Shown: one piece after another, positions 1-64,000 of the stretch
How positions within the stretch are numbered: position 1 is the stretch's first letter
Layout of the letters: each line of letters begins with the position of its first letter
Source: a virus
Lineage: Duplodnaviria > Caudoviricetes
Virus record (IMG/VR): IMGVR_UViG_3300032038_009890
Span: 64,001 to 128,000 of that record
Reading direction: 5' to 3' (one strand)
DNA length: 64,000 nt
Notes under the pieces: generated by a model
Databases searched by the model: none
What the model was told of the DNA's origin: nothing
The model's input: the letters and a program-made list of their open reading frames with translations, nothing else
Program-made: the position numbers and the translations under genes

Positions 1-580
1 AGGAATATATCCCTCCATAGTCCCATTCTCATACATAAACTTAGCAGAATCAGGAGACTGAGAACAAATCCACTCAAAACGCTCAAGTAACATATCTTTT
101 GCTTCATGAATCTTCTTATCAAGAAGTCCCATAAATTCATCAATATTCTTTGCACCAACTTCACCAGATACTTCCATAGCAAGAGTTGGCATGATTACAG
201 TCACAGGGCAAATATTCCCACGACCATCTTTGAGTTGTCCAAAACCGTTAATATCATAGCCATTTGCTGTCCTACAACCCATAGTACTAAAGTATGTCTT
301 AGGATCATTGCGATCATACCCGGCATTTCCTGACCAATCTACATTTGCATAGTTTGGATAAAGTCTTCTCGCTGTTGATTTTAACGCAAGTCTTTTTAAA
401 TCATAATTTGGCGTTCCAGGCTTATCATTTACATCTTTCATATATTGGAAAATGCCACAAGGAAATACAGATGTTCTGTCAAGTTTACCAATACCTTTTA
501 TAGATACTTCTAAAATTGCCTTAGTTACCATGCGTCCTTCTAGAAGAGTGCATGTACCATAATTAATTGAAGTGAAAGGT
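1..580 (-). CDS. nrdD: Anaerobic ribonucleotide reductase NrdD, exon 2 (continues beyond window start)
   Basis: Minus-strand frame reads PFTSINYGTCTLLEGRMV...MGCRTANG...KDGRGNICPVT, the continuation of class III RNR after ...SRSGNQL. Confidence 0.95.
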
Positions 581-1695
581 CAATCATGTTATCCTATGAG
601 CTTTTTATCTCGTAGTTCTTACAATTTCTTGTAAGTTCAGCATATATATTCATACTCAATTATTTGAATATGTTGAACACTCGTGGGCGAATTATTCTAT
701 TCGTCATCGCCTATGCGTTACGATTTCATATCACCTTTTATTTTGATATGATTATCTCGGTATTACCATATTTATAAACTATAATATTCTTTAAAATCTT
801 CGTATAGATTTTTCTTTCTAATCAAACATATATTCGAATTATTGTATATCCATTCTCCGATTTCAAAAATATCTTTTGTTGCTCCCCATTTTATCTCACT
901 CAAATTTCTATCGGCATAATCGTATATTTTGGGGATTCTTATCTTTAAATGCTCTCCTAAATATTCGCCAATATCTTTCATCAATTTATGTATGCCACAA
1001 AACGAAAGTGAATGTAAATATCTTCCGCTATCAATTTTATGTGCTGTAATATTTCCATCACCGTCAAGAATTCCTCTTATCAAATGTGACATCAAATTAT
1101 CATTAATAATAGGTAGGTAAGTATTTAATGTTTTGTTTTGCTCTATCCCATATTTTTTTAAATCTTTTGCCATAATATCACTTCGAACAGCCACTTGAGC
1201 GCATCCTCTTCCATCATATCCAACAGACGTATTAGAATGAACATCTTCAAGAAATCGTTTCAAAATATATTCATCGTCTTCTTTTTGTGTTATTGAGATA
1301 GATGACTGTCTTCCATCTTTTGGCACAAATACATTCCCATCAGTTATAATCATTCCTAAATAGTATGCTTTAAACTCTGTATCTATTATCTCGAAATAAT
1401 GTTCATCCATATTGGGGTTATATACTTGTGCTTTTTTATATCTTTCAATATTATTCTGATTGAATATTTTAATTACTGTTGGATTACTTAGTTCAAACAT
1501 TGTTCCAACATCTTTTATGGTCATTGGCCTACTTTTATAAAAGGCAATTACTTCCTACTCTAGTTCTATTGTAATCGGTTTACCAGTTGGCATTATCATA
1601 CTCCTTTATTTTTATTTAGGGATATAAATTTAGGCTTTACCGATATTGCTCAATTCATTTAATCGTACTATATACAATTAACAGCCACTACTTAT
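581..1695 (-). mobile_element. Group I intron in nrdD (1115 nt) carrying a LAGLIDADG endonuclease
   Basis: Exon 1 ends CAG CT (U at splice site) and can pair with internal guide GGCTG. Intron ends in G (CATGATTG). Joining restores CT|A CCT TTC = L-P-F. Core-like motifs AATATCGGTAAA, GGTAATACCGAG, GTAACGCATAG, AATATATGCTGAACT. Confidence 0.93.
772..1593 (-). CDS. Intron-encoded LAGLIDADG homing endonuclease with N-terminal HTH; in-frame TAG at codon 13
   Basis: YYLGMIITDG and LIRGILDGDG motifs. SD AAAGGAG lies 7 nt before ATG at 1593, in frame with ORF 772..1524 across one TAG at 1555-1557. Confidence 0.85.
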
Positions 1696-2621
1696 AGCTG
1701 GTTTCCACTTCGTGATTGTAATGTATTTAAATTGTGATACATTCCTTCTACACCCTGATAGATTTCACGATCAGTCATATCCAAAGCATACTGATAAGCC
1801 TTTGAATAATGCTTATATACCGTATCCTCAATGGACCAATCTTCTGGTGAAACTATATTCTCAGGAATGCAATTTTCAATATATTTACATCCATCTTTCC
1901 AATGTTTATAGAAGCTTTTCCTAACATAAGGAACCATTGTCCAATCAAGATGAGTAGAACTTACACCGCCAAATTGTTGTAAGCTTTGCAACTGAAACAA
2001 AACAGCCACAAGTTGAAACGCAGTATTAACACTCTGAGCAGGTCTTACATCTGTCTGCCTAGTATTAAATCCATTCTTAAGTAACTTATCAAACGGAACA
2101 CTTAAACAATTATGACACCCAACAACATAGTTATCCAGATCGTGAATATATACTTCATTATTCAGATGATTGTTTCTACTCACTTCAGACATATAATCAT
2201 CGAGAGCCAATTTACGCATCAACTCAGCATCTGCTTCGCCTTTTCTCCCGCCAAAACTGTGCTCATCCACATTAGCATTTTGATTCTGCACATTACTGGC
2301 GGAGACCTTTTCCTTAATTGCTCTCATCCAGGCAGTATTACGTTCACGCACTCTACTACGAGTACTCCTGTAAACAATATAAGCTCTGGCGACATCTTTA
2401 CGATTACTTGCCATGAGCTTATCTTCCACAATATTTTGTATTTCTTCTACATTTAAATCTCTTTTTAGTGACTCAACATATCTAGCAATTTCAGAAGCTT
2501 TATCTTTTGCATGAGAATCGAGTTTGTCGCCGTCTATTTCATAATATGCTTTTAATACGGATTCTTTTATCTTACTTTTATCAAATTCAACAAGTCTTCC
2601 ATCGCGCTTAATTACATTCAC
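1696..2621 (-). CDS. nrdD: NrdD exon 1 with N-terminal ATP-cone
   Basis: VIKRDGRLVEFDKSKI ATP-cone; YIHDLD, HNCL, QFGGVS, NLNTLQSRSGNQ motifs. Confidence 0.95.
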
Positions 2622-2625
2622 ATTA

Positions 2626-3012
2626 TTACTTCCTTTCCAACTTATAATACTCCCTCATATCCTTCTTAATCCTCTCACCTTTCCTGTAGTGATACACACC
2701 TACATCCAAAAGAGCGTCATTAAATTTGGATACCTTACTATACATCCGATTCAGCGCAGACATGATCTTCTGATGCTTAATCGAATAAATCTTTGCCTCG
2801 ACCAGACCCATGCCATACTGTTCATTAAACTCATCACCATCTTGACACACAGCATGTGCCTTTATAGTCACAATATCTTCTTCTGGTAATAAAGCCGCGG
2901 CAATATAATCATTATCTGTATTACTTAGCTTATCAACAATATAGGCCCTGCGGTCAAACACATAGGTCCCAGATACTGTCTTTTTCTCTGCATCAATATC
3001 ATACGTAATCAT
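2626..3012 (-). CDS. Hypothetical phage protein
   Basis: ORF packed against nrdD; AVCQDGDEFNEQYG motif. Confidence 0.7.
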   Translation of the reverse strand: MITYDIDAEKKTVSGTYVFDRRAYIVDKLSNTDNDYIAAALLPEEDIVTIKAHAVCQDGDEFNEQYGMGLVEAKIYSIKHQKIMSALNRMYSKVSKFNDALLDVGVYHYRKGERIKKDMREYYKLERK

Positions 3013-3162
3013 ATTTATTTTTTCTTCCTCTTAAATCTTGGAATTCTTATCTCGGGTAACATGCCGATATGCACCCTGATTACATCCCTACAGGGATAAA
3101 TCCTAGGCCAGAGCATCTTGATTCTCTCCCACATCTCTACCACCCCCTTTCAAAGCAAAACC

Positions 3163-3471
3163 CTAACTATTTCTCAAATCTATAGGATACGGATCAGATT
3201 CCCATTCTGCTCCACAAGTATGGCATCTATAACTATCTATGCGCCAATTATGCCAACGCGAAGGTAAAAACCGACCCCAAAAATCTCCTCTAGCAGGTCC
3301 ATAATAACCTTTACTGGGAACAAGATATTCTAATTCAATTCCTCCAGTAATATAAGGATAAAAATGACTTCTGCTCTCTCCACAGCAGGGACAAACAGCA
3401 AACTTCTTACGGGATTCTTCCTGTACCATCAGATTGGCATCGCAATTATCAGGTAACTTCGTCAGTTTCAT
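3163..3471 (-). CDS. Zinc-ribbon hypothetical protein
   Basis: CPCC and CHTC pairs; one of the few genes ending in TAG. Confidence 0.65.
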   Translation of the reverse strand: MKLTKLPDNCDANLMVQEESRKKFAVCPCCGESRSHFYPYITGGIELEYLVPSKGYYGPARGDFWGRFLPSRWHNWRIDSYRCHTCGAEWESDPYPIDLRNS

Positions 3472-4640
3472 TAAATTCTCTCCCGCAATAAGGACAATAT
3501 TGGAGATGGTCTAAATAAGTACCACTATAGTAATAATCGTCAACTCTACAAATCAACGAAATACTATTATCTTTTTCTTTAACTAATCCAGTATTCCAGT
3601 ATAATGGATTCTTACTAACAACTTCTTCAATATCAACAATCTTTTTACAGAAATCACACATCTAACTACCTCAATATATCAAAACAGCTTTCTTCCGCAG
3701 ACCATACACCTGTGCAATGTAAAAGTAGATCCCTTCTCATCCCTGATAAAATATTTGCCCTGATTCGTGACACAAAAATCAATTCCGCCGGGAGTAAGAG
3801 GACGATAGATCATGTTTTCCTGACGTGTTGTTTCCTTCCATTTCTCAGGTTCACATAAAGAACACATGGTCCACCTCTTATTCCAACTTGTCTACGCCTT
3901 TAAGATAATAAAAACTATTTAAGGTTTCAACAATCGTGACATCTCCATCAACAATGATGCTTCTGATCTTTGTAGTAACCATATCCTTATTAGCATTGGG
4001 CCAAACACAGCGGAAGATTCCTCGACTTCCCACAGAGATTGCTGACTGCACATCGTCAATTATGCGCCCAATGCGACTGGTTGCTTTATCATCATATAAC
4101 TTATCTGCGCCAACTTTGTCTGTGATTTTAACAATTTTCCTAAACATCCTTATAGCCTCATTAAAACATAATGTGCAATCAGTGCAACAAATATTAAGAA
4201 TATATTATAAAGAACACTTGCCTCTTCTTTGAGGAATCCATCAGAATCTATAGGCGAATTAGCCATATAAAAGATTAAGGACCCCGCAAACATACAAATG
4301 GTAAATACAGTGAAATATATAAGCGGATTGATTATGCTAAATATCTTCACGGTAATAAATATAGTAGTCATAGACAATGCGCCTAAGCCCCACCTGTATA
4401 TGTTATTGCCCTTATATTCGACAATTTCCTGCACAAAAATATGATTTCCTAACATTATAATAGCAAGTACGCAACTGAGTAGAAAAATCATCTTGTCATA
4501 TCAGTCCTCTACAACCATAGTTAACGAACAAATCAATGTAAACACATTAATAGGAACAATCCAATAATTATGTGTAATAAATACATTTAAAATTAAACAG
4601 CAGATATTACATAAAGATAATATTACTCCCAATACTCTAG

Positions 4641-4853
4641 TCATTTCTTTTCACCCTTATATGGCTCTGGCATCTCAATCTCCATCCATGCTGTAGCCTC
4701 ATCATAGGCCACGGTCTTACTATTATTCAAAAAATGCCAACGAGGTTCAGCGCCTCCGTCCAGATATGCCTCCCGCGTCTTGTTTTTGCGCGTAATCCAG
4801 ACGCTTTGAAAACGCTTTGGCATTTTATCATTTATTGGAATCCACCTGCCCAT
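4641..4853 (-). CDS. DUF551-like small protein
   Basis: WIPINDKMP...AWMEIEMPEPY pattern; start placed at MGRW (inferred). Confidence 0.65.
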   Translation of the reverse strand: MGRWIPINDKMPKRFQSVWITRKNKTREAYLDGGAEPRWHFLNNSKTVAYDEATAWMEIEMPEPYKGEKK

Positions 4854-5266
4854 TTTCCACCATTTTCTTGTACTTTTCCTCAGTGTAGATACTGGCACTA
4901 CTGAACACTCTTGGTATAATAGTTCCATCTTCACTGATCATATCAACTTCATACTCAATCCATGCCCATCCTCCACCATGGAAGTTGTGTATGCCTTTAA
5001 GAATACCTTTTTTATAGGTATCAACATGCCGCGCAAGAGATTGCACAACACCCGTGCCCTCACAGGTTTTACACGTCAGAATCCAAGGACTCAACCTCTC
5101 ATCTTCTTTGCGATAATACATTTTTCTGGGATAATCAATCTGCATCAACCCTGTATCACGGGTAACATCTCCATGACAAAAAGGGCATTCGATCTCATGA
5201 TACTCATCCTTGGTTTCATGAATATAAACAGTGTCCCCAATAGAAAAAGGGCAATCAATCGTAGTC

Positions 5267-5644
5267 TCAATCATTTTTCTCTTCCTGCATCTTTTCAAAA
5301 ATATAATCCACAACTTTTTTGCCATAATCCGTGGCGGCAGTCACATTATCTGTCGTTATATATGAGCTTGCTACCATACCAAAACACGTTTCTCTGTCGG
5401 GAACAAAAATCGTTATTAACAAGAAGACGATAATTACTTTCGCAATTCTCGACAAAGCCCTCTTATACGATTTTTCATCTTCCTCGCTAATCTTACAGTC
5501 ATCAATATGCGCGGCAACATATACGCCAAATGCAATGACAAATACAACAGTGCTAATTGTCAGCACAACATAAGAAACTTCTTGCAAGCCATTAAAGACC
5601 CGCCCCAAATACACAATCCAAGGACTAATAATATAATTCATCAC
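5267..5644 (-). CDS. Membrane protein, paralog of 13000..13380
   Basis: Two hydrophobic segments; shared ISPWIVYLG and ASSYITTDNVTA. Confidence 0.75.
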   Translation of the reverse strand: MMNYIISPWIVYLGRVFNGLQEVSYVVLTISTVVFVIAFGVYVAAHIDDCKISEEDEKSYKRALSRIAKVIIVFLLITIFVPDRETCFGMVASSYITTDNVTAATDYGKKVVDYIFEKMQEEKND

Positions 5645-7291
5645 TCTACCTTAACTTTCTCAATCCATCTGTGGAAGCCAAAGCACCATTTATAAGCGTC
5701 ATCATCATTCCATCCACAAGCAACCATTTCCTTATAAAGATTTGTTCTGTACCTATCCCAACTCTCCGTATGGATTCCATCAATCGTAGCCTTGTCTCCT
5801 AACTCAACTACTCTTTTTGCAATCTCTACCAGATGGTCAGTATAAGGTGAAAATCCCCATGCAATATGGTTTGCTACATCCATGACATTAAGTGGACGTT
5901 TGGCCCTGCGAATGTAACTTTTAGCAGAATCCAAATCAAACTGGAGATATTCACGTTCGTGCTTATCTATGTAGGATTCCTCGCTAAGTCGAATAATATT
6001 GCCAAACTGCGCGACAACAATGTACGGATAGTAGGGGACGAGATCACGAGAAGTACCAATATGAAAAGGAAGGACATTACCTCCCTGATAAATCTTATAT
6101 TTATCGATGATCTCATCCATTCCAGTCATAATAATTACATCATAAAAATCACATACAGGTGAATATACGCTAATGTCGGCCGCCCCCTTTCTAGCGAGTC
6201 TTTATGGACGGAAACTTAACTTTAATAACCATCTGAATACTTTCGCAAGAATCTCCATACTCAGTAGAGCTTTTTACATTCACAATAGAAACATTCTCGA
6301 TATTTCTTTGAAGGAAATTCACGAGATGATTCCTCTTGAAATACTCCTTAAGATACTCGTAATTCATTTGTATTTCCTCTCAGTGTAATAGCCAAGGCAG
6401 ACGGTGACAATACTAAAACACAGAAGCAATGCGGAGCTAAGATGTAAGCCCCGCAAACGCAAATATTCTGCGCCAACACCAAAAGAGAAAACTCCAAAGC
6501 TCGTCAGACAGCGTGCAAATATAAATAGTCGCCTGTTCCTCATATTACTTCCTCCACAATATCTGGATTCATAATAAGAATCGTATCACAGTCCCATCCA
6601 TAAAGCTTATAATAAAGGTTCTTAATTCTTACATCAATCGCATCAATACCATCTGCCATCATTCGCTCAAAGTCTAGATAAACATTGGTAAAAGGATCGT
6701 CATCGAGACCATTTGCTCTCATAACAGGGTCTGTAAATATCCAGTCGCGATTCTCATCCATTGTTCTTATCATGTCATCAAGGCTGTAAAGATTTAAAAC
6801 ATTTGCGCTCTCACTGATATCAAACTGGAATGACTCACTCCCCCTAAACAAATCCCATTCTTCGTCGAAACACCAGTCGCGCCAACTTCTTTCGCAACAA
6901 ACGGGCGAGGCCCAAAGACCACATCCTCTTTCTGGCTTATTCCATGAATAGCTTCGATTTTTTACAGGAATAAATTTGTCTTTGTCAAAATGATCAGAAC
7001 CATAATGAATGTATCTCATATAATCCCTCCAAAACACCAAACTAGAGAATATTATATGACTTTCCTATGTGTTTGTCAATAGTTTTCGCCTGTAAACTCT
7101 GTTCCACTATTCTTTGCTTCGTAATCCCTTACAAGTTCATGTATGGCAAAAACATTGATCATCTTGGCTCCACAATGATAGCAATAATAATTATTTGAAT
7201 ATTTTAGTTGATCTCCTTCTAAAATTGCTTTACAGTGGTCACAATAAGCCACCCAATCATCTCTTAATATCCAATCTGCCATCATTGTTCC

Positions 7292-7744
7292 TCAATCAGC
7301 ATCTGTATGGATTCCAACATACGGGCAGAAGATAAAGGTAGTCAAAAAATTCTTATTAAAGAATGTATCATCGTTGATAACATAATTGTACATCCCCGGC
7401 AAAGACTGATGATCAAGATAAGGCTCATTTGGGTTAGAACCTATTTTTAATCCCTTGGTTCCGCAATAGTCCACAATTACTTCTTCCAATATACGAAATT
7501 CATCACTATCATATAAATCTTCGATATTATCAAACATATAATACAAGTAAGATACTAGATAACTTAGTTTTTGAGATTGTTCGTAATAATCATCTACAGT
7601 TTTATCAAACCAACCATATCTAGCAACTGTATAACCGTCCTTATCTGTTTCTAAATCTGGATGCTCCATTTTCTTTCCAAAAGTAAGTGAGTGAACACTA
7701 CTTGAATTAGTTTCAAATACATTATAGCGTACTGTATATTTCAT
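7292..7744 (-). CDS. ETNSS-motif protein (stand-alone copy)
   Basis: MKYTVRYNVFETNSSSVHSL and YLDHQS, shared with 53879-55395. Confidence 0.8.
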   Translation of the reverse strand: MKYTVRYNVFETNSSSVHSLTFGKKMEHPDLETDKDGYTVARYGWFDKTVDDYYEQSQKLSYLVSYLYYMFDNIEDLYDSDEFRILEEVIVDYCGTKGLKIGSNPNEPYLDHQSLPGMYNYVINDDTFFNKNFLTTFIFCPYVGIHTDAD

Positions 7745-8572
7745 TTATCATCCCTCTTTTCGCCCCAAGCACAAAAATGATCTCCGTCCATATATTCCTT
7801 TTCGTCAGGCCACCAAATATCACAATATTGACACTCTCCATTAATAGTCATATGAGAATATTTACATTCTTTACAATGAATTATTTCTATTCCCTGCATG
7901 TCCAATATTTTATCAAGAGTATTTCTATCACACGTTCCAGACGTATATAATAATGCATATACCGATGCACTATCTAAGTATTTCGACATTATTTGCCCTC
8001 CTATATTGAATTTCTCATCTTCTACTTTTAAATTATTTTCTATTGCTGTGCGATTTAACTGTGAAAGAATAGTTGCTCCGATAGATAAATAAGGTTCATC
8101 ATTAATAATTTCACATCCACCATATGCAATTATAACTTTTTTAGTATTAGGATTATTGGCTATCATGTCCAATGCATTATATTTTAGTAAGATTTCTTCT
8201 AATTCACTTATATCCATTGAATAAGAAAGCCTGTACTTGTCATAGGGAATGCTATATTCTTTTAAGTCATATTCTTCATCATCAAAAGAATTATCATCAC
8301 CCAGTGGCTCATACACAACTTCACTGATACCTGCGATGGATTTTAAGTTGTTAATAAAATAATCATCAACAAATTTTGTAAATAAGTTAAACCTCATAAA
8401 ATCTCCTTATTCCATGCAAATGTCTTCCAACCATTCAATCAAATAATCTTCTAGGAGATTAATCGTATTAATTTTATCCCAATGATATTCCTTGTCGAAT
8501 GATTCTTTATAAATATCAATCAACTCAGCTATTTTAAGAATCTGGTCTTCAGTAAAGACTACTTCATCCATA

Positions 8573-8986
8573 TTAATCTTCTTTATACGGCTTCGGCTCT
8601 TCATAAGGCATCCAAGCAATAACTTGATCAAAATTATAAACAGGAGTTCCTTGAATATTATATTCAAATACAGCAATTATTCCATTCTCCAATGGATAAA
8701 AATTACATACAGTTACAAAAACATCATTAAGAAATTCTTGGTCATCTCTCGGTTTTAAAGTAACCCAAACTGGATTTTCATATCCAAATGGTGGCATCTT
8801 TTCCGAGATAGGCATCCACGCTTCTTCTCTCATATTTGCACCGCAATTAGGACAATAGTCAGGAAAATACGAATCTGCTTTATAATTCTGAATTGCATTA
8901 AATTGGTCTTGAGTATATAATGCTCCGCATTTCACGCAGCAAAATATATTGTTTCCAATAAAATCCCATTTACCCAAATTTTTCAT
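8573..8986 (-). CDS. Zn-ribbon + DUF551-like protein
   Basis: CVKC/CPNC followed by WMPISEKMP...IAWMPY; paralog of 9792..10220. Confidence 0.7.
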   Translation of the reverse strand: MKNLGKWDFIGNNIFCCVKCGALYTQDQFNAIQNYKADSYFPDYCPNCGANMREEAWMPISEKMPPFGYENPVWVTLKPRDDQEFLNDVFVTVCNFYPLENGIIAVFEYNIQGTPVYNFDQVIAWMPYEEPKPYKED

Positions 8987-9237
8987 TACGATTCTCCTTC
9001 ATATGGCTCAGGAAACGGCATCCATGCAATATCTGTTTTCAAATATCCTTTACCACTGCCTTTATACCATCCGTCACACCAATCTTGATAGTAGGCAGTT
9101 GATACGCCTCTATTTTTGTTATCATATGTTACTAAATATTTGTCGTTTTCATCTGGTTTTCTTTCGGAACAAGGTATCCACTGAGATGTTCTCATATTAA
9201 GACGGCATAACCTTTCAATTATTTTCTGATTCGTCAT
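8986..9237 (-). CDS. DUF551-like protein
   Basis: WIPCSERKP...IAWMPFPEPY. Confidence 0.75.
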   Translation of the reverse strand: MTNQKIIERLCRLNMRTSQWIPCSERKPDENDKYLVTYDNKNRGVSTAYYQDWCDGWYKGSGKGYLKTDIAWMPFPEPYEGES

Positions 9238-9791
9238 TCTGATATTTCCCCAAAAGATAATTCACATCACAAAATATATTACGCATATACCTCTTCCAAT
9301 TATCAGAATTCATCATAAATGTATATGAGCAAAATCTTTTATCAACATCTTCATATAGTATTGCAGAAAACCATTCTTCGTCGTCATCAATAGATATATA
9401 CATTGTTATTTGTACTTTATCTGTTATATATCTTGATATGATGTATATCTCACCATCTTGTTCTCTATCTATAGTGTGGAACTTAGGAAAGTTCTTTTTA
9501 TTAGATAATTCAGCCAACGGAATCATTTCAAATTCATATTCGATTTTATCTATCACTTTGCGAATATTTTTATCTTCTAAGAAATCGGGCACATCATCAA
9601 ACAGTTCCATTACTAACTTTTCTCCTTATTCACATGGTCAATGATTTTACCCATTTAATCCCCTTTTGCAATCCATCCACTAAGTAAAATCGCATATACT
9701 AGCATCATAACATCGTGATTAATTGGGATATGATTTAAATTGTATTCAAATATCGAATCAATCATAATTAGCACAAATGCAACAATTATTT

Positions 9792-10220
9792 TCATTCTAT
9801 CTTTCCTTTATATACTTCGGGCGTAAAATACGGCATCCAAGCTACGCATTTATCTAAATCATGATACGTTTTACTACAAACATTATACACTCCTACCCCC
9901 ACATAGTTTTTCTCAACAGAATCCTCAAATAAAAAACCGTCTATTACTTTTAATTCATCAACCCCGAATCTTTTTATAGATATCCAAAGTGGAGTATAGG
10001 GTGAAGGCGTTTCTTCAGAAAAAAGTTTCCACTGAGTAGGAGACTCTTTATCCTCTGTATTATCCATATGATTTCCACAATTAGGGCAATAATCAGGATA
10101 ATAAAATTCTGCTTTATGGTTTTGTATTGTTTTAAACTGTGTCTGATCATACATTTCTCCGCACTTAGGACACATAAACATGTTATAACCAATATAATCC
10201 CATTTCCCTAGATTTTGCAT
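9792..10220 (-). CDS. Zn-ribbon + DUF551-like protein
   Basis: Paralog of 8573..8986. Confidence 0.7.
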   Translation of the reverse strand: MQNLGKWDYIGYNMFMCPKCGEMYDQTQFKTIQNHKAEFYYPDYCPNCGNHMDNTEDKESPTQWKLFSEETPSPYTPLWISIKRFGVDELKVIDGFLFEDSVEKNYVGVGVYNVCSKTYHDLDKCVAWMPYFTPEVYKGKIE

Positions 10221-10765
10221 TAATCGATCCTCTCAAGATACTGTACAGGTACTTGTTTAATAAGCCAAACACCATTTTCAGACATATAAAATTTATATCC
10301 ATTATCATACATCTCTTTTGCCGCAACTTTAAAAACAACAGGCTTACCATGTCTTTGGCCAACAACTTTGGCAGTTTCGATGTCTTTAGAAAGATGTACA
10401 TATAACCGTGACTTAGGAATCAATCCCATCTGCATGATCGACTCAATAAACTTTTCGCCAGTACCATGAAAGAGGATTTTCGGTGGCACACATTCTTTAA
10501 GCTCTACATCAACAGGAATAAAGTGACCTTGGTTAGCACGAATCATTGTATGGTCCTCATTAAATGAAAAGCGCTTCTTATTATTGTCTCGCACGATTTC
10601 CTCCAGAGAGTCAAGATTAAACCACGGTTCCTGCTTCTGGATGCCAGAAATTAATTCACTGACTTTGGCCCACCCGTGTTCATCCAAGGTAATCCCAATT
10701 GTCTCAGGTTTATGTCGAAGAATCAGTGAAATAAACTTACTGCAATTAGTTAATTCTTTTGTCAT
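10220..10765 (-). CDS. kptA: RNA 2'-phosphotransferase Tpt1/KptA
   Basis: SKFISLILRH, KKRF, IRANQGH, LFHGT, RLYVHLS, NGVWL motifs. Confidence 0.93.
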   Translation of the reverse strand: MTKELTNCSKFISLILRHKPETIGITLDEHGWAKVSELISGIQKQEPWFNLDSLEEIVRDNNKKRFSFNEDHTMIRANQGHFIPVDVELKECVPPKILFHGTGEKFIESIMQMGLIPKSRLYVHLSKDIETAKVVGQRHGKPVVFKVAAKEMYDNGYKFYMSENGVWLIKQVPVQYLERID

Positions 10766-10900
10766 CTTTAATCTTCTCCAAATAATATTAGGCTCTTTTA
10801 ATCTTATAATAATTATTGTTCTTTCTTCGGCTTTCTACCACAACTTTTTTTCTCTGGGCAATATTCAATTAAACCTGCTTAGCTCTCGGGTCATCTAATT

Positions 10901-11524
10901 TCATCCTATAATCAACTCCTTATTTCTATTGCTATAAAAATATTCATTATACGCCTCATACCTCTGATGAATATTTGTCATATCATAGTCATGACTAAGC
11001 GCCCATTCCTTAAATCTTACAAAGAATCCGCAAGCAGAAAACTCAGGACAACCACATCTATAGATACAGTTCGGAACCATCACATCAGACAACTCTTCCT
11101 GCCCCACATTTTTAATTGCAATCTTAACGTCTTCCATATGCTGTCGTGTTTCTGGCGAAGCCTGATAACACAACCTATACCGACTTACATTAATCAAAGC
11201 TTGTGCATTTGCATTGATATCCATATTCACTGGAGTATCTTGTGGAGATTCATCACGATTCTTACCAGTACGATCAGTCCTCTGAGTAGAAACCCATTTG
11301 TCCCAACCTAGCCAATGTCTCGCAAAATGAACAGAAACCCAAGATTTTATCTGCTCAAAACGCCAATGTATCTGGATCAGGCGAATTGGTGAATGTTCTG
11401 ATATCAGGAGATTATGAATAAAAGTAGATGAAGGTTCGTTGTCTGTAGGCTCTTTATTCACCGTATTACGACACTCATTTTTTGCCAGTTTCCAATTAGC
11501 ATTGATGTTGATTATTTTAATCAT
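10901..11524 (-). CDS. thyX: ThyX-like FAD-dependent thymidylate synthase (phage type)
   Basis: EHSPIR, VHFARH, STQRTDR, RLCYQAS, VPNCIYRCGCPEF. Confidence 0.7.
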   Translation of the reverse strand: MIKIININANWKLAKNECRNTVNKEPTDNEPSSTFIHNLLISEHSPIRLIQIHWRFEQIKSWVSVHFARHWLGWDKWVSTQRTDRTGKNRDESPQDTPVNMDINANAQALINVSRYRLCYQASPETRQHMEDVKIAIKNVGQEELSDVMVPNCIYRCGCPEFSACGFFVRFKEWALSHDYDMTNIHQRYEAYNEYFYSNRNKELIIG

Positions 11525-12756
11525 ATAATATCACCGTCCTTAATCATCTTTAGATATGGCAATTTAATTAAATCTATATAAATTTGTTTCCACCTATCAT
11601 CATCTGAGTTTGCAGCATATTTTATAATAGGTATTAACTGGTTATAGTTCAAATTAATTATATATTTGAATTTCATGTTATTGGGAATATAATTGATTAA
11701 AGATACTAAATCGTATCCATTCTTATTATATTCATTTAAAATTGAATTCAAATATATTAATGTATATTCCCAGCAATAACATTTCTCAAATAATTTATGC
11801 TCTTCGCTTGTAAATGAATCACCATAAATTACATTTTGCAAACCGCTTAAACTTCTATTTGTTATTTCTATCAGTTCTTTATAGGTGAGCCCTTCTTTTC
11901 TAAGTGCTTTAACTTTTTCATTATCCAAAGGACTATATTTCATGCTATTTTTATATGCGATGTAGCGTGTTTCTAACGTAATTCCGTCTAGATCATTTCG
12001 ATGTTTATGTAATTCGTTTTCACTTCGAGTGACCCATTCCAGATTTTCCAAGCTATTGTTACCTTTATTCCCATCTATATGATTTACTTCAAGTCCTTCA
12101 TTAGACCTATCCCCAAGCCACGCTTCTGCAACTAATCTATGTACCAATATTCTTTTTTTATATTTTCTACCTCCCATATTCATGTACCAATATCCATGTT
12201 CATCTTGTGTAGTTTCAATTTGTTTTCTTGAAAAATGCTTTATTCTTGTTCCAACAGAATCTGCTCTATCAAATGCCTTAGAGAACACTCGCCCATTTCT
12301 ATAAACTTCGTATTCTCTATCCCCTACTTTATAGATTTTATATTCATCCGTTTCGTAAGGAAATATTCTATCATGACTTCTTTTAACTTTTTTTGGATAA
12401 AAAACTTTTTCCATATCATTTGAAAGATAAAAGTCATCTACTGTATATTTTTCAATATTCTTTCCAATATTATAAGCGATATCAATTTTAAATAGGTCGG
12501 ATATATCATTTATCCATTTTAATGAACTCACTCCATTTAATTCAAATAATATAAAATCAGATAGCTTATTTATACAATTCGTCAATTTAGCATTAGTCAG
12601 AAATTCTTCTGTTGAATTCAATCCCTGAATAATATCATTTTCTTCATCACTACATTGTACTTCCGCAATATTCTTAATTACATCAATTCTTGTCAAGATT
12701 TTTAAGTTGATTGTATCATTAATATCTTCAAACATTTTAAATATCTGTTCTCGCAT
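11521..12756 (-). CDS. Protein with central HNH endonuclease domain
   Basis: VHRLVAEAW...EVNHIDGNKGNNSLENLEWVTRSEN. Confidence 0.85.
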   Translation of the reverse strand: MREQIFKMFEDINDTINLKILTRIDVIKNIAEVQCSDEENDIIQGLNSTEEFLTNAKLTNCINKLSDFILFELNGVSSLKWINDISDLFKIDIAYNIGKNIEKYTVDDFYLSNDMEKVFYPKKVKRSHDRIFPYETDEYKIYKVGDREYEVYRNGRVFSKAFDRADSVGTRIKHFSRKQIETTQDEHGYWYMNMGGRKYKKRILVHRLVAEAWLGDRSNEGLEVNHIDGNKGNNSLENLEWVTRSENELHKHRNDLDGITLETRYIAYKNSMKYSPLDNEKVKALRKEGLTYKELIEITNRSLSGLQNVIYGDSFTSEEHKLFEKCYCWEYTLIYLNSILNEYNKNGYDLVSLINYIPNNMKFKYIINLNYNQLIPIIKYAANSDDDRWKQIYIDLIKLPYLKMIKDGDII

Positions 12757-12999
12757 ATTTATTCTTTTACTCCAACCTTTCTCATATCCGGCCTAGTACT
12801 AAAGTGGTCAACCTCTTTCCACAACTCCTCATTCCCAGTCTTCTTCGACAGTGCGTCCAGAAACATATAGATACCGTCAAACGCATATCCCATATCAGTC
12901 CTATACTCCGTATCTCCGTAGATCAAATAACTTTCACCGCCCGGACTCCTGTCTAGTTCCACGCCAAATTCCACAAGTTCATTAAAACCAAAATATTTC

Positions 13000-13380
13000 T
13001 TATTCATCTTCATTACCTTGCATTTTTTCAAAAATATAGTCTACAACATCCTTGCCGTAGTTCGTCACTGCGGTTACGTTATCAGTTGTAATATAGCTAC
13101 TTGCTATCATTCCATAATATGTCTCTTTACTAGGAATTAACATTGTTCCAAGCAGTCCAATAATAGTAACAGGAATAAATATCTTTACAAATAGCTTGGA
13201 GTATTTGTATTCGTTACTTTTTGGACCATAATAATCATCGACTGCATAATTGATATACAGCCCCACAGATATGATTGTCACAATCGCTCCTATAGCAAGC
13301 GCTGTTATACAAACAATACTCAAGCCATCAAATACCTGTCCCAAATACACAATCCACGGACTTAAAATAGGATTCATCAC
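13000..13380 (-). CDS. Membrane protein, paralog of 5267..5644
   Basis: Shared motifs and hydrophobic helices. Confidence 0.75.
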   Translation of the reverse strand: MMNPILSPWIVYLGQVFDGLSIVCITALAIGAIVTIISVGLYINYAVDDYYGPKSNEYKYSKLFVKIFIPVTIIGLLGTMLIPSKETYYGMIASSYITTDNVTAVTNYGKDVVDYIFEKMQGNEDE

Positions 13381-16229
13381 TTCTCCTCATTCATTTAATT
13401 AAAAATTATTCAATATATAACAACATCATAAGAACATCTAAACTGTGGTTCTTCATCACCATACAGATACACCTCTAATGTTTTCTTATAAGCTTGTTCA
13501 AAATTATATTCGAAATTCTCTAGCCACTGATCATGCTTTAGAAAATATTCAAGCACTACAATTGCGCATTGAAGGCATCTGTGAACGTGCCATTCATTGC
13601 TATTTATTGGTTCCTCCATGCTTTCAAGAAGCTGATAATCATGATTCTTTAATATTTCTAAACATTTCTCAATTCTATGAATCTTAATTGTGTCTTTTAT
13701 ATCATTCGAACAAAATGCTATAAACAGCAATATAAATAACGTGCTAGATATAACTAAGATTCCAGTTCCAGAAATCATCGTTATTTCCTTAATTAATCAA
13801 TGTAGTCTTTTATAACCTGAATATCATCCGCATATTCTCCAGAAAAATAATCAAGCATATAAACAGTTCTTCCATCTGAAGTAAAATTGAACTGCTGATA
13901 TATTGGCACGCCACGGTAATACTCTACTATATGTCTTTTTATATACTCATCTCGATGTTCTTCGCAACAAAAGCGCAATTTATATAATCCTAAAGGATAG
14001 CGTACCAGATAAGAGTATCTATCACCGTCAAATTTATTTTTACAAATATGACAAGTGCAGTTTATATTCATCTTACTAATATCTCCCCAAATTCAAGCTT
14101 ATCATCAATTAGAGTTTTGCCATCAGTCAAATCCACCTCAATAAGCCTTTTCATAATATCAAAACTACTAGTATGCTTTTCTATAAAATCAGAAGTTTTT
14201 TGACTCATTATTAAATATGGTACTTTATTAAATATTCTGTAAAAGCTATTAATTTCTTTTGCTAATTCTTCTGCTTTAATCTCAACTGCTTTCATTACTG
14301 CAACTCCTCATATTTTGGCACAAATTGCAATTCAAGTTCTTCTGTTTCAAATTCGTTTTCTAACACATCTATATTAGTATTGATCCAATTCCTGATTTCA
14401 ATCATAACATCTTCTCTGTAATGGTTGAATACGCTTTCATCTCTCCATGGTTGCTCATCATACATATATTCCAACATGGCAAACAAACATATACGTTCCC
14501 AGATTGACAATTCCATCAAATACTCAAGTATTGCCTTTGCTAGATACTTTTCTATTCCTTTATAAAGATCATCTTTTCCAGATATTATATCGTCATATAT
14601 AATATTAATTGCAGATGTGTAAATATTATCATCGTCAACTATTACATGAAGCATTCCACCAACAGCGCAGCCAGAAATGTCATATAATAACCCAATTAGT
14701 TCTGCAAGAATATTATATCTTTCATTATATTCAATAGTGATTGCAATTTTGTTCATAATCACCTCGTCTCCTCATACGCAAACTTAGGCTCTAAATTCTT
14801 ATCTAGTCTGTCAAATCCACTCTTCAACCGCATCCCCATCACTTCCATCAGCGCATCACAGGCGTTCCGTTTATGCTCTAGGCGAGGTTCTTTTCTAGCG
14901 CAGATTTTTTCGGCAACTTCAGGTTTATAACTACTCTTTGGTTCACCATTATTACGAAGCGTAGTATATTCAATCCGCCAAAAGTTCAGTAATCTACAGC
15001 AGATTTCTTTATATGCCAGAGGAGGATCCCATCCTTTTTCAGCAATCTTATTATAGTCGATATATTTTTCTAGCCACTCAGGTACAAAGTACATAAAGTC
15101 ATCCGGCACAAAATAATGCCAAGTGTTAATATAAGACGTATCTTTAGAAAGCGGCAAATTCCGCATCCAGTTACCTTTTGGTAGTTTCTTTCCCATTATT
15201 TCTCTCACATTCTGTTATAAATATAATCTGTCACATATGATAGCTCTTTTATTTTTTGAATAGTAGCCGTTAATATTTGCGTAATAATATATTCAAACAT
15301 CATAGATGTATCGCTAGTAAGTAGTTCTCCAGTAGCATCAACAATTGTCACGTTGCCTACATCTATAGACAAGTCATCGTTAACAACTCCAATAGTCACA
15401 TAATGAGAATCCGACACATCATCTGGTATCAGCAACGAAATATTCAGTTCCTTATCATCAGCATTCAACCAGAGCAATAAGTCGCCAAATTCTTCTTTGT
15501 TGTTCTCCCAGTAATAGTAAAGTTCTTTAAGTTTTTCCATACATCTCCGTTCTCTTACAACTCCACCTTTTCGCCCAGAATATCAACATATTCTTTCTTT
15601 GTACCAAACAACTCTTTTACACTGTCCCTGTTCACAAAGCTGCGCAGATACTCATAACTCTCGCCCTCATCATGCACAGCTATAGAAGCTAACTGCAACA
15701 GAACCTCTCCGCAAAGTTCCACAGGCGCATTGTTTACATCTAATACATCGGACCCATTATGCCTAAACCTATACAATTCCTCAATAAGTTCCGCAAAATT
15801 TTCCTTTACAGGGCCGTTAAGCGTATCAACTACTCCACTCTTATCTAACGTAATCAGCTTATATGTATGGTCGCAATCTGAGAATATCAGTCCTATCTTG
15901 TCATCACGCTTGCCGACAAAAATATGCATCTCGGCCAACTTATCTCGCAGAGTATCTAAATAGCCATAAATTCTTTTGGTATCAATCATTTCATTACCTC
16001 ACGTAAATTTCACCAAAAGACAGGTCATTATCAATCAAAATTTTATTCCCACGCCACCTATTAATATCCCCGATATATTCATTATCAATATCAAATAGTG
16101 GTACATTTTCAGACGACAGAATACTTTGCGCCGTTTCTTTGTTGCAGATAATATATGCTTTCATCTCAACAAGCGCTTCGAATCTATCTATTTCGTTCTT
16201 TAATGCGTCTAAGTTTAGTTGTGCATAGT

Positions 16230-16325
16230 TCATCCTTTCTCCTCCTTATACGGCACTGGAACTTCTATCTCCATCCAAGCGGTCGCTTTCTCATATGCAA
16301 TGTTCTTCTTGTTGTTAATATTGTG
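16230..16325 (-). pseudogene. 3' remnant of a DUF551-like gene
   Basis: Frame reads HNINNKKNIAYEKATAWMEIEVPVPYKEEKG*, matching the end of the 4641 protein; out of frame with the nearest upstream ATG. Confidence 0.55.
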
Positions 16326-18071
16326 GCTATTACAGCAACTATAACACTATAATGCACTTTCATTTAATTCCCATCTTTTCTAGTTCTTCGTCGATAACTT
16401 TACAATATTCAAAGTCATCGCAATCTTTACGATTTATATCAAGAAGATTATAAAATTCCTCCCTACTCAGAAGAAATTCTCCGTACTTATCTCCAAGCAT
16501 GATGCCAATCATAAACTCTATAAGGACATCATAGTCAATAATGTCACTATAATCCTTATCCCAATCGTATTCTGTAGCATTCCTAACTATTTCATTTTGT
16601 AACAAAGCGCCATATACAACGTTCTGCCCATTAAAATAGCCATTTGATTCAAGTGCGCCAATACGATCATATTTAAATACATCATCCGATGTCTTTATAT
16701 AGATATATAATCTATCTTCATACTCATTGACCTTTAAGCAGATATCTTTAAACTTTCCTTGAATAATTTGCGCAGACCAATAATCATATACTCTTTGTAA
16801 ATTTATCATATCAGGCTTTTGCTCCAATCATAACTTATCCCGCTAGTTTTTATTGCTCTAGATATCATCAGATATTTCAACTTGATTTCATCATAATCTA
16901 ACACAATAGAGGTTAACATCCAATCCAACATTTCTGTAATCAAATCATCATAATATTCTCTTGAAAGTAATTCATTCAAACTATAATCGCGCCAATCATT
17001 TATTACTCCTCTATTTATGAGTATCTGACGCACTATATTAAAGCCAAAGAAATATCCATAATCATCAAGGAAATATTCACGATCAAATGTTTCATCAATT
17101 TTAACCAGTAATGTTTTTGTTACTATTTTATAATTGTCATCTATCAATTCAATGCTTATTCCATTGAACATATGCTGTTTGAGTTTCTCATTCCAGTAAT
17201 TATAAAAATCGACAAGGTTTACCACTTATGACTCTCCAAACATAATTTTCATAATAATTTTATTTAGAATACCCAATCTTTTTCTTACTATTATCTTGTC
17301 CAGATCATCACCTATATCTGTAATCTTACATTTCTCAATTGTGATATTATATGTTCCATCATTATTCGCAGTTATTTTGTAATCTGCATATTTATTTGCT
17401 ATATATAAATCATCGTTGTTTGCAATAATTACTCCATAATTCAACGGTGAATTAATATCAAAGTCTTTTTTATTCATGTTTTCCTCCATAAATTTATATT
17501 ATGTGCAATAGTCTTCGCTTGTATAACTAATCCATCCATAATCAAAATTTTTGCAAACTATTACATAATAATTATTCTCATTGATGTTGTTAAAAATACA
17601 TATAAATGTATTCCCTGATTCAATATAATAAAAACAATTCTCTGGATATCTGTGAAGATGATCTATTCCACGACGTATATATCTTACTATTTCATCATCT
17701 TCAATATTTATACCATTTACGCTACTTCTAAAATGATTTGGATATTCAAGATTATCATATGTTGTCTTGAATTGTATTTCATCGCACTTAATGCGTTGTT
17801 TTTGATTGCACACCGGACATGTTATATATGGATATTCTATATCATCTTCATATTTGCGGAATGAAAAATCATAACTCAAATCTTCTTGCTCTATCTCTAG
17901 TTCGGAATCACAATGCTCACAACTAATTCTCATCGGAAATAATTGTTTCTTATTTTTTTCTTTAATGATTTTCATATATCTTTGCCATTCTTTTTAAGAA
18001 ATCAAAAATTGCCCCGCTTTGATATTCTCTCCACGGGACAATGCTATTATTAAGATGTTTGCTTAACTATA

Positions 18072-18100
18072 ATTATACGAATAATTTGGCAATTTGTCAA
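18072..18100 (-). promoter_or_regulatory. SigmaA/sigma70 consensus promoter
   Basis: TTGACA-17 nt-TATAAT in an intergenic gap. Confidence 0.85.
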
Positions 18101-18513
18101 GCAGTTTTATTCTATAGTTACTTTACGCCTATCTTATTTATAAGTCTCTCTATAGGACTCATCGTAAAGTGGGTCAGTAACATGATCGTATGTGCTTAAA
18201 AGCGTATTGATCATAAGATCGATTACAAAATTATCGTATTTCTTCTTCGGATATTCGTCATAATACTGATAAAACTTATCTTCAAGATCAGCTTCACTCA
18301 TATTAGCGACCTCATCGTTATTTACGTTATCCTTAAGGAACTGGCAGAAAATCTGTACCACTTCGTCAATTCTATCTCTGATCTCAAAAGTAATATCATC
18401 AATATGCTTATGATATTTTTTGAGATAAGTCTGCCAAACAGGGTCTTTCTCAATAGCTTCCGCATGGTTATCAATATAATCCATCAGTTCTTGATTGCTA
18501 AAATACGCTTTCA

Positions 18514-19392
18514 TTATTTTTCCCCTATCATGTGCAAGAAATCAACCTCAGAAATAATTGGAATACCAAGGTCCTGCGCCTTTTTATTCTTACTAGATGT
18601 GCTATTGATATCATTATTTATCAGGTAGCTTGTATTTTTACTTACTGAACTAGCCACCTTTCCTCCGAGAGCAGTAATCTTATTTACATACATATCACGG
18701 TTCCCACCATTAAGCTTTCCAGTGATTACAAAATTTTTGCCTACCAAAGAAACTCCCCGTAAATCCATTTCGCTAGAAGAATCAGTAGGATTAGTGGAGA
18801 GAATATCACCAGAAGTGCTATTGCCACCAATCCGAAGACAAGAAACAAGAGAACAAAGCTGATCACTATTATCACGGAACCAATTGTGGATATTATCGCT
18901 GATAACTCTTCCAAATCCATCTATCTCCTTAAAATCATATTTATTAGTTGCCGCCTTATCGAATGCCTCCCATTTCTTAAATTTATTGGCTAGGACTTTA
19001 CTCTGGGCAGGACCAATGCCGGGGATACTTAAAGCACAAATAAAATGCGCCAGATCAACATCACGGGACTTTTCGATGGCAGAGAGAAGCTTGTCAATTG
19101 ATCTTTTACCAAATCCAGGAACGGTCTCCAACCTTGCGCGATGGTCTTTTAAATTGTAGATGTCACTAAATCTATTGATGATTCCAAGGTTAATGAATAC
19201 CTCTAGATTCTTCTCGGAAAGCCCGTCAATATCCATGCCACGCTTGGAGACGAAGTGGACAAATCTTCCAAGGAGCTTGCCTGAGCAGTTGGGATTAGTA
19301 CAATAAAGCACTTCGCTATCATCTGTAAATTTTATAATTGTATTTTCGCCGCAATTTGGGCATTTTCGAGGTATATTAAAATAATCCAACAT
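18514..19392 (-). CDS. ligA: NAD-dependent DNA ligase, C-terminal half (Zn finger, HhH, BRCT)
   Basis: IPRKCPNCG...CTNPNC, FVSKRGMDIDGLSEK, PGFGKRS, FVITGKL...SVSKNTSYLI. In-frame ATG at 19392; the frame is continuous with the upstream endonuclease. Confidence 0.88.
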   Translation of the reverse strand: MLDYFNIPRKCPNCGENTIIKFTDDSEVLYCTNPNCSGKLLGRFVHFVSKRGMDIDGLSEKNLEVFINLGIINRFSDIYNLKDHRARLETVPGFGKRSIDKLLSAIEKSRDVDLAHFICALSIPGIGPAQSKVLANKFKKWEAFDKAATNKYDFKEIDGFGRVISDNIHNWFRDNSDQLCSLVSCLRIGGNSTSGDILSTNPTDSSSEMDLRGVSLVGKNFVITGKLNGGNRDMYVNKITALGGKVASSVSKNTSYLINNDINSTSSKNKKAQDLGIPIISEVDFLHMIGEK

Positions 19393-20348
19393 TTCTTCTT
19401 CATTCCTTATCAAGTATTCAGTGGTTTCAAGTTGCAGATCTTCTAATTTTAATAAATCTCTATGTTTATAAGGTATTCTTATGATCGGAATATTATTACG
19501 CAAACAATATAATGTTTTATATAGATCGTTATATCTGATCTTTTTATATTTTCGTTCAGCATCATCTTCGTCTGCCGCAAAATATAATTCCTGTTTAAAA
19601 TGTTGTCTGCCATCAAATTCTATTATATATTGTTTATTAACATAAAAATCAAAATATCCATAATATCCACTATCAGGGAATCTACATCCTTCAAAATATT
19701 TGCCCGTTTCATATTCTATATTCTTTTCATTAAATATTTCTTTTATTTTCTTTTCTCCATAAGACCCCTATAAACATCCACATGATATTTTTTTTGATTG
19801 TAATAAATCGTCACTTGTTGCTTCAATTTTTCTTCCACATTCGCATAAACAAAGCCACGTTGGTCTACAATTCTCATCTTGTTTTATTCTTTTTATTACT
19901 TTTAGCATTCCAAATGTTTGTCCAGTCAAATCAAATGCTCGGTTTTTGTTATTTTTTATAAGTATTTCTTTAGAAAGGCATCCACAAGAAGTCGTATTTC
20001 CACTTTTCAATCTTTCACTTGAAACATATATTTCATTATGTTCGTCACAACTACACCTACACTTCCATATCATTGTCCTTCTCTTATCATCTCTTCCTGC
20101 AAGATTTAAAACAGTTAATCTACCAAATACCTATCCAGTAAGATCCTCGTAACTATGATTTAAACATCCACATGATTTTTTTCTTCCACTCTTTAATTCA
20201 TATGTGCAAGCATAAACAATTGAATTTTCACTACCGCAATCACATATACATTTCCATATTATTTGTCCATCTTTACTTCTATCATTTGTTTTTTCTATTA
20301 CAGTTAGATTGCCAAATTTCTATCCAATTAAATTATATCCTTTTGCCA

Positions 20349-20349
<1 letters not shown>
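19393..20349 (-). mobile_element. Homing endonuclease (three Cys-rich repeats + Vsr/EDxHD-like nuclease) inserted in ligA; contains three in-frame TAG
   Basis: ATG at 20349 overlaps the ligase TAA. Repeats NLIG*KFGNLTV, DLTG*VFGRLTV, DLTGQTFGMLKV; nuclease FDFYV...IEFDGRQH...DLYKTLYCLRNNIPIIRIPY. Confidence 0.85.
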
Positions 20350-21455
<1,106 letters not shown>

Positions 21456-23506
21456 TCACCTCAAAAATAAGCAGTTCTCGTTTCATTAGTGTCGTGATTA
21501 ATAATAGTAACTCTTCGTTCCTTACCACTGAAGTCAACATCATAATTATCTTCCGACATTATTCTAACATATTCATCATAATTAATTTCGCCAGAATCAA
21601 GACGATTTCCCGCATCAATCCATTTATTGTACAGATAATCACCCATAGCTTCTTTAAAAGCTAAACTCATATTTTCGTCCATATTACCCCTCTCTTACGA
21701 ACAGATATGTGCCTTTATGCTTGCCACGATTTTCATATATAAATTCGCCGCCGGGCATAAATCTTCTCACATAGTAATTAATACTATGCTTTTCTCCCCA
21801 TATCTCTTGTAACTTTCCTACGATTTCATCAACTTTAGTTTTTGTATAATGTCTGCCAGATTTTATATTCTCATTGCGAAACAGATTGACGCTTCTTCTA
21901 TATATTTCCTCGCTTGTCATAATCTAAATTTCCCATCCTTATCACGGCGAATCCCCGGAAGTAAATTCAGACTCTTTACTTCTTGCAGATCAAACGTATC
22001 ATCATCCACGTCTACAAACTTCTGGCCTAATCCACTCAGAGTCAGCGCATAAATCTCAAGAAACTTCTCCGTAATCCCTTCAGTGATCGTTGCTGTATTC
22101 TTCATACGTCCATCATCATTTTCCCAGAGTCAACCGTGATAAGGCGCTTCGCTCTGCCAGTAATCGAGATAGAAGATGTTCTTCTCGTAGAATTCTTCTA
22201 ACTTAGTTTTCAGATCGACAAGTTCGTTAAATAATCCCACCATTGGCACTGGGCGGAGATCATATTCCTCGATTAGCTTGTTGATTTCTTCATGCGAATA
22301 CTCAAAATTGCCATGCTTAGTAAGACATGATTTGAATTTCATAGGCTTAATGTCCTCCAAGTTTTAAATCTTTCCCACAACGAAGGATGCTCTTCGTCAT
22401 ACGCCTTTTGAATTTCATTCATTAGGTGTAGAAAAATTGCCGTTTCGGTATATCCACCGATAGGAATCCCAGAGTTAACCTTTGTATGCATATCTACGAA
22501 TTCCTCGACATATTCTTCGCCGAACTCTCTCCTGACGTATTCTTTGCCAAAGTCGAGAAGGGATTTCTTTTTTCTAAAAAACATATTCACACCTCACGGA
22601 CAGCCATCAAGCGCCCAATTCAAAACCCTGATTAGATTCTTAATATCTCTTTCCTCAAATATCAAAAAGCACGAATCTTCATCATAATCATAATCACAGG
22701 TGTCAACTGTTTCAAAGAAACCGTTATATCTTCCATCTCCTCCATCATCATTGATAACGCCACAAGATGCATCTGTACCGTTATCATCTAATTCTATCTG
22801 CATATTATTGCATCGTTCATCACCAAGAACATGACAAACACCATTAAATCCTAGGTTATCATATTTTCCATCACATGAACCGCAGATAACATTCAACCCA
22901 TAATATTCCATGTCACCATTATTGTATTTTGGATTACACTCTTGTGCAAACTCTGCAAACACAGTGCCATTCGGCATCTTAGCCAGTTCAGGCTGAGTAA
23001 CTATTTTCATTTTATTCCCCCTTTCTTATCATCCAGCTTCTCCGATTAATAATCAAAATAGCCAACTCTCGTTTCATTTTTATCACGATCAACAAAAGTA
23101 ATCTTACTTCTCTTAACATCAAATATAAGAGTATGATTTCCTGATACCATCCTCTCATACTCCTCGTAATTTATCTCATTACGCTCAAGCTTATCACCAG
23201 CCTCGACCCACTTATTATAAAACTCTTCACCCATAGCCAACTTAAATGCCTTTGCTAATTTTTCATTCATCTTTATTTGCCCTTTCATTAATCTCGTCCC
23301 AGATTCTGGGAGTAATCTCATAGTATCTCTCAGGCGGAGCATACGGGTCTTTTTCCTCTACATACTGCATAGCGAAAAAATCGTAGTACCCATGCTTACC
23401 TTTCTTTTCTAGTTCCTTAAATGTGCGCTCGATTATATCTGCGTTATAATCGAGCGCTGCACAGTTCTCAACAACATCTTTATACATTTTTTCTCTCTTC
23501 TAATAC

Positions 23507-23532
23507 AAAGGGCGCATCCGAAGATACGCCCT
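23507..23532 (-). terminator. Probable intrinsic terminator
   Basis: AGGGCGTATC-TTCG-GATGCGCCCT followed by a short T run, just after the 23543 stop. Confidence 0.55.
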
Positions 23533-23542
23533 GTAGTTTTCA

Positions 23543-23923
23543 TCAGTCCTTCAACAACTTCTCCAGTTCCTCTACGCTCATGCTCTCCAGAGCATTATCC
23601 TTCTTCTTCTCGATAATATCCATAATCTTCTGGTTCCTAGCCCTCTTCTCCACAGCATCCTTAGCCCTCTGCTGTTCGGCAAGCTTATCCTCTACGATCT
23701 CCTTAACAATCGCAATCTTCTCGCTAAGAACCGTATCCTCAGCATTTGCCTGAGTTAAGAGGGATTCCTCACTCTTCTGGCGCTCAATCTGCTTCAGCTT
23801 CTTATATACGGTGTCAAGGTCCCTAACATTCAGGTCCCAGAGATCCTCGACAGTAATCGCTCCCCGAAAATCAAAGCGATACTTCTTCCTCACAGCATTC
23901 TTAAAAAGATTCACATCAGCCAT
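23543..23923 (-). CDS. Phage coiled-coil protein
   Basis: RGAITVEDLWDL motif; directly follows the 684-aa gene. Confidence 0.75.
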   Translation of the reverse strand: MADVNLFKNAVRKKYRFDFRGAITVEDLWDLNVRDLDTVYKKLKQIERQKSEESLLTQANAEDTVLSEKIAIVKEIVEDKLAEQQRAKDAVEKRARNQKIMDIIEKKKDNALESMSVEELEKLLKD

Positions 23924-23936
23924 TTTCTTTTCTCCT

Positions 23937-25991
23937 TTAAAACTTAATCTTCATAGTGCGCTCGGTTGCGCCACAAACTTTGACAACAAGCTCCGCCCTC
24001 TTAGTAGTGCTGAAACCAAGTCCAGATAACTGATCATCACAGTCCTCAACGTGTACTTTCGTGCCCATAGCTTCCATAACCTTGCGATGCGCAGGATAAA
24101 GCTCTGCGTTAAGGTACTCGTTATAGAACCCATTCGGGGCTTCAGGATTCACGCAGTCCTTCAGCATAAAGAAATAATGCTTATTTCCGCTAGGATTCTC
24201 GCCCCAATAGTTAGGAGACAAACAAATCACACTCACAGGAACAAAATCGTTAGTGGTAACTCCCCAGATATCCTTGGAAGACAAGTCAGACGACAGATAT
24301 TCCTTAATAGAGAACTGACCATTCTTATCAAGAGTCACGTCTGCAACCTTAACATCCGCACCTCCACGAGTATCCCGAGTGTAGTTGTACTGCCTAATCT
24401 CTCCGTTGTACTCAATCTCTGCCCTGAATCCGCCGTGACCACCACGCCCAGTATAGGTATTTACAAAGAACTGATAGGTTCCAATGGGCATCCTACTTAA
24501 GTCAGGCCAAGTGATATTCTCCACGGCAGGAACACCTTTACTAGGATTAATGATATCAATATCCAGATTGCCACCAGTACGGCTAAGCTTATGACCGTAG
24601 TAAATGTGCGTTCCGCCCTTCGGCTCAATACAGTGCGCATCTTCATCATTCTTATTCCATCCAGTAGGGTCATCATTCCACTGGATAGAAAATCTCAGAA
24701 CGCCGTCAACCTTACCTCCGGCAGACTTCACATTCCGCTTAATAACAGAGTCCGTTACATTTCCAGAGTAAGCCCACGAGAAGTTGTTGTTCCACTTAAA
24801 CATCGTCTTGCTCTCGGCAACAACAGGTGCAATCAGAGAGACAAAGTTCTGCTCATGCTTACTCTCAACATAAGCAAATACCTCAGTAGCAGTAGGTAAA
24901 ACATTCGCAATGAAATCCTCGATGCCAATCTCCTCAACCTTAGAAAACTTTTTGGCGGAGGTCTTAACATCTTTTGCCATACTAGCAAAGATATCATTAG
25001 CATCGGCAACTCTCTTTGCCGTGTCCCTGTTAATAAAGAGAATATCCCTGACACTGATATCATCAGCACGAGCAAATCTTCTCCTCAGAGAGTCGAGATA
25101 GCCAAGCTCCGTAATCTTCTTCTGAGCATCCTCAAGCATTCTCTTCGTAAAGATAGGCTTAGAACGCTTGTAGTTCTGCGGAGCAACAACAGCTTCGTAC
25201 TTGCGTACAGCTTCGTCTAACTCAGTCCCAGAAGAAATATCAAGAAGCAAAGTACCGATTGCCGTGTTCTTAATCCTTGCTACACTTACAGGAGTCTTGA
25301 TATTCTCCCAGACAAAATAGTTCTTCTCGGCATCAGTGGTCAGTGCATCATACTTCTTCTTAAACTGAATGAATCCCTCAACAGCTTTCTGATACTCAAC
25401 TCCACGGTAAATAGAATCTTGCTTGATAAGTTCCAGTACCGTATAGAGAGAATCCAAGGTAATCTGTTCCAACGAATTCGAAAAAGCGATCTTGGTGTTA
25501 CTAAACTCTCCCATATAAGTTCCAATGTCAAATTTGTTAACATAGAACTTATCAGGAATCTTAACAAAGAAATGGTCATACCTTATCTGCTCTCCAGATT
25601 CAGTACGCTCAAAGTCATAGTTGCAGCCGTAGCTCGGCTCCGTCTTAGCAAAAACAGACTGGATAGGTCTGGAGTCCTTGATATATGCCGACATTTCAGC
25701 ACAAACAGCGTTCCAAATCTTGTCATCCATCTGAATATCCCAGACAGATTCCAGAACACCATCCTTGATTGCAACTACATTGCCGACTTCCTTAATAAAG
25801 TGCCGACATGTAGAGCAGTCATACTCACGATTCGTGCGGTAGATAGGATTCATCTGCGGAGGGATTGCATCGAGATACCTATTCCACATCTCATCCTTAT
25901 CTACGTTGACCAAGTAAAGAGTATCCCTCTTGTCAAACATAGTTTTGAGATGTTTCTCTACTTCCTGTTTAATCTTCTTAAAATCCAGCAT
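23937..25991 (-). CDS. Large phage protein of unknown function (684 aa)
   Basis: Long ORF with SD; CSTC, APQNYKR, DEDAHC, LDIDI, AVENITW motifs. Confidence 0.85.
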   Translation of the reverse strand: MLDFKKIKQEVEKHLKTMFDKRDTLYLVNVDKDEMWNRYLDAIPPQMNPIYRTNREYDCSTCRHFIKEVGNVVAIKDGVLESVWDIQMDDKIWNAVCAEMSAYIKDSRPIQSVFAKTEPSYGCNYDFERTESGEQIRYDHFFVKIPDKFYVNKFDIGTYMGEFSNTKIAFSNSLEQITLDSLYTVLELIKQDSIYRGVEYQKAVEGFIQFKKKYDALTTDAEKNYFVWENIKTPVSVARIKNTAIGTLLLDISSGTELDEAVRKYEAVVAPQNYKRSKPIFTKRMLEDAQKKITELGYLDSLRRRFARADDISVRDILFINRDTAKRVADANDIFASMAKDVKTSAKKFSKVEEIGIEDFIANVLPTATEVFAYVESKHEQNFVSLIAPVVAESKTMFKWNNNFSWAYSGNVTDSVIKRNVKSAGGKVDGVLRFSIQWNDDPTGWNKNDEDAHCIEPKGGTHIYYGHKLSRTGGNLDIDIINPSKGVPAVENITWPDLSRMPIGTYQFFVNTYTGRGGHGGFRAEIEYNGEIRQYNYTRDTRGGADVKVADVTLDKNGQFSIKEYLSSDLSSKDIWGVTTNDFVPVSVICLSPNYWGENPSGNKHYFFMLKDCVNPEAPNGFYNEYLNAELYPAHRKVMEAMGTKVHVEDCDDQLSGLGFSTTKRAELVVKVCGATERTMKIKF

Positions 25992-26072
25992 AATTTCTCC
26001 TTAAGAGCGCATCATTTAAGATACGCCCTATTCTAGCCATCTCTGAAGTTTTCAAGGAACAGATATAACTAA

Positions 26073-27077
26073 TCAGTGAATATTTACCGTGCATCCTTCA
26101 GGGCAAATCTCATACATCTCTTCGGCAAAGCACGGGTCAAGATTTACACAGCCAAGACTTCCGCTTGTTTCGTAGATGTCCCCGCCAAAATCAGAACGCC
26201 AATTCGCATCGTGGAATCCACAGCCTCCACAGAACGGCATCCAGTAATCCACTGGTCTTCGATAGTTTTCGCCAGTCAGAACTGTGTTTTGTTCCTTACT
26301 GTAGATCGTGTACTGCCCACACGGTGTATCAGTCATTCCCGCAGTTCCTGTTACGCAATCACCAGAAAGGATAACCGTGGTTCCGCAGTAGACGTTCACG
26401 ACTTGAGCGGAGATGTCAACGTCAACCCAGATTTCTCCCTCATCATAGAAAGAGAAATATCCTTCGCAATCCTCGTCGTCGTCATAGTACTCGGCGTCCT
26501 CATATACAGGATAGCCATCATACTCAAGACGATCACAGGCCCACGGCGTAGTCTCATCATACTGGGCAGGGATAATGTCTGGCTCATACTCATAAGCAGA
26601 TTCGTCGGGACAGGTCTCCTCAGAATCCTGTTCATAATAGTATTCGCCTTGACTTCCACATCCTCCATATTCTGTTGGATGTTCATATTCATAGCAGGTG
26701 CCGCCGTAAAGATAGACACTTGCTACAGTTCCATAACAGCCAGTGGTGTAGTCATAGATGATCGTCCTCGACGGGTTATCAGGGCATTGACCTAAAATCT
26801 GCACGGAACTACCCGCGTCAACGGTACCAATAACATTCCCGCAGTCATCACGCAGGTTAGCCCAGTGGGCCATCACTGATCCTCCATTACAGACCTGATA
26901 AGTCTGACGAGGGTAATCAGCAACGCAATAATCATAATCCTCCTCCCAGTCCTCATCCCAGTCCTCGTCAAGAGGATAGATGTATTCCGGGGCACACGGA
27001 TTGTAAACCTCGGTGCAACCAAACACAGATGTCCCAACCATCAATGCGCATAACGCGCCAACAACATATTTATTCAT
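26073..27077 (-). CDS. Exported L,D-transpeptidase (YkuD-like) with SH3b-like domain and acidic linker
   Basis: Signal peptide; VDVDISAQ, CVTG...TPCG, YWMPF...GFHDANWR...GSLGCVNL. Confidence 0.85.
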   Translation of the reverse strand: MNKYVVGALCALMVGTSVFGCTEVYNPCAPEYIYPLDEDWDEDWEEDYDYCVADYPRQTYQVCNGGSVMAHWANLRDDCGNVIGTVDAGSSVQILGQCPDNPSRTIIYDYTTGCYGTVASVYLYGGTCYEYEHPTEYGGCGSQGEYYYEQDSEETCPDESAYEYEPDIIPAQYDETTPWACDRLEYDGYPVYEDAEYYDDDEDCEGYFSFYDEGEIWVDVDISAQVVNVYCGTTVILSGDCVTGTAGMTDTPCGQYTIYSKEQNTVLTGENYRRPVDYWMPFCGGCGFHDANWRSDFGGDIYETSGSLGCVNLDPCFAEEMYEICPEGCTVNIH

Positions 27078-27123
27078 GGTTTTTCCTCCTTGTGTAAAAG
27101 GTGATATTCACCTAACAATCTAA

Positions 27124-27151
27124 ATTATACGGATTTATCCCTATATGTCAA
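27124..27151 (-). promoter_or_regulatory. SigmaA consensus promoter
   Basis: TTGACA-16 nt-TATAAT upstream of the transpeptidase. Confidence 0.75.
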
Positions 27152-27721
27152 TAGTCTTCGCCTGTAAATGTTACTTCATTCATTAAGGTAACCTTCGTCA
27201 TCATCTTCCTCTTCATCATAATCATCTACATAGCGAATCGACCCATTAGGATATCTATATCCAACTATCATCCCTAGTTCTCGGACTGGATGAGAAGCGG
27301 CGTATTCGTCACAATACTCCCCATAATCCGCATCTATCTCATATAGAAAACTCATGTCTTTCCTCATGGATTATATAACAATCAAGGTCTAAGAGGTTCG
27401 CCGGGGCCTTTTGGCCCAAGTAATTCTTAATCGTTGTTGGTATATCATCCTGTTCCCAGTAGAGATAATTCTTTGGATCGATGTCTCTTATATCACACAG
27501 TAATGTTAAAGAAAAGTCTCCGCAATATCCATCACTGGTCATAATGTAATACTCTCCAACTCTTGCGATCAGACAGATATCAGGAATCATAACCTTGACA
27601 TTATCTATATCCAAGATATCATTCCCATACTCAATAATATACGGACAATATTCATATTCTATTGGCACATTTGCCAACTCTTCTTCGACATCACCTAGTC
27701 TTGTTTTAGCAATAAACGAAG

Positions 27722-28261
27722 TCAACATTTAAACAATCCTCTGGCATAATAATAAAAATAGCCATATATAAACTGCCCAGTATATTTCTTATCTTCTAGA
27801 AAAATAACTGGGATACCATATTGATGCCACATACTAAATAGACTCGCCCAAAAAGCCTTTGGCGCGAAGCCTGTATTATAATCGCCGTCTACAAGCTTAC
27901 TATAGGAGGAATTCTCAATAAGCAGAATTTTGTTTTGTGGGGCGCGGGAGAATTCGCGCTTTATTCTACTTTTATCTATGGTTATGTTTCTAGATATTTC
28001 TTCTAAGTTAGCCTTGCGTTCTACAATAATCTCAGAAGATAGGTCAATATCTTCCATAATTCCATACTCGGGAGAATTCCTGATAAGCGGAGCATAATCC
28101 CCGGCATTCAACTTGCGCCTCTCCCAAGAGATTCCTTTTTTATCAAAATACGTCAGGATATGATCGTTCTTGCCCTGCTTCTCGCGTGTATCAACAAGAA
28201 TTGTCATATTCTGAAGTATATTTTTTATCTATGTATCTGTATATCCTTTATTAAATTTCAT
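27722..28261 (-). CDS. ERCC4-domain nuclease (putative resolvase); in-frame TAG at codon 11
   Basis: ILVDTREK, KLNAGDY, IVERKANLEE motifs. SD AAGGAG precedes ATG at 28261; reads MKFNKGYTDT*IKNILQNMTILVDTRE. Confidence 0.85.
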
Positions 28262-28444
28262 CTTTATACTCTCCTTGTAACCATTTCGAAATAGCAAGCG
28301 AACATTTTTTAGCGCTACATGATCTATTACTATTTTCTTTAATGTCACAATACTCACACTGAAAAGGCTCTTGATTATCAAACTTATAAAGTAGTTTTGC
28401 AAGCTCATAATGATTAGTTGCTAATTTAAACTTCTGGAAGTTTG

Positions 28445-31400
28445 TCATGTTATCTCCCCATCTAGAATATAATATCTTTCTAACCAATACTCAAATTGAT
28501 CTGGTATGTCACGATAAATTTTTTTGCCAGTTTTAGGATTGATTTCTCCTGTTGGTTCGCGCTTGGGTTTCTTGTTGATGCTTTTAATATAGATTTCTCC
28601 CCCTACTTTAAAATCTGTTTCAATCATCTGAGAATTCCATATATTTACTTCTCTAGTCTTTCCAGAATATGGCTCATATACTTTAAGCTTTGTAACTGCT
28701 CTATTTGAATTGATATCAGTTATAAAATACTTTCTCTTATTATATGATGAGTCTTTTGATGTCGGATACCCAAGTAATTCGATTTCGTATTTAATATGTT
28801 GAGCAATTGTAGTTTTAGGTTCATGTAATCCGGAAACTAATTCTGTAATAAGCCCAATAACATCCACATCCTTGTACAGCTTATCAGTTTCTTTGCCGAC
28901 ATATTTCAAAAGACGATCTTGAGGTATTCCATACTCGGAAAGTTGTTCTTTGTTAAATTGCCTTTTCCCAGAGTACTTATTATATATCTTAACAGTCTTC
29001 AGAAGCGTATTGATATCTCCAAATTCTGAAAAGAAATCCAATTTAATAAGTATATCCAGTTGTTTGCTATTAATCGTTGTTTGTTTTTTCAAGTCTTCTA
29101 ATAGATCAACAAACGAACCATACTTATTATCTTTCAGCGAATAAATTTCTTCCGGCACAGTCATGTTAATAAACTTAATCGAGCCAAGCCCTTTGTAGAT
29201 TGTTTTCGTACTCTTATCAAATGAGTACCCACTTCTGGAGAATCTGTATTTTATACCGCTCAGTGATATTCCAAAATATTTCAGCTCATTTCTAAGTTTG
29301 TTTGTTCGTATCTCATCGTCAAGATAGTTATTAAAGCAAACCGTGTAATATTCTAGCGGATAATTAACCTTCAAATATGCTCCATAACACATGTCTAAGC
29401 TAGTGCTCGCTGCATGTGATGAGCAAAATCCGTAGGAAATACACGATTGTATCATTTGCCATGTTTCTTCAAACTTATCTTTACTGCCAGTTTTTGCAAT
29501 CCAATTTTTTTCTAATCGTTCCTCAAGATTCGAAAAGTCTTCTGGTTTGATCTTCTTTTTAGAAATCTTTTTTATCAATCCGATTGACTCAGCAGGTGTT
29601 ACTCCAAGCCATTCGAAGTATTGCATCAAATTTTCTTGGAATAAAATGTACGACTTTGTGTTTGATAGTACGAGATCTAGGTCTTTTGATCCTGTCGAGT
29701 ATGGAGTCTTGCTCAAAAATTGCTCTCGCCAAGAATCAAAAGATGGTCTTATAGCAGCGGCAATAAAAGCACCTTCTTCAAACGATGAAATTCCGTATCT
29801 CTTAGCCTGATGCATTCCATTATCTGAATCCACCTGATTCAATGTGCAAGTTAAGCCTTCTTTAAATAAATTCCAGATTCTCTGATCATCTTTAATAGAA
29901 GCAAGTAGTTCACTGGCCTTAATAATAGGTTTATGTATCAGATCAAAGGTTTCACTGATAAGTTTCCAAACCTTGACAATCAGATAATCGTTTTTTAAAT
30001 ACTTATATTCATCGGCTTCCCCAGATGTTATCATAACACATAAGAATTCTCCCATTCTCACAACACCAAATTCATAGCGAAGATCGGTGTTATAAAGAAT
30101 ATGGGCGCATGGATGTACAGATGCGCTTACGATTGTACCCACATATTTCTGTGCTTCTTGAATTATGCTCTTCCACTTAGGATCTTCCTGATACCGCTCA
30201 AGATTCTTAGCAACTTCATTGAAAGAATCAAAATCCAAACCTTTTGATCTACATACATTTCTAAACGCTTCAGATAATTGCATGGTTCCATAAGCTATCA
30301 TAGGATAACATCCATATTCACCCAACAGTTCTCTAGATGCATCTACAAAAGGCTTTTGTGATACCACGTTATAATCGATATCTGGAAGTGCTTTGTTTTC
30401 CAGTAATCTTGCGGTACTTGCAAATCTATCAGGGAATATAGGGATATTAATCCTAAATCTATCAAGCTGAGTCATACCCAAGATTCTGTTTACATAGAAG
30501 CTACCCGCACTACCACGTCCGCCCCGAGTAAGAACACCATTATATTTATTAACAGCAAGATAAACATTTTTCTCATTAAATAGGAAGTAATCAGACGTAT
30601 GAATTTCGTCATTCGTATCTCTGATCGTTTTCAGTTCATATTTGATGCCATCAATATATTTTGGTAGTTCTTCTTCAGTAATCTTATCTTCGACTTTGAT
30701 TTGCTCAAATCTTTTCCACACTTCACTTTCAAGTAAATCCATTCTTTCTGGTAAAGTCAAATCGGGATAGATCGTAGGCATTTTAATAGTCTTATCCAGA
30801 TATATTTCTTCGCATTCATCAAAGATCAATGTATTTTCTAGCGAAGATTTTATTTGATCATCGGAGAATACCCCCTGTTTCTTAAATCGAGAAAACATCG
30901 TGTCATAATCTGGGTAATCTAAGATGAATTCATCCTCTTCTCCATAATTAATATGTTTTCCTTTAAGTAATTCCAGGCGTTCCTTTTGACCAGAAGAATC
31001 AATATAATGACTATCATTTGCCGCAATTAGTTCAAGACCGAACTTTCTATGAAATTCCAATGCTTTATTGTTTATGTCGATCTGAATCTGTACGTTATGG
31101 TTCTGAATCTCAAGGAAAAGATTGTGACCAAAATGTTTATATAATGGCATGAATAATTGTTCTATTGAAATTTCATCTCTTAAAAGCCCTGCGCAACAGG
31201 CGGTGGTAATATATACATCATCTGGATCCAGATCTAATAAATCTTGAATGAATATTCTTGGCTTGTAGTAATACCCAGATATATTTGCGTGGCTAGAAAC
31301 ATAGTTTACTTTTTTTCTACTCTTATCTGTCCTTGGAATTATAATAATATGGTAATTGCTCTTATCTTTTTCCAGAGGATTAGGTACAATATATCCTTCT

Positions 31401-31603
31401 AACCCCGCAAGACATCTTATTCCATATTTATCACAAAGAGTACGGGCTTCAAAAATGTCACCCATACTTCCATGGTTTGTTGTGAAATAGTTTGTATGGC
31501 CATACTCAAGTGCCTTAATTATGTATTCTTCTTGTTTTGTATTCGTATCTGGCGTAAAGATATTAGATAAATGATCATGTTTATGATAATTATTATATCT
31601 CAT
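28445..31603 (-). CDS. dnaE: DNA polymerase III alpha subunit (DnaE-type, PHP domain)
   Basis: NYHKHDHLS, TNHG, ANDSHY, GRGSAGS, LPDID, SVHPCA, KNDYL. Confidence 0.93.
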   Translation of the reverse strand: MRYNNYHKHDHLSNIFTPDTNTKQEEYIIKALEYGHTNYFTTNHGSMGDIFEARTLCDKYGIRCLAGLEGYIVPNPLEKDKSNYHIIIIPRTDKSRKKVNYVSSHANISGYYYKPRIFIQDLLDLDPDDVYITTACCAGLLRDEISIEQLFMPLYKHFGHNLFLEIQNHNVQIQIDINNKALEFHRKFGLELIAANDSHYIDSSGQKERLELLKGKHINYGEEDEFILDYPDYDTMFSRFKKQGVFSDDQIKSSLENTLIFDECEEIYLDKTIKMPTIYPDLTLPERMDLLESEVWKRFEQIKVEDKITEEELPKYIDGIKYELKTIRDTNDEIHTSDYFLFNEKNVYLAVNKYNGVLTRGGRGSAGSFYVNRILGMTQLDRFRINIPIFPDRFASTARLLENKALPDIDYNVVSQKPFVDASRELLGEYGCYPMIAYGTMQLSEAFRNVCRSKGLDFDSFNEVAKNLERYQEDPKWKSIIQEAQKYVGTIVSASVHPCAHILYNTDLRYEFGVVRMGEFLCVMITSGEADEYKYLKNDYLIVKVWKLISETFDLIHKPIIKASELLASIKDDQRIWNLFKEGLTCTLNQVDSDNGMHQAKRYGISSFEEGAFIAAAIRPSFDSWREQFLSKTPYSTGSKDLDLVLSNTKSYILFQENLMQYFEWLGVTPAESIGLIKKISKKKIKPEDFSNLEERLEKNWIAKTGSKDKFEETWQMIQSCISYGFCSSHAASTSLDMCYGAYLKVNYPLEYYTVCFNNYLDDEIRTNKLRNELKYFGISLSGIKYRFSRSGYSFDKSTKTIYKGLGSIKFINMTVPEEIYSLKDNKYGSFVDLLEDLKKQTTINSKQLDILIKLDFFSEFGDINTLLKTVKIYNKYSGKRQFNKEQLSEYGIPQDRLLKYVGKETDKLYKDVDVIGLITELVSGLHEPKTTIAQHIKYEIELLGYPTSKDSSYNKRKYFITDINSNRAVTKLKVYEPYSGKTREVNIWNSQMIETDFKVGGEIYIKSINKKPKREPTGEINPKTGKKIYRDIPDQFEYWLERYYILDGEIT

Positions 31604-31606
31604 TGA

Positions 31607-33226
31607 TCACTCCTTAATGTGCAGCCATTGTATTATTCCCATCAGCATAAATTTTCTTCCAATATAATTCGCCTGTAGTTCTACAACAGCTTCTAATTCA
31701 TACCCAAACATAGATGCATCATCAAGTTCTTCCCAATCTCCATTGAAGTTCCATTGGACAAGATTTAATCCGCAATCACCAATATCAATTACAAGATGTT
31801 TACCTTTAGACATATTTTTGATCTCATAATCGGTAATTCCATCAAGATAAACACGAACAGGTTTGAAACCATTTCCTGAGATTCTATCAATCTTTTCAAT
31901 AAAACTAATATAATCTCTCGTAATATCCTTGACATTTGCCCAAATGTCAGCATCCATAGTTTCTTCAAACTCACCAACTTCAGGCAAAACTTTCTCCATG
32001 TAGTCGATAAATTTATTCATGTTGCTTTTTTTTATTTTAATTCCTGATGCGTTCTCGTGTCCAAAGGCTTCACCAAGTCCACTTTCGTTAATGATTCTCT
32101 GGAAGTTATCTACTCCAACCGCTCTCATTGAACCGCTGTAATAATCCGATTCTTCATTGCTAATGATTATAATCGGTCTATTGTATTTAAATACGATTTT
32201 ATTGCCCACAACACCGCTAATTCCGTGATCAGTTTTGATATATACTACCATCATCTTTTTATTGATTTGGTCCATACATTGTTTTTCGATGTCGCTCATT
32301 ATGGAATCAATTTCAAGGTTCTGCTCATCTTTGCATTTCTTGAGGATTTTAATATTTTCATTAATTACTTTTTCATCATCAGATAGAAATGCTTTTAATG
32401 CATATTCGTTCTTACCCAATCTTACACTTGCGTTTACTACAGGCCCAAGGCTAAATGAAATTGATCGTGAATTCCAACCAAAGCCACCTCCGGCGAGTTT
32501 AGCAATTGCAGGATTGTTAATTCTTTCAAGCCCCCTACTCACAATATATCTATTTTCGGGGACAGACATATCCATTAGATCACCCACGATGCCCGAAGCA
32601 CTGAGATCATACAAATCTTCTGCATAATCCGTTCCAAGAAGTTTATCCAAATATAAAACAAACTTCATACAAACTCCCGCACCAGATAATTCAGTATTTC
32701 CATAATTGCGTTGAGATGTTACAAGAGTTATCCATCTGTCATACAGTACTTTGGGGTTTATGGTATGATGATCTAAGACAATAACATCACTTACATTAGA
32801 ATCTCTTTGCACTTCTTCATAATTAAACGCTGTTGGGTCAAGTGAATCTACAATAATAAGCAAATCACAAATTTTATACTTTTCAAGATCATTCTTCTGA
32901 AGTCCATGATTCTTTGTGGGATTTATAAATGTAACCAAATCCGCATCACTGTCAAGTTTTTTCAAATACCTATAAATAATTGCGGCAGATGTAATACCAT
33001 CTAAGTCCACGTCACCAAATACTCCAATTTTCTTCTTCGCTTCAACATAGCTCAGTACTATCTGCGCCGCATTTTCAATATTTTCTAAATCTTCTAAAGG
33101 AAGCATATCTTTTATAACAGGATTCAAAAATGCTTCTTTATCTTCAATTCCTCTATCAGATAATACCTGATCGACAACCTGTCCACCAGTCATTCCTCTA
33201 CAATCTGATTTTACGTTAATTTTCAT
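31607..33226 (-). CDS. recJ: RecJ-like DHH ssDNA exonuclease
   Basis: GDVDLDGITS, IIVD, LDHH, LSGAGV, GSMR, GHENASG. Confidence 0.88.
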   Translation of the reverse strand: MKINVKSDCRGMTGGQVVDQVLSDRGIEDKEAFLNPVIKDMLPLEDLENIENAAQIVLSYVEAKKKIGVFGDVDLDGITSAAIIYRYLKKLDSDADLVTFINPTKNHGLQKNDLEKYKICDLLIIVDSLDPTAFNYEEVQRDSNVSDVIVLDHHTINPKVLYDRWITLVTSQRNYGNTELSGAGVCMKFVLYLDKLLGTDYAEDLYDLSASGIVGDLMDMSVPENRYIVSRGLERINNPAIAKLAGGGFGWNSRSISFSLGPVVNASVRLGKNEYALKAFLSDDEKVINENIKILKKCKDEQNLEIDSIMSDIEKQCMDQINKKMMVVYIKTDHGISGVVGNKIVFKYNRPIIIISNEESDYYSGSMRAVGVDNFQRIINESGLGEAFGHENASGIKIKKSNMNKFIDYMEKVLPEVGEFEETMDADIWANVKDITRDYISFIEKIDRISGNGFKPVRVYLDGITDYEIKNMSKGKHLVIDIGDCGLNLVQWNFNGDWEELDDASMFGYELEAVVELQANYIGRKFMLMGIIQWLHIKE

Positions 33227-34237
33227 TCAAATATACTCTATCTCCTCTTTCAATATCCGCTCCAACTCACTCTTTCCCAGATCACTCGGCGAATATTTCT
33301 CTTTATATCCACTCTTCTGCCAGTCCCAATAACCTACTAGAGTATCAGAGAATCTACCAAACCTCTTATACATTGTTACATTTTTCAGAATAGACTCCAT
33401 TTCATACCCTACATCATGAAGGAATATAACTTCGCGTGGCTTCGCCTCATATAGCATCTTAATCTGATTCCTACTTATACTTCCAGAACCAAGTCCGACC
33501 GCATTTCTGTAGCCAAAACTATAGCACTGCATGACAGATTTCTCGGCCTCAAAAATCAGTACCTTGCTTTCCGTCAAGTAATTATAATTAAGTGCATACC
33601 CATAAAGCGTCTTGCTACACTGACAAGGCAATGGATACCAGTACTTCTGCTCACCCTCTTCAACTGGGTGGTTTACACGCTCCTTGATACCCATCAAGGA
33701 CCCAAATTGATCTAATACGGGAATAACAACCCCGTCGTTTTCCACATCAAACCGTATATCAAAAAATTTCTGTGCCCGGAGAGATATATGGTCACGCAGA
33801 AACATTTCATTTGCAACCTTTTCATACTTACCAAGCACAGAAATATCATAAGTTTTAGGCGGAGATGACTCCGTAGGCCTCTTTATTTTATTATAGAATC
33901 CTCCAAAAGCCTTTTTCTTTTTTTCATAGAAGTATGAGTAATCACTAATACCTAACTCACTGTTTACAACGCTTATAATATCTTTAAACGTTACTCCGCG
34001 CTGTTCCATTATATAAGAAAAAAAGTCTTTATTTATATTTCTAGGATAATCAATAACATATAAGTACTGATTATTTTCTAATCTAATCACAATGCTTTTC
34101 GCAGAGGAATCCGCATCTCTACCAAAAGACATATACTTATTATTATGTATTTTAATATTGGCGTAGCCGAAATATTCCAAGACATTTTGAATGACTTCTG
34201 GAGAGTTAAGCAATTCCTCTTTGATATCTGATAACAT
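33227..34237 (-). CDS. DNA primase (TOPRIM)
   Basis: LYGY...IFEAEKSVMQ, FLHD; position between helicase and RecJ. Confidence 0.8.
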   Translation of the reverse strand: MLSDIKEELLNSPEVIQNVLEYFGYANIKIHNNKYMSFGRDADSSAKSIVIRLENNQYLYVIDYPRNINKDFFSYIMEQRGVTFKDIISVVNSELGISDYSYFYEKKKKAFGGFYNKIKRPTESSPPKTYDISVLGKYEKVANEMFLRDHISLRAQKFFDIRFDVENDGVVIPVLDQFGSLMGIKERVNHPVEEGEQKYWYPLPCQCSKTLYGYALNYNYLTESKVLIFEAEKSVMQCYSFGYRNAVGLGSGSISRNQIKMLYEAKPREVIFLHDVGYEMESILKNVTMYKRFGRFSDTLVGYWDWQKSGYKEKYSPSDLGKSELERILKEEIEYI

Positions 34238-34241
34238 TGTT

Positions 34242-35861
34242 TTATTCTATTCTTCCGTGTTTTATTCTCGCACAACACGTCTCTCTGAAAATGGCATGGT
34301 CTCCATCATATTTCAATAGATATGCTATACCATTATCAGAAGAGTTGCTCCCCGATCTTGTTTTCTCGCAAAAAAGAACCCTCCACGTTGCATTTGGATC
34401 TGGTTCAAAAGGTTTTTCATACCATTTAGCTATCATTTTTGGATTGCCATCATTATCTGTAATTACATTACCATTTTTGTCTTTTGCTTCTTCCTCAATC
34501 CTTGTTAATCTAAATGGTTTGCAAAAGTACTTACTTTTACTATCAAGCTCTTCGGGATATAATGTCCTCATAAGCCATAAGTTTTCTAATACTTCTTTAC
34601 ATTGCTTACTATTTGATAGACTATTAGCAGTTAAGAATAGCGTACCACGCAAATACTCTGCTAACTGAATCGAAGCAATTCCTATCATGTTATATTTCAT
34701 CGCAAGCTTATGTAATTCCCTACTATCATGAACCAAGGCAAGGTCAGTTCTATTGCTATTTACATCTTTTTCTTCTATCTTAAAAGTATCATAGATAAAA
34801 CAAGTATATCCATCTCTTAATGCCGCTTCACGAATCTTTTTCTTAACAATAGACATATCTGCATCATTAATAGATATCAGCCTAATCTTGCCTTTATAGG
34901 TTTTATCCCAATACTCCTGTACAACTTTAAGCTGTTCTCTATCTTCTTCAGATATATCGCCATTAGTAAGCTTTTTCTTAGATAATTTAAAATACCTATT
35001 ATGCTTTCCGAGAAGCCATACAAGAAACTTTATCTTATATTTCTTAATACTCTCCTCATTTGAGATTATTAAAACCTTCTGATCTCTACTAGCCAAAGCA
35101 AAAACTAACGTTATAAGCCAAGTGCTTTTGCCAGTAGAAGAGAACCCGCCGATCATGTTTAATGTTCCAGGCAATAGCCCACTGGTCTGATTAGACAGAA
35201 AAGGAAAACAGTTAATTTCTCCTCCATTAATATCTGTTCCCGCCGAGGAAAAAGGAATGCCCGTCTCCTCACCATCGGCACAGCTTTGAATAAACTCATC
35301 AGTAAATGTCACTACTTCGTCCTCAAGAATTTTAGTAGAATAACCATTACCATATGTGGTTAGGCGGCTCTCCCACCAGTCTAATACTTCTTCACTTGTA
35401 CATTTACGAAGAAACTTTAGCGGAACACGCTTTTTATTATCGATCATAATAGGATTCAGCAGATTAAACCCATCATCATAAAGATGCAGAAATGTGTTTT
35501 CTCTTTGAAGCACATCTAAATAGGTCTCAAAGTTTTGCATATTTACTGTATCTTTTAACTGCTGAATTGTCTCCCATCCGCCAAGTTCCTCATATCTGTC
35601 ATAGATATCTGCTTTTAAGCTTAGTATGTCCACCTCGGTAATCTCGTTAATGTGGTTCTCGTGCAATGTCTTTATAATCTGGAAATAATAATCCCCATCC
35701 TCTGTGATGAAATCACTCCTTTTGAGAGTGGTCTCATCCAGAAGCAGAGGGTCTTGAAGTAGGCACCCGATTATATTACCCTCAATCGGAAGCCTACCCT
35801 TTAGGAGTGGCGCAGGATATTTCTCCTTCACACCAGACAAAAATTCACTCATCCTCATCAT
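34242..35861 (-). CDS. dnaB: DnaB-like replicative helicase
   Basis: GGFSSTGKS Walker A, IISNEE, FIYDTFK, SIQL, EKTRSG. Confidence 0.85.
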   Translation of the reverse strand: MMRMSEFLSGVKEKYPAPLLKGRLPIEGNIIGCLLQDPLLLDETTLKRSDFITEDGDYYFQIIKTLHENHINEITEVDILSLKADIYDRYEELGGWETIQQLKDTVNMQNFETYLDVLQRENTFLHLYDDGFNLLNPIMIDNKKRVPLKFLRKCTSEEVLDWWESRLTTYGNGYSTKILEDEVVTFTDEFIQSCADGEETGIPFSSAGTDINGGEINCFPFLSNQTSGLLPGTLNMIGGFSSTGKSTWLITLVFALASRDQKVLIISNEESIKKYKIKFLVWLLGKHNRYFKLSKKKLTNGDISEEDREQLKVVQEYWDKTYKGKIRLISINDADMSIVKKKIREAALRDGYTCFIYDTFKIEEKDVNSNRTDLALVHDSRELHKLAMKYNMIGIASIQLAEYLRGTLFLTANSLSNSKQCKEVLENLWLMRTLYPEELDSKSKYFCKPFRLTRIEEEAKDKNGNVITDNDGNPKMIAKWYEKPFEPDPNATWRVLFCEKTRSGSNSSDNGIAYLLKYDGDHAIFRETCCARIKHGRIE

Positions 35862-36369
35862 CCTCCTCTATATCTTTCATCGCTCGTCTTTTATGTGACA
35901 CATATTTAATCGACGGAGCCATATAAAAGTCTTCGGCAAGAATTGTCTGAGGATTTTGGTTAACAACTGGATGCTCTGTTAGATAGTCTTGAATATTATT
36001 ATTAACTATCGCCATAAAGTACAATATACTTTTATACTCATCGGCAATAGCTTTCTTCCGTAGTATTTTTGCTATATTATCTATGTTATTATCAAAGTAC
36101 CATAATATTTCTTCTCTACTATATGATTCACGCAGAGTTTTAATCTTTGAATCAATCAATCTCCAACTGCTGTTCAGGGTGATATCAATACTTAGATCAA
36201 TAGAGAAATGCAAATCTTCTTTGAATTGTTTCTCTTTTTCTTGCTCTGCTATATAGTCAAGATATTCTTGCTTATTGCAATACCATAGATTCCTAGACCC
36301 TTTGCTTATTTTAAACCCAGTCTTTGTATTTACATCTTTTCTACATATTTGACATTTAGCCCTTCCCAT
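35845..36369 (-). CDS. Hypothetical replication-module protein
   Basis: N-terminal CQIC; overlaps the helicase start. Confidence 0.7.
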   Translation of the reverse strand: MGRAKCQICRKDVNTKTGFKISKGSRNLWYCNKQEYLDYIAEQEKEKQFKEDLHFSIDLSIDITLNSSWRLIDSKIKTLRESYSREEILWYFDNNIDNIAKILRKKAIADEYKSILYFMAIVNNNIQDYLTEHPVVNQNPQTILAEDFYMAPSIKYVSHKRRAMKDIEEDDEDE

Positions 36370-36387
36370 TATATGGCCCCGTCTAAA

Positions 36388-37515
36388 TTAATCTTCACAC
36401 ATCGATAGAATCTCTTCAAGGCCATCCTTGTCTACATCGGCAAGCTTGCCATATGTACCAATAAACTTCCTCACAAGGACTTTCTTTTCTGTCGAGATCG
36501 TCTTTAAAACTTCTCGTACTTTGGCGCGAAGATCATCAACTGAGACTTCTTCCTCAAAATTTTCGCCAGATTCAGCCGCAATCATCTCTTCTTGATCTTC
36601 AATCATCTCCTCAATTTCTTCTTCTGTCGGGGTAGGTTCTTCGATTTTTTTCTTAACGACTGGCTTTTTGCCGAGGTTAAGCTTCGACTTTTCCATACCA
36701 TTTTCTACAATTTCGATAAATTCCTTTGCCATATTAGGCTTATCAAAAATCATATACTCAGGCACAGCACCAAAAGCAAAACGCCCGCCCGCATCAATTA
36801 GCGGAGTCTCGCGGAAATACAGCTTGCGCACTGTCTCAGTAGCTCTGCGCTTTTTCTTGTCGCCGTCCTCGATCTCTTCGATATTCCTATCAATTACACC
36901 TGTTAAAGTAACATCAAAGATGTCTCCAAAGGCTGACTCATAATCGGCGCTTAGATTAGAGGATAACTGCATATATCCGTCCTCATCTAAGCCGCCCTTT
37001 TCCTTAATCGTTTTAAATTTTGTATGTGCAATTGCCCAAAGACCAAATCCTGCCTCCTGAAGATCATTCATATACGGTTTAATTAGATTGTTCGCCGAAT
37101 ACTTTTCTCCTGCCGTATATCCCCCGAAGGCGGCTTTAATAGACTTAACCTGCTTCTTAGGATTCTCGATATTGCTTAGACGAATTGTCTCCGTATCTGC
37201 CAAAAGAGCAAATTCGTCAACAGTATCAAAAGCAATAATCTCAATCTCATGCTCCTTACCCTTCTCCTCGATCAGCCACTTTTTAAGCTCTTTAAGGTCC
37301 TTCCAACTCGTTGCATGCACACAGTTAATATTATCAAGAAACTTATATCCCACTTCGTGCCCACAGGCGACTAAGAGTCCTTTTGCGGGGTCTCCATATT
37401 TCTCTAAAATTACATCTCTAAAAAGCGTACTCTTTCCAAACTTTTTCGTAGATCGTAAATAGATTGAAACGTTCTTAATATCAGGTTTAATTACGTTAAT
37501 TTGTGGTTTCTTCAT
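36388..37515 (-). CDS. AAA_24/Sak4-like ATPase
   Basis: KKFGKST P-loop, IAFDTVD, FGGYTAG, IAH. Confidence 0.75.
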   Translation of the reverse strand: MKKPQINVIKPDIKNVSIYLRSTKKFGKSTLFRDVILEKYGDPAKGLLVACGHEVGYKFLDNINCVHATSWKDLKELKKWLIEEKGKEHEIEIIAFDTVDEFALLADTETIRLSNIENPKKQVKSIKAAFGGYTAGEKYSANNLIKPYMNDLQEAGFGLWAIAHTKFKTIKEKGGLDEDGYMQLSSNLSADYESAFGDIFDVTLTGVIDRNIEEIEDGDKKKRRATETVRKLYFRETPLIDAGGRFAFGAVPEYMIFDKPNMAKEFIEIVENGMEKSKLNLGKKPVVKKKIEEPTPTEEEIEEMIEDQEEMIAAESGENFEEEVSVDDLRAKVREVLKTISTEKKVLVRKFIGTYGKLADVDKDGLEEILSMCED

Positions 37516-37613
37516 TCTTTTATTATACCTTTCGTCATTTAGTCATAGTAATCGTTGTCCTCGGCAGTCACTGCCGATATGCTTTACGGATTAATTACTA
37601 TGTTGTAGTTTAA

Positions 37614-38882
37614 TTACCAGTCAAGATCGTCGTCGTTCCCACTCTCGCTCTCTTCGTCAGGTTCCTTATCTAGAGGCGGGATAAACAAATCTTCGGGCTT
37701 GTATGAAGTCTTCTTGCGTCCCTTGGTATAACTTGCCTTATCAGAGTTAGAAGTCAGCACACCCTTATAGACATTCTCTGTTACGCGCTCACCATAGATG
37801 CTTCCACCCATGTCAGCAATAATCTCATCCATAGAGATAATACCAAGCTCTAGGTCCTCGCGCACATCTTCATCTAGGTCTTCAATTTTTACTTCGCGCT
37901 TCTGTGAGCCATTAAGAATATCAAAGCGCACACCATATTCGTATACTTCATCCTCATCTTCTACGGTAAACTTCTTAACAAGGGCCTTTGCACGTTTCTC
38001 GTCGTTCTCATCGCTCTCGCCAGTCTTCGCATCCGGGATACCCTTGGGAATACTAAGCTTAAACTCACACGGAATATTCGTACTCTTTCCATAAGCCTTA
38101 GACCGAGCGGAGTCATACTCGAAAGTATACGCCTTGACAAAGTACTTCTCTTTCTCTTCTAACGACTCGCTATCCACAGCCCCGGCACTATAAAATAGCA
38201 CGGCGCTACCTACACACTGCTCTTCCGTCCCCGGCTTTGCCACATAAATCCTCTGCGGCCGCATATTGGTATACCACTGTTCCTTCTCATCACTATACTG
38301 ACACTCAATAGTCCCACGTACAGTAAAGATAGTATCCTTAAATTTCCCAGAGTTAAGCATCTTATTTACACACTCGGCAAAATCCCACTCTGAGATAAAA
38401 GTCTTATGTAGCTTCTCGGCCTTTTGAATAACCTCCTCAAGCTGAGATTCCTCTGCAATTCCAACAGATTTAAGCTCTTCATCGGTGAGGCTCTCACCCT
38501 CATGTACCCTTTGGCCAAATCGAGACAATCTAGTCCTCAGACCATACTCATTAAGATCAATAGAAAGTCTCCTAAACTCAGCGACCTTTTCTATGTTAGA
38601 CTCCAGATTTCTGTCTTTCCAAGGAATTTCAATCATCTCACCCTTATTGAGAGTACCATCATCGTTCTTCGTTGCTACGCCGAGTACCTTAATACAAGGT
38701 TTACTAATGTTTGGGAAATATCCTCCAGAAATGTTAAAGCGATGCCTGTTAGACCCATTAATACCAAAGAAAAGTAATTGTCTCCTAGTCCATCCAGAAT
38801 CATATGTATGTTCGTCATACGGTACAACATTTTCACTCTTTTGCATAGGTGCAAGTTTTCCTGTAAAAGTAAAATTAATCAT
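37614..38882 (-). CDS. Putative single-stranded DNA-binding protein
   Basis: FTFTGKL N-terminus, acidic tail ending DDDLDW, position in the replication module. Confidence 0.6.
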   Translation of the reverse strand: MINFTFTGKLAPMQKSENVVPYDEHTYDSGWTRRQLLFFGINGSNRHRFNISGGYFPNISKPCIKVLGVATKNDDGTLNKGEMIEIPWKDRNLESNIEKVAEFRRLSIDLNEYGLRTRLSRFGQRVHEGESLTDEELKSVGIAEESQLEEVIQKAEKLHKTFISEWDFAECVNKMLNSGKFKDTIFTVRGTIECQYSDEKEQWYTNMRPQRIYVAKPGTEEQCVGSAVLFYSAGAVDSESLEEKEKYFVKAYTFEYDSARSKAYGKSTNIPCEFKLSIPKGIPDAKTGESDENDEKRAKALVKKFTVEDEDEVYEYGVRFDILNGSQKREVKIEDLDEDVREDLELGIISMDEIIADMGGSIYGERVTENVYKGVLTSNSDKASYTKGRKKTSYKPEDLFIPPLDKEPDEESESGNDDDLDW

Positions 38883-39532
38883 TTATATCTATAATACCTT
38901 TCATCATTATTCACATCAAGATTGTTATCTTCTTCGTATTTAATAATATTGATCTGTCCGCAAAACGGACAATTTCCTAACTTTGCTGTATATCCTAATC
39001 CACTATAATCTATTTTTAACTCGTCTATTTGATAATCATGTATCTTCCCGCATTGGCAACATTTCTTTTTCAATTACCAATCCTCCCATCCTATAGGAAG
39101 GACTAAACCTCTTTGTATTCGTCTCCATCATCTTATTCTTTGTTTCCTCCCTTATTTTTCTTCTTGCTCATAGCTTCCTTTTTCTCCTCAAGCAACACCC
39201 TGTCAAGCTGATTCTGAATCCTAGCAGAAAAACTCTTGGTCATTGAATACTCATCCATATGCTCCTGCTTTGGAGTCCATGCGAAGTCCTTTAGGCTCGG
39301 TTCACGATTATCCCCCCGGAATTCCGGGCCTTTCGGAACATAGTCCTTCTTTACTTCCCCTTTTGCTTCCCTGCGCTCAGCAAACTTCAGCATCCTACGC
39401 TCATTACGCTCGGCGCGAATCTTCTTATTCTTTTCACGCCTTCCTTCTTGTTTATACCTCAAACACAGTTCATAGTGACGCTTATTAGGTTTAGACATCT
39501 TAATCATCTCCTTATCAAATTCTCACATTAAT

Positions 39533-39561
39533 ATTATACTACTTCAACCTGTTTTTGTCAA
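39533..39561 (-). promoter_or_regulatory. SigmaA consensus promoter at the head of the replication module
   Basis: TTGACA-17 nt-TATAAT. Confidence 0.85.
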
Positions 39562-40135
39562 TTACTATTCAATTTCCATTCAATAACCACTCGGTAACAC
39601 CATGTAATGCATTGCGTAATTTTTCAGCGTCTTCATCGCTTATAATAAAATCTTTATCTGTAACTCTATTATCTTCTGTTTTCAGCTTTTCTGGCTTTAA
39701 TCCCTTAATACCATTATAGATATTAGTATATAATGTACTCGCCGAGCATTCTCCGTGATACTTGGCCCATTCATATTCAAGCAGTTCCAGTACATGTTTT
39801 TTACTAATTAATTCCATACATCACCTAGTATAATCCATTGAATCATCGTATTTCATAGTATAGCCCGGACTTTCCAGTGATTCGTCATCCCAGTAAAACA
39901 TATAGGTTATGCCACTGTACTCACAATGATCAGTACTTGTAATACGATATCCAAGCCCTACAAAGCCGTTTATAGTTTCATCATCGAAATAATGCTCCAC
40001 ATCCAATTCACAATAATAATCCCCATTATCTACAGCGTATTCAACTTCATCCATTATCTGCTTCGTTTCACACTCTATAATAGGGTCATGCTTCTCATGA
40101 TACCTACGATTAGCTTCTCTCGCAGTTAGCATACA

Positions 40136-41299
40136 TCACTTCTCCTTTTCAGCTAAATGCACAGAACCCCTGTTTGGCCCTCCAGACATATAAATACGAT
40201 CAAAATCATATAGCTTTTCAAGCTTAATTTGATTCTCATTTGTATGCGTAATCGCAATGGACATAGTCCAGTCCTTTTCTGCATATTGCTCGAAATCTTT
40301 TACACATCTAGCTACAAGATCATTAACGTCCAGATAACCAAATCTAAGTCCGCCCTGATATTCATGAAACTTATTCGTCTTGTCCTCATAAAATAATGTT
40401 TTAGATTCTGTATCAAAACGCCCTGCTCCGTGCCGCGTCAAATAAGTACGGCTAACATAACAAACTTCCACAGTCTTTTCGCCGGGAATCCCCGCAATCA
40501 TTGCCGCCGGGTTTTGCAGTCCTGTATTGCTCGGAGTAGTGTTCTTGCCATAGCCAATAATGTTTTGATCAAGAAGTAAGCCCTGTCCATTTTCAAAAAT
40601 AATACAGTCGCGCTCTGGAATGACATTGCATAATTTTGTATCATAAATCATCAGGCCAAGATCATTCACATAATTCCCCAATAGATTATCATTGTATACA
40701 ATGTTTTCCCAAATACCTTTCAGTGAGATGCCCTTATCAGAAATTCTTTTTAGGAAATACTCATCTCTCACAAATCTTAGATAATCAAATACTTTACTAT
40801 GATTTTTATCTGCAAAGTACATCTGACTTATCTCACCAAAGGTGATACCCTTGCGCAAGATTGTCTCCCAAATACCTACCCCACAACTCCCGTGGCGCTG
40901 ATCACCACGAGAGTCTTCAATAATCTGGTTTGCGATCATATCAAATGGGGTAGTGATTAAACAATCAGGATGCACAAGTACAGTACCATGATGGACCAAA
41001 TCTCTATACTCCAAAGCATAATTCATTGGATTAACAATATACTGCTTTGGCAAGTAAGTATCCGCCCCCGCTAGTGCGCCAGAACCAAAGTGCTGAAACA
41101 CATGGCGAAAACCATTATCAAGTTGGACAGTATGACCGCGCTGACTCCCGCCATTGGAAAGTACAACAATACAGCTTTTCTTTTCCTGTTTGGCGAGACT
41201 GGCAAAATAATCAGTGATCTCACCCTTCCCCTCATCGCCGAGAGACCCACCTATAACAACTTTAATATCAGTCATACTGTCCTCCTTATTATTTACCAA
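40136..41299 (-). CDS. purA: Adenylosuccinate synthetase-like protein (divergent PurA)
   Basis: GDEGKG, NGGSQRGHTV, HGSCGVG, ENGQGLLLD, YLTRHGAG, QGGLRFG. Confidence 0.8.
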   Translation of the reverse strand: MVNNKEDSMTDIKVVIGGSLGDEGKGEITDYFASLAKQEKKSCIVVLSNGGSQRGHTVQLDNGFRHVFQHFGSGALAGADTYLPKQYIVNPMNYALEYRDLVHHGTVLVHPDCLITTPFDMIANQIIEDSRGDQRHGSCGVGIWETILRKGITFGEISQMYFADKNHSKVFDYLRFVRDEYFLKRISDKGISLKGIWENIVYNDNLLGNYVNDLGLMIYDTKLCNVIPERDCIIFENGQGLLLDQNIIGYGKNTTPSNTGLQNPAAMIAGIPGEKTVEVCYVSRTYLTRHGAGRFDTESKTLFYEDKTNKFHEYQGGLRFGYLDVNDLVARCVKDFEQYAEKDWTMSIAITHTNENQIKLEKLYDFDRIYMSGGPNRGSVHLAEKEK

Positions 41300-42177
41300 G
41301 TAATGCCATCACTGCTCTGCTTCGGCTGTACATAAGGAATTACATTCACATCAGTGACCGCATTAGTTACAATATCAATAATCACATCAGAAATGTTATC
41401 CAAATTGGCTTCTTTATAGTTTTCGCCCAAGCAAGAAAACGACTTCTTAATGTTTTCCTTGTCAAATTCATGCACTCCATGATTGACCTGAACATGATAG
41501 ATATCATACTTCGGAATCGTTTCCTTAAGCAGTTTACTTGTCTCAACATCCGCCTCAAGGGCATCTCCAGTAAAATGTCTAAGCTCATCCTTGGGAAGAT
41601 ACGGATTAAGCCTCTCATCACCAATAGTAATAATAATGCCCCTCTTCCCTCGATTCCAACAGTCCAACATGCAATGCCTTGTACCCATATACCATGCGGC
41701 CGTGTATGACTCAAAATAATTCCCGCCGCCTCCAAATTCGAACCAGAGTTTATCTAGCTGTTCTGCAATACGAATGTCTGACTCAAACTGGCTAATCTGG
41801 ATAGGCCCTCTGTCATAAGCAAGATCACCGATACCCATTATACAGAATTCGACATCCTTAATCTTTTCATACAGCGTTGTGATAATAGGATTCAATTTCT
41901 TTGCAATTTCTACGGCACATTGACCTAACGATCCTGTCACATCAAGTGCAAGAATTATAGGTACTGTAAAGGGATGCTCATCACTATCCAGACACTCTCT
42001 CATAACATTCATCGGGTCTAGTTCCTTCTGAATCTTACGGGATACAAACATATCTTGATTGCTAAAGTTTGAGGTAATCGAGCCATCGACACTATAACTT
42101 ACATTTAAACCGCGACTGGTAAATTTGCTAGTAGTATAATCACTAAACGATTTCTTTGTCCATGCTCCGCTACCCAT
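41293..42177 (-). CDS. vWA-domain protein
   Basis: LALDVTGS MIDAS, GGGGNYFESY, ITIGDE. Confidence 0.85.
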   Translation of the reverse strand: MGSGAWTKKSFSDYTTSKFTSRGLNVSYSVDGSITSNFSNQDMFVSRKIQKELDPMNVMRECLDSDEHPFTVPIILALDVTGSLGQCAVEIAKKLNPIITTLYEKIKDVEFCIMGIGDLAYDRGPIQISQFESDIRIAEQLDKLWFEFGGGGNYFESYTAAWYMGTRHCMLDCWNRGKRGIIITIGDERLNPYLPKDELRHFTGDALEADVETSKLLKETIPKYDIYHVQVNHGVHEFDKENIKKSFSCLGENYKEANLDNISDVIIDIVTNAVTDVNVIPYVQPKQSSDGITW

Positions 42178-42821
42178 TACTTATCAGTCTCCTCTTCTAC
42201 GATTTCTTCCTCTTCAAGTTCCCCGTCATCAAAGTCAAAATCAAACATGCCGTCAAACATGTTGTCAAATCCGCCACCACTCATCATCATGAGAGGAAGC
42301 ATATTACTCATATTTCCCATAACACCACCAGAGTTATTGGTATTACCGTTATTACCTTTCATCATCTCAGACATCATCATGTACTTAAAGATGTTGTTCA
42401 TACCGCCCTTCTTAGATTTGAAGTTATTCCCAAAGGCGCTGAAAATCTTGCCATAGAGATACTGATTTCCCATAAACATGTGTCGCTCCGGCAGAATAGT
42501 GTCTACAGTACTGTCTTCATAGTTAATCACAGTGATCTTACCATCAGCATAGTCAATCACACACTTCGGCTTTCCTGCAACAAGAATAATATCGCCCTTT
42601 GCTACCTTATTAGTAGGAATTACAAAGAAGAAATCCTCACCAATATCAAAAACAAAATTATCACAGTTAGTAAGCCGCCCTGTTTTCATATTGTACGTCT
42701 TATAACCATTATTCGTCTTGACAGCAATCTCACCATTCACAGATAACCTGCACATTCCGGGGCCAACCTTACCAAACATTCCATTTAAAGCACTACTAAA
42801 CATATTTTTCTCCTTATTCAT
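42177..42821 (-). CDS. Hypothetical protein with Met/Gly/Asn-rich C-terminus
   Basis: Start/stop overlap with the vWA gene. Confidence 0.75.
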   Translation of the reverse strand: MNKEKNMFSSALNGMFGKVGPGMCRLSVNGEIAVKTNNGYKTYNMKTGRLTNCDNFVFDIGEDFFFVIPTNKVAKGDIILVAGKPKCVIDYADGKITVINYEDSTVDTILPERHMFMGNQYLYGKIFSAFGNNFKSKKGGMNNIFKYMMMSEMMKGNNGNTNNSGGVMGNMSNMLPLMMMSGGGFDNMFDGMFDFDFDDGELEEEEIVEEETDK

Positions 42822-43691
42822 ATTTTATTTTAACAGGAGTATCTTTACTCCAGTCAATTGTCACTTTCTTAATTCCATCAAAATTTGTAATTGCTTCGCC
42901 ATTATAGCATATATATTTCCAATCACGGTATGTTTTCAACACAAATAGTTCAATATGATCGGTGTTAAATATGCTATTTGCGAGGGCCTGATTTGCCGCA
43001 ATCAAAGACTCAATCTCATATTCTTTATCTTCGATTTCTTTTTTAAGCTGTTTATTCTCTTCTAAGTAATCTTCGATAATAATCTTGATAAAGTCAGTAA
43101 GTCTTTTATTAAATGCGAGGTCAGCTTCTGCTTTCTGCGATATCTTATTAATAATCTTATCAGAACTATCAATACTATTATTAAGATTCTTTAGCAAAAT
43201 CTCATGCTCGTATTCAAACAGTTTTTCACTTATTTCTGCAACAGCTTCATCAATATACGTATATACAGTATCCCTGTTATATTCTAATGTATCTACTATG
43301 TCCTGAAGATCATCAGTAATTTGCTCTGAAAACTCATTTTGTTTTTCTGTTAGCTCAGATATCTTTTCATTCGTATCCTCCGCTAAGTTTGTCAGATTAT
43401 TTATTTCCTTTTTGTAAAACATCACACACCCATTATTATATTAATAATGCAATTTGATGCAATGAATGCATTTACAAGTACACTGATTATCAAAATGTAA
43501 AATATTACACTAGATGCAATATTACTATTTCTTGTTTCCGTTATTCTCGCAAATACAATCAACGCAACAGTATTAAACACGAACCATGCAATTATACTAA
43601 ATATATTCATTGCATTACCTCCGCCTGCCTAGCGAGTAGCCGATGATAACGGCACCGATAATTAATGCAATCATAGTGCCGATATTTATCA

Positions 43692-44441
43692 TTACCATTT
43701 AATACCCCTCTGGCGCTTAGCCTTCTCCAGAATCTCGTTTGCTTCCATATCTCTCGCAGACTGCTCAAGTGCCCTATCCCGCGCCACCTCACTTGTTTCA
43801 TAAGATATCTGTGCCCCCGTGGCGCGTTCTCTGGTCTTCCTAGCCCCCTCTCTAACCTTTTCGAGCATCTTGTCGCTCTCATTTGAGGAGGCATAGGTAT
43901 TAAGTCCCTCATGCAGATTAATAACCTGCTGATCTGCTTCGATCTGGAATACTGTGCGCTCTCTTTCTTCCTTTAGAGCAATAAGGTCAGACTCAATCGT
44001 TTTGCGAGTAATCTCTTGTCGATCACGAGATTTTGTATATTCTTCAATCACACTTTTGAGAGTATCTAGCTTTTGATTAACAGTAGCGAGCTTAAGTGCC
44101 CAAGCTTTTGCGCCATCCTCGTCATTATTATCCAAGCAAGCATTTATGTGATTCTGAATACCAATCGCACTTTTTCGCAGATCATGCTCTTCTTTTTCGC
44201 GCTCTTTAAGTTTTCCTGCAATCTCAGCAAAAGACTTATCAGCTTCAGAAAATAACGCCTCTTTCTCACGGATTGCATTGTTAAAATAATCCCGCGCTCC
44301 TTCAGGAGACATTGCGTCGCGGTTAGCAAGTTCCTCGGTCCTTCCACGGAATTTTACAATTAACTGCTTAACGGCATTACCATTAATGATAATAACAATA
44401 ATACCAACTACTACAAATATAAGTAAGATACTTTTAATCAA
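43692..44441 (-). CDS. PspA/IM30-like coiled-coil protein with N-terminal membrane anchor
   Basis: Hydrophobic N-terminus followed by a long coiled coil with PspA-like spacing. Confidence 0.65.
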   Translation of the reverse strand: MIKSILLIFVVVGIIVIIINGNAVKQLIVKFRGRTEELANRDAMSPEGARDYFNNAIREKEALFSEADKSFAEIAGKLKEREKEEHDLRKSAIGIQNHINACLDNNDEDGAKAWALKLATVNQKLDTLKSVIEEYTKSRDRQEITRKTIESDLIALKEERERTVFQIEADQQVINLHEGLNTYASSNESDKMLEKVREGARKTRERATGAQISYETSEVARDRALEQSARDMEANEILEKAKRQRGIKW

Positions 44442-45020
44442 TTAACTCACCTCTATTCCATACTCTTCACACAACTTAGCAAGACCACCTTCATATCCTT
44501 CACCGATTGCATGAAATTTCCATTCGCTTTTATCACGATACAATTCTGCAACCTTAATTGCAGATGCATTACCAAACTTTTCCTTGAGATTATAGCGAAG
44601 AATCTCTTCTCCCCGGAAGTTATCTACAACACGAATATGTGCGCTATCGATAATTCCAAAATTCTGCATCCTGCGCTCGGCCTCATAAATAGAGACAACA
44701 ATCACAATTCTTTCGGCATAAGTAGGTAATTCGTTAAACTTAACAATAATTACCTCATCATCAACATTTCCGCTCGACCCAGTAGTATTATCTCCGCTGT
44801 GAACAATACTACCATTATGAGACTTTTTGTTCCCATAAAACACAAAGTCATCTTCATAGCGAGTAAGACCATTCTTTTGCAGAATATAACAGGACGCGTC
44901 AAGATCATATTCATCTTCGGAATATTTTGATGATGACCACCCAAGGCCAATGGAAATATCATTAACTACAACATCCTTAGATAACGATACCACATCATTC
45001 TTATTTAACGAAACAGACAT
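44442..45020 (-). CDS. terD: TerD-family protein
   Basis: GLGW, YDLDAS, HSGDNTTG...DDE, QNFG, WKFHAIGEG. Confidence 0.92.
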   Translation of the reverse strand: MSVSLNKNDVVSLSKDVVVNDISIGLGWSSSKYSEDEYDLDASCYILQKNGLTRYEDDFVFYGNKKSHNGSIVHSGDNTTGSSGNVDDEVIIVKFNELPTYAERIVIVVSIYEAERRMQNFGIIDSAHIRVVDNFRGEEILRYNLKEKFGNASAIKVAELYRDKSEWKFHAIGEGYEGGLAKLCEEYGIEVS

Positions 45021-45658
45021 TACATAAACTCCTTTGCCAAATCTTGAATGCTGTGCGTCTTTCTTCCTTCTCCAGATGCCTCAAAATGCCATCCATCATC
45101 TTTGCGCACAAATTGGCCTACAATTACAGCAGTATATCCTCCAAAATCATTGGAAAGATCATAGCGGCAGATTTCTTTTCGCGTTCCATTATCAACAACT
45201 CTGCCGAAACAATTTTTAATCTTTCCAAAATCCTGATGCTTACTGTAGGCCGAGTAGATATTGATACCCACTACAAGTCCCTTCACATTTTCGGGCATCT
45301 TAGCAAGATCAATAGAAATCTGCTCACAATCTCCCTGTGCGCCGCCAACAAGATCATCTCCATGATGGATAATGCATTTACTAGAATGACGGAGATGCCC
45401 ATAATATACAATATCATCACTTGCATTCTTGATACACAGGTGAGTCTTAAGAGGATTATCTCCACCAAATAGCTTTGTAAACAATCCAGTTTTTTGTTGA
45501 AGAACACTACCCTCACTTAACACATACACAAAAGAATCACAGTCAATCGTAAGGCCAGAGGTGGATGCGCTCCACCCCAGACCTACAGTAACCTGTTGTA
45601 ATTCCTTAACTTCTTTCGAAAGGTTAATTCCTTCGCCCTTTTTTAAACTAATTGCCAT
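45020..45658 (-). CDS. terD: TerD/TerZ-family protein
   Basis: ISLKKG, VGLGW, HHGDDLVG, QDFG, WHFEASGEG. Confidence 0.88.
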   Translation of the reverse strand: MAISLKKGEGINLSKEVKELQQVTVGLGWSASTSGLTIDCDSFVYVLSEGSVLQQKTGLFTKLFGGDNPLKTHLCIKNASDDIVYYGHLRHSSKCIIHHGDDLVGGAQGDCEQISIDLAKMPENVKGLVVGINIYSAYSKHQDFGKIKNCFGRVVDNGTRKEICRYDLSNDFGGYTAVIVGQFVRKDDGWHFEASGEGRKTHSIQDLAKEFM

Positions 45659-45670
45659 CTTATCCTCCTA

Positions 45671-46273
45671 TCAGACGTTCAGGCCGTACATATAGACAAG
45701 CCTCTCCAGACCACTGCGCTCAACACCATCCGCACCTTTTTCCTTGCCATAACCCTTACCGATAGCGGTAAACTTCCATTCGCCGTTATACCGGTAAAGT
45801 TCACCCATAACCATGGCCGTCTCCGTGGAATAATCCTCGCTAAGATCATAGCGCATAAGCTCCTCATTCGTAGCTTCATTTACAATACGAACGTAGGCAT
45901 TCTGTACCATTCCAAAATTTTGCATACGATTCTCGGCATCATAAATAGACACAGTAAAATCGATCTTTTCGATGTCCGCAGGGACCTTGTCTAACTCAAC
46001 ACTAATAACTTCATCATCTCCACTGCCCTCGCCAGTAAGGTTATCACCGCAGTGCTTTACGGCTCCCGAGTCGTGCTGAAGGTGATGATAATAAACCATG
46101 TCACCTTCAATCCTTGCCTTGCCGTCGGCATTAAGCAGGAAGGCACAAGCGTCCAGATCAAATGCTCCATCATCAAAACGGTTTACGTCCCATCCAAGGC
46201 CAATACGCAGACTCTTAAGACCTGAATTGCCCTTAGTTAAATCAACTTTCTGTCCCTTTACAAGATTAATCAT
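45671..46273 (-). CDS. terD: TerD-family protein
   Basis: [47 protein letters not shown]. Confidence 0.93.
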
Positions 46274-48902
46274 TATTCTTTCTCCTTACAAAATATTTTC
46301 TTACAAAGTCAATAGGTACGATCAGCAGAGATAATCCACAGATCACAGCCCACTGCAAACCGCTTAGTGCAACACAACCCACGAAACTCTGCGCAAACTG
46401 TACAAGCGCAAAAGTAGAAGCGAAAATCAGGATTGCAATTACAACAAAGAGCGGGTTTTTACTAATTCCTTTGAACAAATTAAATCCATCAGTACGGATA
46501 TTAAACCCATTCACAACGGCCACAAAGATCAGCAGAGCAAACCTAGCAGATGCATATACTTCTTCTGTTGGGAAAATAGCTCTGATCTGTGGAACAAATG
46601 TCAGCCCAAAGATAGCTAAGAATCCCACGATAGAAACAGCAATCTGAGAGATGGTTTCTTTTGATAATAGCTTACTACCCTTTGGAATAGGTTTCTCTAG
46701 CATATACTCAGCCTTAGCAGGTTCCCCGCCGAAACTCAGGGAATTCAGCGAGTCCATTACTATGTTCACAACCAGAATTTGTGTTGCAGTCAGTGCTTCA
46801 ACAACAAGAATCAGCGGATAAAAGATACTCAATACTACCAAACCAATGTTAATAGGCAACTGGAACTTGAGAAATTTCATCACGTTGTGCATAAAGGTTC
46901 GGCCCAGAAGCACTGCTCTGGTAATAGAAACAAAATTATCATCTGTGATAATAATATCTCCCGCCTCTTTGCAGACATCTGTTCCACTTCCCATACTAAA
47001 ACCTACATCCGCACCTTTTAAAGCTGGCGCATCGTTACTACCGTCGCCTCCCATCCCACAACATATCTTACATTCCTGAGCTAACCTTACAACTCTTAGC
47101 TTAGTGTCAGGCGTAGCCCTAGCAATCACCTTAATATTCTTTAAGTTTTCCTTTACATATTCATCAGCAAGATTCGCAAACGTAGTTGCCGTAAAAGCCA
47201 GATCCTCGCTATTAGGCGTATAGATTCCGCAATCTGTAGCAATCGCAACAGCAGTATCAAGTACATCACCAGTAATCATCATCACCTGTACTCCCGCATC
47301 ATGCATCTGCTTTACGGCGTCAGGAACCTCGGGCCTAATATCATCTCGAATAGCCACAAAGCCAAGATATACTAAGCCGTCATTCATTTCATCTTCAAGA
47401 TCATATTCTGTTACAGCAAATGCAATACATCTCATGGCTTTAGATGTATACTTCTTGATCTCTGCTAATACCTTTTCCTTATCAAATTCTCCGTATTTTT
47501 CAACTTCGAATACTTGCGTACACTTTTCTAGGATCTTCTCAGGAGCGCCTTTATAATAAGTAGCTTTCTGTGTCTGTACAGCACTATACTTCCAAGCACT
47601 GTTAAACTCTTTCTTTTTAATTACCTCAGAACGATTAATAATCCCAATATGTTCTGTCGGAGAAGCCAAACTTAATAACGCTCTATCAGTTGCATTACCG
47701 CCAACAATATTTCCTTCAGAATCAAACGTAGAACTAGAATTCATCACAACGTTATTCATAATAACATTATACAATTTAGTTCCTTCTCTTATCTCGTCTC
47801 CATCATATCCAATCAGATGTACGGGCACTAGCTTGCCACCAGTCAACGTTCCAGTCTTATCCGTGCAGAGTAACTGAATATTCCCCGCTTCAGGAATCTT
47901 ATTTGCGTTCTTTGCCAGAACATTATTCTTAATCATTAAATTAGCATTTTGTGCTGTTAATATCTTGATGATAGCTGGCAATCCTTCTGGCACGGCAGCC
48001 GCTATAATAGTCAGAGCATTCTCAACAATTACGCCTAACCTTAAAAATACTTCCAAAACTCCAAGCGTAAAGAAAGAAGAGCATCCTCCAAACTTTAATA
48101 TCTCAGATGTGAGCAACACAACAAATACTATAATAGCTCCAATATATCCAAATTTAGAGATCTGGTCTGCCAAATCATCTAATTGAATCTGAAGCGATGT
48201 TTTCGTTTCTTCAATCTCATCAATGCTTTTAATTGTCTTTCCGTTTACAGTGCCGGGATAGGTTTCTGTGCCAATGCCGACATTCGTAACGACCATCTTA
48301 CCTTCGCCTTCAGTTACTAAAGTTCCGGCAAAAAGACTATATTCATCAGTATAATCATCGCCAGTAGGTACACGAGTCTGCGCATTATACGGGCATGTAT
48401 CATCTTCCCAGGCGATTTTTTTACAATCCTTAGATTCTCCGTTAAGTACAGAGTTATCAACCTTAAGATGACCATCAATAAGATAACCATCCGCATAAAT
48501 CTGTTCTCCGCTCTGTAACAGTACAATATCACCAACAACAAGGTCGTTTGTGTTAATGTTTTGTATATTTCCATTGCGTAAGACATTACAGAATCTAATT
48601 GATACCTTATCCTTTAACTTTTTTGTTTCTCGCTGATCTTTTAGCCCATTATATGTATTCAATCCAGCGATTATCAAAATCACGCATCCAAGACTCAAAG
48701 GTTCTGGTACTGACCCATGACCAATTATAGCCACGAAGACAAACATAACCATTAACAACAGTAACAGACGATTTATTTTATCCTGAAAAGTCTCCGCAAA
48801 AAACTTGTACCACTTCTTTAGCGGTTTCTCAGGTAACTTATTGGTGCCGTATTTCCTTCTTTGTTCTGCTACATCGGATTCTTTTAAACCCTCGTAATTC
48901 AA
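46266..48902 (-). CDS. P-type ATPase, Ca2+-transporting type
   Basis: [38 protein letters not shown]; multiple TM helices. Confidence 0.93.
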
Positions 48903-48991
48903 CTTCTTATCACTCTCCTTTTAGTTGATTGTATGTCTTCTTTCGTATATCTCACAGGCAAAATCAAGTTCTTACTATAATCTACATTTGA

Positions 48992-51211
48992 TCATTCATA
49001 GTTTTCATAAAACTTATCCCGTAAAGTAATAATATCTAGTCCAAGCAGACTTTCTTTATCTTCCGTCTCGTCATACATCTTGCGAAGGAAACCATAAAAC
49101 TTATTATCAAGCTCATTGATCAACTGCCCAGTGCCCTCGATGTATCCGCGCCGAAGAGTAGTGCTTGCAATACTCCTCATGCGTTTCCAAAAATTATAGT
49201 ATTCGGTCTTAACTTTAAACATCAAATTTCCAGAGTCCTCAACGACAAAGCCTTCTACATATTCTCCAAGAAGTTTATATCCCTGCTTCTGTACCGCGCT
49301 ATACCACTCACAGAATTCTTCCCAATTGGTGATATTACATACCTTGCGTTTATGTGTTAATCCAAACTTAACAGCAAGGTCAACCATATCATTATAAGGT
49401 AATTTGTTAAACACAATATCATTCTTTACAATGTCAAGCAAAATGATATTATGATTCAAATATTTAATGATATGCGGGTCCTTCTCAGAATCTTCCACTT
49501 CAAATACGAAAGTACAATCATTATCTTTCAGATACTGAAGAATATTCTTACGAGCATCTTCTGTAGTTACCTCAAAGAAAATCTCCTTAAACCATCCTGC
49601 ATACTCTCCTCCTACCATAGATTTGGTACAGTAACGGAAATCATCTGCATACTCATCATATGAGAGCATTCCAAGGAATCCATTTTCTTTTACATATACA
49701 GATATTGGATACTTAATTACATCCTTTAATTCAGCAAACGTAGGGCAAATAGTACCATCTAAATAGGACATTTTCAAATATCCACGTGCACATACTTTGA
49801 TTCTATTTAGATCGATGAATAATCCTCTCGCATGGACTGTTAAATTATTCCAAATACCTTTCTTAAATGCATCACTTGAAAAGTTAAATGAGCTAATATT
49901 ATTCTCAAATTTCTTCTCGTGGATATACTTACTCGCTCTCATGTCAAGAACAAGCTTCGCCAAATCACTGGAGTTAAGCGCATTCTGAAGCTCGAACTCT
50001 TCTTTCTTACGGAATACCGTATTCTTAATCTCAATCGGCTTAAAGCCTTCGTGATCAAGCTCAACTACACGCAAACATCCGCCAAATTCAACCCTACCCT
50101 CCAGATTAAATACATGCGGAGTCACATGAATCTCAGATGCCTGTGTATTCCTGTGTCCGAAAATCTGATAAACTCCTCCAGACTTTTCTTCCCATGCGTT
50201 AGCCACGTCCAGATAATCTTCATATCTCCCAACACCCTTAATCATCTGCTCGGATGCGACTAAAGTCACGTTCTCGGGCATAAAAGAAATACCTCCATGA
50301 CAAACGAAGACTTCTTTATCATGGAATTTATACCAAGCACACTGAACAAGCTTATAATACAATCTGCTCAAATCTTTCTTATCAAAGTTGGCACTGTTCA
50401 GCTGATTCTTAGTCACCCATTCAAATTCACGGGACTTTGCAGGAATGTCATGTGCATAATTGTATATTGACACCTCATGGTTACCTGTTAGTAGTAATAC
50501 ATTTTTCTTATCTTTAATTTCAAGAAGATACTTAAGTACCTCAACATTCTCAACACCACGATCAAGATAGTCACCTAAAAAGATATAAAACACGTCATCT
50601 TCTAATTGACCGTGAAGATACTTCTGCAATACCGTATAACATCCATGCACATCTCCAATATGCACAATTTTCCGATAGTTAGACAGATCAATAGGTTTAA
50701 GCCAAATCTGTTCAATGTCTTCCCCTGTGACATTGCACGGGTCTTTAGGTTTAATCACAGTAATACCAGACGGCACTTTCTGCGTCTCAAACCGCGCATA
50801 CATTTTGTCATCTACGTCATCGGGAACCCTTTTAAGTTCCTCCCTCTGCGCATTCCGTGCTTTACATACATCAATCGGAATGCCAGTTAAATCAAGCAAA
50901 TAAATCCTATACCTATATTTAGACGCAAGATTCTTATACTTATTCATCTCTTCTGATTTAGAATTCGTTGCATCAATTACAGTAAACTCCCCTGCTTGCA
51001 TACGAATCTCTAAAAGCTTAAAGAGCATATCCCAGACCACTTTTTCATGACTAAAGCCAATCTGTACGGAGCCATTTGTGGTCTGTTGAGGAGACTGGCA
51101 CAGCATACGTATTTCATCTGCGCACAATCGATAATTTTCTAGTCCAAGCTTCCTGATAATGGTACTTTTCCCCGCTCCAGGAGCGCCTCTAAACAATAAT
51201 AATACTCTCAA
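48992..51211 (-). CDS. Polynucleotide kinase-phosphoesterase-RNA ligase fusion (Pnkp/Rnl1-like)
   Basis: GAPGAGKS kinase; GDVHG/GDYLDRG/GNHE phosphoesterase; KENG, EGFV, FKVKT ligase motifs. Start inferred at TTG overlapping the upstream stop. Confidence 0.88.
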   Translation of the reverse strand: MRVLLLFRGAPGAGKSTIIRKLGLENYRLCADEIRMLCQSPQQTTNGSVQIGFSHEKVVWDMLFKLLEIRMQAGEFTVIDATNSKSEEMNKYKNLASKYRYRIYLLDLTGIPIDVCKARNAQREELKRVPDDVDDKMYARFETQKVPSGITVIKPKDPCNVTGEDIEQIWLKPIDLSNYRKIVHIGDVHGCYTVLQKYLHGQLEDDVFYIFLGDYLDRGVENVEVLKYLLEIKDKKNVLLLTGNHEVSIYNYAHDIPAKSREFEWVTKNQLNSANFDKKDLSRLYYKLVQCAWYKFHDKEVFVCHGGISFMPENVTLVASEQMIKGVGRYEDYLDVANAWEEKSGGVYQIFGHRNTQASEIHVTPHVFNLEGRVEFGGCLRVVELDHEGFKPIEIKNTVFRKKEEFELQNALNSSDLAKLVLDMRASKYIHEKKFENNISSFNFSSDAFKKGIWNNLTVHARGLFIDLNRIKVCARGYLKMSYLDGTICPTFAELKDVIKYPISVYVKENGFLGMLSYDEYADDFRYCTKSMVGGEYAGWFKEIFFEVTTEDARKNILQYLKDNDCTFVFEVEDSEKDPHIIKYLNHNIILLDIVKNDIVFNKLPYNDMVDLAVKFGLTHKRKVCNITNWEEFCEWYSAVQKQGYKLLGEYVEGFVVEDSGNLMFKVKTEYYNFWKRMRSIASTTLRRGYIEGTGQLINELDNKFYGFLRKMYDETEDKESLLGLDIITLRDKFYENYE

Positions 51212-51561
51212 AAAGCACTGCCTTCCCACCCGCATTCAAAGCATTTATAAATATGCTGTGGCGGATTTGTCATTAGTAATTGAAATTCATTACGATATAT
51301 GCGATTTTTACATATAGGACATTCAATCTTTGTATACATCCATTCCACTGGATTATTGATTGTATCATTCCTAAACTGAATATACTTATCCCACTCTATC
51401 ACCATCACCTCCCTTTAGTTCATTTATCAAGATATTAGACAATAAAGAGCATAATTTTCTTTCTGTTTTTGATGAATCAACACGCACAGCCATAGCAAAC
51501 AGGGTTTCATATACTCGCATAGTTGTTTTAAATTCGTCACTACTCATTTGTTTCTCCAACT

Positions 51562-51600
51562 AAAAAAGAGGTTATGGGCACAAAATATGCCCATAACCTT
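51562..51600 (-). terminator. Intrinsic terminator
   Basis: AGGTTATGGGCA-TATTTTG-TGCCCATAACCT followed by CTTTTTT. Confidence 0.85.
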
Positions 51601-52299
51601 CTTCCACTATTAAATTTTTTCTTTTACTACGATATCACCTGTGACCAGATCGATTTTACCTATGGTCATTCGATATGGTTTAGAATCCCCGAATGGACAA
51701 TCGACATTGCGATGTGTTAAGACATCACAAACATAAAAATATTTATATTCGCCTGTAACTTTAATCGGGATAGCCACTTGGCCCCAGATATGTGGGTCAT
51801 GAGTATTTAAAAACAGTGCCCAGTATTCCATCCCGACTTGCAATTGCAGTATCAATGGTAATTATGATTCAGCAGAATTAAACCGACAATACTCAGAACC
51901 ACTAACAGCGCCCCAACATCTCTCATATCTGCCCCTCTCTAGCATTATCCTGCATATCCCCGTGGCCCACAGTAGGGAATATCCAGTTTCCAACCATTTC
52001 TATGATTTGGCGTAGAGGTTTTTCTTACAGTAGCGCCAGTTCTAATCAGATTTGATAGTTTTCGCCTATCATCCCGGAGACTGTCGATGGTTTTGGCAAG
52101 CTCACCAATCTGCATGGACTGAAGATAGATTGTCCTTTCATACTCGTCTCGAACTCTGCTAAGGTATGAGATAAAGAATAAAGTCACCCCCAAGGCAGTT
52201 AAAAGGCCGCTAGTCAAACCCAATAAAAACGCTACCTTTGTGAAATCAGACATTTTGTTCCCTCCATGTGTGTTCCGTTAGTGTTCGCTTGTAAATAAT

Positions 52300-52328
52300 A
52301 TTATATGGATTTAGCCCCTACTTGTCAA
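52300..52328 (-). promoter_or_regulatory. SigmaA consensus promoter
   Basis: TTGACA-17 nt-TATAAT. Confidence 0.85.
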
Positions 52329-52972
52329 GCCCTAAATAATTTCCTTTTTAGTTATTAAATTCCATTTTGACGCGGCATTTATCATACTACCGTCTTTGGT
52401 TTTCATACCGCATCTGTGCAAGACCACCTTATTTATATCTGTCTAAGTTAATTGGAGGCGTGACAACCATTTGCAATCGGGGCCTAGTTTTAATACGATT
52501 CAGTATTATACCTTCTTAAAACTAGTGATCTGGTCAATGATGTCCTGATACGTATTCTTAACAATATATTCTTTGCCATTATTCATAACTACAGAACATC
52601 CAGTGTTAGTTCCAACGATTGCAGAAATATCAACGAACTTCAGTGCAATCTGCTTCTGCGAATTACCAGTCAATTCCAAGAAGATCATATTGTGCTCCTT
52701 TATGCAAAGTTATATGTGCAGGCGATGTTTCTATGATCGAGATCCCATTTATTAATTGTCATTCGATACGGAAGAGATTTACTATACATACTACCCTTTA
52801 CGGTATGTGGCAATACCTCGCATACAAAAAATTGCGGGAATTCTTTGAGAATCCTCACAGGTACAAACTCATTAGATATATGAGATGCGTTTTTAAATCT
52901 TGCCATAATCTCCGACCCAACAAAAATCTCGTCGGAAGACAAGCACTGTAACATATGATTAACCACCTCCAG

Positions 52973-53878
52973 TTACATATTCCTGATCACTCTGAGCATA
53001 TCCACGACGTTATCCATCAGAGGCATCATCTCATCCTTGGAGACCAGACTGCTCTTACCGAAAGTCTGACTCACCATATCAATATAAAACGTACAGGTTC
53101 CATCATCCCCGGCATACAGATGTTCCCATTCTTCTTCGGACACAATGCTCTTCACATCTAACTGCTCCAAGGCAAGATTATCAAAACAAACCACCTTAAA
53201 CCAGTCTTCGTTCATGACATCCATCAGATTATCTTTGAGTATACGCCTGTTGACAGATACTTCGGCGCGATGCTCTTCTAGGTAATCATGCCCGCGCCCC
53301 TTATCTTTATAACCTAAGATGAGAAGTTTCAGGCCATGGCCTTTCATTACATTAATTTCATCCATGGTAACACAACCGCTGATCACATGGATAACAGCAG
53401 TAGGATATTTCTTAACCTTCTCAATAAATTCTTCCGTCGGTTTCCGCAGGGAGATACCAAGGCCAGTAATCAAGTCTCTGTACATAAGATCGGCAATTAC
53501 ATCTTCCTTGCGCTCGAAGTGAATCTGATTTACTGTCATATTGACGATAACATTCTTTTTCTTGAGCCTCTCCAGAAAAGGAATTAGCTGAGCATGGTTA
53601 ACGGAATTGCCATTGATCGCAATCTCCGTATACGGATGTAAGCTATCGATAAACTTCGCGCCCAATAAATCCCCTTCGGGACCATCAGGAGTAGCTCCCT
53701 CATAGCAATATTGACAACCACCGTCACAACGCCTACCAATTGAGATATCAATACTCTCTGGAAATTCAGGCAAATACTCATCATCTTCGGTGCGGCGAAT
53801 CTTGGTTCCACTAGCCTTGTCAATTAAGACGGTGTAATTGCCGTTCTTATATACATGAAACACTGCTATTACCTCCAA
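52973..53878 (-). CDS. Radical SAM protein
   Basis: CDGGCQYC (CxxxCxxC), YKNGNY N-terminus, ANMTVN-like VNMTVNQ, FDNLALEQL. Confidence 0.88.
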   Translation of the reverse strand: MEVIAVFHVYKNGNYTVLIDKASGTKIRRTEDDEYLPEFPESIDISIGRRCDGGCQYCYEGATPDGPEGDLLGAKFIDSLHPYTEIAINGNSVNHAQLIPFLERLKKKNVIVNMTVNQIHFERKEDVIADLMYRDLITGLGISLRKPTEEFIEKVKKYPTAVIHVISGCVTMDEINVMKGHGLKLLILGYKDKGRGHDYLEEHRAEVSVNRRILKDNLMDVMNEDWFKVVCFDNLALEQLDVKSIVSEEEWEHLYAGDDGTCTFYIDMVSQTFGKSSLVSKDEMMPLMDNVVDMLRVIRNM

Positions 53879-54268
53879 TCAATAATCATAATATGATCTG
53901 GTGATACTGTAATTTTTACTCGGTTCATTGATATCAATGCCATCATCATATTTACAACGATCATATTTAAAAAAGCCAAAACATTCAAGATCGTCCAATA
54001 TATTATCTTCTGGGACATCATTTGCATTCTTAATATAAGTATACCTCTTATCGTTCTTTTTTAAGAAACTGAATGCCTCCTCTAAGGTGTATAATCTTCC
54101 AGAACTGATCTTGTTGTTATTTTCATCCGTAGCATAATCGTCGCCACCGAGATACAGGTAATGATCACCTTTCATCCATCTATCGAACTCAGTAACACTT
54201 AGTGTTGCATAGGCATGATTCATAGATGAATTGGTTTCAAATACAAAAGGTCTAACGGTAAACTTCAT
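53879..54268 (-). CDS. ETNSS-motif protein
   Basis: MKFTVRPFVFETNSSMNHA. Confidence 0.8.
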   Translation of the reverse strand: MKFTVRPFVFETNSSMNHAYATLSVTEFDRWMKGDHYLYLGGDDYATDENNNKISSGRLYTLEEAFSFLKKNDKRYTYIKNANDVPEDNILDDLECFGFFKYDRCKYDDGIDINEPSKNYSITRSYYDY

Positions 54269-54283
54269 CTAATTTCTCCTTTC

Positions 54284-54685
54284 TTATCCACTATAGCCAA
54301 ACCTACAAAGGATAGCAATCTCATCACCAGATTCTGAAGTATAAAAGTTTGTTTCAGAACCTTGCATTCCTTCATCAAAGAAATCATCATCAAATTCAAT
54401 TCCAGACCAAACTGCATAGCGAACATAACCATGTTCAAAGAAATACACGTTCTCGCTACTATACTCTGTGATTTTTTCCTCAATCTCTTCTACAGTTACA
54501 TTCCATTTCTTAGCAATCATATTTACCAATTCTTCTCTGGTATACATCTTATAATCCTTACTAGACATATCCAGATAAAGATCGCCCTCTTTCCAAGCAT
54601 TATATATCCTCATAGGAATAATACTAATTGAATGGACGGAGCTAGAATTTGTTTCATGTACGCCAAACCTGATATACTCTTTCAC
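54284..54685 (-). CDS. ETNSS-motif protein
   Basis: MKEYIRFGVHETNSSSVHS. Confidence 0.8.
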   Translation of the reverse strand: MKEYIRFGVHETNSSSVHSISIIPMRIYNAWKEGDLYLDMSSKDYKMYTREELVNMIAKKWNVTVEEIEEKITEYSSENVYFFEHGYVRYAVWSGIEFDDDFFDEGMQGSETNFYTSESGDEIAILCRFGYSG

Positions 54686-55395
54686 TTATATATCTCCTTA
54701 ATGAATTTTCTATCTATGATTCCACACTCAATGTACTTATCAAGATAATAATACTCATCCCCATCTTGAATAATAATATATTTTTTATTTGTCAAAAACT
54801 CTTTTAGTGTTACTTTCTTTTCCTTTAGAAATCTCTGCAAAAGTCCTCTACTTTGATGATCAACACACCCAATGTCTGGAACGTCATTTACAAATGCTTC
54901 ATCCATCACGGCATTTATTTCTTCGCCTTGCTCATTAGTATATGTATACTGGCATATATCATCAGAATAGCCCGCATAATGTAGCTTATCATGTGGTATT
55001 GGATTTCCATTAATGTCACGATAGATTTCAAGCTCTTTCTTTGCTATTCTAAATTCTTTGACTTCTGGTATAATCTCAGAAACGATTCTCAAAAGTCTCT
55101 TATATGTACTTTCAAACCTCGCTTCATCACCATAAAAGTCACCTAAGTATGAGCAGATAGCATAAGATAATTTGTCCTCAAACGTATATAATATTTTAAA
55201 AGGCCACCGTCCAAAGCCTTCTTCTATACTATCATAAATAATAAGTTTTCCGTCTTTATCTACCCAAACACAATCATCTACGTCCCAATCATTTACTACA
55301 ATTGCCATATGTTCATCATTATTTGTAATACATATAGCATGCATAGAAGAGCTATTTGTTTCATGACAATTTCTTCTGATTGTATATTTAGCCAT
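54682..55395 (-). CDS. ETNSS-motif protein
   Basis: MAKYTIRRNCHETNSSSMHA and CVDHQS. Confidence 0.8.
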   Translation of the reverse strand: MAKYTIRRNCHETNSSSMHAICITNNDEHMAIVVNDWDVDDCVWVDKDGKLIIYDSIEEGFGRWPFKILYTFEDKLSYAICSYLGDFYGDEARFESTYKRLLRIVSEIIPEVKEFRIAKKELEIYRDINGNPIPHDKLHYAGYSDDICQYTYTNEQGEEINAVMDEAFVNDVPDIGCVDHQSRGLLQRFLKEKKVTLKEFLTNKKYIIIQDGDEYYYLDKYIECGIIDRKFIKEIYK

Positions 55396-55403
55396 GGTAC
55401 TCC

Positions 55404-56294
55404 TTAATGTGCATATACATCTGCGTTGTGCAGAATCATAACGTCATCATAGAACTCAGTTCCGTATCTCTTAATAAATTTTCTTTCAGCCTTTTCATCA
55501 CCATTCCAGAAATATGGGTCCATATGATGGCACACAAGATTACTTACATATAGCGTATCAGCGTTATACTTTTCGCAAGCAAAGAATAATGTCTCATAGC
55601 CGCCCACATTATGATGATAATAGTAATGCACTCTTAAATCATCATCATAGCTCTTTGTATACGGTTTTCCGCAGTCATGTAATAATGATGCAACTGCTAC
55701 AGATATATCAGTATCCTTTTCACCCACATGTAGATAATGATTGTACACGTGATGAAACGTCATTGACAGATGCCTACCAAGCGAAGCAGTGTGATGCTTA
55801 GACTCCTGATTATATTGATCTAAAAAGAATGTCAGATCTGTGGGGTCTCCATTGGAGGTCATCCACTCGGACCTGTCGTAATGTATCCAAATCTCATCCC
55901 ACCCCTCCCAATAGCCGGGGGTATACCAAGATTCATAAGCCTCTTTGACGTGTTTCATTTCTCCAGAAAAGTTTTTACAGCAAATATTATAAGGTGTTGC
56001 AATGATAATGCAGATTTTATATACATCATTAAAACTGCCGACAACATTGTTAATTAGATACCTACGGCTCTTTTCTTTTACATTTGAAGCATCGACAACA
56101 CAATCACTGCCGCATGATATTATTGCCTTTATCTTATCATAATATTTATTGTATACTACTGTTTCGTCGGTGATTCCCTGATCATTTAATTTTTTCCTTA
56201 TATCACCAATTGATACAACCTCAGCCCCAATAGTACCTGCATAGGCACTTTTCCCAGAACCCGGAAGACCCACCATAGCATATAATTTAGGCAT
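55404..56294 (-). CDS. P-loop kinase (AAA_33) fused to HD phosphohydrolase
   Basis: MVGLPGSGKS, VVDASN; HH...H...LLHDCGK...HH...HM...AD. Confidence 0.85.
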   Translation of the reverse strand: MPKLYAMVGLPGSGKSAYAGTIGAEVVSIGDIRKKLNDQGITDETVVYNKYYDKIKAIISCGSDCVVDASNVKEKSRRYLINNVVGSFNDVYKICIIIATPYNICCKNFSGEMKHVKEAYESWYTPGYWEGWDEIWIHYDRSEWMTSNGDPTDLTFFLDQYNQESKHHTASLGRHLSMTFHHVYNHYLHVGEKDTDISVAVASLLHDCGKPYTKSYDDDLRVHYYYHHNVGGYETLFFACEKYNADTLYVSNLVCHHMDPYFWNGDEKAERKFIKRYGTEFYDDVMILHNADVYAH

Positions 56295-56560
56295 TAGTTA
56301 TCCCTCCTTTCTTTTATAAGAATTATTATTGCAGAACATACTATAACTACAATCGCAGATATTACAAACATCTCAAGTGTTTCGATTAACAAGGTGATTA
56401 TCCTTATAAACATACCTTCTTTTTATTTGGAATGTAATACTTAGAATAATAGCCGCACCTACAGAAGTCTTTGCGGACAACTCCATAAACAGATGTTATA
56501 TATTTCTTTTTCAGTATTACACCACAATTGGGGCAGTTAACATACATAGGTGATTTCCTC

Positions 56561-56833
56561 CTATTCTAGTCCAAGATCACTGGCAAACATAAGAGTGCCG
56601 TCTGCCTTGTAACAAGGTGTGATACCAAACCGCTCGGATGTATCATATAATATGTAGACAACTTTTGTTTTGCTGTCAACGGCATACATAAAACCTGCTG
56701 TAGTATTTTCACTATATATTTTAATTTTAGGTCTAATTGCGATTCCTACATATTCTTTGCCGAGGCTGCTATAATCACATCCAACTAAACAGCACAACAT
56801 TAATGCTAACACCAGAAACAAAAATCTTTTCAT
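56561..56833 (-). CDS. Lipoprotein, paralog of 56846..57145
   Basis: LVGC lipobox; TKVVYILY...KADGT...ASDLGLE. Confidence 0.75.
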   Translation of the reverse strand: MKRFLFLVLALMLCCLVGCDYSSLGKEYVGIAIRPKIKIYSENTTAGFMYAVDSKTKVVYILYDTSERFGITPCYKADGTLMFASDLGLE

Positions 56834-56845
56834 CTCCGCCCTCCC

Positions 56846-57145
56846 TTATTCTAGGCCAAGATCGCTTGCAAGCATCGGGGTTCCGTCTGCTTTTAAACAA
56901 GGGCATAGTGAACCAACTCTATTTGCGTTGTACAAGATATATACTACTTTTGTTTCTGTATCTATAACGTAGCAAAAACTTGTATACTCAACCACATGAT
57001 TTGCGTAGATAGCTAGATTCGGCATAGGTATCTTTTTATTGTTATATAAATAATATCCTCTCTCTTCGGGGTTAGAACATCCTGCTAAGTAACACAGCAT
57101 CAAGGCTAATGTTAGAAATAAAAACTTTCTCATCTTTATATTCAT
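56846..57145 (-). CDS. Lipoprotein, tandem paralog
   Basis: LAGC lipobox; same C-terminus. Confidence 0.75.
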   Translation of the reverse strand: MNIKMRKFLFLTLALMLCYLAGCSNPEERGYYLYNNKKIPMPNLAIYANHVVEYTSFCYVIDTETKVVYILYNANRVGSLCPCLKADGTPMLASDLGLE

Positions 57146-58200
57146 CTTTAGTATGTCTCTATCAACTCAATTTCCATTCGTGCGCCATCATCTAATCGCA
57201 AGTCATATGCTTTTCCGTAGCTATCTGCATTATACTCATCATCTCCATACCACTTAGAATAAGATAAGCACATCTGATAGCACTTATAATCTTGGCACCA
57301 GAAGATAATTCCATCGTATCCAAAGGCGCGAATTTTATCTCCAACATGAAGCTGATTACCATTTTTATCATGGATAGGCAATGCTAAACCCAATTTGTTT
57401 TGCTTGTATCCAGAAAATTTCTGACGATGAATCTTATCCATGTTTCGTTCTCCATCTAGCACGAATCTGCTCCGCTTTACTCCGAAGATCTCGGGTATGT
57501 TTGGTTGAAATGTATTTGGTTATTTTTGCGTCTATGTCAATTCGCATAAGATCTGTTGTACGGAACTCTGGATAAAGTATCAAGTACTCGTTCCAGTTAC
57601 CTACATCCAGAGGTAGCACTTCTCTTTGTGTTATAACATAGCTCCGCTCGTCTGGCATTCTAGGTTCTGATGCTTTCCAAAAAGGATACGGCGTAGGTTC
57701 ATAGCCAAAGTCTCTCTTTTTTCTGCGCTGATTTTTATTATAGCAGTCTTCACAAATCGGCATGAACCAATCTCCTAGTTCGAGCATAGGAGTATCAGGC
57801 TTGCCGCATCGTAGACAAATATTTTCGGACAACGCTGAGTAGTCATCGATGATTGCGTCAACTTCACAGTCTTTTGGAACAGGGCCGTAATAACATCTCA
57901 AAGACTCATATTTCTCTTTGATCTGAGTAATTCTGAATTCCTTTAGATAATTGTACTTCAGCAGTTCTGTTCGTAGCTCTTCGCAAAGCTGTAGGCCAAA
58001 TGCTTTCCACCAACCATCCTCGAAAATCTTGGCAAGTGTCCAGTCATATGCTTTGTGTCTCCAGATGATTTTATCAGTAAAAATATTTCTTGGGATTAAA
58101 TATGGATAATGTTTACACAAATTTTTATTTTTTTTCTCGTTTTTTTTATTTGTATAATAATTTAATTTCTGTCTCCATTTTTTCTTTTTAATTCTATGTT

Positions 58201-58944
58201 TCATAAAATGTTCTCTCTATAAACTTGTTGGCTTTCATCATAACTATATTCTTTGTAATATTCACGCTCTGCTTCTTTTCGTGATTTTATTGCTTCTTCT
58301 TTTGTGTTAAAGTATCCTAAACGAACCTTATTTTTATTTATGGAAATAAAAGCTTCCCATTTTCTTCCATTAAAAATAACTCCCTTTTCCCCAGTCTTAT
58401 TTCTTGTTGATACCTTTGTATTCATAGCATTTTCTGATGCTGAAGCAATTCTTAAATTGCATTTTCTATTGTCATTAACTGTTAATTCCCCGCCAATATG
58501 ATCAATATACGCATTAGAATCATTTACGCCCATTATTACTCTATGCAATAATTTATTCTTCCATGCACATATATAACCATTTTCATTTTCATACCAACTA
58601 TAATCTTTTATTTTATCATAATCTTCCAAATCGAAATAAAATTCATTTTCTGTGTTTGCTGTGAATCCTATTCCATAATCACCCTCTAGGTTATATTTGT
58701 TCTTTTTCCGTTGTTCTATTCTTTCTTTCTTTATAATTTCATTTCTTAAACATCCACATGAATTTGTTTTACCACTTTTTAAATTACAACTTCTTACTTG
58801 AATTATTGTTTTATTCTCACATGAACATTGACATATCCAAGTCGTATCTCTTTTACCATTTTTGCGTATAGTATCTTCTCCTCGTCTTAAAACCGTTAAT
58901 CTCCCAAATACTTGCCCTTCTAAATTTTTAAGTGGTCTTCCCAT
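58201..58944 (-). CDS. HNH homing endonuclease with Cys-rich N-terminus and AP2 domain
   Basis: NLEGQVFGRLTV, SCGC, LLHRVIM...DHI...DNRKCNLR, KGV...WEAFI...LGYF. Confidence 0.9.
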   Translation of the reverse strand: MGRPLKNLEGQVFGRLTVLRRGEDTIRKNGKRDTTWICQCSCENKTIIQVRSCNLKSGKTNSCGCLRNEIIKKERIEQRKKNKYNLEGDYGIGFTANTENEFYFDLEDYDKIKDYSWYENENGYICAWKNKLLHRVIMGVNDSNAYIDHIGGELTVNDNRKCNLRIASASENAMNTKVSTRNKTGEKGVIFNGRKWEAFISINKNKVRLGYFNTKEEAIKSRKEAEREYYKEYSYDESQQVYRENIL

Positions 58945-59234
58945 CTTCTTACCTCATACTAACTTGCGAAATTCAAATACTTCTCCGCATCTACCACACT
59001 TCACTCTTCCGCTAGTACCTATGCCAGTAGGATAAAACATATACTTATACCCTCCACCAGAAACGTCATGACAATGATTTGCGGGTAAAATCATATCCCC
59101 ACTTCCATTCTAACGATTTAGATAAAACGCTATAAACCACAAAAGGGAAGACACCCATTCTCTGCATCCGAATAGTATGTCTTCCCTCTTTTTTATATTT
59201 GATTTAATTATGTTGTTATCACGCATCCAAGTAT

Positions 59235-59331
59235 ATTTCAATCCATACGCTTATACAGGTTATTTCTGGAGGTGTTGCCGGGTCAGCTCTGCTATCCAAA
59301 TTTTAATCTATACGTTTATATAGATTATTTC
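59235..59331 (-). repeat. Two 32-nt direct repeats separated by 33 nt (mini-CRISPR-like geometry)
   Basis: GAAATAATCTATATAAACGTATAGATTAAAAT and GAAATAACCTGTATAAGCGTATGGATTGAAAT, 27/32 identical. Confidence 0.7.
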
Positions 59332-59399
59332 CCCGGATGCTTACTCTTTTGTTCCTCAGTAGGATAAGTCTGCATTTCCTTTTGGCCTGATAAGCTAAA

Positions 59400-59476
59400 C
59401 TGGCGTGGCTCGGACCGAACGAGCATCTCACGGGGTTGGCTCCCATGCGCATTAGTCCTTTTTATGCTACACGCCA
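59400..59476 (-). tRNA. Atypical tRNA, possible Trp(CCA), with enlarged anticodon arm
   Basis: TGGCGTG/CACGCCA acceptor, D and T arms; CATGGG-AGCCAAC-CCCGTG, lacking U33. Confidence 0.55.
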
Positions 59477-59564
59477 AATGAGGGATGTTTAAGCTTTGTT
59501 ACACCCCCAAAACCTTTGCCTATTAATAACCTAGTACTAGTTCGGCAGAGCGTCCTCTGCCTAA

Positions 59565-59639
59565 TGCGCCTAGTGGGTTATGCTCCCACGACCTCTACCC
59601 TTAGACTGGTAGCGCTCTCTCTTACTGAGCTATAGGCGC
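59565..59639 (-). tRNA. Atypical tRNA with 8-nt anticodon loop AGTCTAAG (CTA amber or TCT Arg reading)
   Basis: GCGCCTA/TAGGCGC, GCTC/GAGC, CTACC/GGTAG, GTGGG-AGCATAA-CCCAC. Confidence 0.7.
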
Positions 59640-59753
59640 GATGGCTGACCTTTTCACATACTCCTGCGCACTGATGTATGCGATCAAGGGATTATACTGG
59701 CTCAGCCCAACCACTAAAAAACTATATAGCTTCGGCAGGATGTCCCCTGCCTA

Positions 59754-59866
59754 TATCACGGGTGAGGATTTGCACCTCGCATGGGCTAAAGGCTCATATG
59801 TCCTTCGCAAGCATCGGATCAAGCGGCTCTTACCTTATAAGCGTCTACCTATTCCGCCACCGTGAT
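59754..59866 (-). ncRNA. tRNA-Leu-like scaffold with anticodon/variable region replaced by ~58 nt
   Basis: ATCACGG/CCGTGAT, D arm GGCGGAATAGGTAGACGC, T arm GAGG-TGCAAAT-CCTC. Confidence 0.6.
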
Positions 59867-59919
59867 ACTACATTTAATACTAACCTATGAAGCAATTCAT
59901 TTAAGGCACACTGCCCAAT

Positions 59920-59988
59920 TATCATCTCTCGATTCGAACGAGAATCTCTCACCCCCGTAGAGTATGTTACCAATTACACCAGATGACA
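59920..59988 (-). ncRNA. tRNA-like RNA with shortened anticodon loop
   Basis: GTCATCT/AGATGAT, GTGTAATTGGTAACAT, CTCG-TTCGAAT-CGAG; ACTCT-ACG-GGGGT. Confidence 0.55.
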
Positions 59989-60069
59989 AATTATGACAAT
60001 AAATCCTCACGACCACCGAGCAGGCGGCAAGTTACAATTTAATTTTCCCTTGTAAATACAGGGGAAACG

Positions 60070-60208
60070 TACTCCCAGTTGGATTCGGACCAACGACACA
60101 CGGCTTAATCCTCGCTACTGGTTCTGCCCCAGTATTTCGAATTGCGTTTTCCTTAGTTAAACTAAGCGAAGTAAGGCCGCCGCTCTAACCTGACTGAGCT
60201 ATGGGAGC
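60070..60208 (-). tRNA. tRNA (possibly Ile-TAT-derived) interrupted in the anticodon loop by a nested tRNA-like element
   Basis: GCTCCCA/TGGGAGT, canonical D arm, GCGGC/GCCGT stem, GTTGG-TCCGAAT-CCAAC; 62-nt insert at 60110-60171. Confidence 0.75.
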
Positions 60209-60474
60209 ATAAAATCCAGTGCAGATAACGCCTGTAGGTTCGCCACCTGCACCAGATGCGTCCGAAAAGCAATCTTATTCCCGAAGAATTATCATTATTC
60301 AATTTTAAATTTTTAATTAGAATTCAATTACATTATCTTGCCGTTACTTGATAACGCACCTCCCTTTGTAATCACAGACAACAAAGTTACAGCTGATAAT
60401 GAATCATAGCCATACTAGTCCAAATGCATTCACATTTTTTCTATTCAAATTTCTTTAGATTTTATATGGCTAAA

Positions 60475-60564
60475 CGCCAACGGCAGAACTCGAATCTGCA
60501 CGCCGCTCTCACGGTTACTACGGCTTTTCAAGAGCCGTACCTTACCAATTAGGTTTACGTTGGC
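60475..60564 (-). tRNA. tRNA-Ser(TGA)
   Basis: Full cloverleaf, loop CT-TGA-AA, long variable arm, G73. Confidence 0.9.
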
Positions 60565-60671
60565 ATAAAATGTTGGCGGGAACCTTGTACTTCTGCTCCT
60601 CTTTAATGCTCATTAGCAAACCAACAAAATCTTTCGTCTGCACCTGCTTTGCCCTTACAGAGTGCAAACAG

Positions 60672-60752
60672 TACCCGTAGGCGAATTCGAATCGCCACGC
60701 TAAAAGCCAAGGATTCTAAGTCCTTTACGTCTGCCAGTTCCGTCATACGGGC
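60672..60752 (-). tRNA. tRNA-Leu(TAG)
   Basis: Full cloverleaf, loop CT-TAG-AA, variable arm, A73. Confidence 0.92.
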
Positions 60753-60893
60753 ATACTCTTACATCCCATTACTCGCCTACCCCTTGCAGTTCCGGTCACC
60801 CAGTAGACCCATCTCCACGCGCCAATATGCCGTCTTACAGGATAGCTACTCCCCATAAGCTAATAGACACTTGCCCTCACAGGATGTAAGAAA

Positions 60894-60969
60894 TGCTTCG
60901 GTCTCGATTTGAACGAGAATCAGTGTGATCAGCACTGGTTTTATCCGCGTACTATTAAACTACCTAAGC
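60894..60969 (-). tRNA. Atypical tRNA-Ile(GAT)-like with enlarged D loop
   Basis: CAGTG-CTGATCA-CACTG, TCTCG-TTCAAAT-CGAGA; one acceptor mismatch. Confidence 0.55.
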
Positions 60970-61003
60970 AGATTTAGCTTTTGAGCGGAGCTATAACCGC
61001 AAC

Positions 61004-61078
61004 TAGGCACTGTACCACAAGCAGAAAGGAAATACCATATATCTTTGTTCTTCATAAAATATTTGCTGTATGTGCCTA
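61004..61078 (-). ncRNA. ACAGCAA-module RNA, copy 1
   Basis: TAGGCAC-ATACAGCAAA...GTGCCTA. Confidence 0.75.
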
Positions 61079-61148
61079 TCAAATATATTTAGTTGTCTCA
61101 TTTAGAATAACCCCTACCTGCTCTCACAGTTTATTTATACTCATCATC

Positions 61149-61262
61149 TAGGTGCATATCTGCTCTAAGCAGAAGGGGTTATTACTTTTAAGTCGCAGAG
61201 TTTTCCGCTATATTTTCCTGTACATTATTGTAATGAAATTAAAATTTTGCTGTATGCACCTA
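61149..61262 (-). ncRNA. ACAGCAA-module RNA, copy 2
   Basis: TAGGTGCAT-ACAGCAAAA...ATGCACCTA. Confidence 0.75.
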
Positions 61263-61264
61263 AA

Positions 61265-61378
61265 CGCATGGGACAGGGATCGAACCTGTATCTTTCGCGG
61301 GACAGGCGATATAATATTTGCTGATTATGACTATTGCTAGCCACGTTTTAACGTTCTAACCAATTAAACTACCCATGC
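61265..61378 (-). ncRNA. tRNA-Asp(GTC)-like scaffold with a permuted module inserted (copy 3)
   Basis: GCATGGG/CCCATGC, D and T arms, TCGC-CTGTCCC-GCGA; insert AAC-GTGGCTA-GCAA-TAGTCAT-AATCAGCAAA. Confidence 0.7.
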
Positions 61379-61381
61379 ATA

Positions 61382-61463
61382 GGGGAGGATGTAAGAAATC
61401 GAACTTATGAGTATATGCTGTAACTGTCTGCCTAGACAGTGCCACCCTTGGCTCCATCCCCCC
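61382..61463 (-). ncRNA. tRNA-like scaffold whose anticodon arm is a permuted module (copy 4)
   Basis: GGGGATG/CATCCTC; ACTGTCT-AGGC-AGACAGT-TACAGCATA; TAAG-TTCGATTT-CTTA. Confidence 0.65.
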
Positions 61464-61471
61464 ATAAAAAC

Positions 61472-61580
61472 TAGATACCGTTTGACTTGGGCGCGACTCC
61501 AAGATTTCTCCCTAGGGGAGCGTCCTACGCATTTAGACTATATGTTCCGTGAAACATCCGATAACTGCTGTAGGTATCTA
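61472..61580 (-). ncRNA. ACAGCAA-module RNA enclosing tRNA-like D, anticodon and T arms (copy 5)
   Basis: TAGATACC-TACAGCAG...TAGTCTAAATGCGTAGGAC-G-CTCCC/GGGAG-AAAT-CTTGG/CCAAG...AAAC-GGTATCTA. Confidence 0.75.
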
Positions 61581-61584
61581 TATA

Positions 61585-63114
61585 TTAGATAATCCCTTTC
61601 AGCGCCGCATCAACGGCGTCATACCGAGGACTGTTAATAGTATCAAGTAAAACATCATACGGGTCCATACGATCACTCATGACCATCCGCAGAAGCTGAA
61701 CAGAAAAACCAGAGCAAAGTACAAGACCATTTTCATTTTTCTGCATCGGCATCGTCTTATCTACTTCTCCAGAGAGATTCCAGAAGATGATGCGAGGCAG
61801 TTTATATCCATGCATCTGATATTTACGAGAAATACTCTCAAAAATTGTATTAATCCTAGAAGGTGCATATACAGCTTGGTTAAACTGCATATCACTAAGG
61901 ATAATAACTCTGCTCGGCATCTCATCCTGCTTATAGCCATTACTAATAGCTGTTTGCAGAATAAGGTCCATCGTTTTCTCAATATCAGTATCTGCCACCT
62001 CGGAATGCTTAAAGAAATACTCGATCTTTTCGCGGAGGCTATTGCAGTTACTCAGGTCAAAAAACTTCGGCCTATTGGAAAAAGAAAGTACAAGATTTTT
62101 CCAATCGTCGCTGTTATGCTCCGACGTATAAACAGACAGAGCAATCGCAACATCAAAAGGTCTAACCTTAGTACGGTATCCAGGCTCACACATCGAGGAT
62201 GAGGTATCACATACTACAAGAGTATCTCCAATCCCCATCTGCGGCAATGCCTTCCACAGCTGTTCTAGCGTCTCATCATACGCATTGATGTTTGGCCTAT
62301 ACCAACTATAGCCATAGTTGATATAGCTATTGACGATCTCATGAGGCTGAAGCACACCTGCATTGATTTTAGTCTCTCCCTTTGTTAGCGACTGCAGATA
62401 AGTTGCGCGCCTCTCTTCGTCATGCCGCATAAAGGCCTTACCATAAATCAGGTTTGCCCTAGACGGCACAGCAGAGTAGTTGATCTCGCCCCATTTCTGC
62501 GCAGACATCTTTGACTCGACCAGATCGAGCGTCTTCCGCATGGCAGAAATCTTTTTTCTATACCTTGCAGGAGTAATGCCCCAAGCGTCAATAAAAATCC
62601 CTGCGTAACGTTTCGTCTCACGCGAAGATGCGACACAGCTAGGAAGCCACTTAACTAGTAAGCTGATCGGCTTACCTTCCTTCAGCGCTTCATAGTCCTT
62701 GTCAAGCTGAACGCCAACAAGGTCAATCACATCCTGCTTGAGCGGAGTATCCAGAAACGGCCATAGATCCTTCCATCGCCCGTACTCAGGGAATAGTGGA
62801 AGCAGTGCCTTAACCACGGCAGGACGATTTTCGACCAACCACTGCATACAGGTGATAAATGTCCTTCTCTCGCCCATGCCTTCACGACAGTCACGTAAGA
62901 AGAACAGGTATTTTACACCAACATGCGGATCCTCATAGAATGCCGCCTGATACATGTTGGCAATGTACTCTTCACTCTGCTCACGTAGTCCAGTCGTTGC
63001 GAAGTTAAAATCTAATAGCGCATGACCAGATGACTCATAGGCCAATGCACCGTTTTCAGTCAGCGTCTTCTGCTGATTCAGCTGACTTTTTAAACCAGTA
63101 GCAAACTTATTCAT
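61585..63114 (-). CDS. DUF2828-family protein (TROVE-like helical domain + vWA; Ro60-like)
   Basis: TENGA, LLDF, FFLRDCREGMGERRTF, YGRWKDL, KWLPS, YSAVPSRA, CDTSSSM MIDAS, ILSDMQF, IFWNL, SGFS; start at ATG 63114 after SD. Confidence 0.88.
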   Translation of the reverse strand: MNKFATGLKSQLNQQKTLTENGALAYESSGHALLDFNFATTGLREQSEEYIANMYQAAFYEDPHVGVKYLFFLRDCREGMGERRTFITCMQWLVENRPAVVKALLPLFPEYGRWKDLWPFLDTPLKQDVIDLVGVQLDKDYEALKEGKPISLLVKWLPSCVASSRETKRYAGIFIDAWGITPARYRKKISAMRKTLDLVESKMSAQKWGEINYSAVPSRANLIYGKAFMRHDEERRATYLQSLTKGETKINAGVLQPHEIVNSYINYGYSWYRPNINAYDETLEQLWKALPQMGIGDTLVVCDTSSSMCEPGYRTKVRPFDVAIALSVYTSEHNSDDWKNLVLSFSNRPKFFDLSNCNSLREKIEYFFKHSEVADTDIEKTMDLILQTAISNGYKQDEMPSRVIILSDMQFNQAVYAPSRINTIFESISRKYQMHGYKLPRIIFWNLSGEVDKTMPMQKNENGLVLCSGFSVQLLRMVMSDRMDPYDVLLDTINSPRYDAVDAALKGII

Positions 63115-63128
63115 TACATTTTCCTTTC

Positions 63129-63209
63129 TAGACGCACAAATTTGATGGATTTGAACCATCTTAAAACACGTATGTTTTGTTATCCAGAATATTTTGCTGT
63201 ATGCGTCTA
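63129..63209 (-). ncRNA. ACAGCAA-module RNA with T-arm (copy 6), directly 5' of the DUF2828 SD
   Basis: TAGACGCA-TACAGCAAAA...GATGG-TTCAAAT-CCATC...TGCGTCTA. Confidence 0.75.
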
Positions 63210-63212
63210 TAA

Positions 63213-63331
63213 TCGAGAGAGGAGGAATTGAACCTCCGCTTGCGGACCCAAGGCGTCATAAATTTGCTGTTAGTGACTATTAAAGTCACGTTATAGACAT
63301 TTCCGCCGTACTACCACTATACCATCTCCCG
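63213..63331 (-). ncRNA. tRNA-Pro-like scaffold with a permuted module in the anticodon arm (copy 7)
   Basis: CGGGAGA/TCTCTCG-A, GCGGA/TCCGC, GGAGG-TTCAATT-CCTCC; insert AAC-GTGACT-TTAAT-AGTCAC-TAACAGCAAA; TTGGG remnant. Confidence 0.75.
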
Positions 63332-63337
63332 TAAAAC

Positions 63338-63404
63338 TAGGCGCGTTTTTTGGGTGTTAGTTTAAAAAGCTAATCCAGAAATTATGTTTTGCAGTATGCG
63401 CCTA
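63338..63404 (-). ncRNA. ACAGCAA-module RNA, copy 8 (ACTGCAA variant)
   Basis: TAGGCGC-ATACTGCAAAA...AAAC-GCGCCTA. Confidence 0.7.
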
Positions 63405-63495
63405 TAGTTGGTTTTTGTTAAAGCAGAACCATAACTGCTTTGGTGTGTGCAACACCAGATCAAAAAAGGAGGGAACAAATAAAAAGACAGATAAA

Positions 63496-63568
63496 CAGCC
63501 TGTCGGGTAGTCGAAACCCGCTTTTTTGGATGAAAACCAAAGATTCTAAACCGCTAAACTAACAGGCC
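63496..63568 (-). tRNA. tRNA-Glu(TTC)
   Basis: GGCCTGT/ACAGGCT, TTTGG-TTTTCAT-CCAAA, CGGGT-TTCGACT-ACCCG. Confidence 0.8.
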
Positions 63569-63632
63569 ATATCTAGCTTTTTTTAAAGCGGAGCTAGAAC
63601 CGCTGTCACCTTGGAAAGGGGCACAGCCCCAA

Positions 63633-63704
63633 TAGCCCCTGCGGGTTATGCTCCCACTTCATATCTGTGAAAGAGATATATCATAGCTATTAGACTAAGG
63701 GGCC
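63633..63704 (-). tRNA. tRNA-Glu(TTC) with non-canonical T loop
   Basis: GGCCCCT/AGGGGCT, TATCT-CTTTCAC-AGATA, T loop AGCATAA. Confidence 0.7.
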
Positions 63705-63843
63705 AAATAAAGTAGTCACCACGATTTGTGACAATAAATCGATTCGTGGGTCGCAACACTGCGTGAACAATAGTTACTAGAGCGTGTTTGTGGTGACTAC
63801 CCAAGATATTGATACGACAGGTTTCAAAGTTGCCACGCTCTAA

Positions 63844-63905
63844 ATAGGACAGGAGGAATTGGACCTCCATCTGTCGAAACCGCTCTACCATTGAGCTATG
63901 TCCCA
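63844..63905 (-). ncRNA. Anticodon-less tRNA-like RNA
   Basis: TGGGACA/TGTCCTA, TAGCTCAATGGTAGAGC, GGAGG-TCCAATT-CCTCC; anticodon arm reduced to GT-TTCG-AC. Confidence 0.75.
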
Positions 63906-64000
63906 TTATGCGTAGCTTTTGATAAAGCAGAGCTACGCTAGAACTGCTTCGTAACAGACAACCCATTTCTTGGAGGATCGAATAAAAGACAGTGGAACAG

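Follow-up and report, generated by a model that had tools for sequence, protein, structure and literature searches.

Glutamine-type TAG codons at the start of three nuclease genes in the early region of a phage with recoded late genes

The window (the whole 64-kb stretch of DNA that was analyzed) is probably an early/replication block written in the standard code, in which the in-frame TAGs are Gln codons of three nuclease genes, gated until a phage tRNA(CUA) is available. Throughout the late genes of this phage, TAG stands for Gln. Thus, the five TAGs of the window are a few early-region exceptions and do not represent a private nuclease code.

In-frame TAGs in the window

Five in-frame TAGs were found in three minus-strand genes (Table 1). 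Their coordinates and frames agree with an earlier sequence-only reading, as does the placement of the first TAG at codon 10, 11 or 13. That reading had also called all three genes nucleases, and the domain analysis supports this assignment: homologs of the LAGLIDADG ORF carry PF14528, the ORF that splits the ligase gene possesses HNH-type repeats and matches homing endonuclease PHROGs (phrog_374, phrog_559 and phrog_9084), and the ERCC4-type protein matches PF02732 with 47.2 bits (cut-off 24). In the ERCC4 alignment, the ERK catalytic motif (E81, R82, K83) does not vary.

Table 1. Features of the window
Feature	Position	Strand	Remarks
nrdD exon 2	1..580	-	Starts PFTSINYG; continues past the window edge
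Inferred nrdD intron, 1115 nt	581..1695	-	Holds the LAGLIDADG ORF; last base of the 5' exon U (1696), last intron base G (581)
LAGLIDADG homing endonuclease ORF, 273 aa	772..1593	-	TAG 1555-1557 (codon 13); SD AAGGAG
nrdD exon 1 (ATP-cone and N-terminal part of NrdD)	1696..2621	-	TAG-free
Small Cys-rich gene	3163..3471	-	TAG is the stop; suppression would add a 44-residue tail
LigA C-terminal half (Zn finger, HhH, BRCT)	18514..19392	-	In frame with the endonuclease ORF; internal ATG at 19392
Homing endonuclease, 319 codons	19393..20349	-	Three Zn-ribbon HNH-type repeats and a Vsr/DUF559-like nuclease domain; TAGs 20320-20322 (codon 10), 20131-20133 (codon 73), 19768-19770 (codon 194)
LigA N-terminal half (adenylation and OB)	20349..21452	-	Its TAA overlaps the endonuclease ATG (TAATG)
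ERCC4-type nuclease, 179 aa	27722..28261	-	Just downstream of DnaE; TAG 28229-28231 (codon 11); SD AAGGAG
Lipoprotein-like gene	56561..56833	-	Terminal TAG; TGA 7 codons on
Candidate second suppressor, tRNA-shaped	59565..59639	-	In a tRNA cluster; 8-nt anticodon loop AGUCUAAG containing CUA

DnaE (28445..31603), an 878-aa ATPase and a 747-aa Pnkp/RNA ligase are TAG-free, as had been reported for the long core genes. The Cys-rich and lipoprotein-like genes indeed end in TAG, as read before. Two further HNH endonuclease genes of the window (58201..58944 and 11521..12756) carry no TAG. Thus, all well-supported sense TAGs of the window are in nuclease genes, and the converse is untrue. Taking the three genes as independent and nuclease genes as about 7% of the window codons, we estimated the chance that three of three TAG genes are nucleases at about 4e-4. 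The earlier claim that TAG is confined to nucleases therefore stands for the well-supported sense TAGs of the window and fails genome-wide, where about 236 sense TAGs were counted in late genes; that reading had covered the early block alone. The base after TAG was unbiased, so neither quadruplet decoding nor selection on context is indicated.

Early TAGs were also called in Tpt1/KptA (10220..10861) and, beyond the window, in a radical-SAM gene. Both were rejected as artefacts of over-long start calls, because the family match begins at the code-11 start.

TAG as a Gln codon

The suggestion that TAG is probably Gln was examined through the homolog residues at the TAG columns. In a reverse transcriptase with 13 TAGs, these columns contain 31% Gln in homologs against a background of 3.2%; one column is Q in 120/120 homologs and another in 99/120. 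At the LAGLIDADG column, 72 of 119 homologs have Gln; at the three columns of the ligase-splitting endonuclease, 23, 28 and 4 of 40 do, and at the ERCC4 column the nearest homologs do. Furthermore, the endonuclease of a relative has TAG at the position of the Q in EFDGRQH of the phage studied here, and the Gln-bearing paralogous repeats noted before, DLTGQTFG and NLEGQVFG, are present at 19929 and 58923. These alignments show that TAG stands for Gln. The peptides predicted across the TAGs are GYTDTQIK for ERCC4, PITIELEQEVIAFYK for LAGLIDADG and GYNLIGQK for the ligase endonuclease.

Another reading takes the TAGs as true stops of leader peptides of 9-12 residues, with the nucleases re-initiating at the ATGs at 28207 and 1524. 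The code-11 ORF from 28207 retains the whole ERCC4 domain, and the public gene calls of this protein (P0122) start at this internal Met. However, a strong SD (AAGGAG or AGGAG) stands 7-11 nt before the upstream ATG of each of the three genes, and none was found at the ATGs 3' of the TAGs. The residues on both sides of TAG are conserved in homologs: the LAGLIDADG N-terminus (MPTGKPIT..ELxQ) and the N-terminal 18 residues of ERCC4. The ERCC4 orthologs L020 and L035 carry an early TAG and have no Met before the domain. The ligase-splitting endonuclease possesses two more TAGs, and its nuclease domain lies past the last one without a start codon. Re-initiation is thus very unlikely.

Decay of the three genes into pseudogenes was also considered, since homing endonucleases often decay and code-11 calling truncates all three. 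However, neither TAA, TGA nor a frameshift was found in the frames of the three genes, so that the signs of decay named in the sequence-only reading are absent. The Gln-rich TAG columns, the end-to-end alignment of the endonucleases with their homologs and the many other sense TAGs of the genome also argue against decay, which is hardly credible.

Recoding over the whole genome

The whole genome is 217,075 bp (IMG/VR provirus record) and uses TAG as a sense codon. When TAG was read as sense in whole-genome gene calling, as had been advised, uninterrupted ORFs appeared in structural and lysis genes, up to a giant of 6327 aa with 36 TAGs; a CHAP/SH3 lysin has 12. The two late plus-strand blocks contain 8.2 and 7.9 TAG per 1000 codons, 48 of their 66 genes carry TAG, and TAG accounts for 18% of the Gln codons in late genes. 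The early minus-strand block, which contains the window, has about 0.6 per 1000 codons. TAG is depleted as a true stop; the TAG-sense calls of the early block end in 57 TAA and 56 TGA. Since the rest of this 23,000-codon block is essentially TAG-free, TAG is selected against there.

The transitional state proposed earlier was not borne out, nor was a private code: the pattern matches the published TAG-to-Gln recoding of late genes with a standard-code replication module. This phage is a clean single-genome case of stop-codon recoding deployed gene by gene, and standard-code gene calling truncates or splits its TAG-bearing genes.

A predicted suppressor tRNA interrupted by a group I intron

A search for a suppressor, a release factor or an aminoacyl-tRNA synthetase elsewhere in the genome had been advised. 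Only the first was found, as a predicted tRNA(CUA) gene outside the window (genome 177,847-178,131) at the border between the standard-code, TAG-free genes and the TAG-rich genes. Searches of the whole genome detected neither a release factor (PF00472) nor GlnRS/GluRS (PF00749). The tRNA gene contains an Rfam group I intron (53.5 bits) of 197 nt, and the CUA anticodon is formed only after its removal. Only one join following the U...G rule (5' exon ending in U, intron ending in G) gives a 7-nt anticodon loop, and this loop carries CUA. The spliced form, made in silico, was called tRNA(cta) by ARAGORN, whereas the default run found no CUA tRNA; such a suppressor is overlooked by default tools. 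An exact search for its 5' exon/intron junction gave no match. The long variable arm of this tRNA (class II shape) is unexpected for tRNA-Gln. This shape and the lack of a GlnRS in the genome make Gln charging hard to explain.

The candidate second suppressor in Table 1 folds as a cloverleaf. It was called by ARAGORN at a low threshold only and was unreported by Rfam; an exact-arm search of IMG/VR for its relatives yielded only chance matches in coding DNA.

Homing endonucleases in nrdD and ligA

LAGLIDADG ORF: The Pfam NRDD halves flank the inferred nrdD intron on both sides. Exon 2 lies directly after a TGA and has no start codon. Exon 1 aligned through residue 314 of PDB 8p23_A, and the second residue of exon 2 aligned to 316; the first residue of exon 2 would therefore correspond to 315. 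Joined at this point, the exons neither lose nor gain a residue, and the boundaries fit the U...G rule. No group I core was detected in this intron with Rfam Intron_gpI at E up to 1-10, a weak negative, as the ORF may interrupt the core.

Ligase-splitting endonuclease: The ligase is broken at the OB/Zn-finger boundary, LigA-N corresponding to residues 14-338 of 9hu3_A and LigA-C to 9hu3_B from residue 4. Between the two halves, the endonuclease ORF is not closed by a stop codon; homologs that stand alone terminate at query residues 314-319. As to a ligase intron, U...G joins are possible, yet the endonuclease ORF fills the whole insertion; the group I intron model gave no match around it. Because nothing but endonuclease ORF is inserted, and the break coincides with that of a solved two-subunit ligase, a split gene is favoured over an intron. 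The two-subunit NAD-dependent DNA ligase (PDB 9hu3, chains A and B) is likewise cut at the OB/Zn-finger boundary. The nrdA/mobE locus of Aeromonas phage Aeh1 consists of genes-in-pieces created by a homing endonuclease. The present locus differs from both in that the intervening endonuclease ORF lacks a stop and runs in frame into LigA-C.

ERCC4 nuclease downstream of DnaE

Relatives of ERCC4 were obtained by an IMG/VR profile scan; a single-sequence scan of IMG/VR with ERCC4 found none, and megablast of the DnaE DNA against GenBank phages gave no match. The orthologs have TAG within codons 3-12, in at least three different columns and at no fewer than five places on the tree, and only one has a mid-gene TAG. 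In several of the early-TAG orthologs, no Met codon follows the TAG. The GC content of the gene (0.36) is resident-like, and synteny after DnaE is conserved. By these comparisons ERCC4 is a resident gene, and on at least five occasions its orthologs acquired TAG among their first 12 codons. This repetition provides evidence, at the level of codon position, that recoding is under selection as a timing device; the published surveys consulted here tested that idea only by codon counts for each gene family. The N-terminus of ERCC4 is variable and E/K/Q-rich, and TAG may be easier to fix there by drift.

A proposed timing lock

Under host decoding alone, ribosomes on the three nuclease genes would stop after 9-12 codons. 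Removal of the group I intron is predicted to form the anticodon of the suppressor, and with tRNA(CUA) present the full-length nucleases would be made alongside the structural and lysis proteins. The early TAG would act as a translational time-lock, sited to prevent any partial product. The replication block would be readable by the host at once, and the structural and lysis genes, together with a few potentially harmful early-block nucleases, would need the phage suppressor tRNA. For ERCC4 in particular, we tentatively suggest, at somewhat less than even confidence, that the early TAG is a selected time-lock on a resident, non-mobile gene, evolved at least five times and released by a suppressor that needs group I self-splicing. 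If so, it would be a two-step switch of the genetic code at the RNA level that schedules nuclease activity.

Alternatively, the TAGs may be neutral Gln codons with no regulation, the endonucleases having evolved under the late-gene code while moving between recoded phages, and ERCC4 merely tolerating TAG at its variable N-terminus. The two homing endonucleases have a GC content of 0.29-0.30 against 0.39 for LigA-C, and TAG makes up 22% of their Gln codons, resembling late genes. GIY-YIG endonucleases of the late block are also TAG-bearing. In addition, the position of the first TAG in late genes does not depart from uniform (KS p=0.6); thus early placement is not a genome-wide rule. However, ERCC4 has the resident-like GC and kept synteny described above, at least five separate early-TAG origins stand against one mid-gene TAG across its 178 codons, and the remaining early block is essentially free of TAG. 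We regard neutrality as rather unlikely. Import of the genes from a recoded phage, offered earlier as an explanation, is not needed, and may contribute for the two low-GC homing endonucleases.

The recurrent N-terminal TAGs in ERCC4 orthologs favour delay by suppression, so that the earlier proposal of amber readthrough delaying nucleases is plausible. Because the two HNH endonuclease genes of the early block have no TAG, such gating is not general for nucleases.

Comparison with known systems

Recoding of TAG to Gln in late genes (code 15) has been described in gut phages (Borges et al., bioRxiv 10.1101/2021.08.26.457843; Yutin et al. 2021, PMC7886860), and stop-codon recoding has been proven by proteomics (Peters et al. 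2022, PMC9523058). As in those code-15 phages, TAG is concentrated in structural and lysis genes beside a standard-code replication module and is rare as a stop, the predicted suppressor tRNA is near the recoded block, and the genome is about 200 kb. Here, in contrast, a group I intron breaks the CUA anticodon of the predicted suppressor, a tRNA with a long variable arm, and no release factor or aminoacyl-tRNA synthetase is encoded.

In the Agate phage, a group I intron endonuclease in an early gene is rich in recoded TGA, and a delay was proposed (Borges et al., 10.1101/2021.08.26.457843). Both late-gene recoding and the gating of early-gene endonucleases by recoded stops are thus already published (Borges et al.). 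The common features are a homing endonuclease lodged within an early gene (nrdD and ligA in the present phage), recoded stops in it, a host gene without any, and the proposed logic of early splicing and late endonuclease translation. The recoded codon is TAG here and TGA there, the nrdD intron has no ribozyme core recognised by Rfam, and the ligA insertion looks as if a free-standing endonuclease gene had been joined in frame to the half-gene downstream of it.

Gene 49 of T4, encoding endonuclease VII, is translated only late, since its early transcript hides the ribosome-binding site. The parallel with the proposal for ERCC4 is that a post-transcriptional block, placed where the ORF begins, prevents a structure-specific DNA nuclease from being translated early. 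The block in T4 is an RNA hairpin, whereas the one proposed here would be an amber codon awaiting its suppressor tRNA.

In-frame TAG codons of the window

The five in-frame TAG codons described in a sequence-only reading were all found, and the three genes that carry them do encode nucleases. No further stops or frameshifts were detected in these frames. A strong Shine-Dalgarno sequence (AAGGAG or AGGAG) precedes every upstream ATG of the three genes, and none precedes ATG 1524 or ATG 28207, the starts under code 11 (TAG read as stop).

Features and their positions (window coordinates unless marked "genome")
Feature	Position	Strand	Description
TAG, LAGLIDADG endonuclease	1555	-	codon 13 of ORF 1593..772
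TAGs, HNH-repeat + Vsr-like homing endonuclease	20320, 20131, 19768	-	codons 10, 73, 194 of ORF starting at 20349
TAG, ERCC4 nuclease	28229	-	codon 11 of ORF 28261..27722
Late block	genome 1-55.5 kb	+	8.2 TAG per 1000 codons
Early block with window	genome 55.5-136.4 kb	-	0.6 TAG per 1000 codons; 9/113 genes with TAG
Plus-strand region	genome 155-176.3 kb	+	0.5 TAG per 1000 codons; 3/27 genes with TAG
Late block	genome 176.3-217 kb	+	7.9 TAG per 1000 codons
Candidate tRNA(CUA) gene with group I intron	genome 177,847-178,131		intron by Rfam, 53.5 bits (cut-off 50), E=1e-12
RT-2 RNA motif	genome 213,720-214,044 (L009:6720-7044)		RF03077, 66.7 bits; directly 5' of the reverse transcriptase gene
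DGR-type reverse transcriptase	genome 214,037-215,284		13 TAGs
G-rich stretch	3031-3162	-	130 nt past TAG stop of gene 3163..3471; three more in-frame TAGs
Tpt1/KptA RNA 2'-phosphotransferase	10220-10765	-	
phrog_1211 match	40136-41299	-	strong; '2-aminooxy adenylosuccinate synthetase', E=1e-50
phrog_5698 paralogs	44442-46273	-	three in tandem
Pnkp/RNA-ligase fusion	48992-51235	-	747 aa
Hairpins	59500-59760	-	near-identical GGCAG(R)GGAC..(Y)CTGCC, then GAA, either side of tRNA-shaped sequences
tRNA-Leu-like 5' half	about 59755-59868	-	GGTGGCGGAATAGGTAGACGC; apparently with insert
tRNA genes with inserts	60070-60208, 61265-61378, 63213-63331	-	Rfam-supported; 54-67-nt inserts in or beside anticodon arm
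tRNA-like element	63844-63905	-	62 nt, 45.8 bits on tRNA model; no anticodon arm

TAG distribution across the genome

The window covers bases 64,001-128,000 of one contig of 217,075 bp, an IMG/VR provirus record with a completeness of 98% (CheckV), and all long ORFs of the window lie on the minus strand. TAG densities were computed from a simple codon-usage gene call on the full contig, with TAG read as sense. Giant uninterrupted plus-strand ORFs then appear (6327, 2858, 1752 and 2282 aa, containing 36, 10, 23 and 14 TAGs, respectively). TAG occurs in 48 of the 66 genes of the two late blocks, and 18% of the Gln-type codons in late genes are TAG. Thus, the proposal that TAG is selective for nuclease genes does not hold; the pattern appeared selective because only the early block was in view. 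The observations behind it were accurate: TAG is absent from DnaE, from the 878-aa ATPase and from the Pnkp/RNA ligase, and the two genes said to terminate in TAG do so. Several early-block TAGs are artefacts, because the gene starts were called too far upstream; in Tpt1/KptA and in a radical-SAM gene, the family matches start only at the code-11 start. The stretch at 3031-3162 looks like a structured intergenic RNA, not coding sequence.

Recoding of TAG and TGA in late genes was described by Borges et al. (10.1101/2021.08.26.457843) for gut phages of about 200 kb, in which replication modules keep the standard code to a variable extent and suppressor tRNAs adjoin the recoded genes; the same late-gene pattern was reported in crAss-like phages by Yutin et al. 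(PMC7886860). Thus, the suppression-gated switch proposed for the window is the published model, of which this genome is a new example.

Amino acid at TAG

In the reverse transcriptase, the TAG columns contain 31% Gln among 120 homologs, against a background of 3.2%, and two of them are Gln in 120/120 and 99/120. The TAG columns of the window genes are also Gln-rich. The LAGLIDADG column, within the conserved N-terminus MPTGxPIT..ELKQ, is Gln in 72 of 119 homologs. Two columns of the ligase-splitting endonuclease are Gln in 23/40 and 28/40, and its third TAG falls in a variable linker. At the ERCC4 column, the closest homologs have Gln and more distant ones Glu; the N-terminal 18 residues are conserved among homologs.

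A candidate suppressor tRNA

None of the ten tRNAs found by default ARAGORN has a CUA anticodon. A group I intron interrupts a candidate tRNA(CUA) gene at genome 177,847-178,131. Of the joins that would leave a 7-nt anticodon loop, CUCU to AAA is the only one in which the 5' exon ends in U and the intron in G, and it creates the anticodon CUA. The product spliced in silico (88 nt) was called tRNA(cta) by ARAGORN. Its A1-C72 mismatch, A73 and long variable arm are not typical of tRNA-Gln. Neither GlnRS nor a release factor is encoded in the genome. The gene is located at the switch from TAG-free plus-strand genes (until 176,318) to TAG-bearing ones (from 176,803). We infer that this tRNA is spliced and charged, and that it sets the timing of TAG readthrough. 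A suppressor with its anticodon split by a group I intron appears to be new relative to Borges et al. and Yutin et al. With Gln-rich columns, a suppressor candidate and no other decay in the genes, none of the three observations that would have refuted the sequence-only reading was made. Its interpretation is partly supported.

A second tRNA-shaped candidate in the window tRNA cluster (59565-59639), with an 8-nt loop AGUCUAAG, was found only at low ARAGORN stringency and is not reported by Rfam. The three insert-bearing tRNAs have, by eye, the apparent anticodons UAC/Val, GUC/Asp and UGG/Pro, none being CUA, and two of the inserts share the motif ..AGUCAyuAAyCAGCAAAU..CGCC. The hairpins at 59500-59760 may be processing signals. 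Tpt1/KptA and the Pnkp/RNA ligase would form a toolkit for RNA repair or tRNA splicing, in a phage with many interrupted tRNA genes.

Endonucleases within nrdD and ligA

The LAGLIDADG ORF is flanked by two nrdD halves. The upstream half aligns as far as residue 314 of a solved NrdD (...NTLQSRSGNQL). The downstream half starts PFTSINYG directly after a TGA, its second residue aligning with residue 316, and lacks a start among its first 16 codons. Joining CAGCU (1696) to ACCUUUC (580) keeps the U/G rule and restores ...NQLPFTS... Because of these alignments, the absent start and this join, nrdD probably holds a 1115-nt intron (1695..581); Rfam detects no ribozyme core for it.

In ligA, the homing endonuclease is inserted between LigA-N (20349..21452) and LigA-C, at the OB/Zn-finger boundary, which is also where the solved two-subunit ligase 9hu3 is broken. 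No intron signal was found at this insertion. The start of the endonuclease and the stop of LigA-N overlap as TAATG. Homologs that stand alone terminate at endonuclease residues 314-319; the window endonuclease has no stop of its own and continues in frame into LigA-C (18514-20349, minus strand). Under suppression, a 611-aa endonuclease::LigA-C fusion would form, and the ATG at 19392 allows LigA-C to be translated by itself. The in-frame fusion appears to be new relative to the two reports. In the related contig L010 (512-1390), DnaE is split by a 292-aa endonuclease of the Vsr-like type seen in ligA, with 5 TAGs, and the DnaE pieces have none.

Early TAG codons in ERCC4

The GC content of ERCC4 is 0.36 (resident-like), against 0.29-0.30 for the two endonucleases, and its place just after DnaE is kept in relatives. 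Five orthologs are shortened to about 160 aa in public gene calls; in each of them, the N-terminal extension contains an in-frame TAG. Among 48 distinct IMG/VR orthologs, read regardless of TAG, early TAGs (codons 3-12) occupy at least three different columns, and a mid-gene TAG is seen in a single ortholog (codon 45). About 20 use TAG as the terminal stop, which suggests that these are standard-code relatives. In the maximum-likelihood tree, the TAG column differs among the window gene (codon 11), its sister in L010 (codon 3) and the ortholog L023 (YT-X column), and L018/L019 and L050 represent further separate early origins. Thus, at least five origins are early and one is elsewhere, in a gene of 178 codons. 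Orthologs such as L020 and L035 lack any Met after the TAG and ahead of the nuclease domain, which requires decoding of the TAG. The recurrent early origins and the orthologs lacking such a Met favour the view that a block right at the ORF start has been selected. However, the N-terminus is variable and E/K/Q-rich, the first TAG of late genes has no generally preferred position, and TAG is missing from two HNH endonuclease genes of the window. Recurrence of an N-terminal TAG in a resident ERCC4 gene appears to be new relative to Borges et al. and Yutin et al.

Nucleotide metabolism

The gene matching phrog_1211 can be read as PurZ-like, and this match hints that the phage DNA may have 2-aminoadenine instead of adenine.

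Follow-up and report, generated by a model that had tools for sequence, protein, structure and literature searches.

A radical-SAM enzyme near-obligately linked to a portable Ser-rich N-terminal tag in phage genomes: a candidate system for modification of whole proteins

The anSME/AtsB radical-SAM (rSAM) enzymes each serve several whole, folded sulfatase clients that carry a short Ser-containing motif near the N-terminus and are often encoded by adjacent genes. The RiPP maturases, such as SuiB, SkfB, WgkB and PqqE, are encoded beside multiple substrates with a common recognition sequence, short precursor peptides that lose their leader once modified, and the glycyl-radical-enzyme activases PflA and NrdG are small, single-cluster rSAM enzymes whose target is a loop in a whole protein. 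In the bacterial HXS antiphage system, which operates in the periplasm, which also includes HxsD, the two rSAM enzymes HxsB and HxsC mature HxsA at SHRSS with a mass change of +8 Da; the client contains five H-x-S repeats, and the effector combines tandem His-Xaa-Ser repeats with a peptidoglycan-binding domain (PMC13128918).

Here we analyse a 64,000-nt stretch (the window) of the 217-kb genome of a large gut phage, in which p129, p133 and p237, three proteins with a common N-terminal tag, are encoded in one operon immediately 5' of an rSAM gene and on its strand (Table 1). A fourth tagged protein, p150, is encoded 46 kb from the enzyme gene. The ORF calls and the genome scan thus agree with the first-pass annotation, which had reported four ORFs with an N-terminal motif, three of them in tandem beside a CxxxCxxC rSAM gene. 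The 3' end of p129 directly abuts the listed start of the rSAM ORF, and the p237 ORF overlaps the start of p133 by 4 nt. The true start of the enzyme is probably the GTG at position 53863, giving a protein of 296 aa, because GGAGG precedes this codon and the protein atlas entry begins at the same residue. A hairpin past the enzyme gene is the probable end of the operon. The kinase-HD gene, located 8 nt upstream of p237 on the same strand, is treated as context and is at most a candidate part of the system.

Table 1. Features of the rSAM-tag locus and of the distant client gene (positions in the window).
Feature	Position	Strand	Description
rSAM gene	52973..53878	-	listed ORF 301 aa; CDGGCQYC, CxxxCxxC at C51/C55/C58
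Tagged client p129	53879..54268	-	129 aa; tag MKFTVRPFVFETNSSMNH; short-type acidic body, pI 4.76
Tagged client p133	54284..54685	-	133 aa; tag MKEYIRFGVHETNSSSVH; short-type acidic body
Tagged client p237	54682..55395	-	237 aa; tag MAKYTIRRNCHETNSSSMH; DH-type body with FGRWPF, VDHQS and DGDEY motifs
Fourth tagged client p150	7292..7744	-	150 aa; tag MKYTVRYNVFETNSSSVH; DH-type body with LDHQS
Tag-coding segment, p237	55330..55395	-	first 22 codons
Tag-coding segment, p133	54620-54685		
Tag-coding segment, p129	54203-54268		
Tag-coding segment, p150	7679-7744		
P-loop kinase + HD phosphohydrolase gene	55404..56294	-	Pfam AAA_33 1.2e-6, HD 2.5e-5
Terminator-like hairpin + T run	52928..52943	-	30 nt past the rSAM stop

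All four client ORFs open with M-x4-R-x3-[F/H]-E-T-N-S-S-x2-H, and scanning all 217 kb of the genome in six frames found this N-terminal motif on no other ORF. The back-translated pattern gave 4 matches in the window against 0.02 expected from shuffles; the tag motif is real and non-random. The consensus of 559 unique copies, R(97%)-x3-F(93%)-E(97%)-T(95%)-N-S-S-S(97%)-x-H(98%)-[SA]-[IL]-x-[IV], in which N-S-S was fixed by the search pattern and has no conservation figure, contains the R-x3-(F/H)ETNSS-x2-H motif first proposed and extends beyond it. Conservation is highest downstream of the Glu. The clients have in common a tag of ~20 residues, M-K-x-Q-I-R-x-x-V-F-E-T-N-S-S-S-x-H-S-[IL]-x-[IV], which lies at a fixed distance from the protein start; some tags are internal, with no Met nearby.

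Linkage between the motif and this rSAM clade had been proposed beforehand as a check, and it proved strongly positive in both directions. Among 80 viral loci seeded with the enzyme, 77 contain 1-5 tagged ORFs, and the single well-flanked enzyme locus without an adjacent one has a tagged ORF elsewhere. In the opposite direction, the enzyme was found inside 10 kb at 69 of 80 tag-seeded loci, which have up to six tagged ORFs each; three of five apparent exceptions encode it elsewhere on the same contig. Prokaryotic assemblies gave the enzyme at 37 of 42 well-flanked tagged loci. After dereplication, a tagged ORF lies inside five genes of the enzyme in 60 of 65 groups, the next commonest neighbour being found in 7, and every tagged ORF counted (127/127 in 62 dereplicated groups) is on the strand of the enzyme, with a median gap of 18.5 nt. 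The linkage is backed by recurrent fusions: the tagged domain and the enzyme are joined in at least 37 natural proteins (37 of the 58 long homologues), among them gp146c, a single polypeptide in the cultured Salmonella phage Arash. A DH-type domain precedes the enzyme in 27 of these 37 fusions and the body type of the other 10 is not assigned, the short type being found in none. Enzyme and tag are therefore near-obligately linked, co-oriented, usually translationally coupled and frequently fused. The pairing, often as a fusion, extends to thousands of phages, and among cultured phages it occurs in the distant Lak, Microcystis phage Ma-LMM01, Rhodothermus phage RM378 and Thermus phage phiYS40. 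A whole-genome check identified Ma-LMM01 and RM378 as minimal systems, each with one enzyme and one DH-type protein.

RNA-repair genes recur near the pair, namely those for kinase-HD, Thg1, RlaP, CCA-adding enzyme and RNA ligase, at about one tenth of the enzyme groups. Homologues of the kinase-HD gene are located inside five genes of the rSAM gene in 7 of 65 groups, and in RM378 an HD-plus-kinase gene adjoins the enzyme-tag pair. Apparent kinase-HD-tag and Acb3-tag fusions (P0188, P0190) were also observed; these may be merged gene calls.

Without the tag, the client bodies sort into three or more classes that show no detectable similarity to one another (hhalign <7% between classes and 95-99% within the DH type). 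The window encodes two clients of the DH type (p237 and p150) and two of the short type (p133 and p129). p150 matches DH-type family 1 at 99.6%, whereas p133 and p129 are assigned to the short-type family at 96% and 91%, and the ...CRFGYSG C-terminus of p133 agrees with the family end FG.YGY.G. The description of the four proteins as otherwise divergent is thus accurate between the two types, but p237 is homologous to p150 and p133 to p129; the DHQS string noted in two clients is indeed present in both DH-type proteins. Besides the tag, the DH-type bodies have a D-H pair that is invariant and, C-terminally, an acidic motif. The invariant positions are E12, N14, S15-17, H19, R63, K75, G212, D213 and E214 in the p237 alignment (A2) and R6, E11, N13, S14-16, H18, D111 and H112 in the p150 alignment (A3). 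The DH-type domain is the core client, and the short-type and other bodies are add-ons; the former is the sole tagged protein found in Ma-LMM01 and RM378 and the sole recognised body type seen fused to the enzyme. The tag itself is portable between body folds without detectable similarity.

The AF2 models of p237 and p150 (pTM 0.77-0.78) have confident bodies, and the tag is their least confident part. In the p237 model (pLDDT 85) the first two 10-residue blocks, which correspond to the tag, average 62 and 69, and low confidence in the two models may reflect their shallow alignments of 22 and 64 sequences; in the p150 model the tag runs on into the first strand of the body. No solved fold matched either model (best Foldseek E against PDB 0.12; best VIA wide Z 3.2 and 2.5), such a weak fold search being no proof of a new fold, and BFVD returned the clients' own family only. 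Sequence searches with the tagged proteins gave no Pfam match, and no consistent one over 64 members, nothing in NCBIfam, PADLOC or the PDB sequence profiles, and in PHROGs the function-less phrog_28997 alone (4.8e-4). The protein atlas search gave uncharacterised viral clusters only, and the DH-type clusters are named 'hypothetical protein' in 10 of 10 checked. The similarity of p150 to one 261-aa Tad2-like atlas cluster (TM 0.63) is a lead only. Several resemblances considered by eye, namely to SGNH/GDSL hydrolases, Toprim (E...DxD), the alkaline-phosphatase superfamily (DHGN-like), the flavodoxin phosphate loop, the histidine-phosphatase RHGE motif and the 2H phosphoesterases, were dropped for misfit of motif order and spacing and for lack of fold-search support. 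Nothing close to the window sequences was found among phage records at the nucleotide or protein level, and our literature search found no description of the motif, of the enzyme-tag pair or of a phage rSAM counter-defence of such type.

The three cluster cysteines of the enzyme, located at the first strand-loop of its core, are conserved at 98-100% among 58 homologues, and elsewhere Cys stays below 30% in every alignment column. As these are its only conserved cysteines, the enzyme has no SPASM or twitch domain. Its match to Pfam Radical_SAM PF04055 (E 0.012, 16.2 bits) is below the gathering cut-off of 29.5, and PF04055 is present in many fused homologues; phrog_16999, 'Fe-S oxidoreductase', matches at E 6.7e-31. 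Profile searches against PDB recovered the generic core only, over the first ~90 residues (Tes 5.6e-4, SuiB 1.2e-3). Weak likenesses of the enzyme are mostly to the peptide and protein maturases WgkB, ScmE, HxsC, SuiB and SkfB. The HxsC model weakly matches 28 of the 58 homologues (best E 1.1e-7), level with MoaA, NrdG2 (weak matches in 30 of 58) and WgkB, and neither HxsB nor HxsC matches the window enzyme at E up to 1. The Pfam and NCBIfam matches of the enzyme include no RRE family. As a single-sequence query the window enzyme gave no matches in viral contigs; alignments were needed. The 'Fe-S oxidoreductases' of Klebsiella, Enterobacter and Cronobacter phages were rejected as relatives; the one checked, L085 of Klebsiella phage Roth90, proved to be another kind of enzyme, 400 aa long, whose C-terminus is rich in cysteine and SPASM-like and whose gene adjoins no tagged ORF.

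The phage pair resembles the anSME systems in having one rSAM enzyme for several whole folded clients with a short N-terminal Ser motif. However, anSME binds two auxiliary clusters in a SPASM domain, against three conserved cysteines in the phage enzyme, and the two have no significant sequence match; the sulfatase motif (C/S)-x-(P/A)-x-R is missing from the 559-copy tag consensus, and fold searches found no sulfatase or alkaline-phosphatase fold in the clients. The RiPP maturases share with the locus an enzyme gene beside multiple proteins with a putative common recognition sequence, and the enzyme core finds its best, though weak, matches in these families. They differ in that the phage enzyme lacks a SPASM or twitch domain and an RRE family match, and that the conserved piece of the clients lies at the N-terminus and leads without a break into the body's first strand. 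The clients are, moreover, conserved orthologous families of folded proteins of 100-290 aa, neither hypervariable nor short peptides. The initial proposals of diversified, RiPP-like substrates and of a likeness to RiPP or Ser-modifying maturases are thus not supported; in the second case, the SPASM/twitch auxiliary clusters that anSME and the RiPP maturases possess are missing from the enzyme. The glycyl-radical-enzyme activases are similar in size and single cluster, but the RVxG[FWY] glycyl-radical loop of the proteins they act on is absent from all client family consensus sequences; the short-type end FG.YGY.G differs from this motif, and the core DH-type clients do not have it. What the HXS system would share is a maturation step that depends on rSAM chemistry, targets a Ser/His-rich motif in a whole protein and plays a part in phage-host conflict, all of which is putative for the phage pair. 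In contrast to HXS, the latter combines one small enzyme with one N-terminal tag containing a single His, and its clients have one conserved tag His and no Pfam domain. The SHRSS of HxsA is a precedent for rSAM modification of a Ser/His motif on a whole protein (PMC13128918).

The presence of the tag on dissimilar bodies and its poor order in the monomer models are consistent with a portable recognition or modification tag used by one enzyme on several clients; together with the linkage and the fusions, this lends partial support to the original suggestion of a recognition or modification site. We tentatively propose, with a probability of about 0.5, that the enzyme, having recognised the tag on a whole client protein, alters it chemically. 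The proposed two-component phage system would comprise a single-cluster rSAM enzyme and several clients with the same tag before an acidic body. The tag, flexible in the free client, would dock into the enzyme, and the 5'-deoxyadenosyl radical would take a hydrogen from the invariant T-N-S-S-S stretch. The resulting covalent change, for example Ser oxidation, a cross-link to the invariant His or epimerisation, would be needed for the clients to work. The recurrent RNA-repair and tRNA gene setting and the acidic bodies suggest a possible role in host takeover or counter-defence. A broader proposal, to which we give somewhat less than even odds, is that of a widespread phage post-translational modification of a new type, in which a minimal single-cluster rSAM enzyme would place a novel modification on a portable Ser-rich tag grafted on unrelated acidic folds, and the matured proteins would serve host takeover or counter-defence, possibly in connection with tRNA/RNA repair.

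Several observations argue against modification. The chemistry would lack a close precedent, since the enzyme, unlike anSME and nearly all peptide-modifying rSAM enzymes, has no auxiliary cluster. The tag is conserved more strongly than typical leader peptides and holds E, N, S and H, residues typical of catalytic or metal sites, and a fusion of substrate and maturase is unusual. With the invariant D-H pair and the acidic C-terminal motif that the DH-type bodies contribute, the tag could be part of an active site instead of a substrate.

These bodies with motifs of their own are also among the grounds for a serious rival to modification, which we consider unlikely but worth keeping in view: a non-covalent partnership, where the tagged DH-type domain would be an accessory or second catalytic subunit acting with the enzyme on a third molecule (an RNA end, tRNA base or nucleotide), the unaltered tag would dock or complete the active site, and other tagged proteins would be alternative adaptors. 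The placement of the DH-type and never the short-type domain ahead of the enzyme in fusions, the one-to-one systems of Ma-LMM01 and RM378 and the recurring RNA-repair genes are consistent with such a partnership, although these genes adjoin so small a share of enzyme groups. A tag on dissimilar bodies, and as many as six tagged ORFs at one locus, would be needless for one partner domain, and neither AF2 model revealed a nucleic-acid-binding or known catalytic fold.

Independent small enzymes are an improbable explanation. R...FETNSSS.H would then be the first strand and the catalytic or metal-binding loop of a hydrolase-like family sharing the pathway of the rSAM enzyme, as a near-invariant, E/T/N/S/H-rich motif at a fixed distance from the start, a second invariant D-H plus acidic motif and the very large size of the family (7,639 cluster representatives) might indicate. 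Yet the same motif is found on bodies without detectable homology and is the least confident region in both AF2 models; family, PDB and fold searches gave no hydrolase fold or family match, and the tie to one enzyme clade, by almost obligate co-occurrence and by fusion, exceeds ordinary pathway linkage. The internal-protein signal of T4 is cleaved after Glu. A similar capsid-targeting or protease-cleavage signal beside an incidental rSAM gene would fit tandem, otherwise diverse proteins with an N-terminal peptide alone in common and an h-F-E placed where a prohead-protease site would be, but is very improbable given the two-way linkage and fusions to the enzyme, the conservation peak after the Glu, the internal tags without a nearby Met and, among the table rows examined of the Arash virion proteome, the listing of Gp143 and Gp149 and the absence of the fusion Gp146 (PMC10585845).

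Most likely, the enzyme-tag pair marks a system not described before, with a single enzyme that acts on multiple whole proteins. Clustered at 50% identity, the DH-type tagged proteins by themselves number 7,639 representatives, and they travel with one equally unannotated rSAM clade. If the enzyme modifies the tag, the pair would represent a new branch of radical-SAM protein chemistry without auxiliary clusters, and the tag would provide a general rule for finding the clients of the enzyme in phage genomes. The presence of the pair in the cultured phages Ma-LMM01, RM378, phiYS40 and Arash makes the question directly testable. Modification of the tag, if true, would probably expose a new layer of phage-host conflict.

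The radical-SAM gene of the window lies in a tight operon with three ORFs that share an N-terminal FETNSSS-type tag of about 20 residues (p237, p133 and p129, named by length in amino acids), and a fourth tagged ORF, p150, lies elsewhere. The first-pass annotation had noticed this motif on three tandem ORFs abutting a CxxxCxxC enzyme and on one more at 7292. A six-frame scan covering all 217 kb of the genome confirms this and limits the N-terminal motif to these four; the window contains four matches to its back-translated form, with 0.02 expected. The source genome is that of a large phage, whose enzyme is 47-48% identical to that of Prevotella Lak megaphages. The most likely enzyme start is the GTG at 53863, which has GGAGG 5' of it and matches the protein-atlas form. 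A pair of small paralogues encoded in tandem have signal peptides of lipoprotein type (…LALMLC(C/Y)L(V/A)GC) and a common C-terminus (…ASDLGLE); they may be phage-encoded lipoproteins.

Features of the window around the tagged ORFs and the radical-SAM gene
Feature	Position	Strand	Description
69-aa protein	7076-7285	-	zinc-ribbon-like; after p150
p150	7292-7744	-	tagged, DH-type body, outside operon; start overlaps 218-aa gene by 4 nt (translational coupling)
218-aa protein	7741-8397	-	upstream of p150; Cys-rich C-terminal segment (CKECK…GECQYC…)
747-aa protein	48992-51235	-	kinase-phosphatase-RNA ligase
Sigma-70 consensus	52300-52328	-	TTGACA-17-TATAAT, 12/12 match; downstream of operon, precedes gene 51945-52253
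Hairpin	52928-52943	-	terminator-like; 3' of radical-SAM gene
Radical-SAM gene	52973-53878	-	CDGGCQYC; last gene of operon
p129	53879-54268	-	tagged, short-type body, in operon
p133	54284-54685	-	tagged, short-type body; 4-nt overlap with p237
p237	54682-55395	-	tagged, DH-type body, in operon
Kinase-HD gene	55404-56294	-	P-loop kinase + HD protein; first gene of operon
Small protein	56561-56833	-	tandem paralogue
Small protein	56846-57145	-	tandem paralogue

The proposed linkage of the motif to this radical-SAM clade is positive in both directions. Among 80 IMG/VR loci retrieved with the enzyme alignment, 77 have one to five tagged ORFs; two of the other three are fragments ending just upstream, and in the third a tagged ORF lies at another place on the contig. 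Conversely, the enzyme lies within 10 kb in 69 of 80 viral loci seeded with the tag, and of five checked loci with no enzyme nearby, three encode it farther away on the contig, and the other two come from contigs that are 38% and 74% complete. The tag pattern occurs just 176 times in 185,579 prokaryotic species assemblies, mostly gut and rumen MAGs, where the enzyme is present at 37 of 42 well-flanked loci. After dereplication of the enzyme at 70% identity, a tagged ORF is found within five genes of it in 60 of 65 groups, and the next commonest neighbor, the kinase-HD protein, in seven. All 127 tagged ORFs from 62 groups are co-oriented with the enzyme at a median gap of 18.5 nt, being located upstream only in 48 groups, downstream only in 10 and on both sides in two. 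The pair is kept across very distant phages, including Lak-B7 (the enzyme, then four tagged ORFs), Microcystis phage Ma-LMM01 (tagged gp130, two genes ahead of enzyme gp128), Rhodothermus phage RM378 (enzyme p108, p107, tagged p106) and Thermus phage phiYS40 (tagged YS40_162 immediately before enzyme YS40_161).

The tag consensus from 559 unique copies is [M]K-x-Q-I-R(97%)-x-x-V-F(93%)-E(97%)-T(95%)-N-S-S-S(97%)-x-H(98%)-[SA]-[IL]-x-[IV], in which N-S-S was fixed by the search pattern and has no percentages. After tag removal, the remaining bodies were clustered into families and compared by hhalign. Four families are mutually homologous (95-99%, with one pair at 35% bridged by the other two families); these DH-type bodies have in common GEFGW/FGR, K..YL, an invariant D-H (or D) and an acidic C-terminal strand motif (GNDN, DNDN or DGDE). 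The short type (~100-140 aa, ending in FG.YGY.G) has no similarity to the DH type (hhalign <7%), nor does a 221-aa Lak family resemble the other body families (~1%). The four window proteins, initially described as otherwise divergent, are thus two homologous pairs, p150/p237 (DH-type) and p133/p129 (short-type), from classes without detectable similarity. Almost all of the bodies are acidic, with a median pI of 4.4 and values below 5.5 in 98%. The DH-type client is the core partner of the enzyme, since the commonest loci contain a single DH-type client (20 groups) or one of each type (16 groups), and Ma-LMM01 and RM378 have exactly one DH-type client per whole genome. A DH-type profile matches 7,639 cluster representatives among 1.84 billion at E <=1e-3 (3,321 at <=1e-10). 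In ten such clusters checked, the sole name from any source is 'hypothetical protein'; no Pfam, NCBIfam or PADLOC family was found for the tagged proteins, and no description of the motif or the pair in the literature searched.

AlphaFold2 models built from family alignments have confident bodies for p237 (pLDDT 85, pTM 0.77) and p150 (79.5, 0.78), with the tag as the least confident part of both. The first two 10-residue blocks of p237 average pLDDT 62 and 69; p150 scores below 50 at almost every position from 1 to 13 and again in the loop that follows D-H-Q-S. The residues past the tag His form the first predicted strand of the body. Neither model matched a solved structure (Foldseek best E 0.12; exhaustive VIA best Z 3.2 and 2.5), and BFVD matches are confined to the family of the model itself, with RM378 p106 and a fusion protein among them. 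The models support no known fold for the clients, which does not by itself prove a new one.

The only cysteines conserved among 58 enzyme homologues are C51, C55 and C58, so that the enzyme has no SPASM or twitch cluster. The annotated enzymes of RM378 and phiYS40 lack a conserved N-terminal segment (Y-x-N-G-N-Y ... D-G-T-K-I-R) located ahead of the core. In a PDB profile search Tes and SuiB matched across the first ~90 core residues, and NCBIfam tallies for the 58 members include tungsten-cofactor maturase, WgkB, MoaA, ScmE, NrdG2 and HxsC; these profile affinities are weak and generic. Some relatives contain a LAGLIDADG intein, and in a 690-aa viral atlas cluster the enzyme is split by such an intein-type domain (TM 0.93 over query). 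The 'Fe-S oxidoreductase' of Klebsiella phage Roth90 (L085, 3297-4499) was rejected as a different 400-aa radical-SAM enzyme outside this clade; it has a SPASM-like C-terminus rich in cysteine, and no tagged ORF adjoins it.

Tag and enzyme also occur within one protein. In gp146c of Salmonella phage Arash (476 aa, annotated 'methyltransferase'), this enzyme follows a tagged DH-type domain (FATNSSSSH ... YIDHES ... GGNDN). Of 58 homologues of 458-2000 aa, 37 have the CxxxCxxC signature, and nearly all of those 37 can be aligned with the window enzyme. The tag precedes the enzyme in 35 and follows it in two; the body in the fusion belongs to the DH type in 27 cases and was left unassigned in 10, with no short-type case. 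A free N-terminus is not required for the tag, because P0209, P0215 and the second copy in P0212 carry it internally with no nearby Met. A 490-aa kinase-HD homologue (P0188) is apparently fused to a tagged domain, possibly through a merged gene call.

The window operon lies 1.7 kb from the gene for the 747-aa protein, which by its P-loop kinase, calcineurin-type phosphoesterase and T4 Rnl1-type RNA ligase domains (phrog_8238, E 7e-200) is a predicted bacterial-Pnkp-like all-in-one RNA repair enzyme. In RM378, an HD-plus-kinase gene (p110, with domain order opposite to that of the window) and an RNA ligase adjoin the pair; in Arash an RNA ligase is three genes from the fusion, and further loci have Thg1-like, RlaP, CCA-adding and cysteine-desulfurase genes. 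As this recurrent association covers only about one tenth of enzyme groups, it hints at a function but does not assign one. Annotations related to tRNA-His recur oddly: Ma-LMM01 gp131 (L002:4070-4870), a 'histidyl tRNA synthetase' with no Pfam match at E <=1e-3, adjoins the pair, and Thg1-like (tRNA-His guanylyltransferase family) genes follow the enzyme in other loci. Two isolated observations may tie tagged domains to anti-defence proteins: in P0190 an Acb3 domain is apparently fused ahead of a tagged domain, and one atlas cluster is Tad2-like.

The near-obligate two-way linkage, translational coupling and repeated fusion, together with a tag that is portable on dissimilar bodies and poorly ordered in the free protein, fit a tag by which one enzyme addresses several clients. 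The first-pass reading of the motif as a recognition or modification site is supported in part. We give a probability of roughly 0.5 to a covalent change made by radical chemistry in the T-N-S-S-S(-x-H) stretch, by analogy with two cases of radical-SAM protein maturation, the anSME-sulfatase pair and HxsB/C-HxsA. In the latter, a SHRSS motif gains +8 Da in the whole protein (PMC13128918). The phage enzyme is set apart from both precedents by having no auxiliary clusters. A non-covalent partnership, with the client as an enzyme subunit and a third molecule as substrate, is a less probable but serious alternative, favored by the DH type being the exclusive recognized fused body and having its own invariant D-H site. 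An ordinary catalytic-loop role for the tag, in enzymes that act independently, is unlikely given its portability between bodies. A capsid-targeting or cleavage signal is very improbable in view of the enzyme-tag linkage and the absence of the Arash fusion from those rows of the Arash virion proteome table that were consulted (PMC10585845).

The pair, for which tag modification is the leading reading, may work like known radical-SAM protein maturases, but it belongs to none of their families. The enzyme and its tag constitute an undescribed and very widespread phage system.

Follow-up and report, generated by a model that had tools for sequence, protein, structure and literature searches.

A tRNA-shaped intron in the anticodon loop of a jumbo phage tRNA-Ile gene and a possible route for its splicing

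Introduction

A tRNA gene of a jumbo phage is interrupted within its anticodon loop by a second element with the architecture of a tRNA, and comparison with related phages supports the reading of this insert as a tRNA-shaped intron rather than as a product of random decay. Judged from its uninterrupted relatives, the gene is a tRNA-Ile(UAU) split between anticodon positions 35 and 36, and the compensatory changes found across its homologues indicate that the double cloverleaf is under selection. We infer both the splicing itself and the enzymes involved: the insert is probably a spliced intron of some kind, and there is a real possibility, if one a little short of an even chance, that it represents a third route of tRNA splicing, in which an intron that mimics a tRNA directs its own excision by RNase P and an RNase Z-type enzyme, and a phage Rnl1-type ligase reseals the exons. 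We know of no tRNA for which this route has so far been demonstrated.

Introns of a similar kind have been noticed before. Devoto et al. (2019, PMC6784885) reported 'enigmatic' introns in the tRNAs of Lak megaphages, among them one in a tRNA-Thr(TGT) that 'may encode a tRNA' and for which alleles without the intron exist, and a 2026 survey (PMC13037316) wrote of the tRNA introns in jumbo phages with alternative coding that they 'could encode another tRNA'. Neither paper contains a structure or covariation analysis or proposes an excision mechanism, and a search of the literature on nested tRNAs beyond these two papers returned nothing relevant. Like the insert described here, the Lak and jumbo-phage introns are tRNA-like and sit in the anticodon region of a tRNA whose phage is large and has TAG as a sense codon. 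Alleles with and without the insert exist as well; on our side they come from a sister lineage. On the other hand, our insert differs from the Lak type in that it lacks both an anticodon arm and a CCA and carries a non-canonical T loop of sequence GGCAGAA, in that it resides in a tRNA-Ile(UAU) between positions 35 and 36, and in that no tRNA finder calls it. It is a variant of a barely described kind of intron, noted in the literature and left unexplained.

The interrupted tRNA gene and its insert

The window, that is, the whole stretch of 64,000 nucleotides analysed here, corresponds to bases 64001-128000 of a 217-kb phage record of IMG/VR. It has a GC content of about 36%, and its minus strand carries nearly all of its genes. 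When TAG is read as a sense codon, ORF coverage in the parts of the record outside the window reaches 0.85-0.98, as compared to 0.4-0.5 otherwise; these parts open only with TAG as sense, so the source genome is that of an alternatively coded (TAG-recoded) jumbo phage. The high-GC region that the record shows at 130-150 kb holds phage genes, an integrase and GmrSD. The phage makes frequent use of AUA (21.6 per 1000 codons), and ARAGORN found no second tRNA-Ile gene in the record. The interrupted gene and its parts are the following:

60070-60208, minus strand: whole interrupted gene, predicted tRNA-Ile(UAU), 139 nt, no encoded CCA (Rfam tRNA model)
60172-60208, minus strand: 5′ exon, 37 nt, with the 5′ strand of the acceptor stem, the D arm, GCGGC and CTTA (positions 32-35)
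60108-60171, minus strand: putative intron, 64 nt, made of a 62-nt tRNA-shaped element and a 2-nt tail (AT)
60165-60171, minus strand: acceptor-like helix of the intron, 5′ strand CTTCGCT, pairing with 60110-60116
60146-60164, minus strand: TA spacer and D-like arm of the intron (GTTT, 9-nt loop, AAAC), assigned with the help of homologues
60134-60145, minus strand: 12-nt linker in place of an anticodon arm
60117-60133, minus strand: T-like arm of the intron, 5-bp stem ACTGG/CCAGT with loop GGCAGAA (60122-60128)
60110-60116, minus strand: acceptor-like helix of the intron, 3′ strand AGCGAGG, supported by covariation
60108-60109, minus strand: tail of the intron, a discriminator-like A and one U, no CCA
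60070-60107, minus strand: 3′ exon, 38 nt, with TAA (positions 36-38), GCCGT, the variable loop, the T arm, the 3′ strand of the acceptor stem and A73

A preliminary description of this DNA, made from its letters, had taken the outer tRNA to be canonical outside its loop. This holds, as 60070-60208 on the minus strand is covered from end to end by the Rfam tRNA model (RF00005; model positions 1-71), which scores 48.9 bits (cut-off 29) and passes over 67 nt of the anticodon loop. The outer tRNA has a normal acceptor stem, a D arm, a 5-bp anticodon stem (GCGGC/GCCGT), a variable loop, a T arm and A73. Its loop reads on the minus strand as it had been given, CTTA, then 62 nt, then ATTAA; as encoded it measures 71 nt, so that the contiguous 7-nt anticodon loop of a tRNA is lacking. 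ARAGORN misses the gene in its default mode and, in its intron mode, calls it Asn(ATT) with the intron misplaced.

All the parts that had been listed for the insert, namely the 7-bp acceptor, the D arm and the T arm without any anticodon stem, were located as described. The acceptor-like helix of 7 bp directly adjoins the T-like helix of 5 bp, and both covary. The word 'tRNA-like' itself stands only in part: the dimensions of the helices and the existence of fuller homologues speak for it, but the insert alone matched no Rfam family even at E <= 10, drew no tRNA call from ARAGORN, has no anticodon arm and carries a non-canonical T loop (GGCAGAA), all of which set it apart from a bona fide tRNA. 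The label is to be understood as resting on helix dimensions and on homologues with a more complete cloverleaf. At the site of the linker, these homologues show a variable arm of 17-24 nt that is missing from the 60070-60208 copy, and their D-like helix occurs in the versions GTTT/AAAC, GTGT/ACAC and GTTT/AAAT. The T-like loop, GGCAGRA, is invariant across the homologue family of the insert, and a loop of this type was found in none of 433 ordinary tRNAs from related loci.

Junction, identity and intron-less alleles

Three anticodon loops of 7 nt can be assembled from the sequences that flank the insert, with the anticodons UUU, UAU or UAC. A metagenome scan was carried out with the exon ends joined and the middle base of the anticodon left open as A or T, and it recovered 106 uninterrupted tRNAs with the same anticodon arm. 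Their loop is CTTATAA in 105 cases, which indicates that the gene is a tRNA-Ile(UAU), the product (CT-TAT-AA, Ile) that the preliminary description had put forward. The 5′ exon matches the 5′ part of these uninterrupted relatives, the best of which is identical to the joined exons at 64 of 75 positions, and a looser uninterrupted relative is present in L006. Since a 7-nt loop of sequence CTTATAA arises only on removing 60171-60108, the intron would be 64 nt long. The two other junctions considered, CTT plus TTAA (Lys UUU) and CTTAC plus AA (Val UAC), were ruled out by the same 105 of 106 relatives.

The search for uninterrupted orthologues that the preliminary description had advised was fruitful in a second way, since intron-less alleles also exist. 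In a sister lineage, one and the same tRNA-Ile is intron-less in L216 and L217 and intron-bearing in L142, L146 and L208; the two forms have exons of 100% identity and are set apart solely by an exact 72-nt indel, which is the inner element, first base to CCA inclusive. Alleles that differ by exactly the inner tRNA-like unit lend comparative support to the earlier idea of a tRNA-shaped intron. A Thr gene behaves similarly, with an uninterrupted loop (CTTGTAA) in L216 and a nested unit in L217 and L210. Exact indels need not point to splicing and could also come from a mobile tRNA-like unit that inserted itself, a reading that is weighed below together with the nested genes of other phages.

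Conservation of the double cloverleaf

The folding energy of a single sequence is only suggestive as support for the nested fold. The whole RNA has a z score of -1.7 and the insert one of -2.5, with 2 of 200 shuffled sequences folding as well as the insert, and the minimum-energy fold replaces the D-like helix by a competing CTTAG/CTAAG hairpin. Relatives were gathered through homologues of the neighbouring DUF2828 protein together with DNA patterns. A megablast of the tRNA island against GenBank phages returned no relatives, and a single-protein locus search for close relatives found nothing. A loose DNA pattern gave mostly chance matches, with 19 of 123 passing the stem test, and a CTTA-anchored pattern run over 596 Gb of bacterial and archaeal genomes gave 8 matches, all of them without the stems.

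The homologues of the nested unit fall into L002, a group formed by L034, L037, L039 and L214, and a group formed by L142, L146, L205, L208, L209 and L210. A covariance model was built from them, and 12 distinct sequences were realigned. In this alignment, which was fitted to the covariance model and whose 12 sequences amount to about three phage lineages, 99.5% of the cells are paired, as compared to 36-49% with the partners slid, and all seven helices of the double cloverleaf are kept. Changes on both sides of a pair, that is, compensatory changes, were found for 31 of the 37 pairs. The outer tRNA contributes such changes in the acceptor stem (7/7), the D stem (3/4), the anticodon stem (5/5) and the T stem (4/5), and 100% of the cells of its stems are paired across the homologues. 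A lack of covariation in the insert formed one part of what the preliminary description would have counted against its interpretation; compensatory changes are present there as well, in 7 of 7 pairs of the closing helix, 4 of 5 of the T-like helix and 1 of 4 of the D-like helix, values that none of 500 shuffles reached. The closing helix occurs in seven different versions, each of them fully paired, and even near-identical sister contigs show paired double substitutions in this helix and in the T stem of the intron. This covariation argues that the double cloverleaf is maintained by selection.

Nested tRNAs in related phages

Further nested tRNAs were sought with the covariance model and with a purpose-written scan of these phages, a strict scan that misses cases with mismatches, which were parsed by eye. 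The count found for the 60070-60208 copy also works out in at least eight further nested tRNAs, of the Lys, Thr, Leu, Gln and Ile types: taking out the inner unit, from its position +1 through N73-CCA (CAA in two lineages), leaves a loop of 7 nt in which U33 is present and position 37 is a purine. The loop halves are CTT plus ATAA or CTTAT plus AA for Ile, CTT plus TTAA or CTTT plus TAA for Lys, CTTG plus TAA for Thr, CTTT plus GAC for Gln, and CTT plus AAAA for Leu, whose outer tRNA has the long variable arm expected of this isotype. The junction in the outer loop varies, falling after position 34, 35 or 36, and the constant 7-nt product despite this variation suggests that the cut sites track the ends of the inner element and not the outer tRNA.

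The 3′ end of the inner unit follows the convention of each genome, with a CCA where the outer tRNAs encode CCA. Relatives in CCA-encoding genomes carry N73-CCA or N73-CAA at the 3′ end of the intron; CCA is missing from the inner units of the 60070-60208 copy, L002, L004 and L005, and the outer tRNAs of the 60070-60208 copy and L002 are likewise without an encoded CCA. The insert described here does not run, then, from +1 to an N73-CCA tail. Among the CCA-less nested genes, the tail measures 1 nt in L005 and 2 nt in the 60070-60208 copy, L002 and L004, and the CCA-type genes have a 4-nt tail, which is kept by the two CAA lineages. With tails of 1, 2 and 4 nt, no single simple 3′ rule fits all the nested genes.

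Regarding the origin of the insert, a GGCAGRA T loop, or more widely GGCAGNA, marks a family of inner units that occurs in Ile, Lys, Leu and Gln genes. Other phage contigs have, in their tRNA arrays, cloverleaves that stand on their own, share the D arm and T loop of these units and have normal anticodon loops; ARAGORN leaves them uncalled. By these similarities, the insert looks like a member of this lineage in which the anticodon arm has shrunk to a stretch of 12 nt. Moreover, L034 and L037 have identical exons and quite different inner units, a contrast that indicates a fast turnover or exchange of the units.

These observations bear on the possibility that a selfish or decaying mobile tRNA-like insertion has inactivated the tRNA-Ile, so that at most the inner RNA would be released and the outer halves would be waste. 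Mobility is indeed suggested by the exact presence/absence polymorphism between near-identical phages, by the L034/L037 pair and by the occurrence of GGCAGNA-loop units in four kinds of tRNA genes. However, an inactivated tRNA is hard to reconcile with outer stems that covary over three lineages (in every pair of the acceptor and anticodon stems and in 4 of 5 pairs of the T stem), with loop halves that are intact in all three lineages, or with the survival of the architecture in phages whose DUF2828 proteins share no more than 45-61% identity, and we consider this explanation improbable.

A candidate ligase and a possible splicing pathway

The preliminary description had left the joining of the tRNA halves to a phage RNA ligase, and the window does encode one, nine kb downstream of the tRNA-Ile gene:

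48992-51235, minus strand: 747-aa fusion of a P-loop kinase, a calcineurin-type phosphoesterase and a T4 Rnl1-family RNA ligase (Pnkp-like; Pfam)

The three parts of the fusion were recognized by the Pfam families AAA_33 (1.4e-20), Metallophos (1.7e-15) and RNA_lig_T4_1 (4.8e-29), and the gene is syntenic in the relatives L003 and L004. It is a candidate for the sealing enzyme. Rnl1-family genes are present in three of the five other phage records with nested tRNAs, one of these three being 100% complete; a fourth record has a weak Rnl2-like match, and the record without any ligase is 58% complete. The co-occurrence of ligases and nested tRNAs is weak evidence, because phages rich in tRNAs often encode RNA ligases. 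The ends left by RNase P and RNase Z, 3′-OH and 5′-phosphate, are the substrates of Rnl1-type ligases; the end-healing domains of the fusion would be superfluous for such products.

The pathway that we propose would start with a primary transcript folded as a cloverleaf within a cloverleaf. Host RNase P would read the stacked acceptor-like and T-like helices of the intron and cut at its first base, which would produce a 5′ exon ending in CUUA with a 3′-OH. An RNase Z-type tRNA 3′-end endonuclease would cut next to the discriminator of the intron, and in the 60070-60208 copy this cut would fall one base past the discriminator, giving a 3′ exon that starts with pUAA. The outer acceptor and anticodon stems would keep the exons together, and finally the phage Rnl1-family ligase would seal the nick in the anticodon loop, yielding a 75-nt tRNA that reads AUA, a codon whose frequency in this phage points to a demand for such a tRNA. 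For the RNase P step, the tRNA-like domain of M. smegmatis YrlA, described below, provides a precedent. A canonical RNase Z cut, right after the discriminator, would leave instead an 8-nt loop, CUUAUUAA, and the Ile product requires a cut at the next base. Recognition of the intron by RNase P and RNase Z is assumed in this scheme, since its T loop is non-canonical and no tRNA model matches it. Neither a CCA-adding enzyme nor an RNase Z-like gene was found in the phage record. For the pathway as a whole, from excision by RNase P and an RNase Z-type enzyme to sealing by the Rnl1 ligase, the chances seem to be about even.

Alternatively, the intron might be spliced after cleavage by a different nuclease, of phage or host origin, with the tRNA shape serving as a recognition handle or in some other role. 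Such a scheme would agree with the fusion of the ligase to end-healing domains, with the presence in the window of a second kinase protein, a kinase-HD protein encoded at 55404-56294, and with a 3′ junction that lies one base off the canonical RNase Z site in a class whose tails vary between 1, 2 and 4 nt. On the other hand, the splice sites follow the first base of the inner unit and its 3′ tail while the outer position varies (34/35, 35/36 or 36/37), which is the outcome expected of tRNA end-processing enzymes. In addition, the ligases of other phages with nested tRNAs are stand-alone Rnl1-type proteins of about 375 aa that do not match the kinase and phosphoesterase parts of the fusion, and no candidate for the alternative nuclease was identified. 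We regard this second scheme as unlikely, if worth keeping in mind.

Comparison with known tRNA introns and tRNA-like RNAs

Group I introns occur in the anticodon loops of bacterial, plastid and phage tRNAs, where they are self-splicing elements of 200 nt or more. Our insert shares with them its site, in the anticodon loop of a bacterial-type tRNA, and its patchy occurrence among relatives, and it differs from them in its length of 64 nt, in having no ribozyme core and in matching no Rfam family. A self-splicing or self-cleaving ribozyme would be the classical expectation for a tRNA intron of a bacterium or a phage. Apart from the small size of the insert, however, searches for a ribozyme or group I match in Rfam were negative for the insert (E <= 10) and for the region (E <= 1), and the helices that are conserved are those of a cloverleaf, so that a ribozyme seems very improbable here.

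Other tRNA-like elements, such as the mascRNA of MALAT1, are released from their transcripts by RNase P and RNase Z. The likeness with the intron proposed here lies in a tRNA-shaped element within a longer transcript that is excised by tRNA end-processing enzymes; in these cases, however, the flanks are left unjoined and belong to a transcript other than a tRNA.

In archaea and eukaryotes, tRNA introns spliced by proteins are defined by a bulge-helix-bulge motif, in which a helix of 4 bp lies between two 3-nt bulges at the splice sites, and by an EndA/Sen endonuclease and an RtcB or Trl1 ligase (PMC4090602). As with the phage intron, they are short, reside in the anticodon loop and depend on removal by proteins and joining by an RNA ligase, as far as the mechanism proposed here is concerned. 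In contrast, by inspection, no bulge-helix-bulge is present in the phage gene, whose junctions face each other across an internal loop of 4 nt and 5 nt between the outer anticodon stem and the closing helix of the intron. The junction also differs, 37/38 in archaea and eukaryotes and 35/36 in our case, as do the ends to be joined, which are a cyclic phosphate and a 5′-OH in the former and would be a 3′-OH and a 5′-phosphate in the latter. A closer parallel on the side of the ligase is offered by T4 Pnkp/Rnl1, which repairs the breaks made by PrrC in an anticodon loop, and by the bacterial kinase-phosphoesterase-ligase Pnkp (PMC3400036; PMC7824862). In both situations an Rnl1-family ligase would act on a nick in an anticodon loop, and in ours the fusion is encoded by the phage itself; there, however, a host nuclease has damaged the tRNA, whereas in our case tRNA maturation itself would include the break as a programmed step.

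If the proposed pathway is correct, it would constitute a new route of tRNA splicing assembled from enzymes that every cell has and a repair ligase, and phage RNA ligases would acquire a routine biosynthetic role beside the repair of damage. The maturation of selected tRNAs for A-ending codons (Ile UAU, Lys UUU, Gln UUG, Thr UGU and Leu UAA) would need the phage ligase, so that the tRNA supply of TAG-recoded jumbo phages would be conditional on phage gene expression, which bears on the timing of the code switch. A second small RNA might also come free from the same transcript, and in some phages this would be an amber-suppressor tRNA. Standard tRNA finders overlook nested tRNA genes or assign them wrongly, and phage tRNA inventories, together with the codon-usage arguments built on them, are biased as a result.

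The tRNA island and the Ro60-fold gene

The interrupted tRNA-Ile gene sits in a tRNA island that surrounds a DUF2828/DUF7788 gene, 1.4 kb away from it:

61585-63159, minus strand: DUF2828/DUF7788 gene with a predicted Ro60 fold (TROVE plus vWA; Pfam, AlphaFold, Foldseek)

The AlphaFold model of this protein has a pLDDT of 80, and in a Foldseek search of the PDB its top 13 matches are all Ro60/TROVE structures, with E values from 8e-7 to 2.5e-4. A sequence search of the PDB with the DUF2828 profile gave no match, so that the predicted Ro60 fold is seen only by fold search. Interrupted tRNAs that adjoin DUF2828-type genes are mostly of another kind than the tRNA-Ile insert: 114 of the 123 distinct ones, from 88 loci, are tRNA scaffolds whose anticodon arm bears a helix followed by ACAGCAA. 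The insert was also considered as a member of this helix-plus-ACAGCAA module on account of a resembling sequence, ACGCAAT, and was rejected as such, since the resemblance is not kept in L002 or the other homologues.

Such a neighbourhood brings to mind the tRNA-like domain of YrlA, a bacterial Y RNA; in M. smegmatis, RNase P cleaves this domain and CCA is added to it (Chen et al. 2014, PMC4201824). Both RNAs have a tRNA-like module with a 7-bp acceptor-like stem inside a larger non-coding RNA, beside a Ro60 gene, or a predicted one in the phage; in YrlA, however, the flanks form a Ro-binding stem instead of tRNA halves, and they are not religated. A related reading, which the preliminary description had offered in part as an alternative, is that the 139-nt RNA stays unspliced and works as a composite with two elbows, either as a decoy for defences that target tRNAs or as a Y-RNA-like partner of the Ro60-like protein. 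The setting, a Ro60-fold gene amid many tRNA-shaped RNAs whose anticodon arms are altered, would fit this reading, as would the tRNA-like domains of bacterial Y RNAs (PMC4201824) and the conservation of both elbows. What a decoy leaves unexplained is the exact Ile compatibility of the loop halves, which are precisely those of a tRNA-Ile(UAU) here and sum to a 7-nt loop in the other nested genes, a needless feature for such a function. Furthermore, the insert is without the helix-plus-ACAGCAA module of the 114 RNAs, no Rfam Y RNA or YrlA match was obtained (gathering score, E <= 1), and there are sister phages that lack the insert, so that an unspliced composite appears quite unlikely.

The interpretation first given to this DNA is, taken together, partly supported: the reading as an intron and the Ile product have gained support, and the tRNA-shaped intron is the reading that we prefer. 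As for the 114 helix-plus-ACAGCAA RNAs beside DUF2828 genes, they are probably analogues of Y RNAs.

Possible recent gain, loss and turnover of tRNA-shaped introns

Among the related phage loci, the presence or absence of a tRNA-shaped intron differs at two different tRNA genes, namely the Thr gene (L216 versus L217 and L210) and the Ile gene (L216 and L217 versus L142, L146 and L208). The two genes vary independently in phages whose flanks are 90-99% identical, and this suggests a recent gain or loss of the introns. Two further loci (L034:7605-7754 and L037:7773-7919) have identical exons but inner units that differ in the closing helix, the D-like helix and the middle arm, sharing only the T-like arm, a difference that looks like either cassette exchange or very fast evolution. 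An uninterrupted relative of the outer gene was also found, as was a HEARO RNA in the same locus:

L006:13979-14067, tRNA-Ile(UAU) with an additional 20-nt arm in the variable region
L006:12459-12670, HEARO RNA (Rfam RF02033, 110.9 bits)

The HEARO RNA lies downstream of the DUF2828 gene and adjoins an RRXRR/HNH gene.

An apparent amber-suppressor tRNA as an intron, and the coding of the record

In two related loci, the inner unit of the nested tRNA-Ile(UAU) is itself a complete tRNA:

L053:7142-7292, nested tRNA-Ile(UAU)
L065:7133-7283, nested tRNA-Ile(UAU)

This inner tRNA, which ARAGORN calls on its own, has a canonical T loop, CCA and the anticodon CUA, being in effect an amber-suppressor tRNA borne as an intron of another tRNA. 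As for the phage record, reading TAG as sense raises ORF coverage from about 0.4-0.5 to 0.85-0.98 in positions 1-60000 and 180000-217075, both outside the window, which is itself mostly standard-coded; the record thus fits a partly TAG-recoded jumbo phage.

Other tRNA-like RNAs

Phage tRNA arrays also hold free-standing perfect cloverleaves whose T loop, GGCAGAA, is non-canonical and whose D loop lacks GG:

L110:2539-2609, L126, L130, L147 and L183, anticodon loop CTTGCAC, G3.U70
L151 and L195, anticodon loops CTTTGAC / CTTTGGA
L168, anticodon loop ATTCAAC, with the opal-reading anticodon UCA

ARAGORN calls none of these cloverleaves, which resemble cryptic tRNAs whose elbow has been altered.

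A second and much commoner kind of interrupted tRNA (loci L002-L088 hold 123 distinct interrupted tRNAs, of which 114 belong to it) flanks the DUF2828 gene in the window:

61265-61378, minus strand, interrupted tRNA
63213-63331, minus strand, interrupted tRNA

In this architecture, the anticodon arm of a tRNA scaffold bears a helix with ACAGCAA(A/T)T after it. Because the neighbouring DUF2828 protein has a Ro60/TROVE fold, these RNAs appear to be Y-RNA analogues that use a tRNA as their scaffold.

Two other features of the window were recorded, the latter of which may encode a second RNA end-healing enzyme:

63844-63905, minus strand, 62-nt tRNA match (Rfam tRNA, 45.8 bits) with the anticodon arm cut to a stub
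55404-56294, minus strand, 296-aa protein with P-loop kinase (AAA_33) and HD phosphohydrolase domains

What the first reader, a model, noticed from the sequence alone, without database searches (positions are those of the whole stretch)
61265..63331. Circularly permuted copies of the module grafted into tRNA anticodon arms
Seen: in copies at 61265, 61382 and 63213 the strand order is reversed (3' strand, short loop, 5' strand, then CAGCA) and the unit sits in the anticodon arm of a tRNA scaffold. Asp (GTC loop retained) and Pro (C1-G72, A73, TTGGG) ancestry is still visible. Inference: two topologies, tRNA inside module and module inside tRNA, converge on the same protein-tethered tRNA mimic. 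This argues for function at the RNA level; the second form keeps a chargeable acceptor end.
Basis: partly seen in the sequence, partly recalled or inferred. Interest (0 to 1): 0.82.

Follow-up and report, generated by a model that had tools for sequence, protein, structure and literature searches.

The report
tRNA-shaped partners of Ro60-like protein
Three small RNA genes beside a phage's Ro60-like gene are tRNA-shaped, and their anticodon arm carries the short "handle" (a hairpin plus ACAGCAA) found next to this gene in many phages, so they are most likely an undescribed, back-to-front form of tRNA-mimicking Y RNAs rather than ordinary tRNAs with introns.

Summary
Three minus-strand elements (63331-63213, 61378-61265, 61463-61382) are tRNA scaffolds. 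Their anticodon arm holds a closed hairpin followed by (N)ACAGCAA, the same handle that occurs here five times in open form.

The closed form is conserved. A model of it hit 199 times in 85 loci that encode a DUF2828 protein, always on the gene's strand. Of the 150 best hits, 138 sit inside a tRNA scaffold. The hairpin is 95% paired, and all 7 pairs show compensatory changes.

The DUF2828 protein folds like Ro60 (Z 12-16.5). Open handles also flank its gene in cultured Bacillus, Listeria, Shigella, Mycobacterium and Fusobacterium phages.

Related phages carry exact circular permutations of these RNAs: handle open, acceptor stem closed, same junction. The chimera itself therefore looks like the product, not a precursor with an intron.

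Best reading (about 0.6): these are Y-RNA-like tRNA mimics that bind the Ro60-like protein. Binding, processing and charging are inferred, and no RNA data could be obtained.

Copy B keeps an intact anticodon stem-loop, and few relatives encode CCA. This scan had already met the handle family in at least 8 other genomes. The tRNA-embedded closed form is the new part.

The parts
63213..63331 (-). Copy A: a tRNA-Pro-like scaffold (C1-G72, A73). The closed handle enters on the 5' side of the anticodon loop, and CUUGGGU is kept on the 3' side.
   Evidence: Rfam tRNA 49.2 bits with a 55-nt insert. Seven orthologs have 23 of 30 pairs with compensatory changes. R1 scores it at 39.4 bits.
63273..63289 (-). 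Copy A handle hairpin: 6 bp with a 5-nt loop.
63264..63270 (-). Copy A ACAGCAA box, predicted single-stranded.
   Evidence: CAGCA is invariant in all 53 aligned units.
61265..61378 (-). Copy B: a tRNA-Asp-like scaffold. The handle is inserted in the 5' strand of the anticodon stem (about 27/28). The stem-loop UCGC-CUGUCCC-GCGA stays intact at 61295-61309.
   Evidence: Rfam tRNA 46.1 bits. R1 39.8 bits. Coordinates.
61318..61343 (-). Copy B handle: hairpin UGGCUA-GCAA-UAGUCA (61328-61343) plus the box AUCAGCAA (61318-61325).
61382..61463 (-). Copy C: a reduced tRNA-like scaffold with an acceptor stem, a handle arm and a T-like arm, but no canonical D arm. The hairpin is at 61423-61440 and the box ACAGCAU at 61415-61421.
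   Evidence: Fold z -3.2. R1 21 bits, E 0.027. Not called by Rfam or ARAGORN.
61585..63114 (-). Gene for the DUF2828 + DUF7788 protein (509 aa). It has a Ro60-like ring plus a vWA domain with a DxSxS MIDAS motif, and is the presumed protein partner.
   Evidence: Pfam. AF2 model with pLDDT 81.5. The top 13 Foldseek hits are all Ro60/TROVE. VIA Z 12-16.5 over about 400 residues.
63129..63209 (-). Open handle M2 in the 5' UTR of the gene. Its interior holds a T-arm mimic (63144-63160). Its 3' strand ends 1-2 nt before the AAAGGA ribosome-binding site.
63338..63404 (-). Open handle M1. It ends 6 nt before the 5' end of copy A.
61472..61580 (-). Open handle M3, which encloses D-like, anticodon-like and T-like arms. 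It ends 8 nt before copy C.
61149..61262 (-). Open handle M4. It starts 2 nt after the 3' end of copy B.
61004..61078 (-). Open handle M5.

Best explanation
A, B and C are stable, tRNA-shaped noncoding RNAs that belong to the partner-RNA family of the adjacent Ro60-like DUF2828 protein.

Proposed steps:
1. One minus-strand transcript runs through the array M1-A-M2/gene-M3-C-B-M4-M5 (inferred).
2. The tRNA scaffolds serve as cutting points. RNase P and 3' trimming release both the scaffolds and the open handles, which lie only 2-8 nt from scaffold ends (inferred from the spacing).
3. The protein binds the handle, meaning the covarying helix plus the invariant single-stranded ACAGCAA (inferred from co-location and fold).
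4. The handle that abuts the gene's ribosome-binding site would let the protein repress its own translation (inferred).

In A, B and C the handle projects from the anticodon arm. In YrlA Y RNAs the Ro60-binding stem occupies that same place. Here, however, the handle is closed by a loop and the acceptor end is open.

The particle would present an L-shaped tRNA body to tRNA-handling enzymes or to host anticodon nucleases. That body keeps synthetase identity nucleotides, and in type B a full anticodon loop. The setting includes a phage PNK-phosphatase-Rnl1 repair enzyme.

What the particle does after that (tether, decoy or repair platform) is not known.
For: - The closed handle is a conserved RNA structure. 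It is 95.1% paired, all 7 pairs have changes on both sides, and slid controls give 34-47%.
- It travels with the gene. All 199 hits in 85 loci lie on the gene's strand. In five other whole phage records of 100-206 kb, all but one of the 22 hits (the outlier lies about 140 kb away) fall within about 2.5 kb of the gene. In this genome only the island is hit.
- 138 of the 150 best closed handles sit inside a tRNA scaffold.
- The scaffold is under selection. In 7 orthologs of A, 23 of 30 pairs show compensatory changes, C1-G72 and A73 are invariant, and GG can be placed at 35-36 in 6 of 7 (two only if the last anticodon-stem pair is left open).
- The protein is Ro60-like in fold.
- Open handles flank DUF2828 genes in five cultured phages of five different host genera.
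- A handle lies in the 5' UTR of nearly every such gene, and in close relatives it abuts the ribosome-binding site.
- Acceptor-closed, handle-open permutations with the same junctions exist (L012 2293 and 6176, L034 883 and 1975). An RNA with a closed acceptor cannot be a tRNA precursor of the ordinary kind, so the chimera is the end product.
- The copies are redundant for decoding. The genome also has ordinary tRNA-Asp(GUC) and tRNA-Pro(UGG).
- No orthologs without the insert were found.

From the literature: in YrlA the Ro60-binding stem corresponds to the anticodon stem, and Y RNA genes lie beside Ro60 genes on the same strand (PMC4201824). A phage Ro60 binds Y-like RNAs encoded upstream of its gene (PMC12135203).
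Against:
- The handle lacks the GNCGAA motif of Ro60-bound Y RNAs, and Rfam's models report only tRNA.
- Type B keeps perfect 7-nt anticodon loops; CUGUUAA is invariant over three different stems. Removing the insert would also restore a clean 5-bp anticodon stem. A working tRNA or a spliced precursor would show exactly these features.
- Some relatives encode CCA (10 of 88).
- The closing helix P2 below the handle is not supported in general.
Confidence: 0.6

Rival explanations
1. They are genuine tRNA genes (Pro, Asp and others), and the handle is an intron of a new kind. An endonuclease, perhaps guided by the Ro60-like protein, cuts it out, and the phage Rnl1-type ligase reseals the tRNA.
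For: - In type B, removing the insert restores a 5-bp anticodon stem with a canonical loop.
- The genome encodes a 747-aa PNK-phosphatase-Rnl1 protein about 10 kb away.
- Phage tRNA introns of unknown mechanism have been reported (PMC6784885).
- A different insert, itself tRNA-shaped, splits another tRNA of this island.
Against: - In type A no single excision gives a loop with U33. Position 33 is U, C, C, C, A or G among the orthologs.
- The same handle occurs as a free-standing open module and in mRNA leaders, where it cannot be an intron.
- Acceptor-closed permutations use the same junction.
- The genome has no RtcB and no splicing endonuclease.
- No insert-less orthologs were found.
- The copies duplicate ordinary tRNAs of the same genome.
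Confidence: 0.15
2. They are working tRNAs that keep the handle as a permanent extra arm. They are charged and used in translation, and the handle only regulates them.
For: - Type B has an intact anticodon stem-loop.
- D and T arms are canonical.
- Identity nucleotides are conserved.
- A few relatives encode CCA.
Against: - Type A lacks a normal anticodon loop.
- Copy B has C37, and copy C has no D arm.
- From general knowledge of ribosome-tRNA contacts, and not tested here: an arm of about 45 nt at 27-29 would lie where the small subunit grips the anticodon stem.
- Encoded CCA is much rarer than in neighbouring ordinary tRNAs, 10 of 88 against 138 of 230.
- The copies are redundant with ordinary tRNAs.
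Confidence: 0.12
3. They are decaying tRNA pseudogenes hit by a mobile repeat. Alternatively, the motif acts on DNA as a promoter, terminator or recombination site.
For: - The repeat occurs in many copies in one small region.
- Copy C is degenerate.
Against: - Compensatory changes keep every helix of the scaffold and of the handle across phages whose proteins are only 50-60% identical.
- The strand bias is strict, 199 of 199.
- The stems differ between copies while the single-stranded box is invariant, which fits RNA recognition rather than a DNA site.
Confidence: 0.05

Closest known systems
YrlA-type Y RNAs with Ro60/Rsr in bacteria and mycobacteriophages (Chen et al. 2014, PMC4201824; Rfam YrlA)
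   Same: - Small RNAs are encoded beside a ring-plus-vWA protein gene on the same strand.
- A protein-binding stem is joined to a tRNA-like body at the position of the anticodon stem.
- D and T arms are canonical.
   Different: - The protein belongs to Pfam DUF2828/DUF7788, not TROVE.
- The handle motif is helix + ACAGCAA, not GNCGAA.
- No Rfam match other than tRNA.
- Here the ends lie at an open acceptor stem and the handle is closed, the reverse of YrlA. Acceptor-closed forms do exist in related loci.
Thermus phage phiLo Ro60 with Yrl1/Yrl2 (PMC12135203; PDB 9KOP, 9L5Y)
   Same: - It is the best structural match of the protein: Z 16.5 over 403 residues.
- The partner RNAs are encoded just upstream of the gene.
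   Different: - Sequence identity is about 15%.
- The Yrl RNAs are stem-bulge-stem molecules with a CGAA motif and are not tRNA-embedded.
ACAGCA-handle RNAs next to DUF2828 genes, noted earlier by this scan in at least 8 other genomes
   Same: Same handle and same protein partner. The five open modules of this window are ordinary members.
   Different: Those notes describe open handles with tRNA-derived cargo. The closed handle inside an open-acceptor tRNA scaffold is described here.
Class I RNAs of dictyostelid amoebae (Kjellin et al. 2021, PMC7919456)
   Same: - A 6-bp stem joins the 5' and 3' ends.
- A conserved 11-nt single-stranded motif follows the 5' strand directly, with T3, C6, C9, A10 and A11 conserved. 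That fits NNUNACAGCAA.
- The interior is variable.
   Different: - They are eukaryotic and have no tRNA body.
- The reported binder is an RRM protein.
- The paper's text does not print the motif, so the match rests on the stated positions and on my memory of the sequence.
- The resemblance applies to the open form, not to copies A, B and C.
'Enigmatic' tRNA introns of Lak megaphages (Devoto et al. 2019, PMC6784885)
   Same: Phage tRNA genes with inserts of tens of bases in the anticodon region and no known splicing route.
   Different: - Those inserts were defined by pairs of genes with and without the intron, and some are tRNA-shaped.
- No ACAGCAA handle and no Ro60-like partner is reported for them.
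- No insert-less orthologs were found here.

Membership tests
tRNA (Rfam RF00005) | Cloverleaf with acceptor, D and T arms that scores above the gathering cut-off | tested here: met
   A scores 49.2 bits and B 46.1 bits against a cut-off of 29. C is not called.
tRNA (Rfam RF00005) | Uninterrupted 5-bp anticodon stem with a 7-nt loop (U33, purine 37) | tested here: not met
   - A: a 55-nt loop with the handle on its 5' side.
- B: the stem is interrupted by about 41 nt at 27/28, and its loop CUGUCCC has C37.
- C: no such arm.

tRNA (Rfam RF00005) | Aminoacylation and use in decoding | not testable with these tools
   Only indirect evidence. Identity nucleotides are kept. CCA is not encoded here and is rare in relatives.
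Y RNA / YrlA with Ro60 | Encoded next to the ring-plus-vWA protein gene, on the same strand | tested here: met
   The protein's fold is Ro60-like.
Y RNA / YrlA with Ro60 | Ro60-binding motif GNCGAA(N)G in the terminal stem, or a match to the Rfam model | tested here: not met
   No Rfam hit other than tRNA at E up to 1 in 56000-64000. The conserved box is ACAGCAA.
Y RNA / YrlA with Ro60 | The partner protein is a TROVE-domain Ro60 | tested here: inconclusive
   Pfam gives DUF2828 + DUF7788 and no TROVE hit at E <= 0.001. A profile search of PDB sequences found nothing. The fold, however, matches Ro60 over both domains.
Y RNA / YrlA with Ro60 | Physical binding of the RNA to the protein | not testable with these tools
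   No experiment was possible. The complex predictor takes no RNA.
ACAGCA-handle RNAs of DUF2828 proteins (this scan's family) | Covarying helix followed directly by single-stranded (N)ACAGCAA, within a few kb of a DUF2828 gene on its strand | tested here: met
   In A, B and C the helix is closed by a 4-5-nt loop instead of joining the RNA ends.
Bacterial group I tRNA introns / archaeal bulge-helix-bulge introns | A ribozyme core of about 200 nt or more, or a bulge-helix-bulge junction together with a splicing endonuclease | tested here: not met
   The inserts are 41-55 nt. No Rfam intron hit. No tRNA_int_endo and no RtcB in the genome. The bulge-helix-bulge junction was checked by eye only.
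Dictyostelid Class I RNA | Terminal 6-bp stem plus an 11-nt motif next to the 5' strand | tested here: inconclusive
   The description in PMC7919456 fits the open handles. No sequence model of Class I RNA was run. A, B and C have a closed stem.

The most novel reading that the evidence does not exclude
The handle-bearing scaffolds are live tRNA 'baits' or 'pro-tRNAs'. They are processed and charged like tRNAs, because they keep Pro, Gly, Asn, Lys, Thr and even amber-suppressor anticodon features. The Ro60-like ring holds them by the handle. In one version they soak up host anticodon nucleases and hand damaged tRNA to the phage PNK-phosphatase-Rnl1 enzyme. In another they are released on cue by excision of the handle. 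Either way this would be a protein-gated tRNA pool of a kind not described in any system.
Probability: 0.12. Interest if true: 0.92.

Novelty: new variant of a known kind. Interest (0 to 1): 0.72.

Why it matters
Ro60 with its Y RNAs is the textbook case of a protein tethered to tRNA mimics, and what the tRNA-like part does is still unknown.

Here a second protein family, Ro60-like only in shape, comes with its own RNA handle. DUF2828 genes are found in 696 cultured phage records, including relatives of Felix O1, P100 and Tsamsa and many mycobacteriophages, and the handle flanks the gene in all five cultured phages examined.

The handle is joined to tRNA bodies in both possible topologies, at the same junction. 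That points to the three-dimensional shape as the thing under selection: an L-shaped tRNA with a protein grip on the anticodon stem.

It also gives natural "open-acceptor" and "closed-acceptor" versions for testing what the tRNA part is for.

There is a practical consequence too. tRNA finders either miss these genes or call them tRNAs with introns and arbitrary anticodons.

Tried and rejected
No read evidence of any kind was obtained.
- blastn of the island against cultured phages: no match.
- Single-protein scan of viral contigs: nothing. An alignment was needed.
- Profile search of PDB sequences: no Ro60 hit. Only the fold search shows the relation.
- A general closing helix (P2) under the handle: 49.8% paired in a fixed register. 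Duplex energies are barely better than shuffles (-2.5 against -2.1 kcal/mol, p 0.04) and no better than displaced windows. It is kept only for the A family, where I read compensatory changes by eye in W, L001, L002 and L004.
- Orthologs without the insert among 324 ordinary tRNAs of the loci: none. The one near-identical pair (L037/L043 tRNA-Leu) carries an unrelated 47-nt insert.
- Closed handles in Tsamsa and Fnu1: none convincing with R1, filters off.
- RtcB and archaeal-type splicing endonuclease in the genome: absent.
- ARAGORN's anticodon calls for forced introns were ignored as arbitrary.
- A CRISPR-repeat-like reading (hairpin plus an 8-nt tail) was rejected, because the stems differ between copies and there is no repeat-spacer periodicity.
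Full report
**Setting**

The window is part of a 217-kb phage record that IMG/VR classes as a provirus, 98% complete. All of its genes run on the minus strand. Bases 59400-64000 form an island of tRNA and tRNA-like genes. The island surrounds one protein gene, 63114..61585, which carries Pfam DUF2828 and DUF7788.

**The observation**

On the minus strand, the motif UAG-N4-6-(A/U)UACAGCAA occurs eight times, all within 61000-63410.

In five copies the strand before the box pairs with a perfectly complementary strand 35-100 nt downstream. The paired sequence differs from copy to copy (GGCGC/GCGCC, GACGCA/UGCGUC, GAUACC/GGUAUC, GGUGCAU/AUGCACC, GGCAC/GUGCC), whereas pairing with the upstream neighbour is mismatched. 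These are the open "handles".

In the other three copies the partner strand lies immediately upstream, separated by a 4-5-nt loop.

Each of these three closed handles sits inside a tRNA-shaped element:
- A (63331..63213) scores 49.2 bits and B (61378..61265) 46.1 bits on Rfam's tRNA model, each with a ~55-nt insert in the anticodon arm.
- C (61463..61382) is not called. It folds into an acceptor stem, a handle arm and a T-like arm (z -3.2).
- A has C1-G72, A73 and CUUGGGU next to the anticodon stem.
- B keeps a complete stem-loop, UCGC-CUGUCCC-GCGA.

**Is it more than chance, and is it conserved?**

Homologs of the protein (48-62% identical) were used to fetch 4 and then 80 related loci.

The closed handle:
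- 53 closed handles align cleanly. CAGCA is invariant, and the flanking A's are at least 90% conserved.
- The 7-bp hairpin is 95.1% paired. All 7 pairs have changes on both sides, and slid controls give 34-47%.

A covariance model of the closed handle (R1) gave these results:
- In this genome it finds A, B and C, one open handle and one weak off-target.
- In five other complete or large phage records, all but one of its 22 hits lie within about 2.5 kb of the DUF2828 gene; the outlier is about 140 kb away.
- In the 85 sources it finds 199 hits at E <= 0.01, every one on the gene's strand.
- Of the 150 best hits, 138 lie inside a tRNA scaffold that ARAGORN calls when introns are allowed. Most of the remaining 12 are visibly tRNA-like as well.

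The tRNA-embedded closed handle is thus a common, conserved design in this phage clade and not a peculiarity of this window.

**Anatomy**

Two insertion sites recur.

Type A (copy A here): the handle enters on the 5' side of the anticodon loop, and nucleotides 34-38 remain.
- In seven orthologs of A, the acceptor, D, anticodon and T stems all covary (23 of 30 pairs).
- C1-G72 and A73 are invariant.
- GG can be placed at positions 35-36 in six of the seven, in two of them only if the last anticodon-stem pair is left open.
- Position 33 varies (U, C, A or G).
- From general knowledge of tRNA identity rules, these are the bacterial ProRS identity elements.
- A second type-A family keeps NCC-AA. 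Several members have U73, and some encode CCA, which is Gly-like.

Type B (copy B here): the handle is a large bulge in the 5' strand of the anticodon stem at 27/28-28/29.
- The lower stem and a canonical 7-nt loop remain.
- CUGUUAA is invariant over the stems GGU/ACC, UGC/GCA and GCU/AGC.
- Other loops read UGU, UUU, UCU, GAA and CUA.

A short A/U-rich helix can close the insert in the A family. I read its compensatory changes by eye in W, L001, L002 and L004. It is not a general feature.

**The reciprocal permutation exists**

Among open handles of the related loci, four enclose a tRNA in permuted order: the 3' part of the anticodon arm, variable region, T arm, a closed acceptor hairpin, D arm, and the 5' part of the anticodon stem.
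- In three of them the handle joins at 28/29 (L012 2293, L012 6176, L034 883).
- In the fourth it joins on the 5' side of the loop (L034 1975), which also keeps GCC-AA like the Gly-type closed forms.

These are exact circular permutations of types B and A. The same chimera therefore occurs with its ends at the handle or at the acceptor.

An RNA with a closed acceptor cannot be an ordinary tRNA precursor. This is my main reason to read the chimera as the product rather than as a tRNA with an intron.

**The protein**

The AlphaFold2 model has pLDDT 81.5.
- Its 13 best Foldseek matches are all Ro60/TROVE proteins. The best is the Thermus phage phiLo Ro60, at E 2.6e-7.
- VIA-align gives Z 12.0-16.5 over about 400 residues for all Ro60 entries. 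Matches to the vWA domain alone reach at most 10.5.
- The alignment keeps the MIDAS motif DxSxS.
- Sequence methods do not see the relation.

The family occurs in 696 cultured phage records, where it is annotated "RNA-binding protein" or "Ro-like RNA binding protein".

Open handles flank the gene in Bacillus phage Tsamsa, Fusobacterium phage Fnu1, Shigella phage Sf17, Mycobacterium phage Vetrix and Listeria phage LMLPA3. In Listeria an RtcB ligase gene lies 1.3 kb away. This genome has a 747-aa PNK-phosphatase-Rnl1 gene about 10 kb away, but no RtcB and no splicing endonuclease.

**How it most likely works**

Shown: the handle is an RNA structure, it travels with the gene on the gene's strand, and it is joined to tRNA bodies at fixed junctions.

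Inferred:
- The Ro60-like protein binds the helix plus ACAGCAA.
- The scaffolds are cut out of one transcript by tRNA-processing enzymes. That cutting also trims the open handles, which lie 2-8 nt from scaffold ends.
- The handle that abuts the ribosome-binding site gives self-repression. This holds here and in close relatives, and a handle lies in the leader of nearly every homolog.

The geometry matches YrlA, in which the Ro60-binding stem stands in for the anticodon stem (PMC4201824).

The downstream role is open. It could be a tether to tRNA enzymes, a decoy for anticodon nucleases, or a platform for tRNA repair.

**Points against a decoding role**
- The genome already has ordinary tRNA-Asp(GUC) and tRNA-Pro(UGG), which are not close copies of B and A.
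- L004 has an ordinary tRNA-Lys(UUU) beside a handle-bearing one.
- Only 10 of 88 handle-bearing scaffolds encode CCA, against 138 of 230 ordinary tRNAs in the same loci.
- No insert-less orthologs were found.

**Points that keep the rivals alive**

Type B has perfect anticodon loops, and excising its insert would restore a clean stem. No RNA data could be obtained.

**Known or new**
- Five papers mention DUF2828, and none concerns its function or an RNA partner.
- Searches on Ro60, phage and tRNA-like RNAs returned only the classical Y RNAs.
- Rfam has no matching family.
- This scan had already noted the open-handle family in at least 8 other genomes. Two of those notes point to dictyostelid Class I RNAs. 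The published description of Class I RNAs (terminal 6-bp stem, 11-nt motif beside the 5' strand, T3 C6 C9 A10 A11 conserved) fits the open handle. I did not run a model of them.

What this report adds is the closed-handle form inside an open-acceptor tRNA scaffold, its two insertion sites, the conserved identity nucleotides, and the matching acceptor-closed permutations.

I class it as a new variant of a known kind: Ro60-type particles with tRNA-mimicking partner RNAs.

Noticed in passing
window 63844-63905 (-) and 63770-63840 (-): A 62-nt tRNA-like element whose anticodon arm is reduced to 4 nt (Rfam tRNA 45.8 bits). It is followed by a 9-bp long-range stem, UAGAGCGUG...CACGCUCUA, which has GCAAC where other handles have ACAGCAA.
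   Followed up: no
window about 63575-63615, 63915-63950, 63415-63460 and 60975-61000 (-): A repeated pseudoknot-like motif, GCGG/GCAG-UUNUAGCU-CCGC/CUGC ... AGCUA. It ends a few bases before the 5' end of a tRNA or tRNA-like gene.
   Followed up: no
window 48992-51235 (-): A 747-aa open frame with an Rnl1-type RNA ligase domain (105.7 bits). The homolog in L003 carries AAA_33, Metallophos and RNA_lig_T4_1, which makes it a PNK-phosphatase-ligase repair enzyme.
   Followed up: partly
L037 4097-4229 versus L043 4097-4182: Near-identical tRNA-Leu(UAA) genes (47 of 48 end positions), one with and one without a 47-nt insert in the anticodon loop. This is a natural plus/minus pair for a different, handle-less insert.
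   Followed up: no
5' UTR handles of many loci, for example L008, L019, L011, L034, L081: The interior of the leader handle is often an anticodon stem-loop look-alike with a 7-nt CU-NNN-AA loop (CUUUUAA, CUGUUAA, CUGUAAA, CUGCUAA). In this window's M2 and in L001, L004 and L005 it is instead a T-arm look-alike.
   Followed up: no
L011 325-450: A handle-bearing scaffold whose intact anticodon loop reads CUCUAAA (anticodon CUA). It is an amber-suppressor-like member in a clade where TAG recoding is suspected.
   Followed up: no
genome 176425-176661 (+), outside the window: Ordinary tRNA-Asp(GUC) and tRNA-Pro(UGG) genes lie on the opposite strand, with the same two identities as handle-bearing copies B and A.
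   Followed up: partly
genome about 130000-150000, outside the window: G+C rises to 0.47-0.52, against 0.34-0.40 in the rest of the record.
   Followed up: no
window 60070-60208 (-): A tRNA with a 67-nt insert after CUUA of the anticodon loop and no ACAGCAA box. It is the subject of another finding of this scan.
   Followed up: no
L091 (Bacillus phage Tsamsa) 1293, 2235, 2877, 3455, 3703, 3844: Six unannotated open handles lie among and after the 19 annotated tRNA genes, and the last one is in the leader of the 'RNA-binding protein' gene. This is a cultured system in which the family could be tested.
   Followed up: partly
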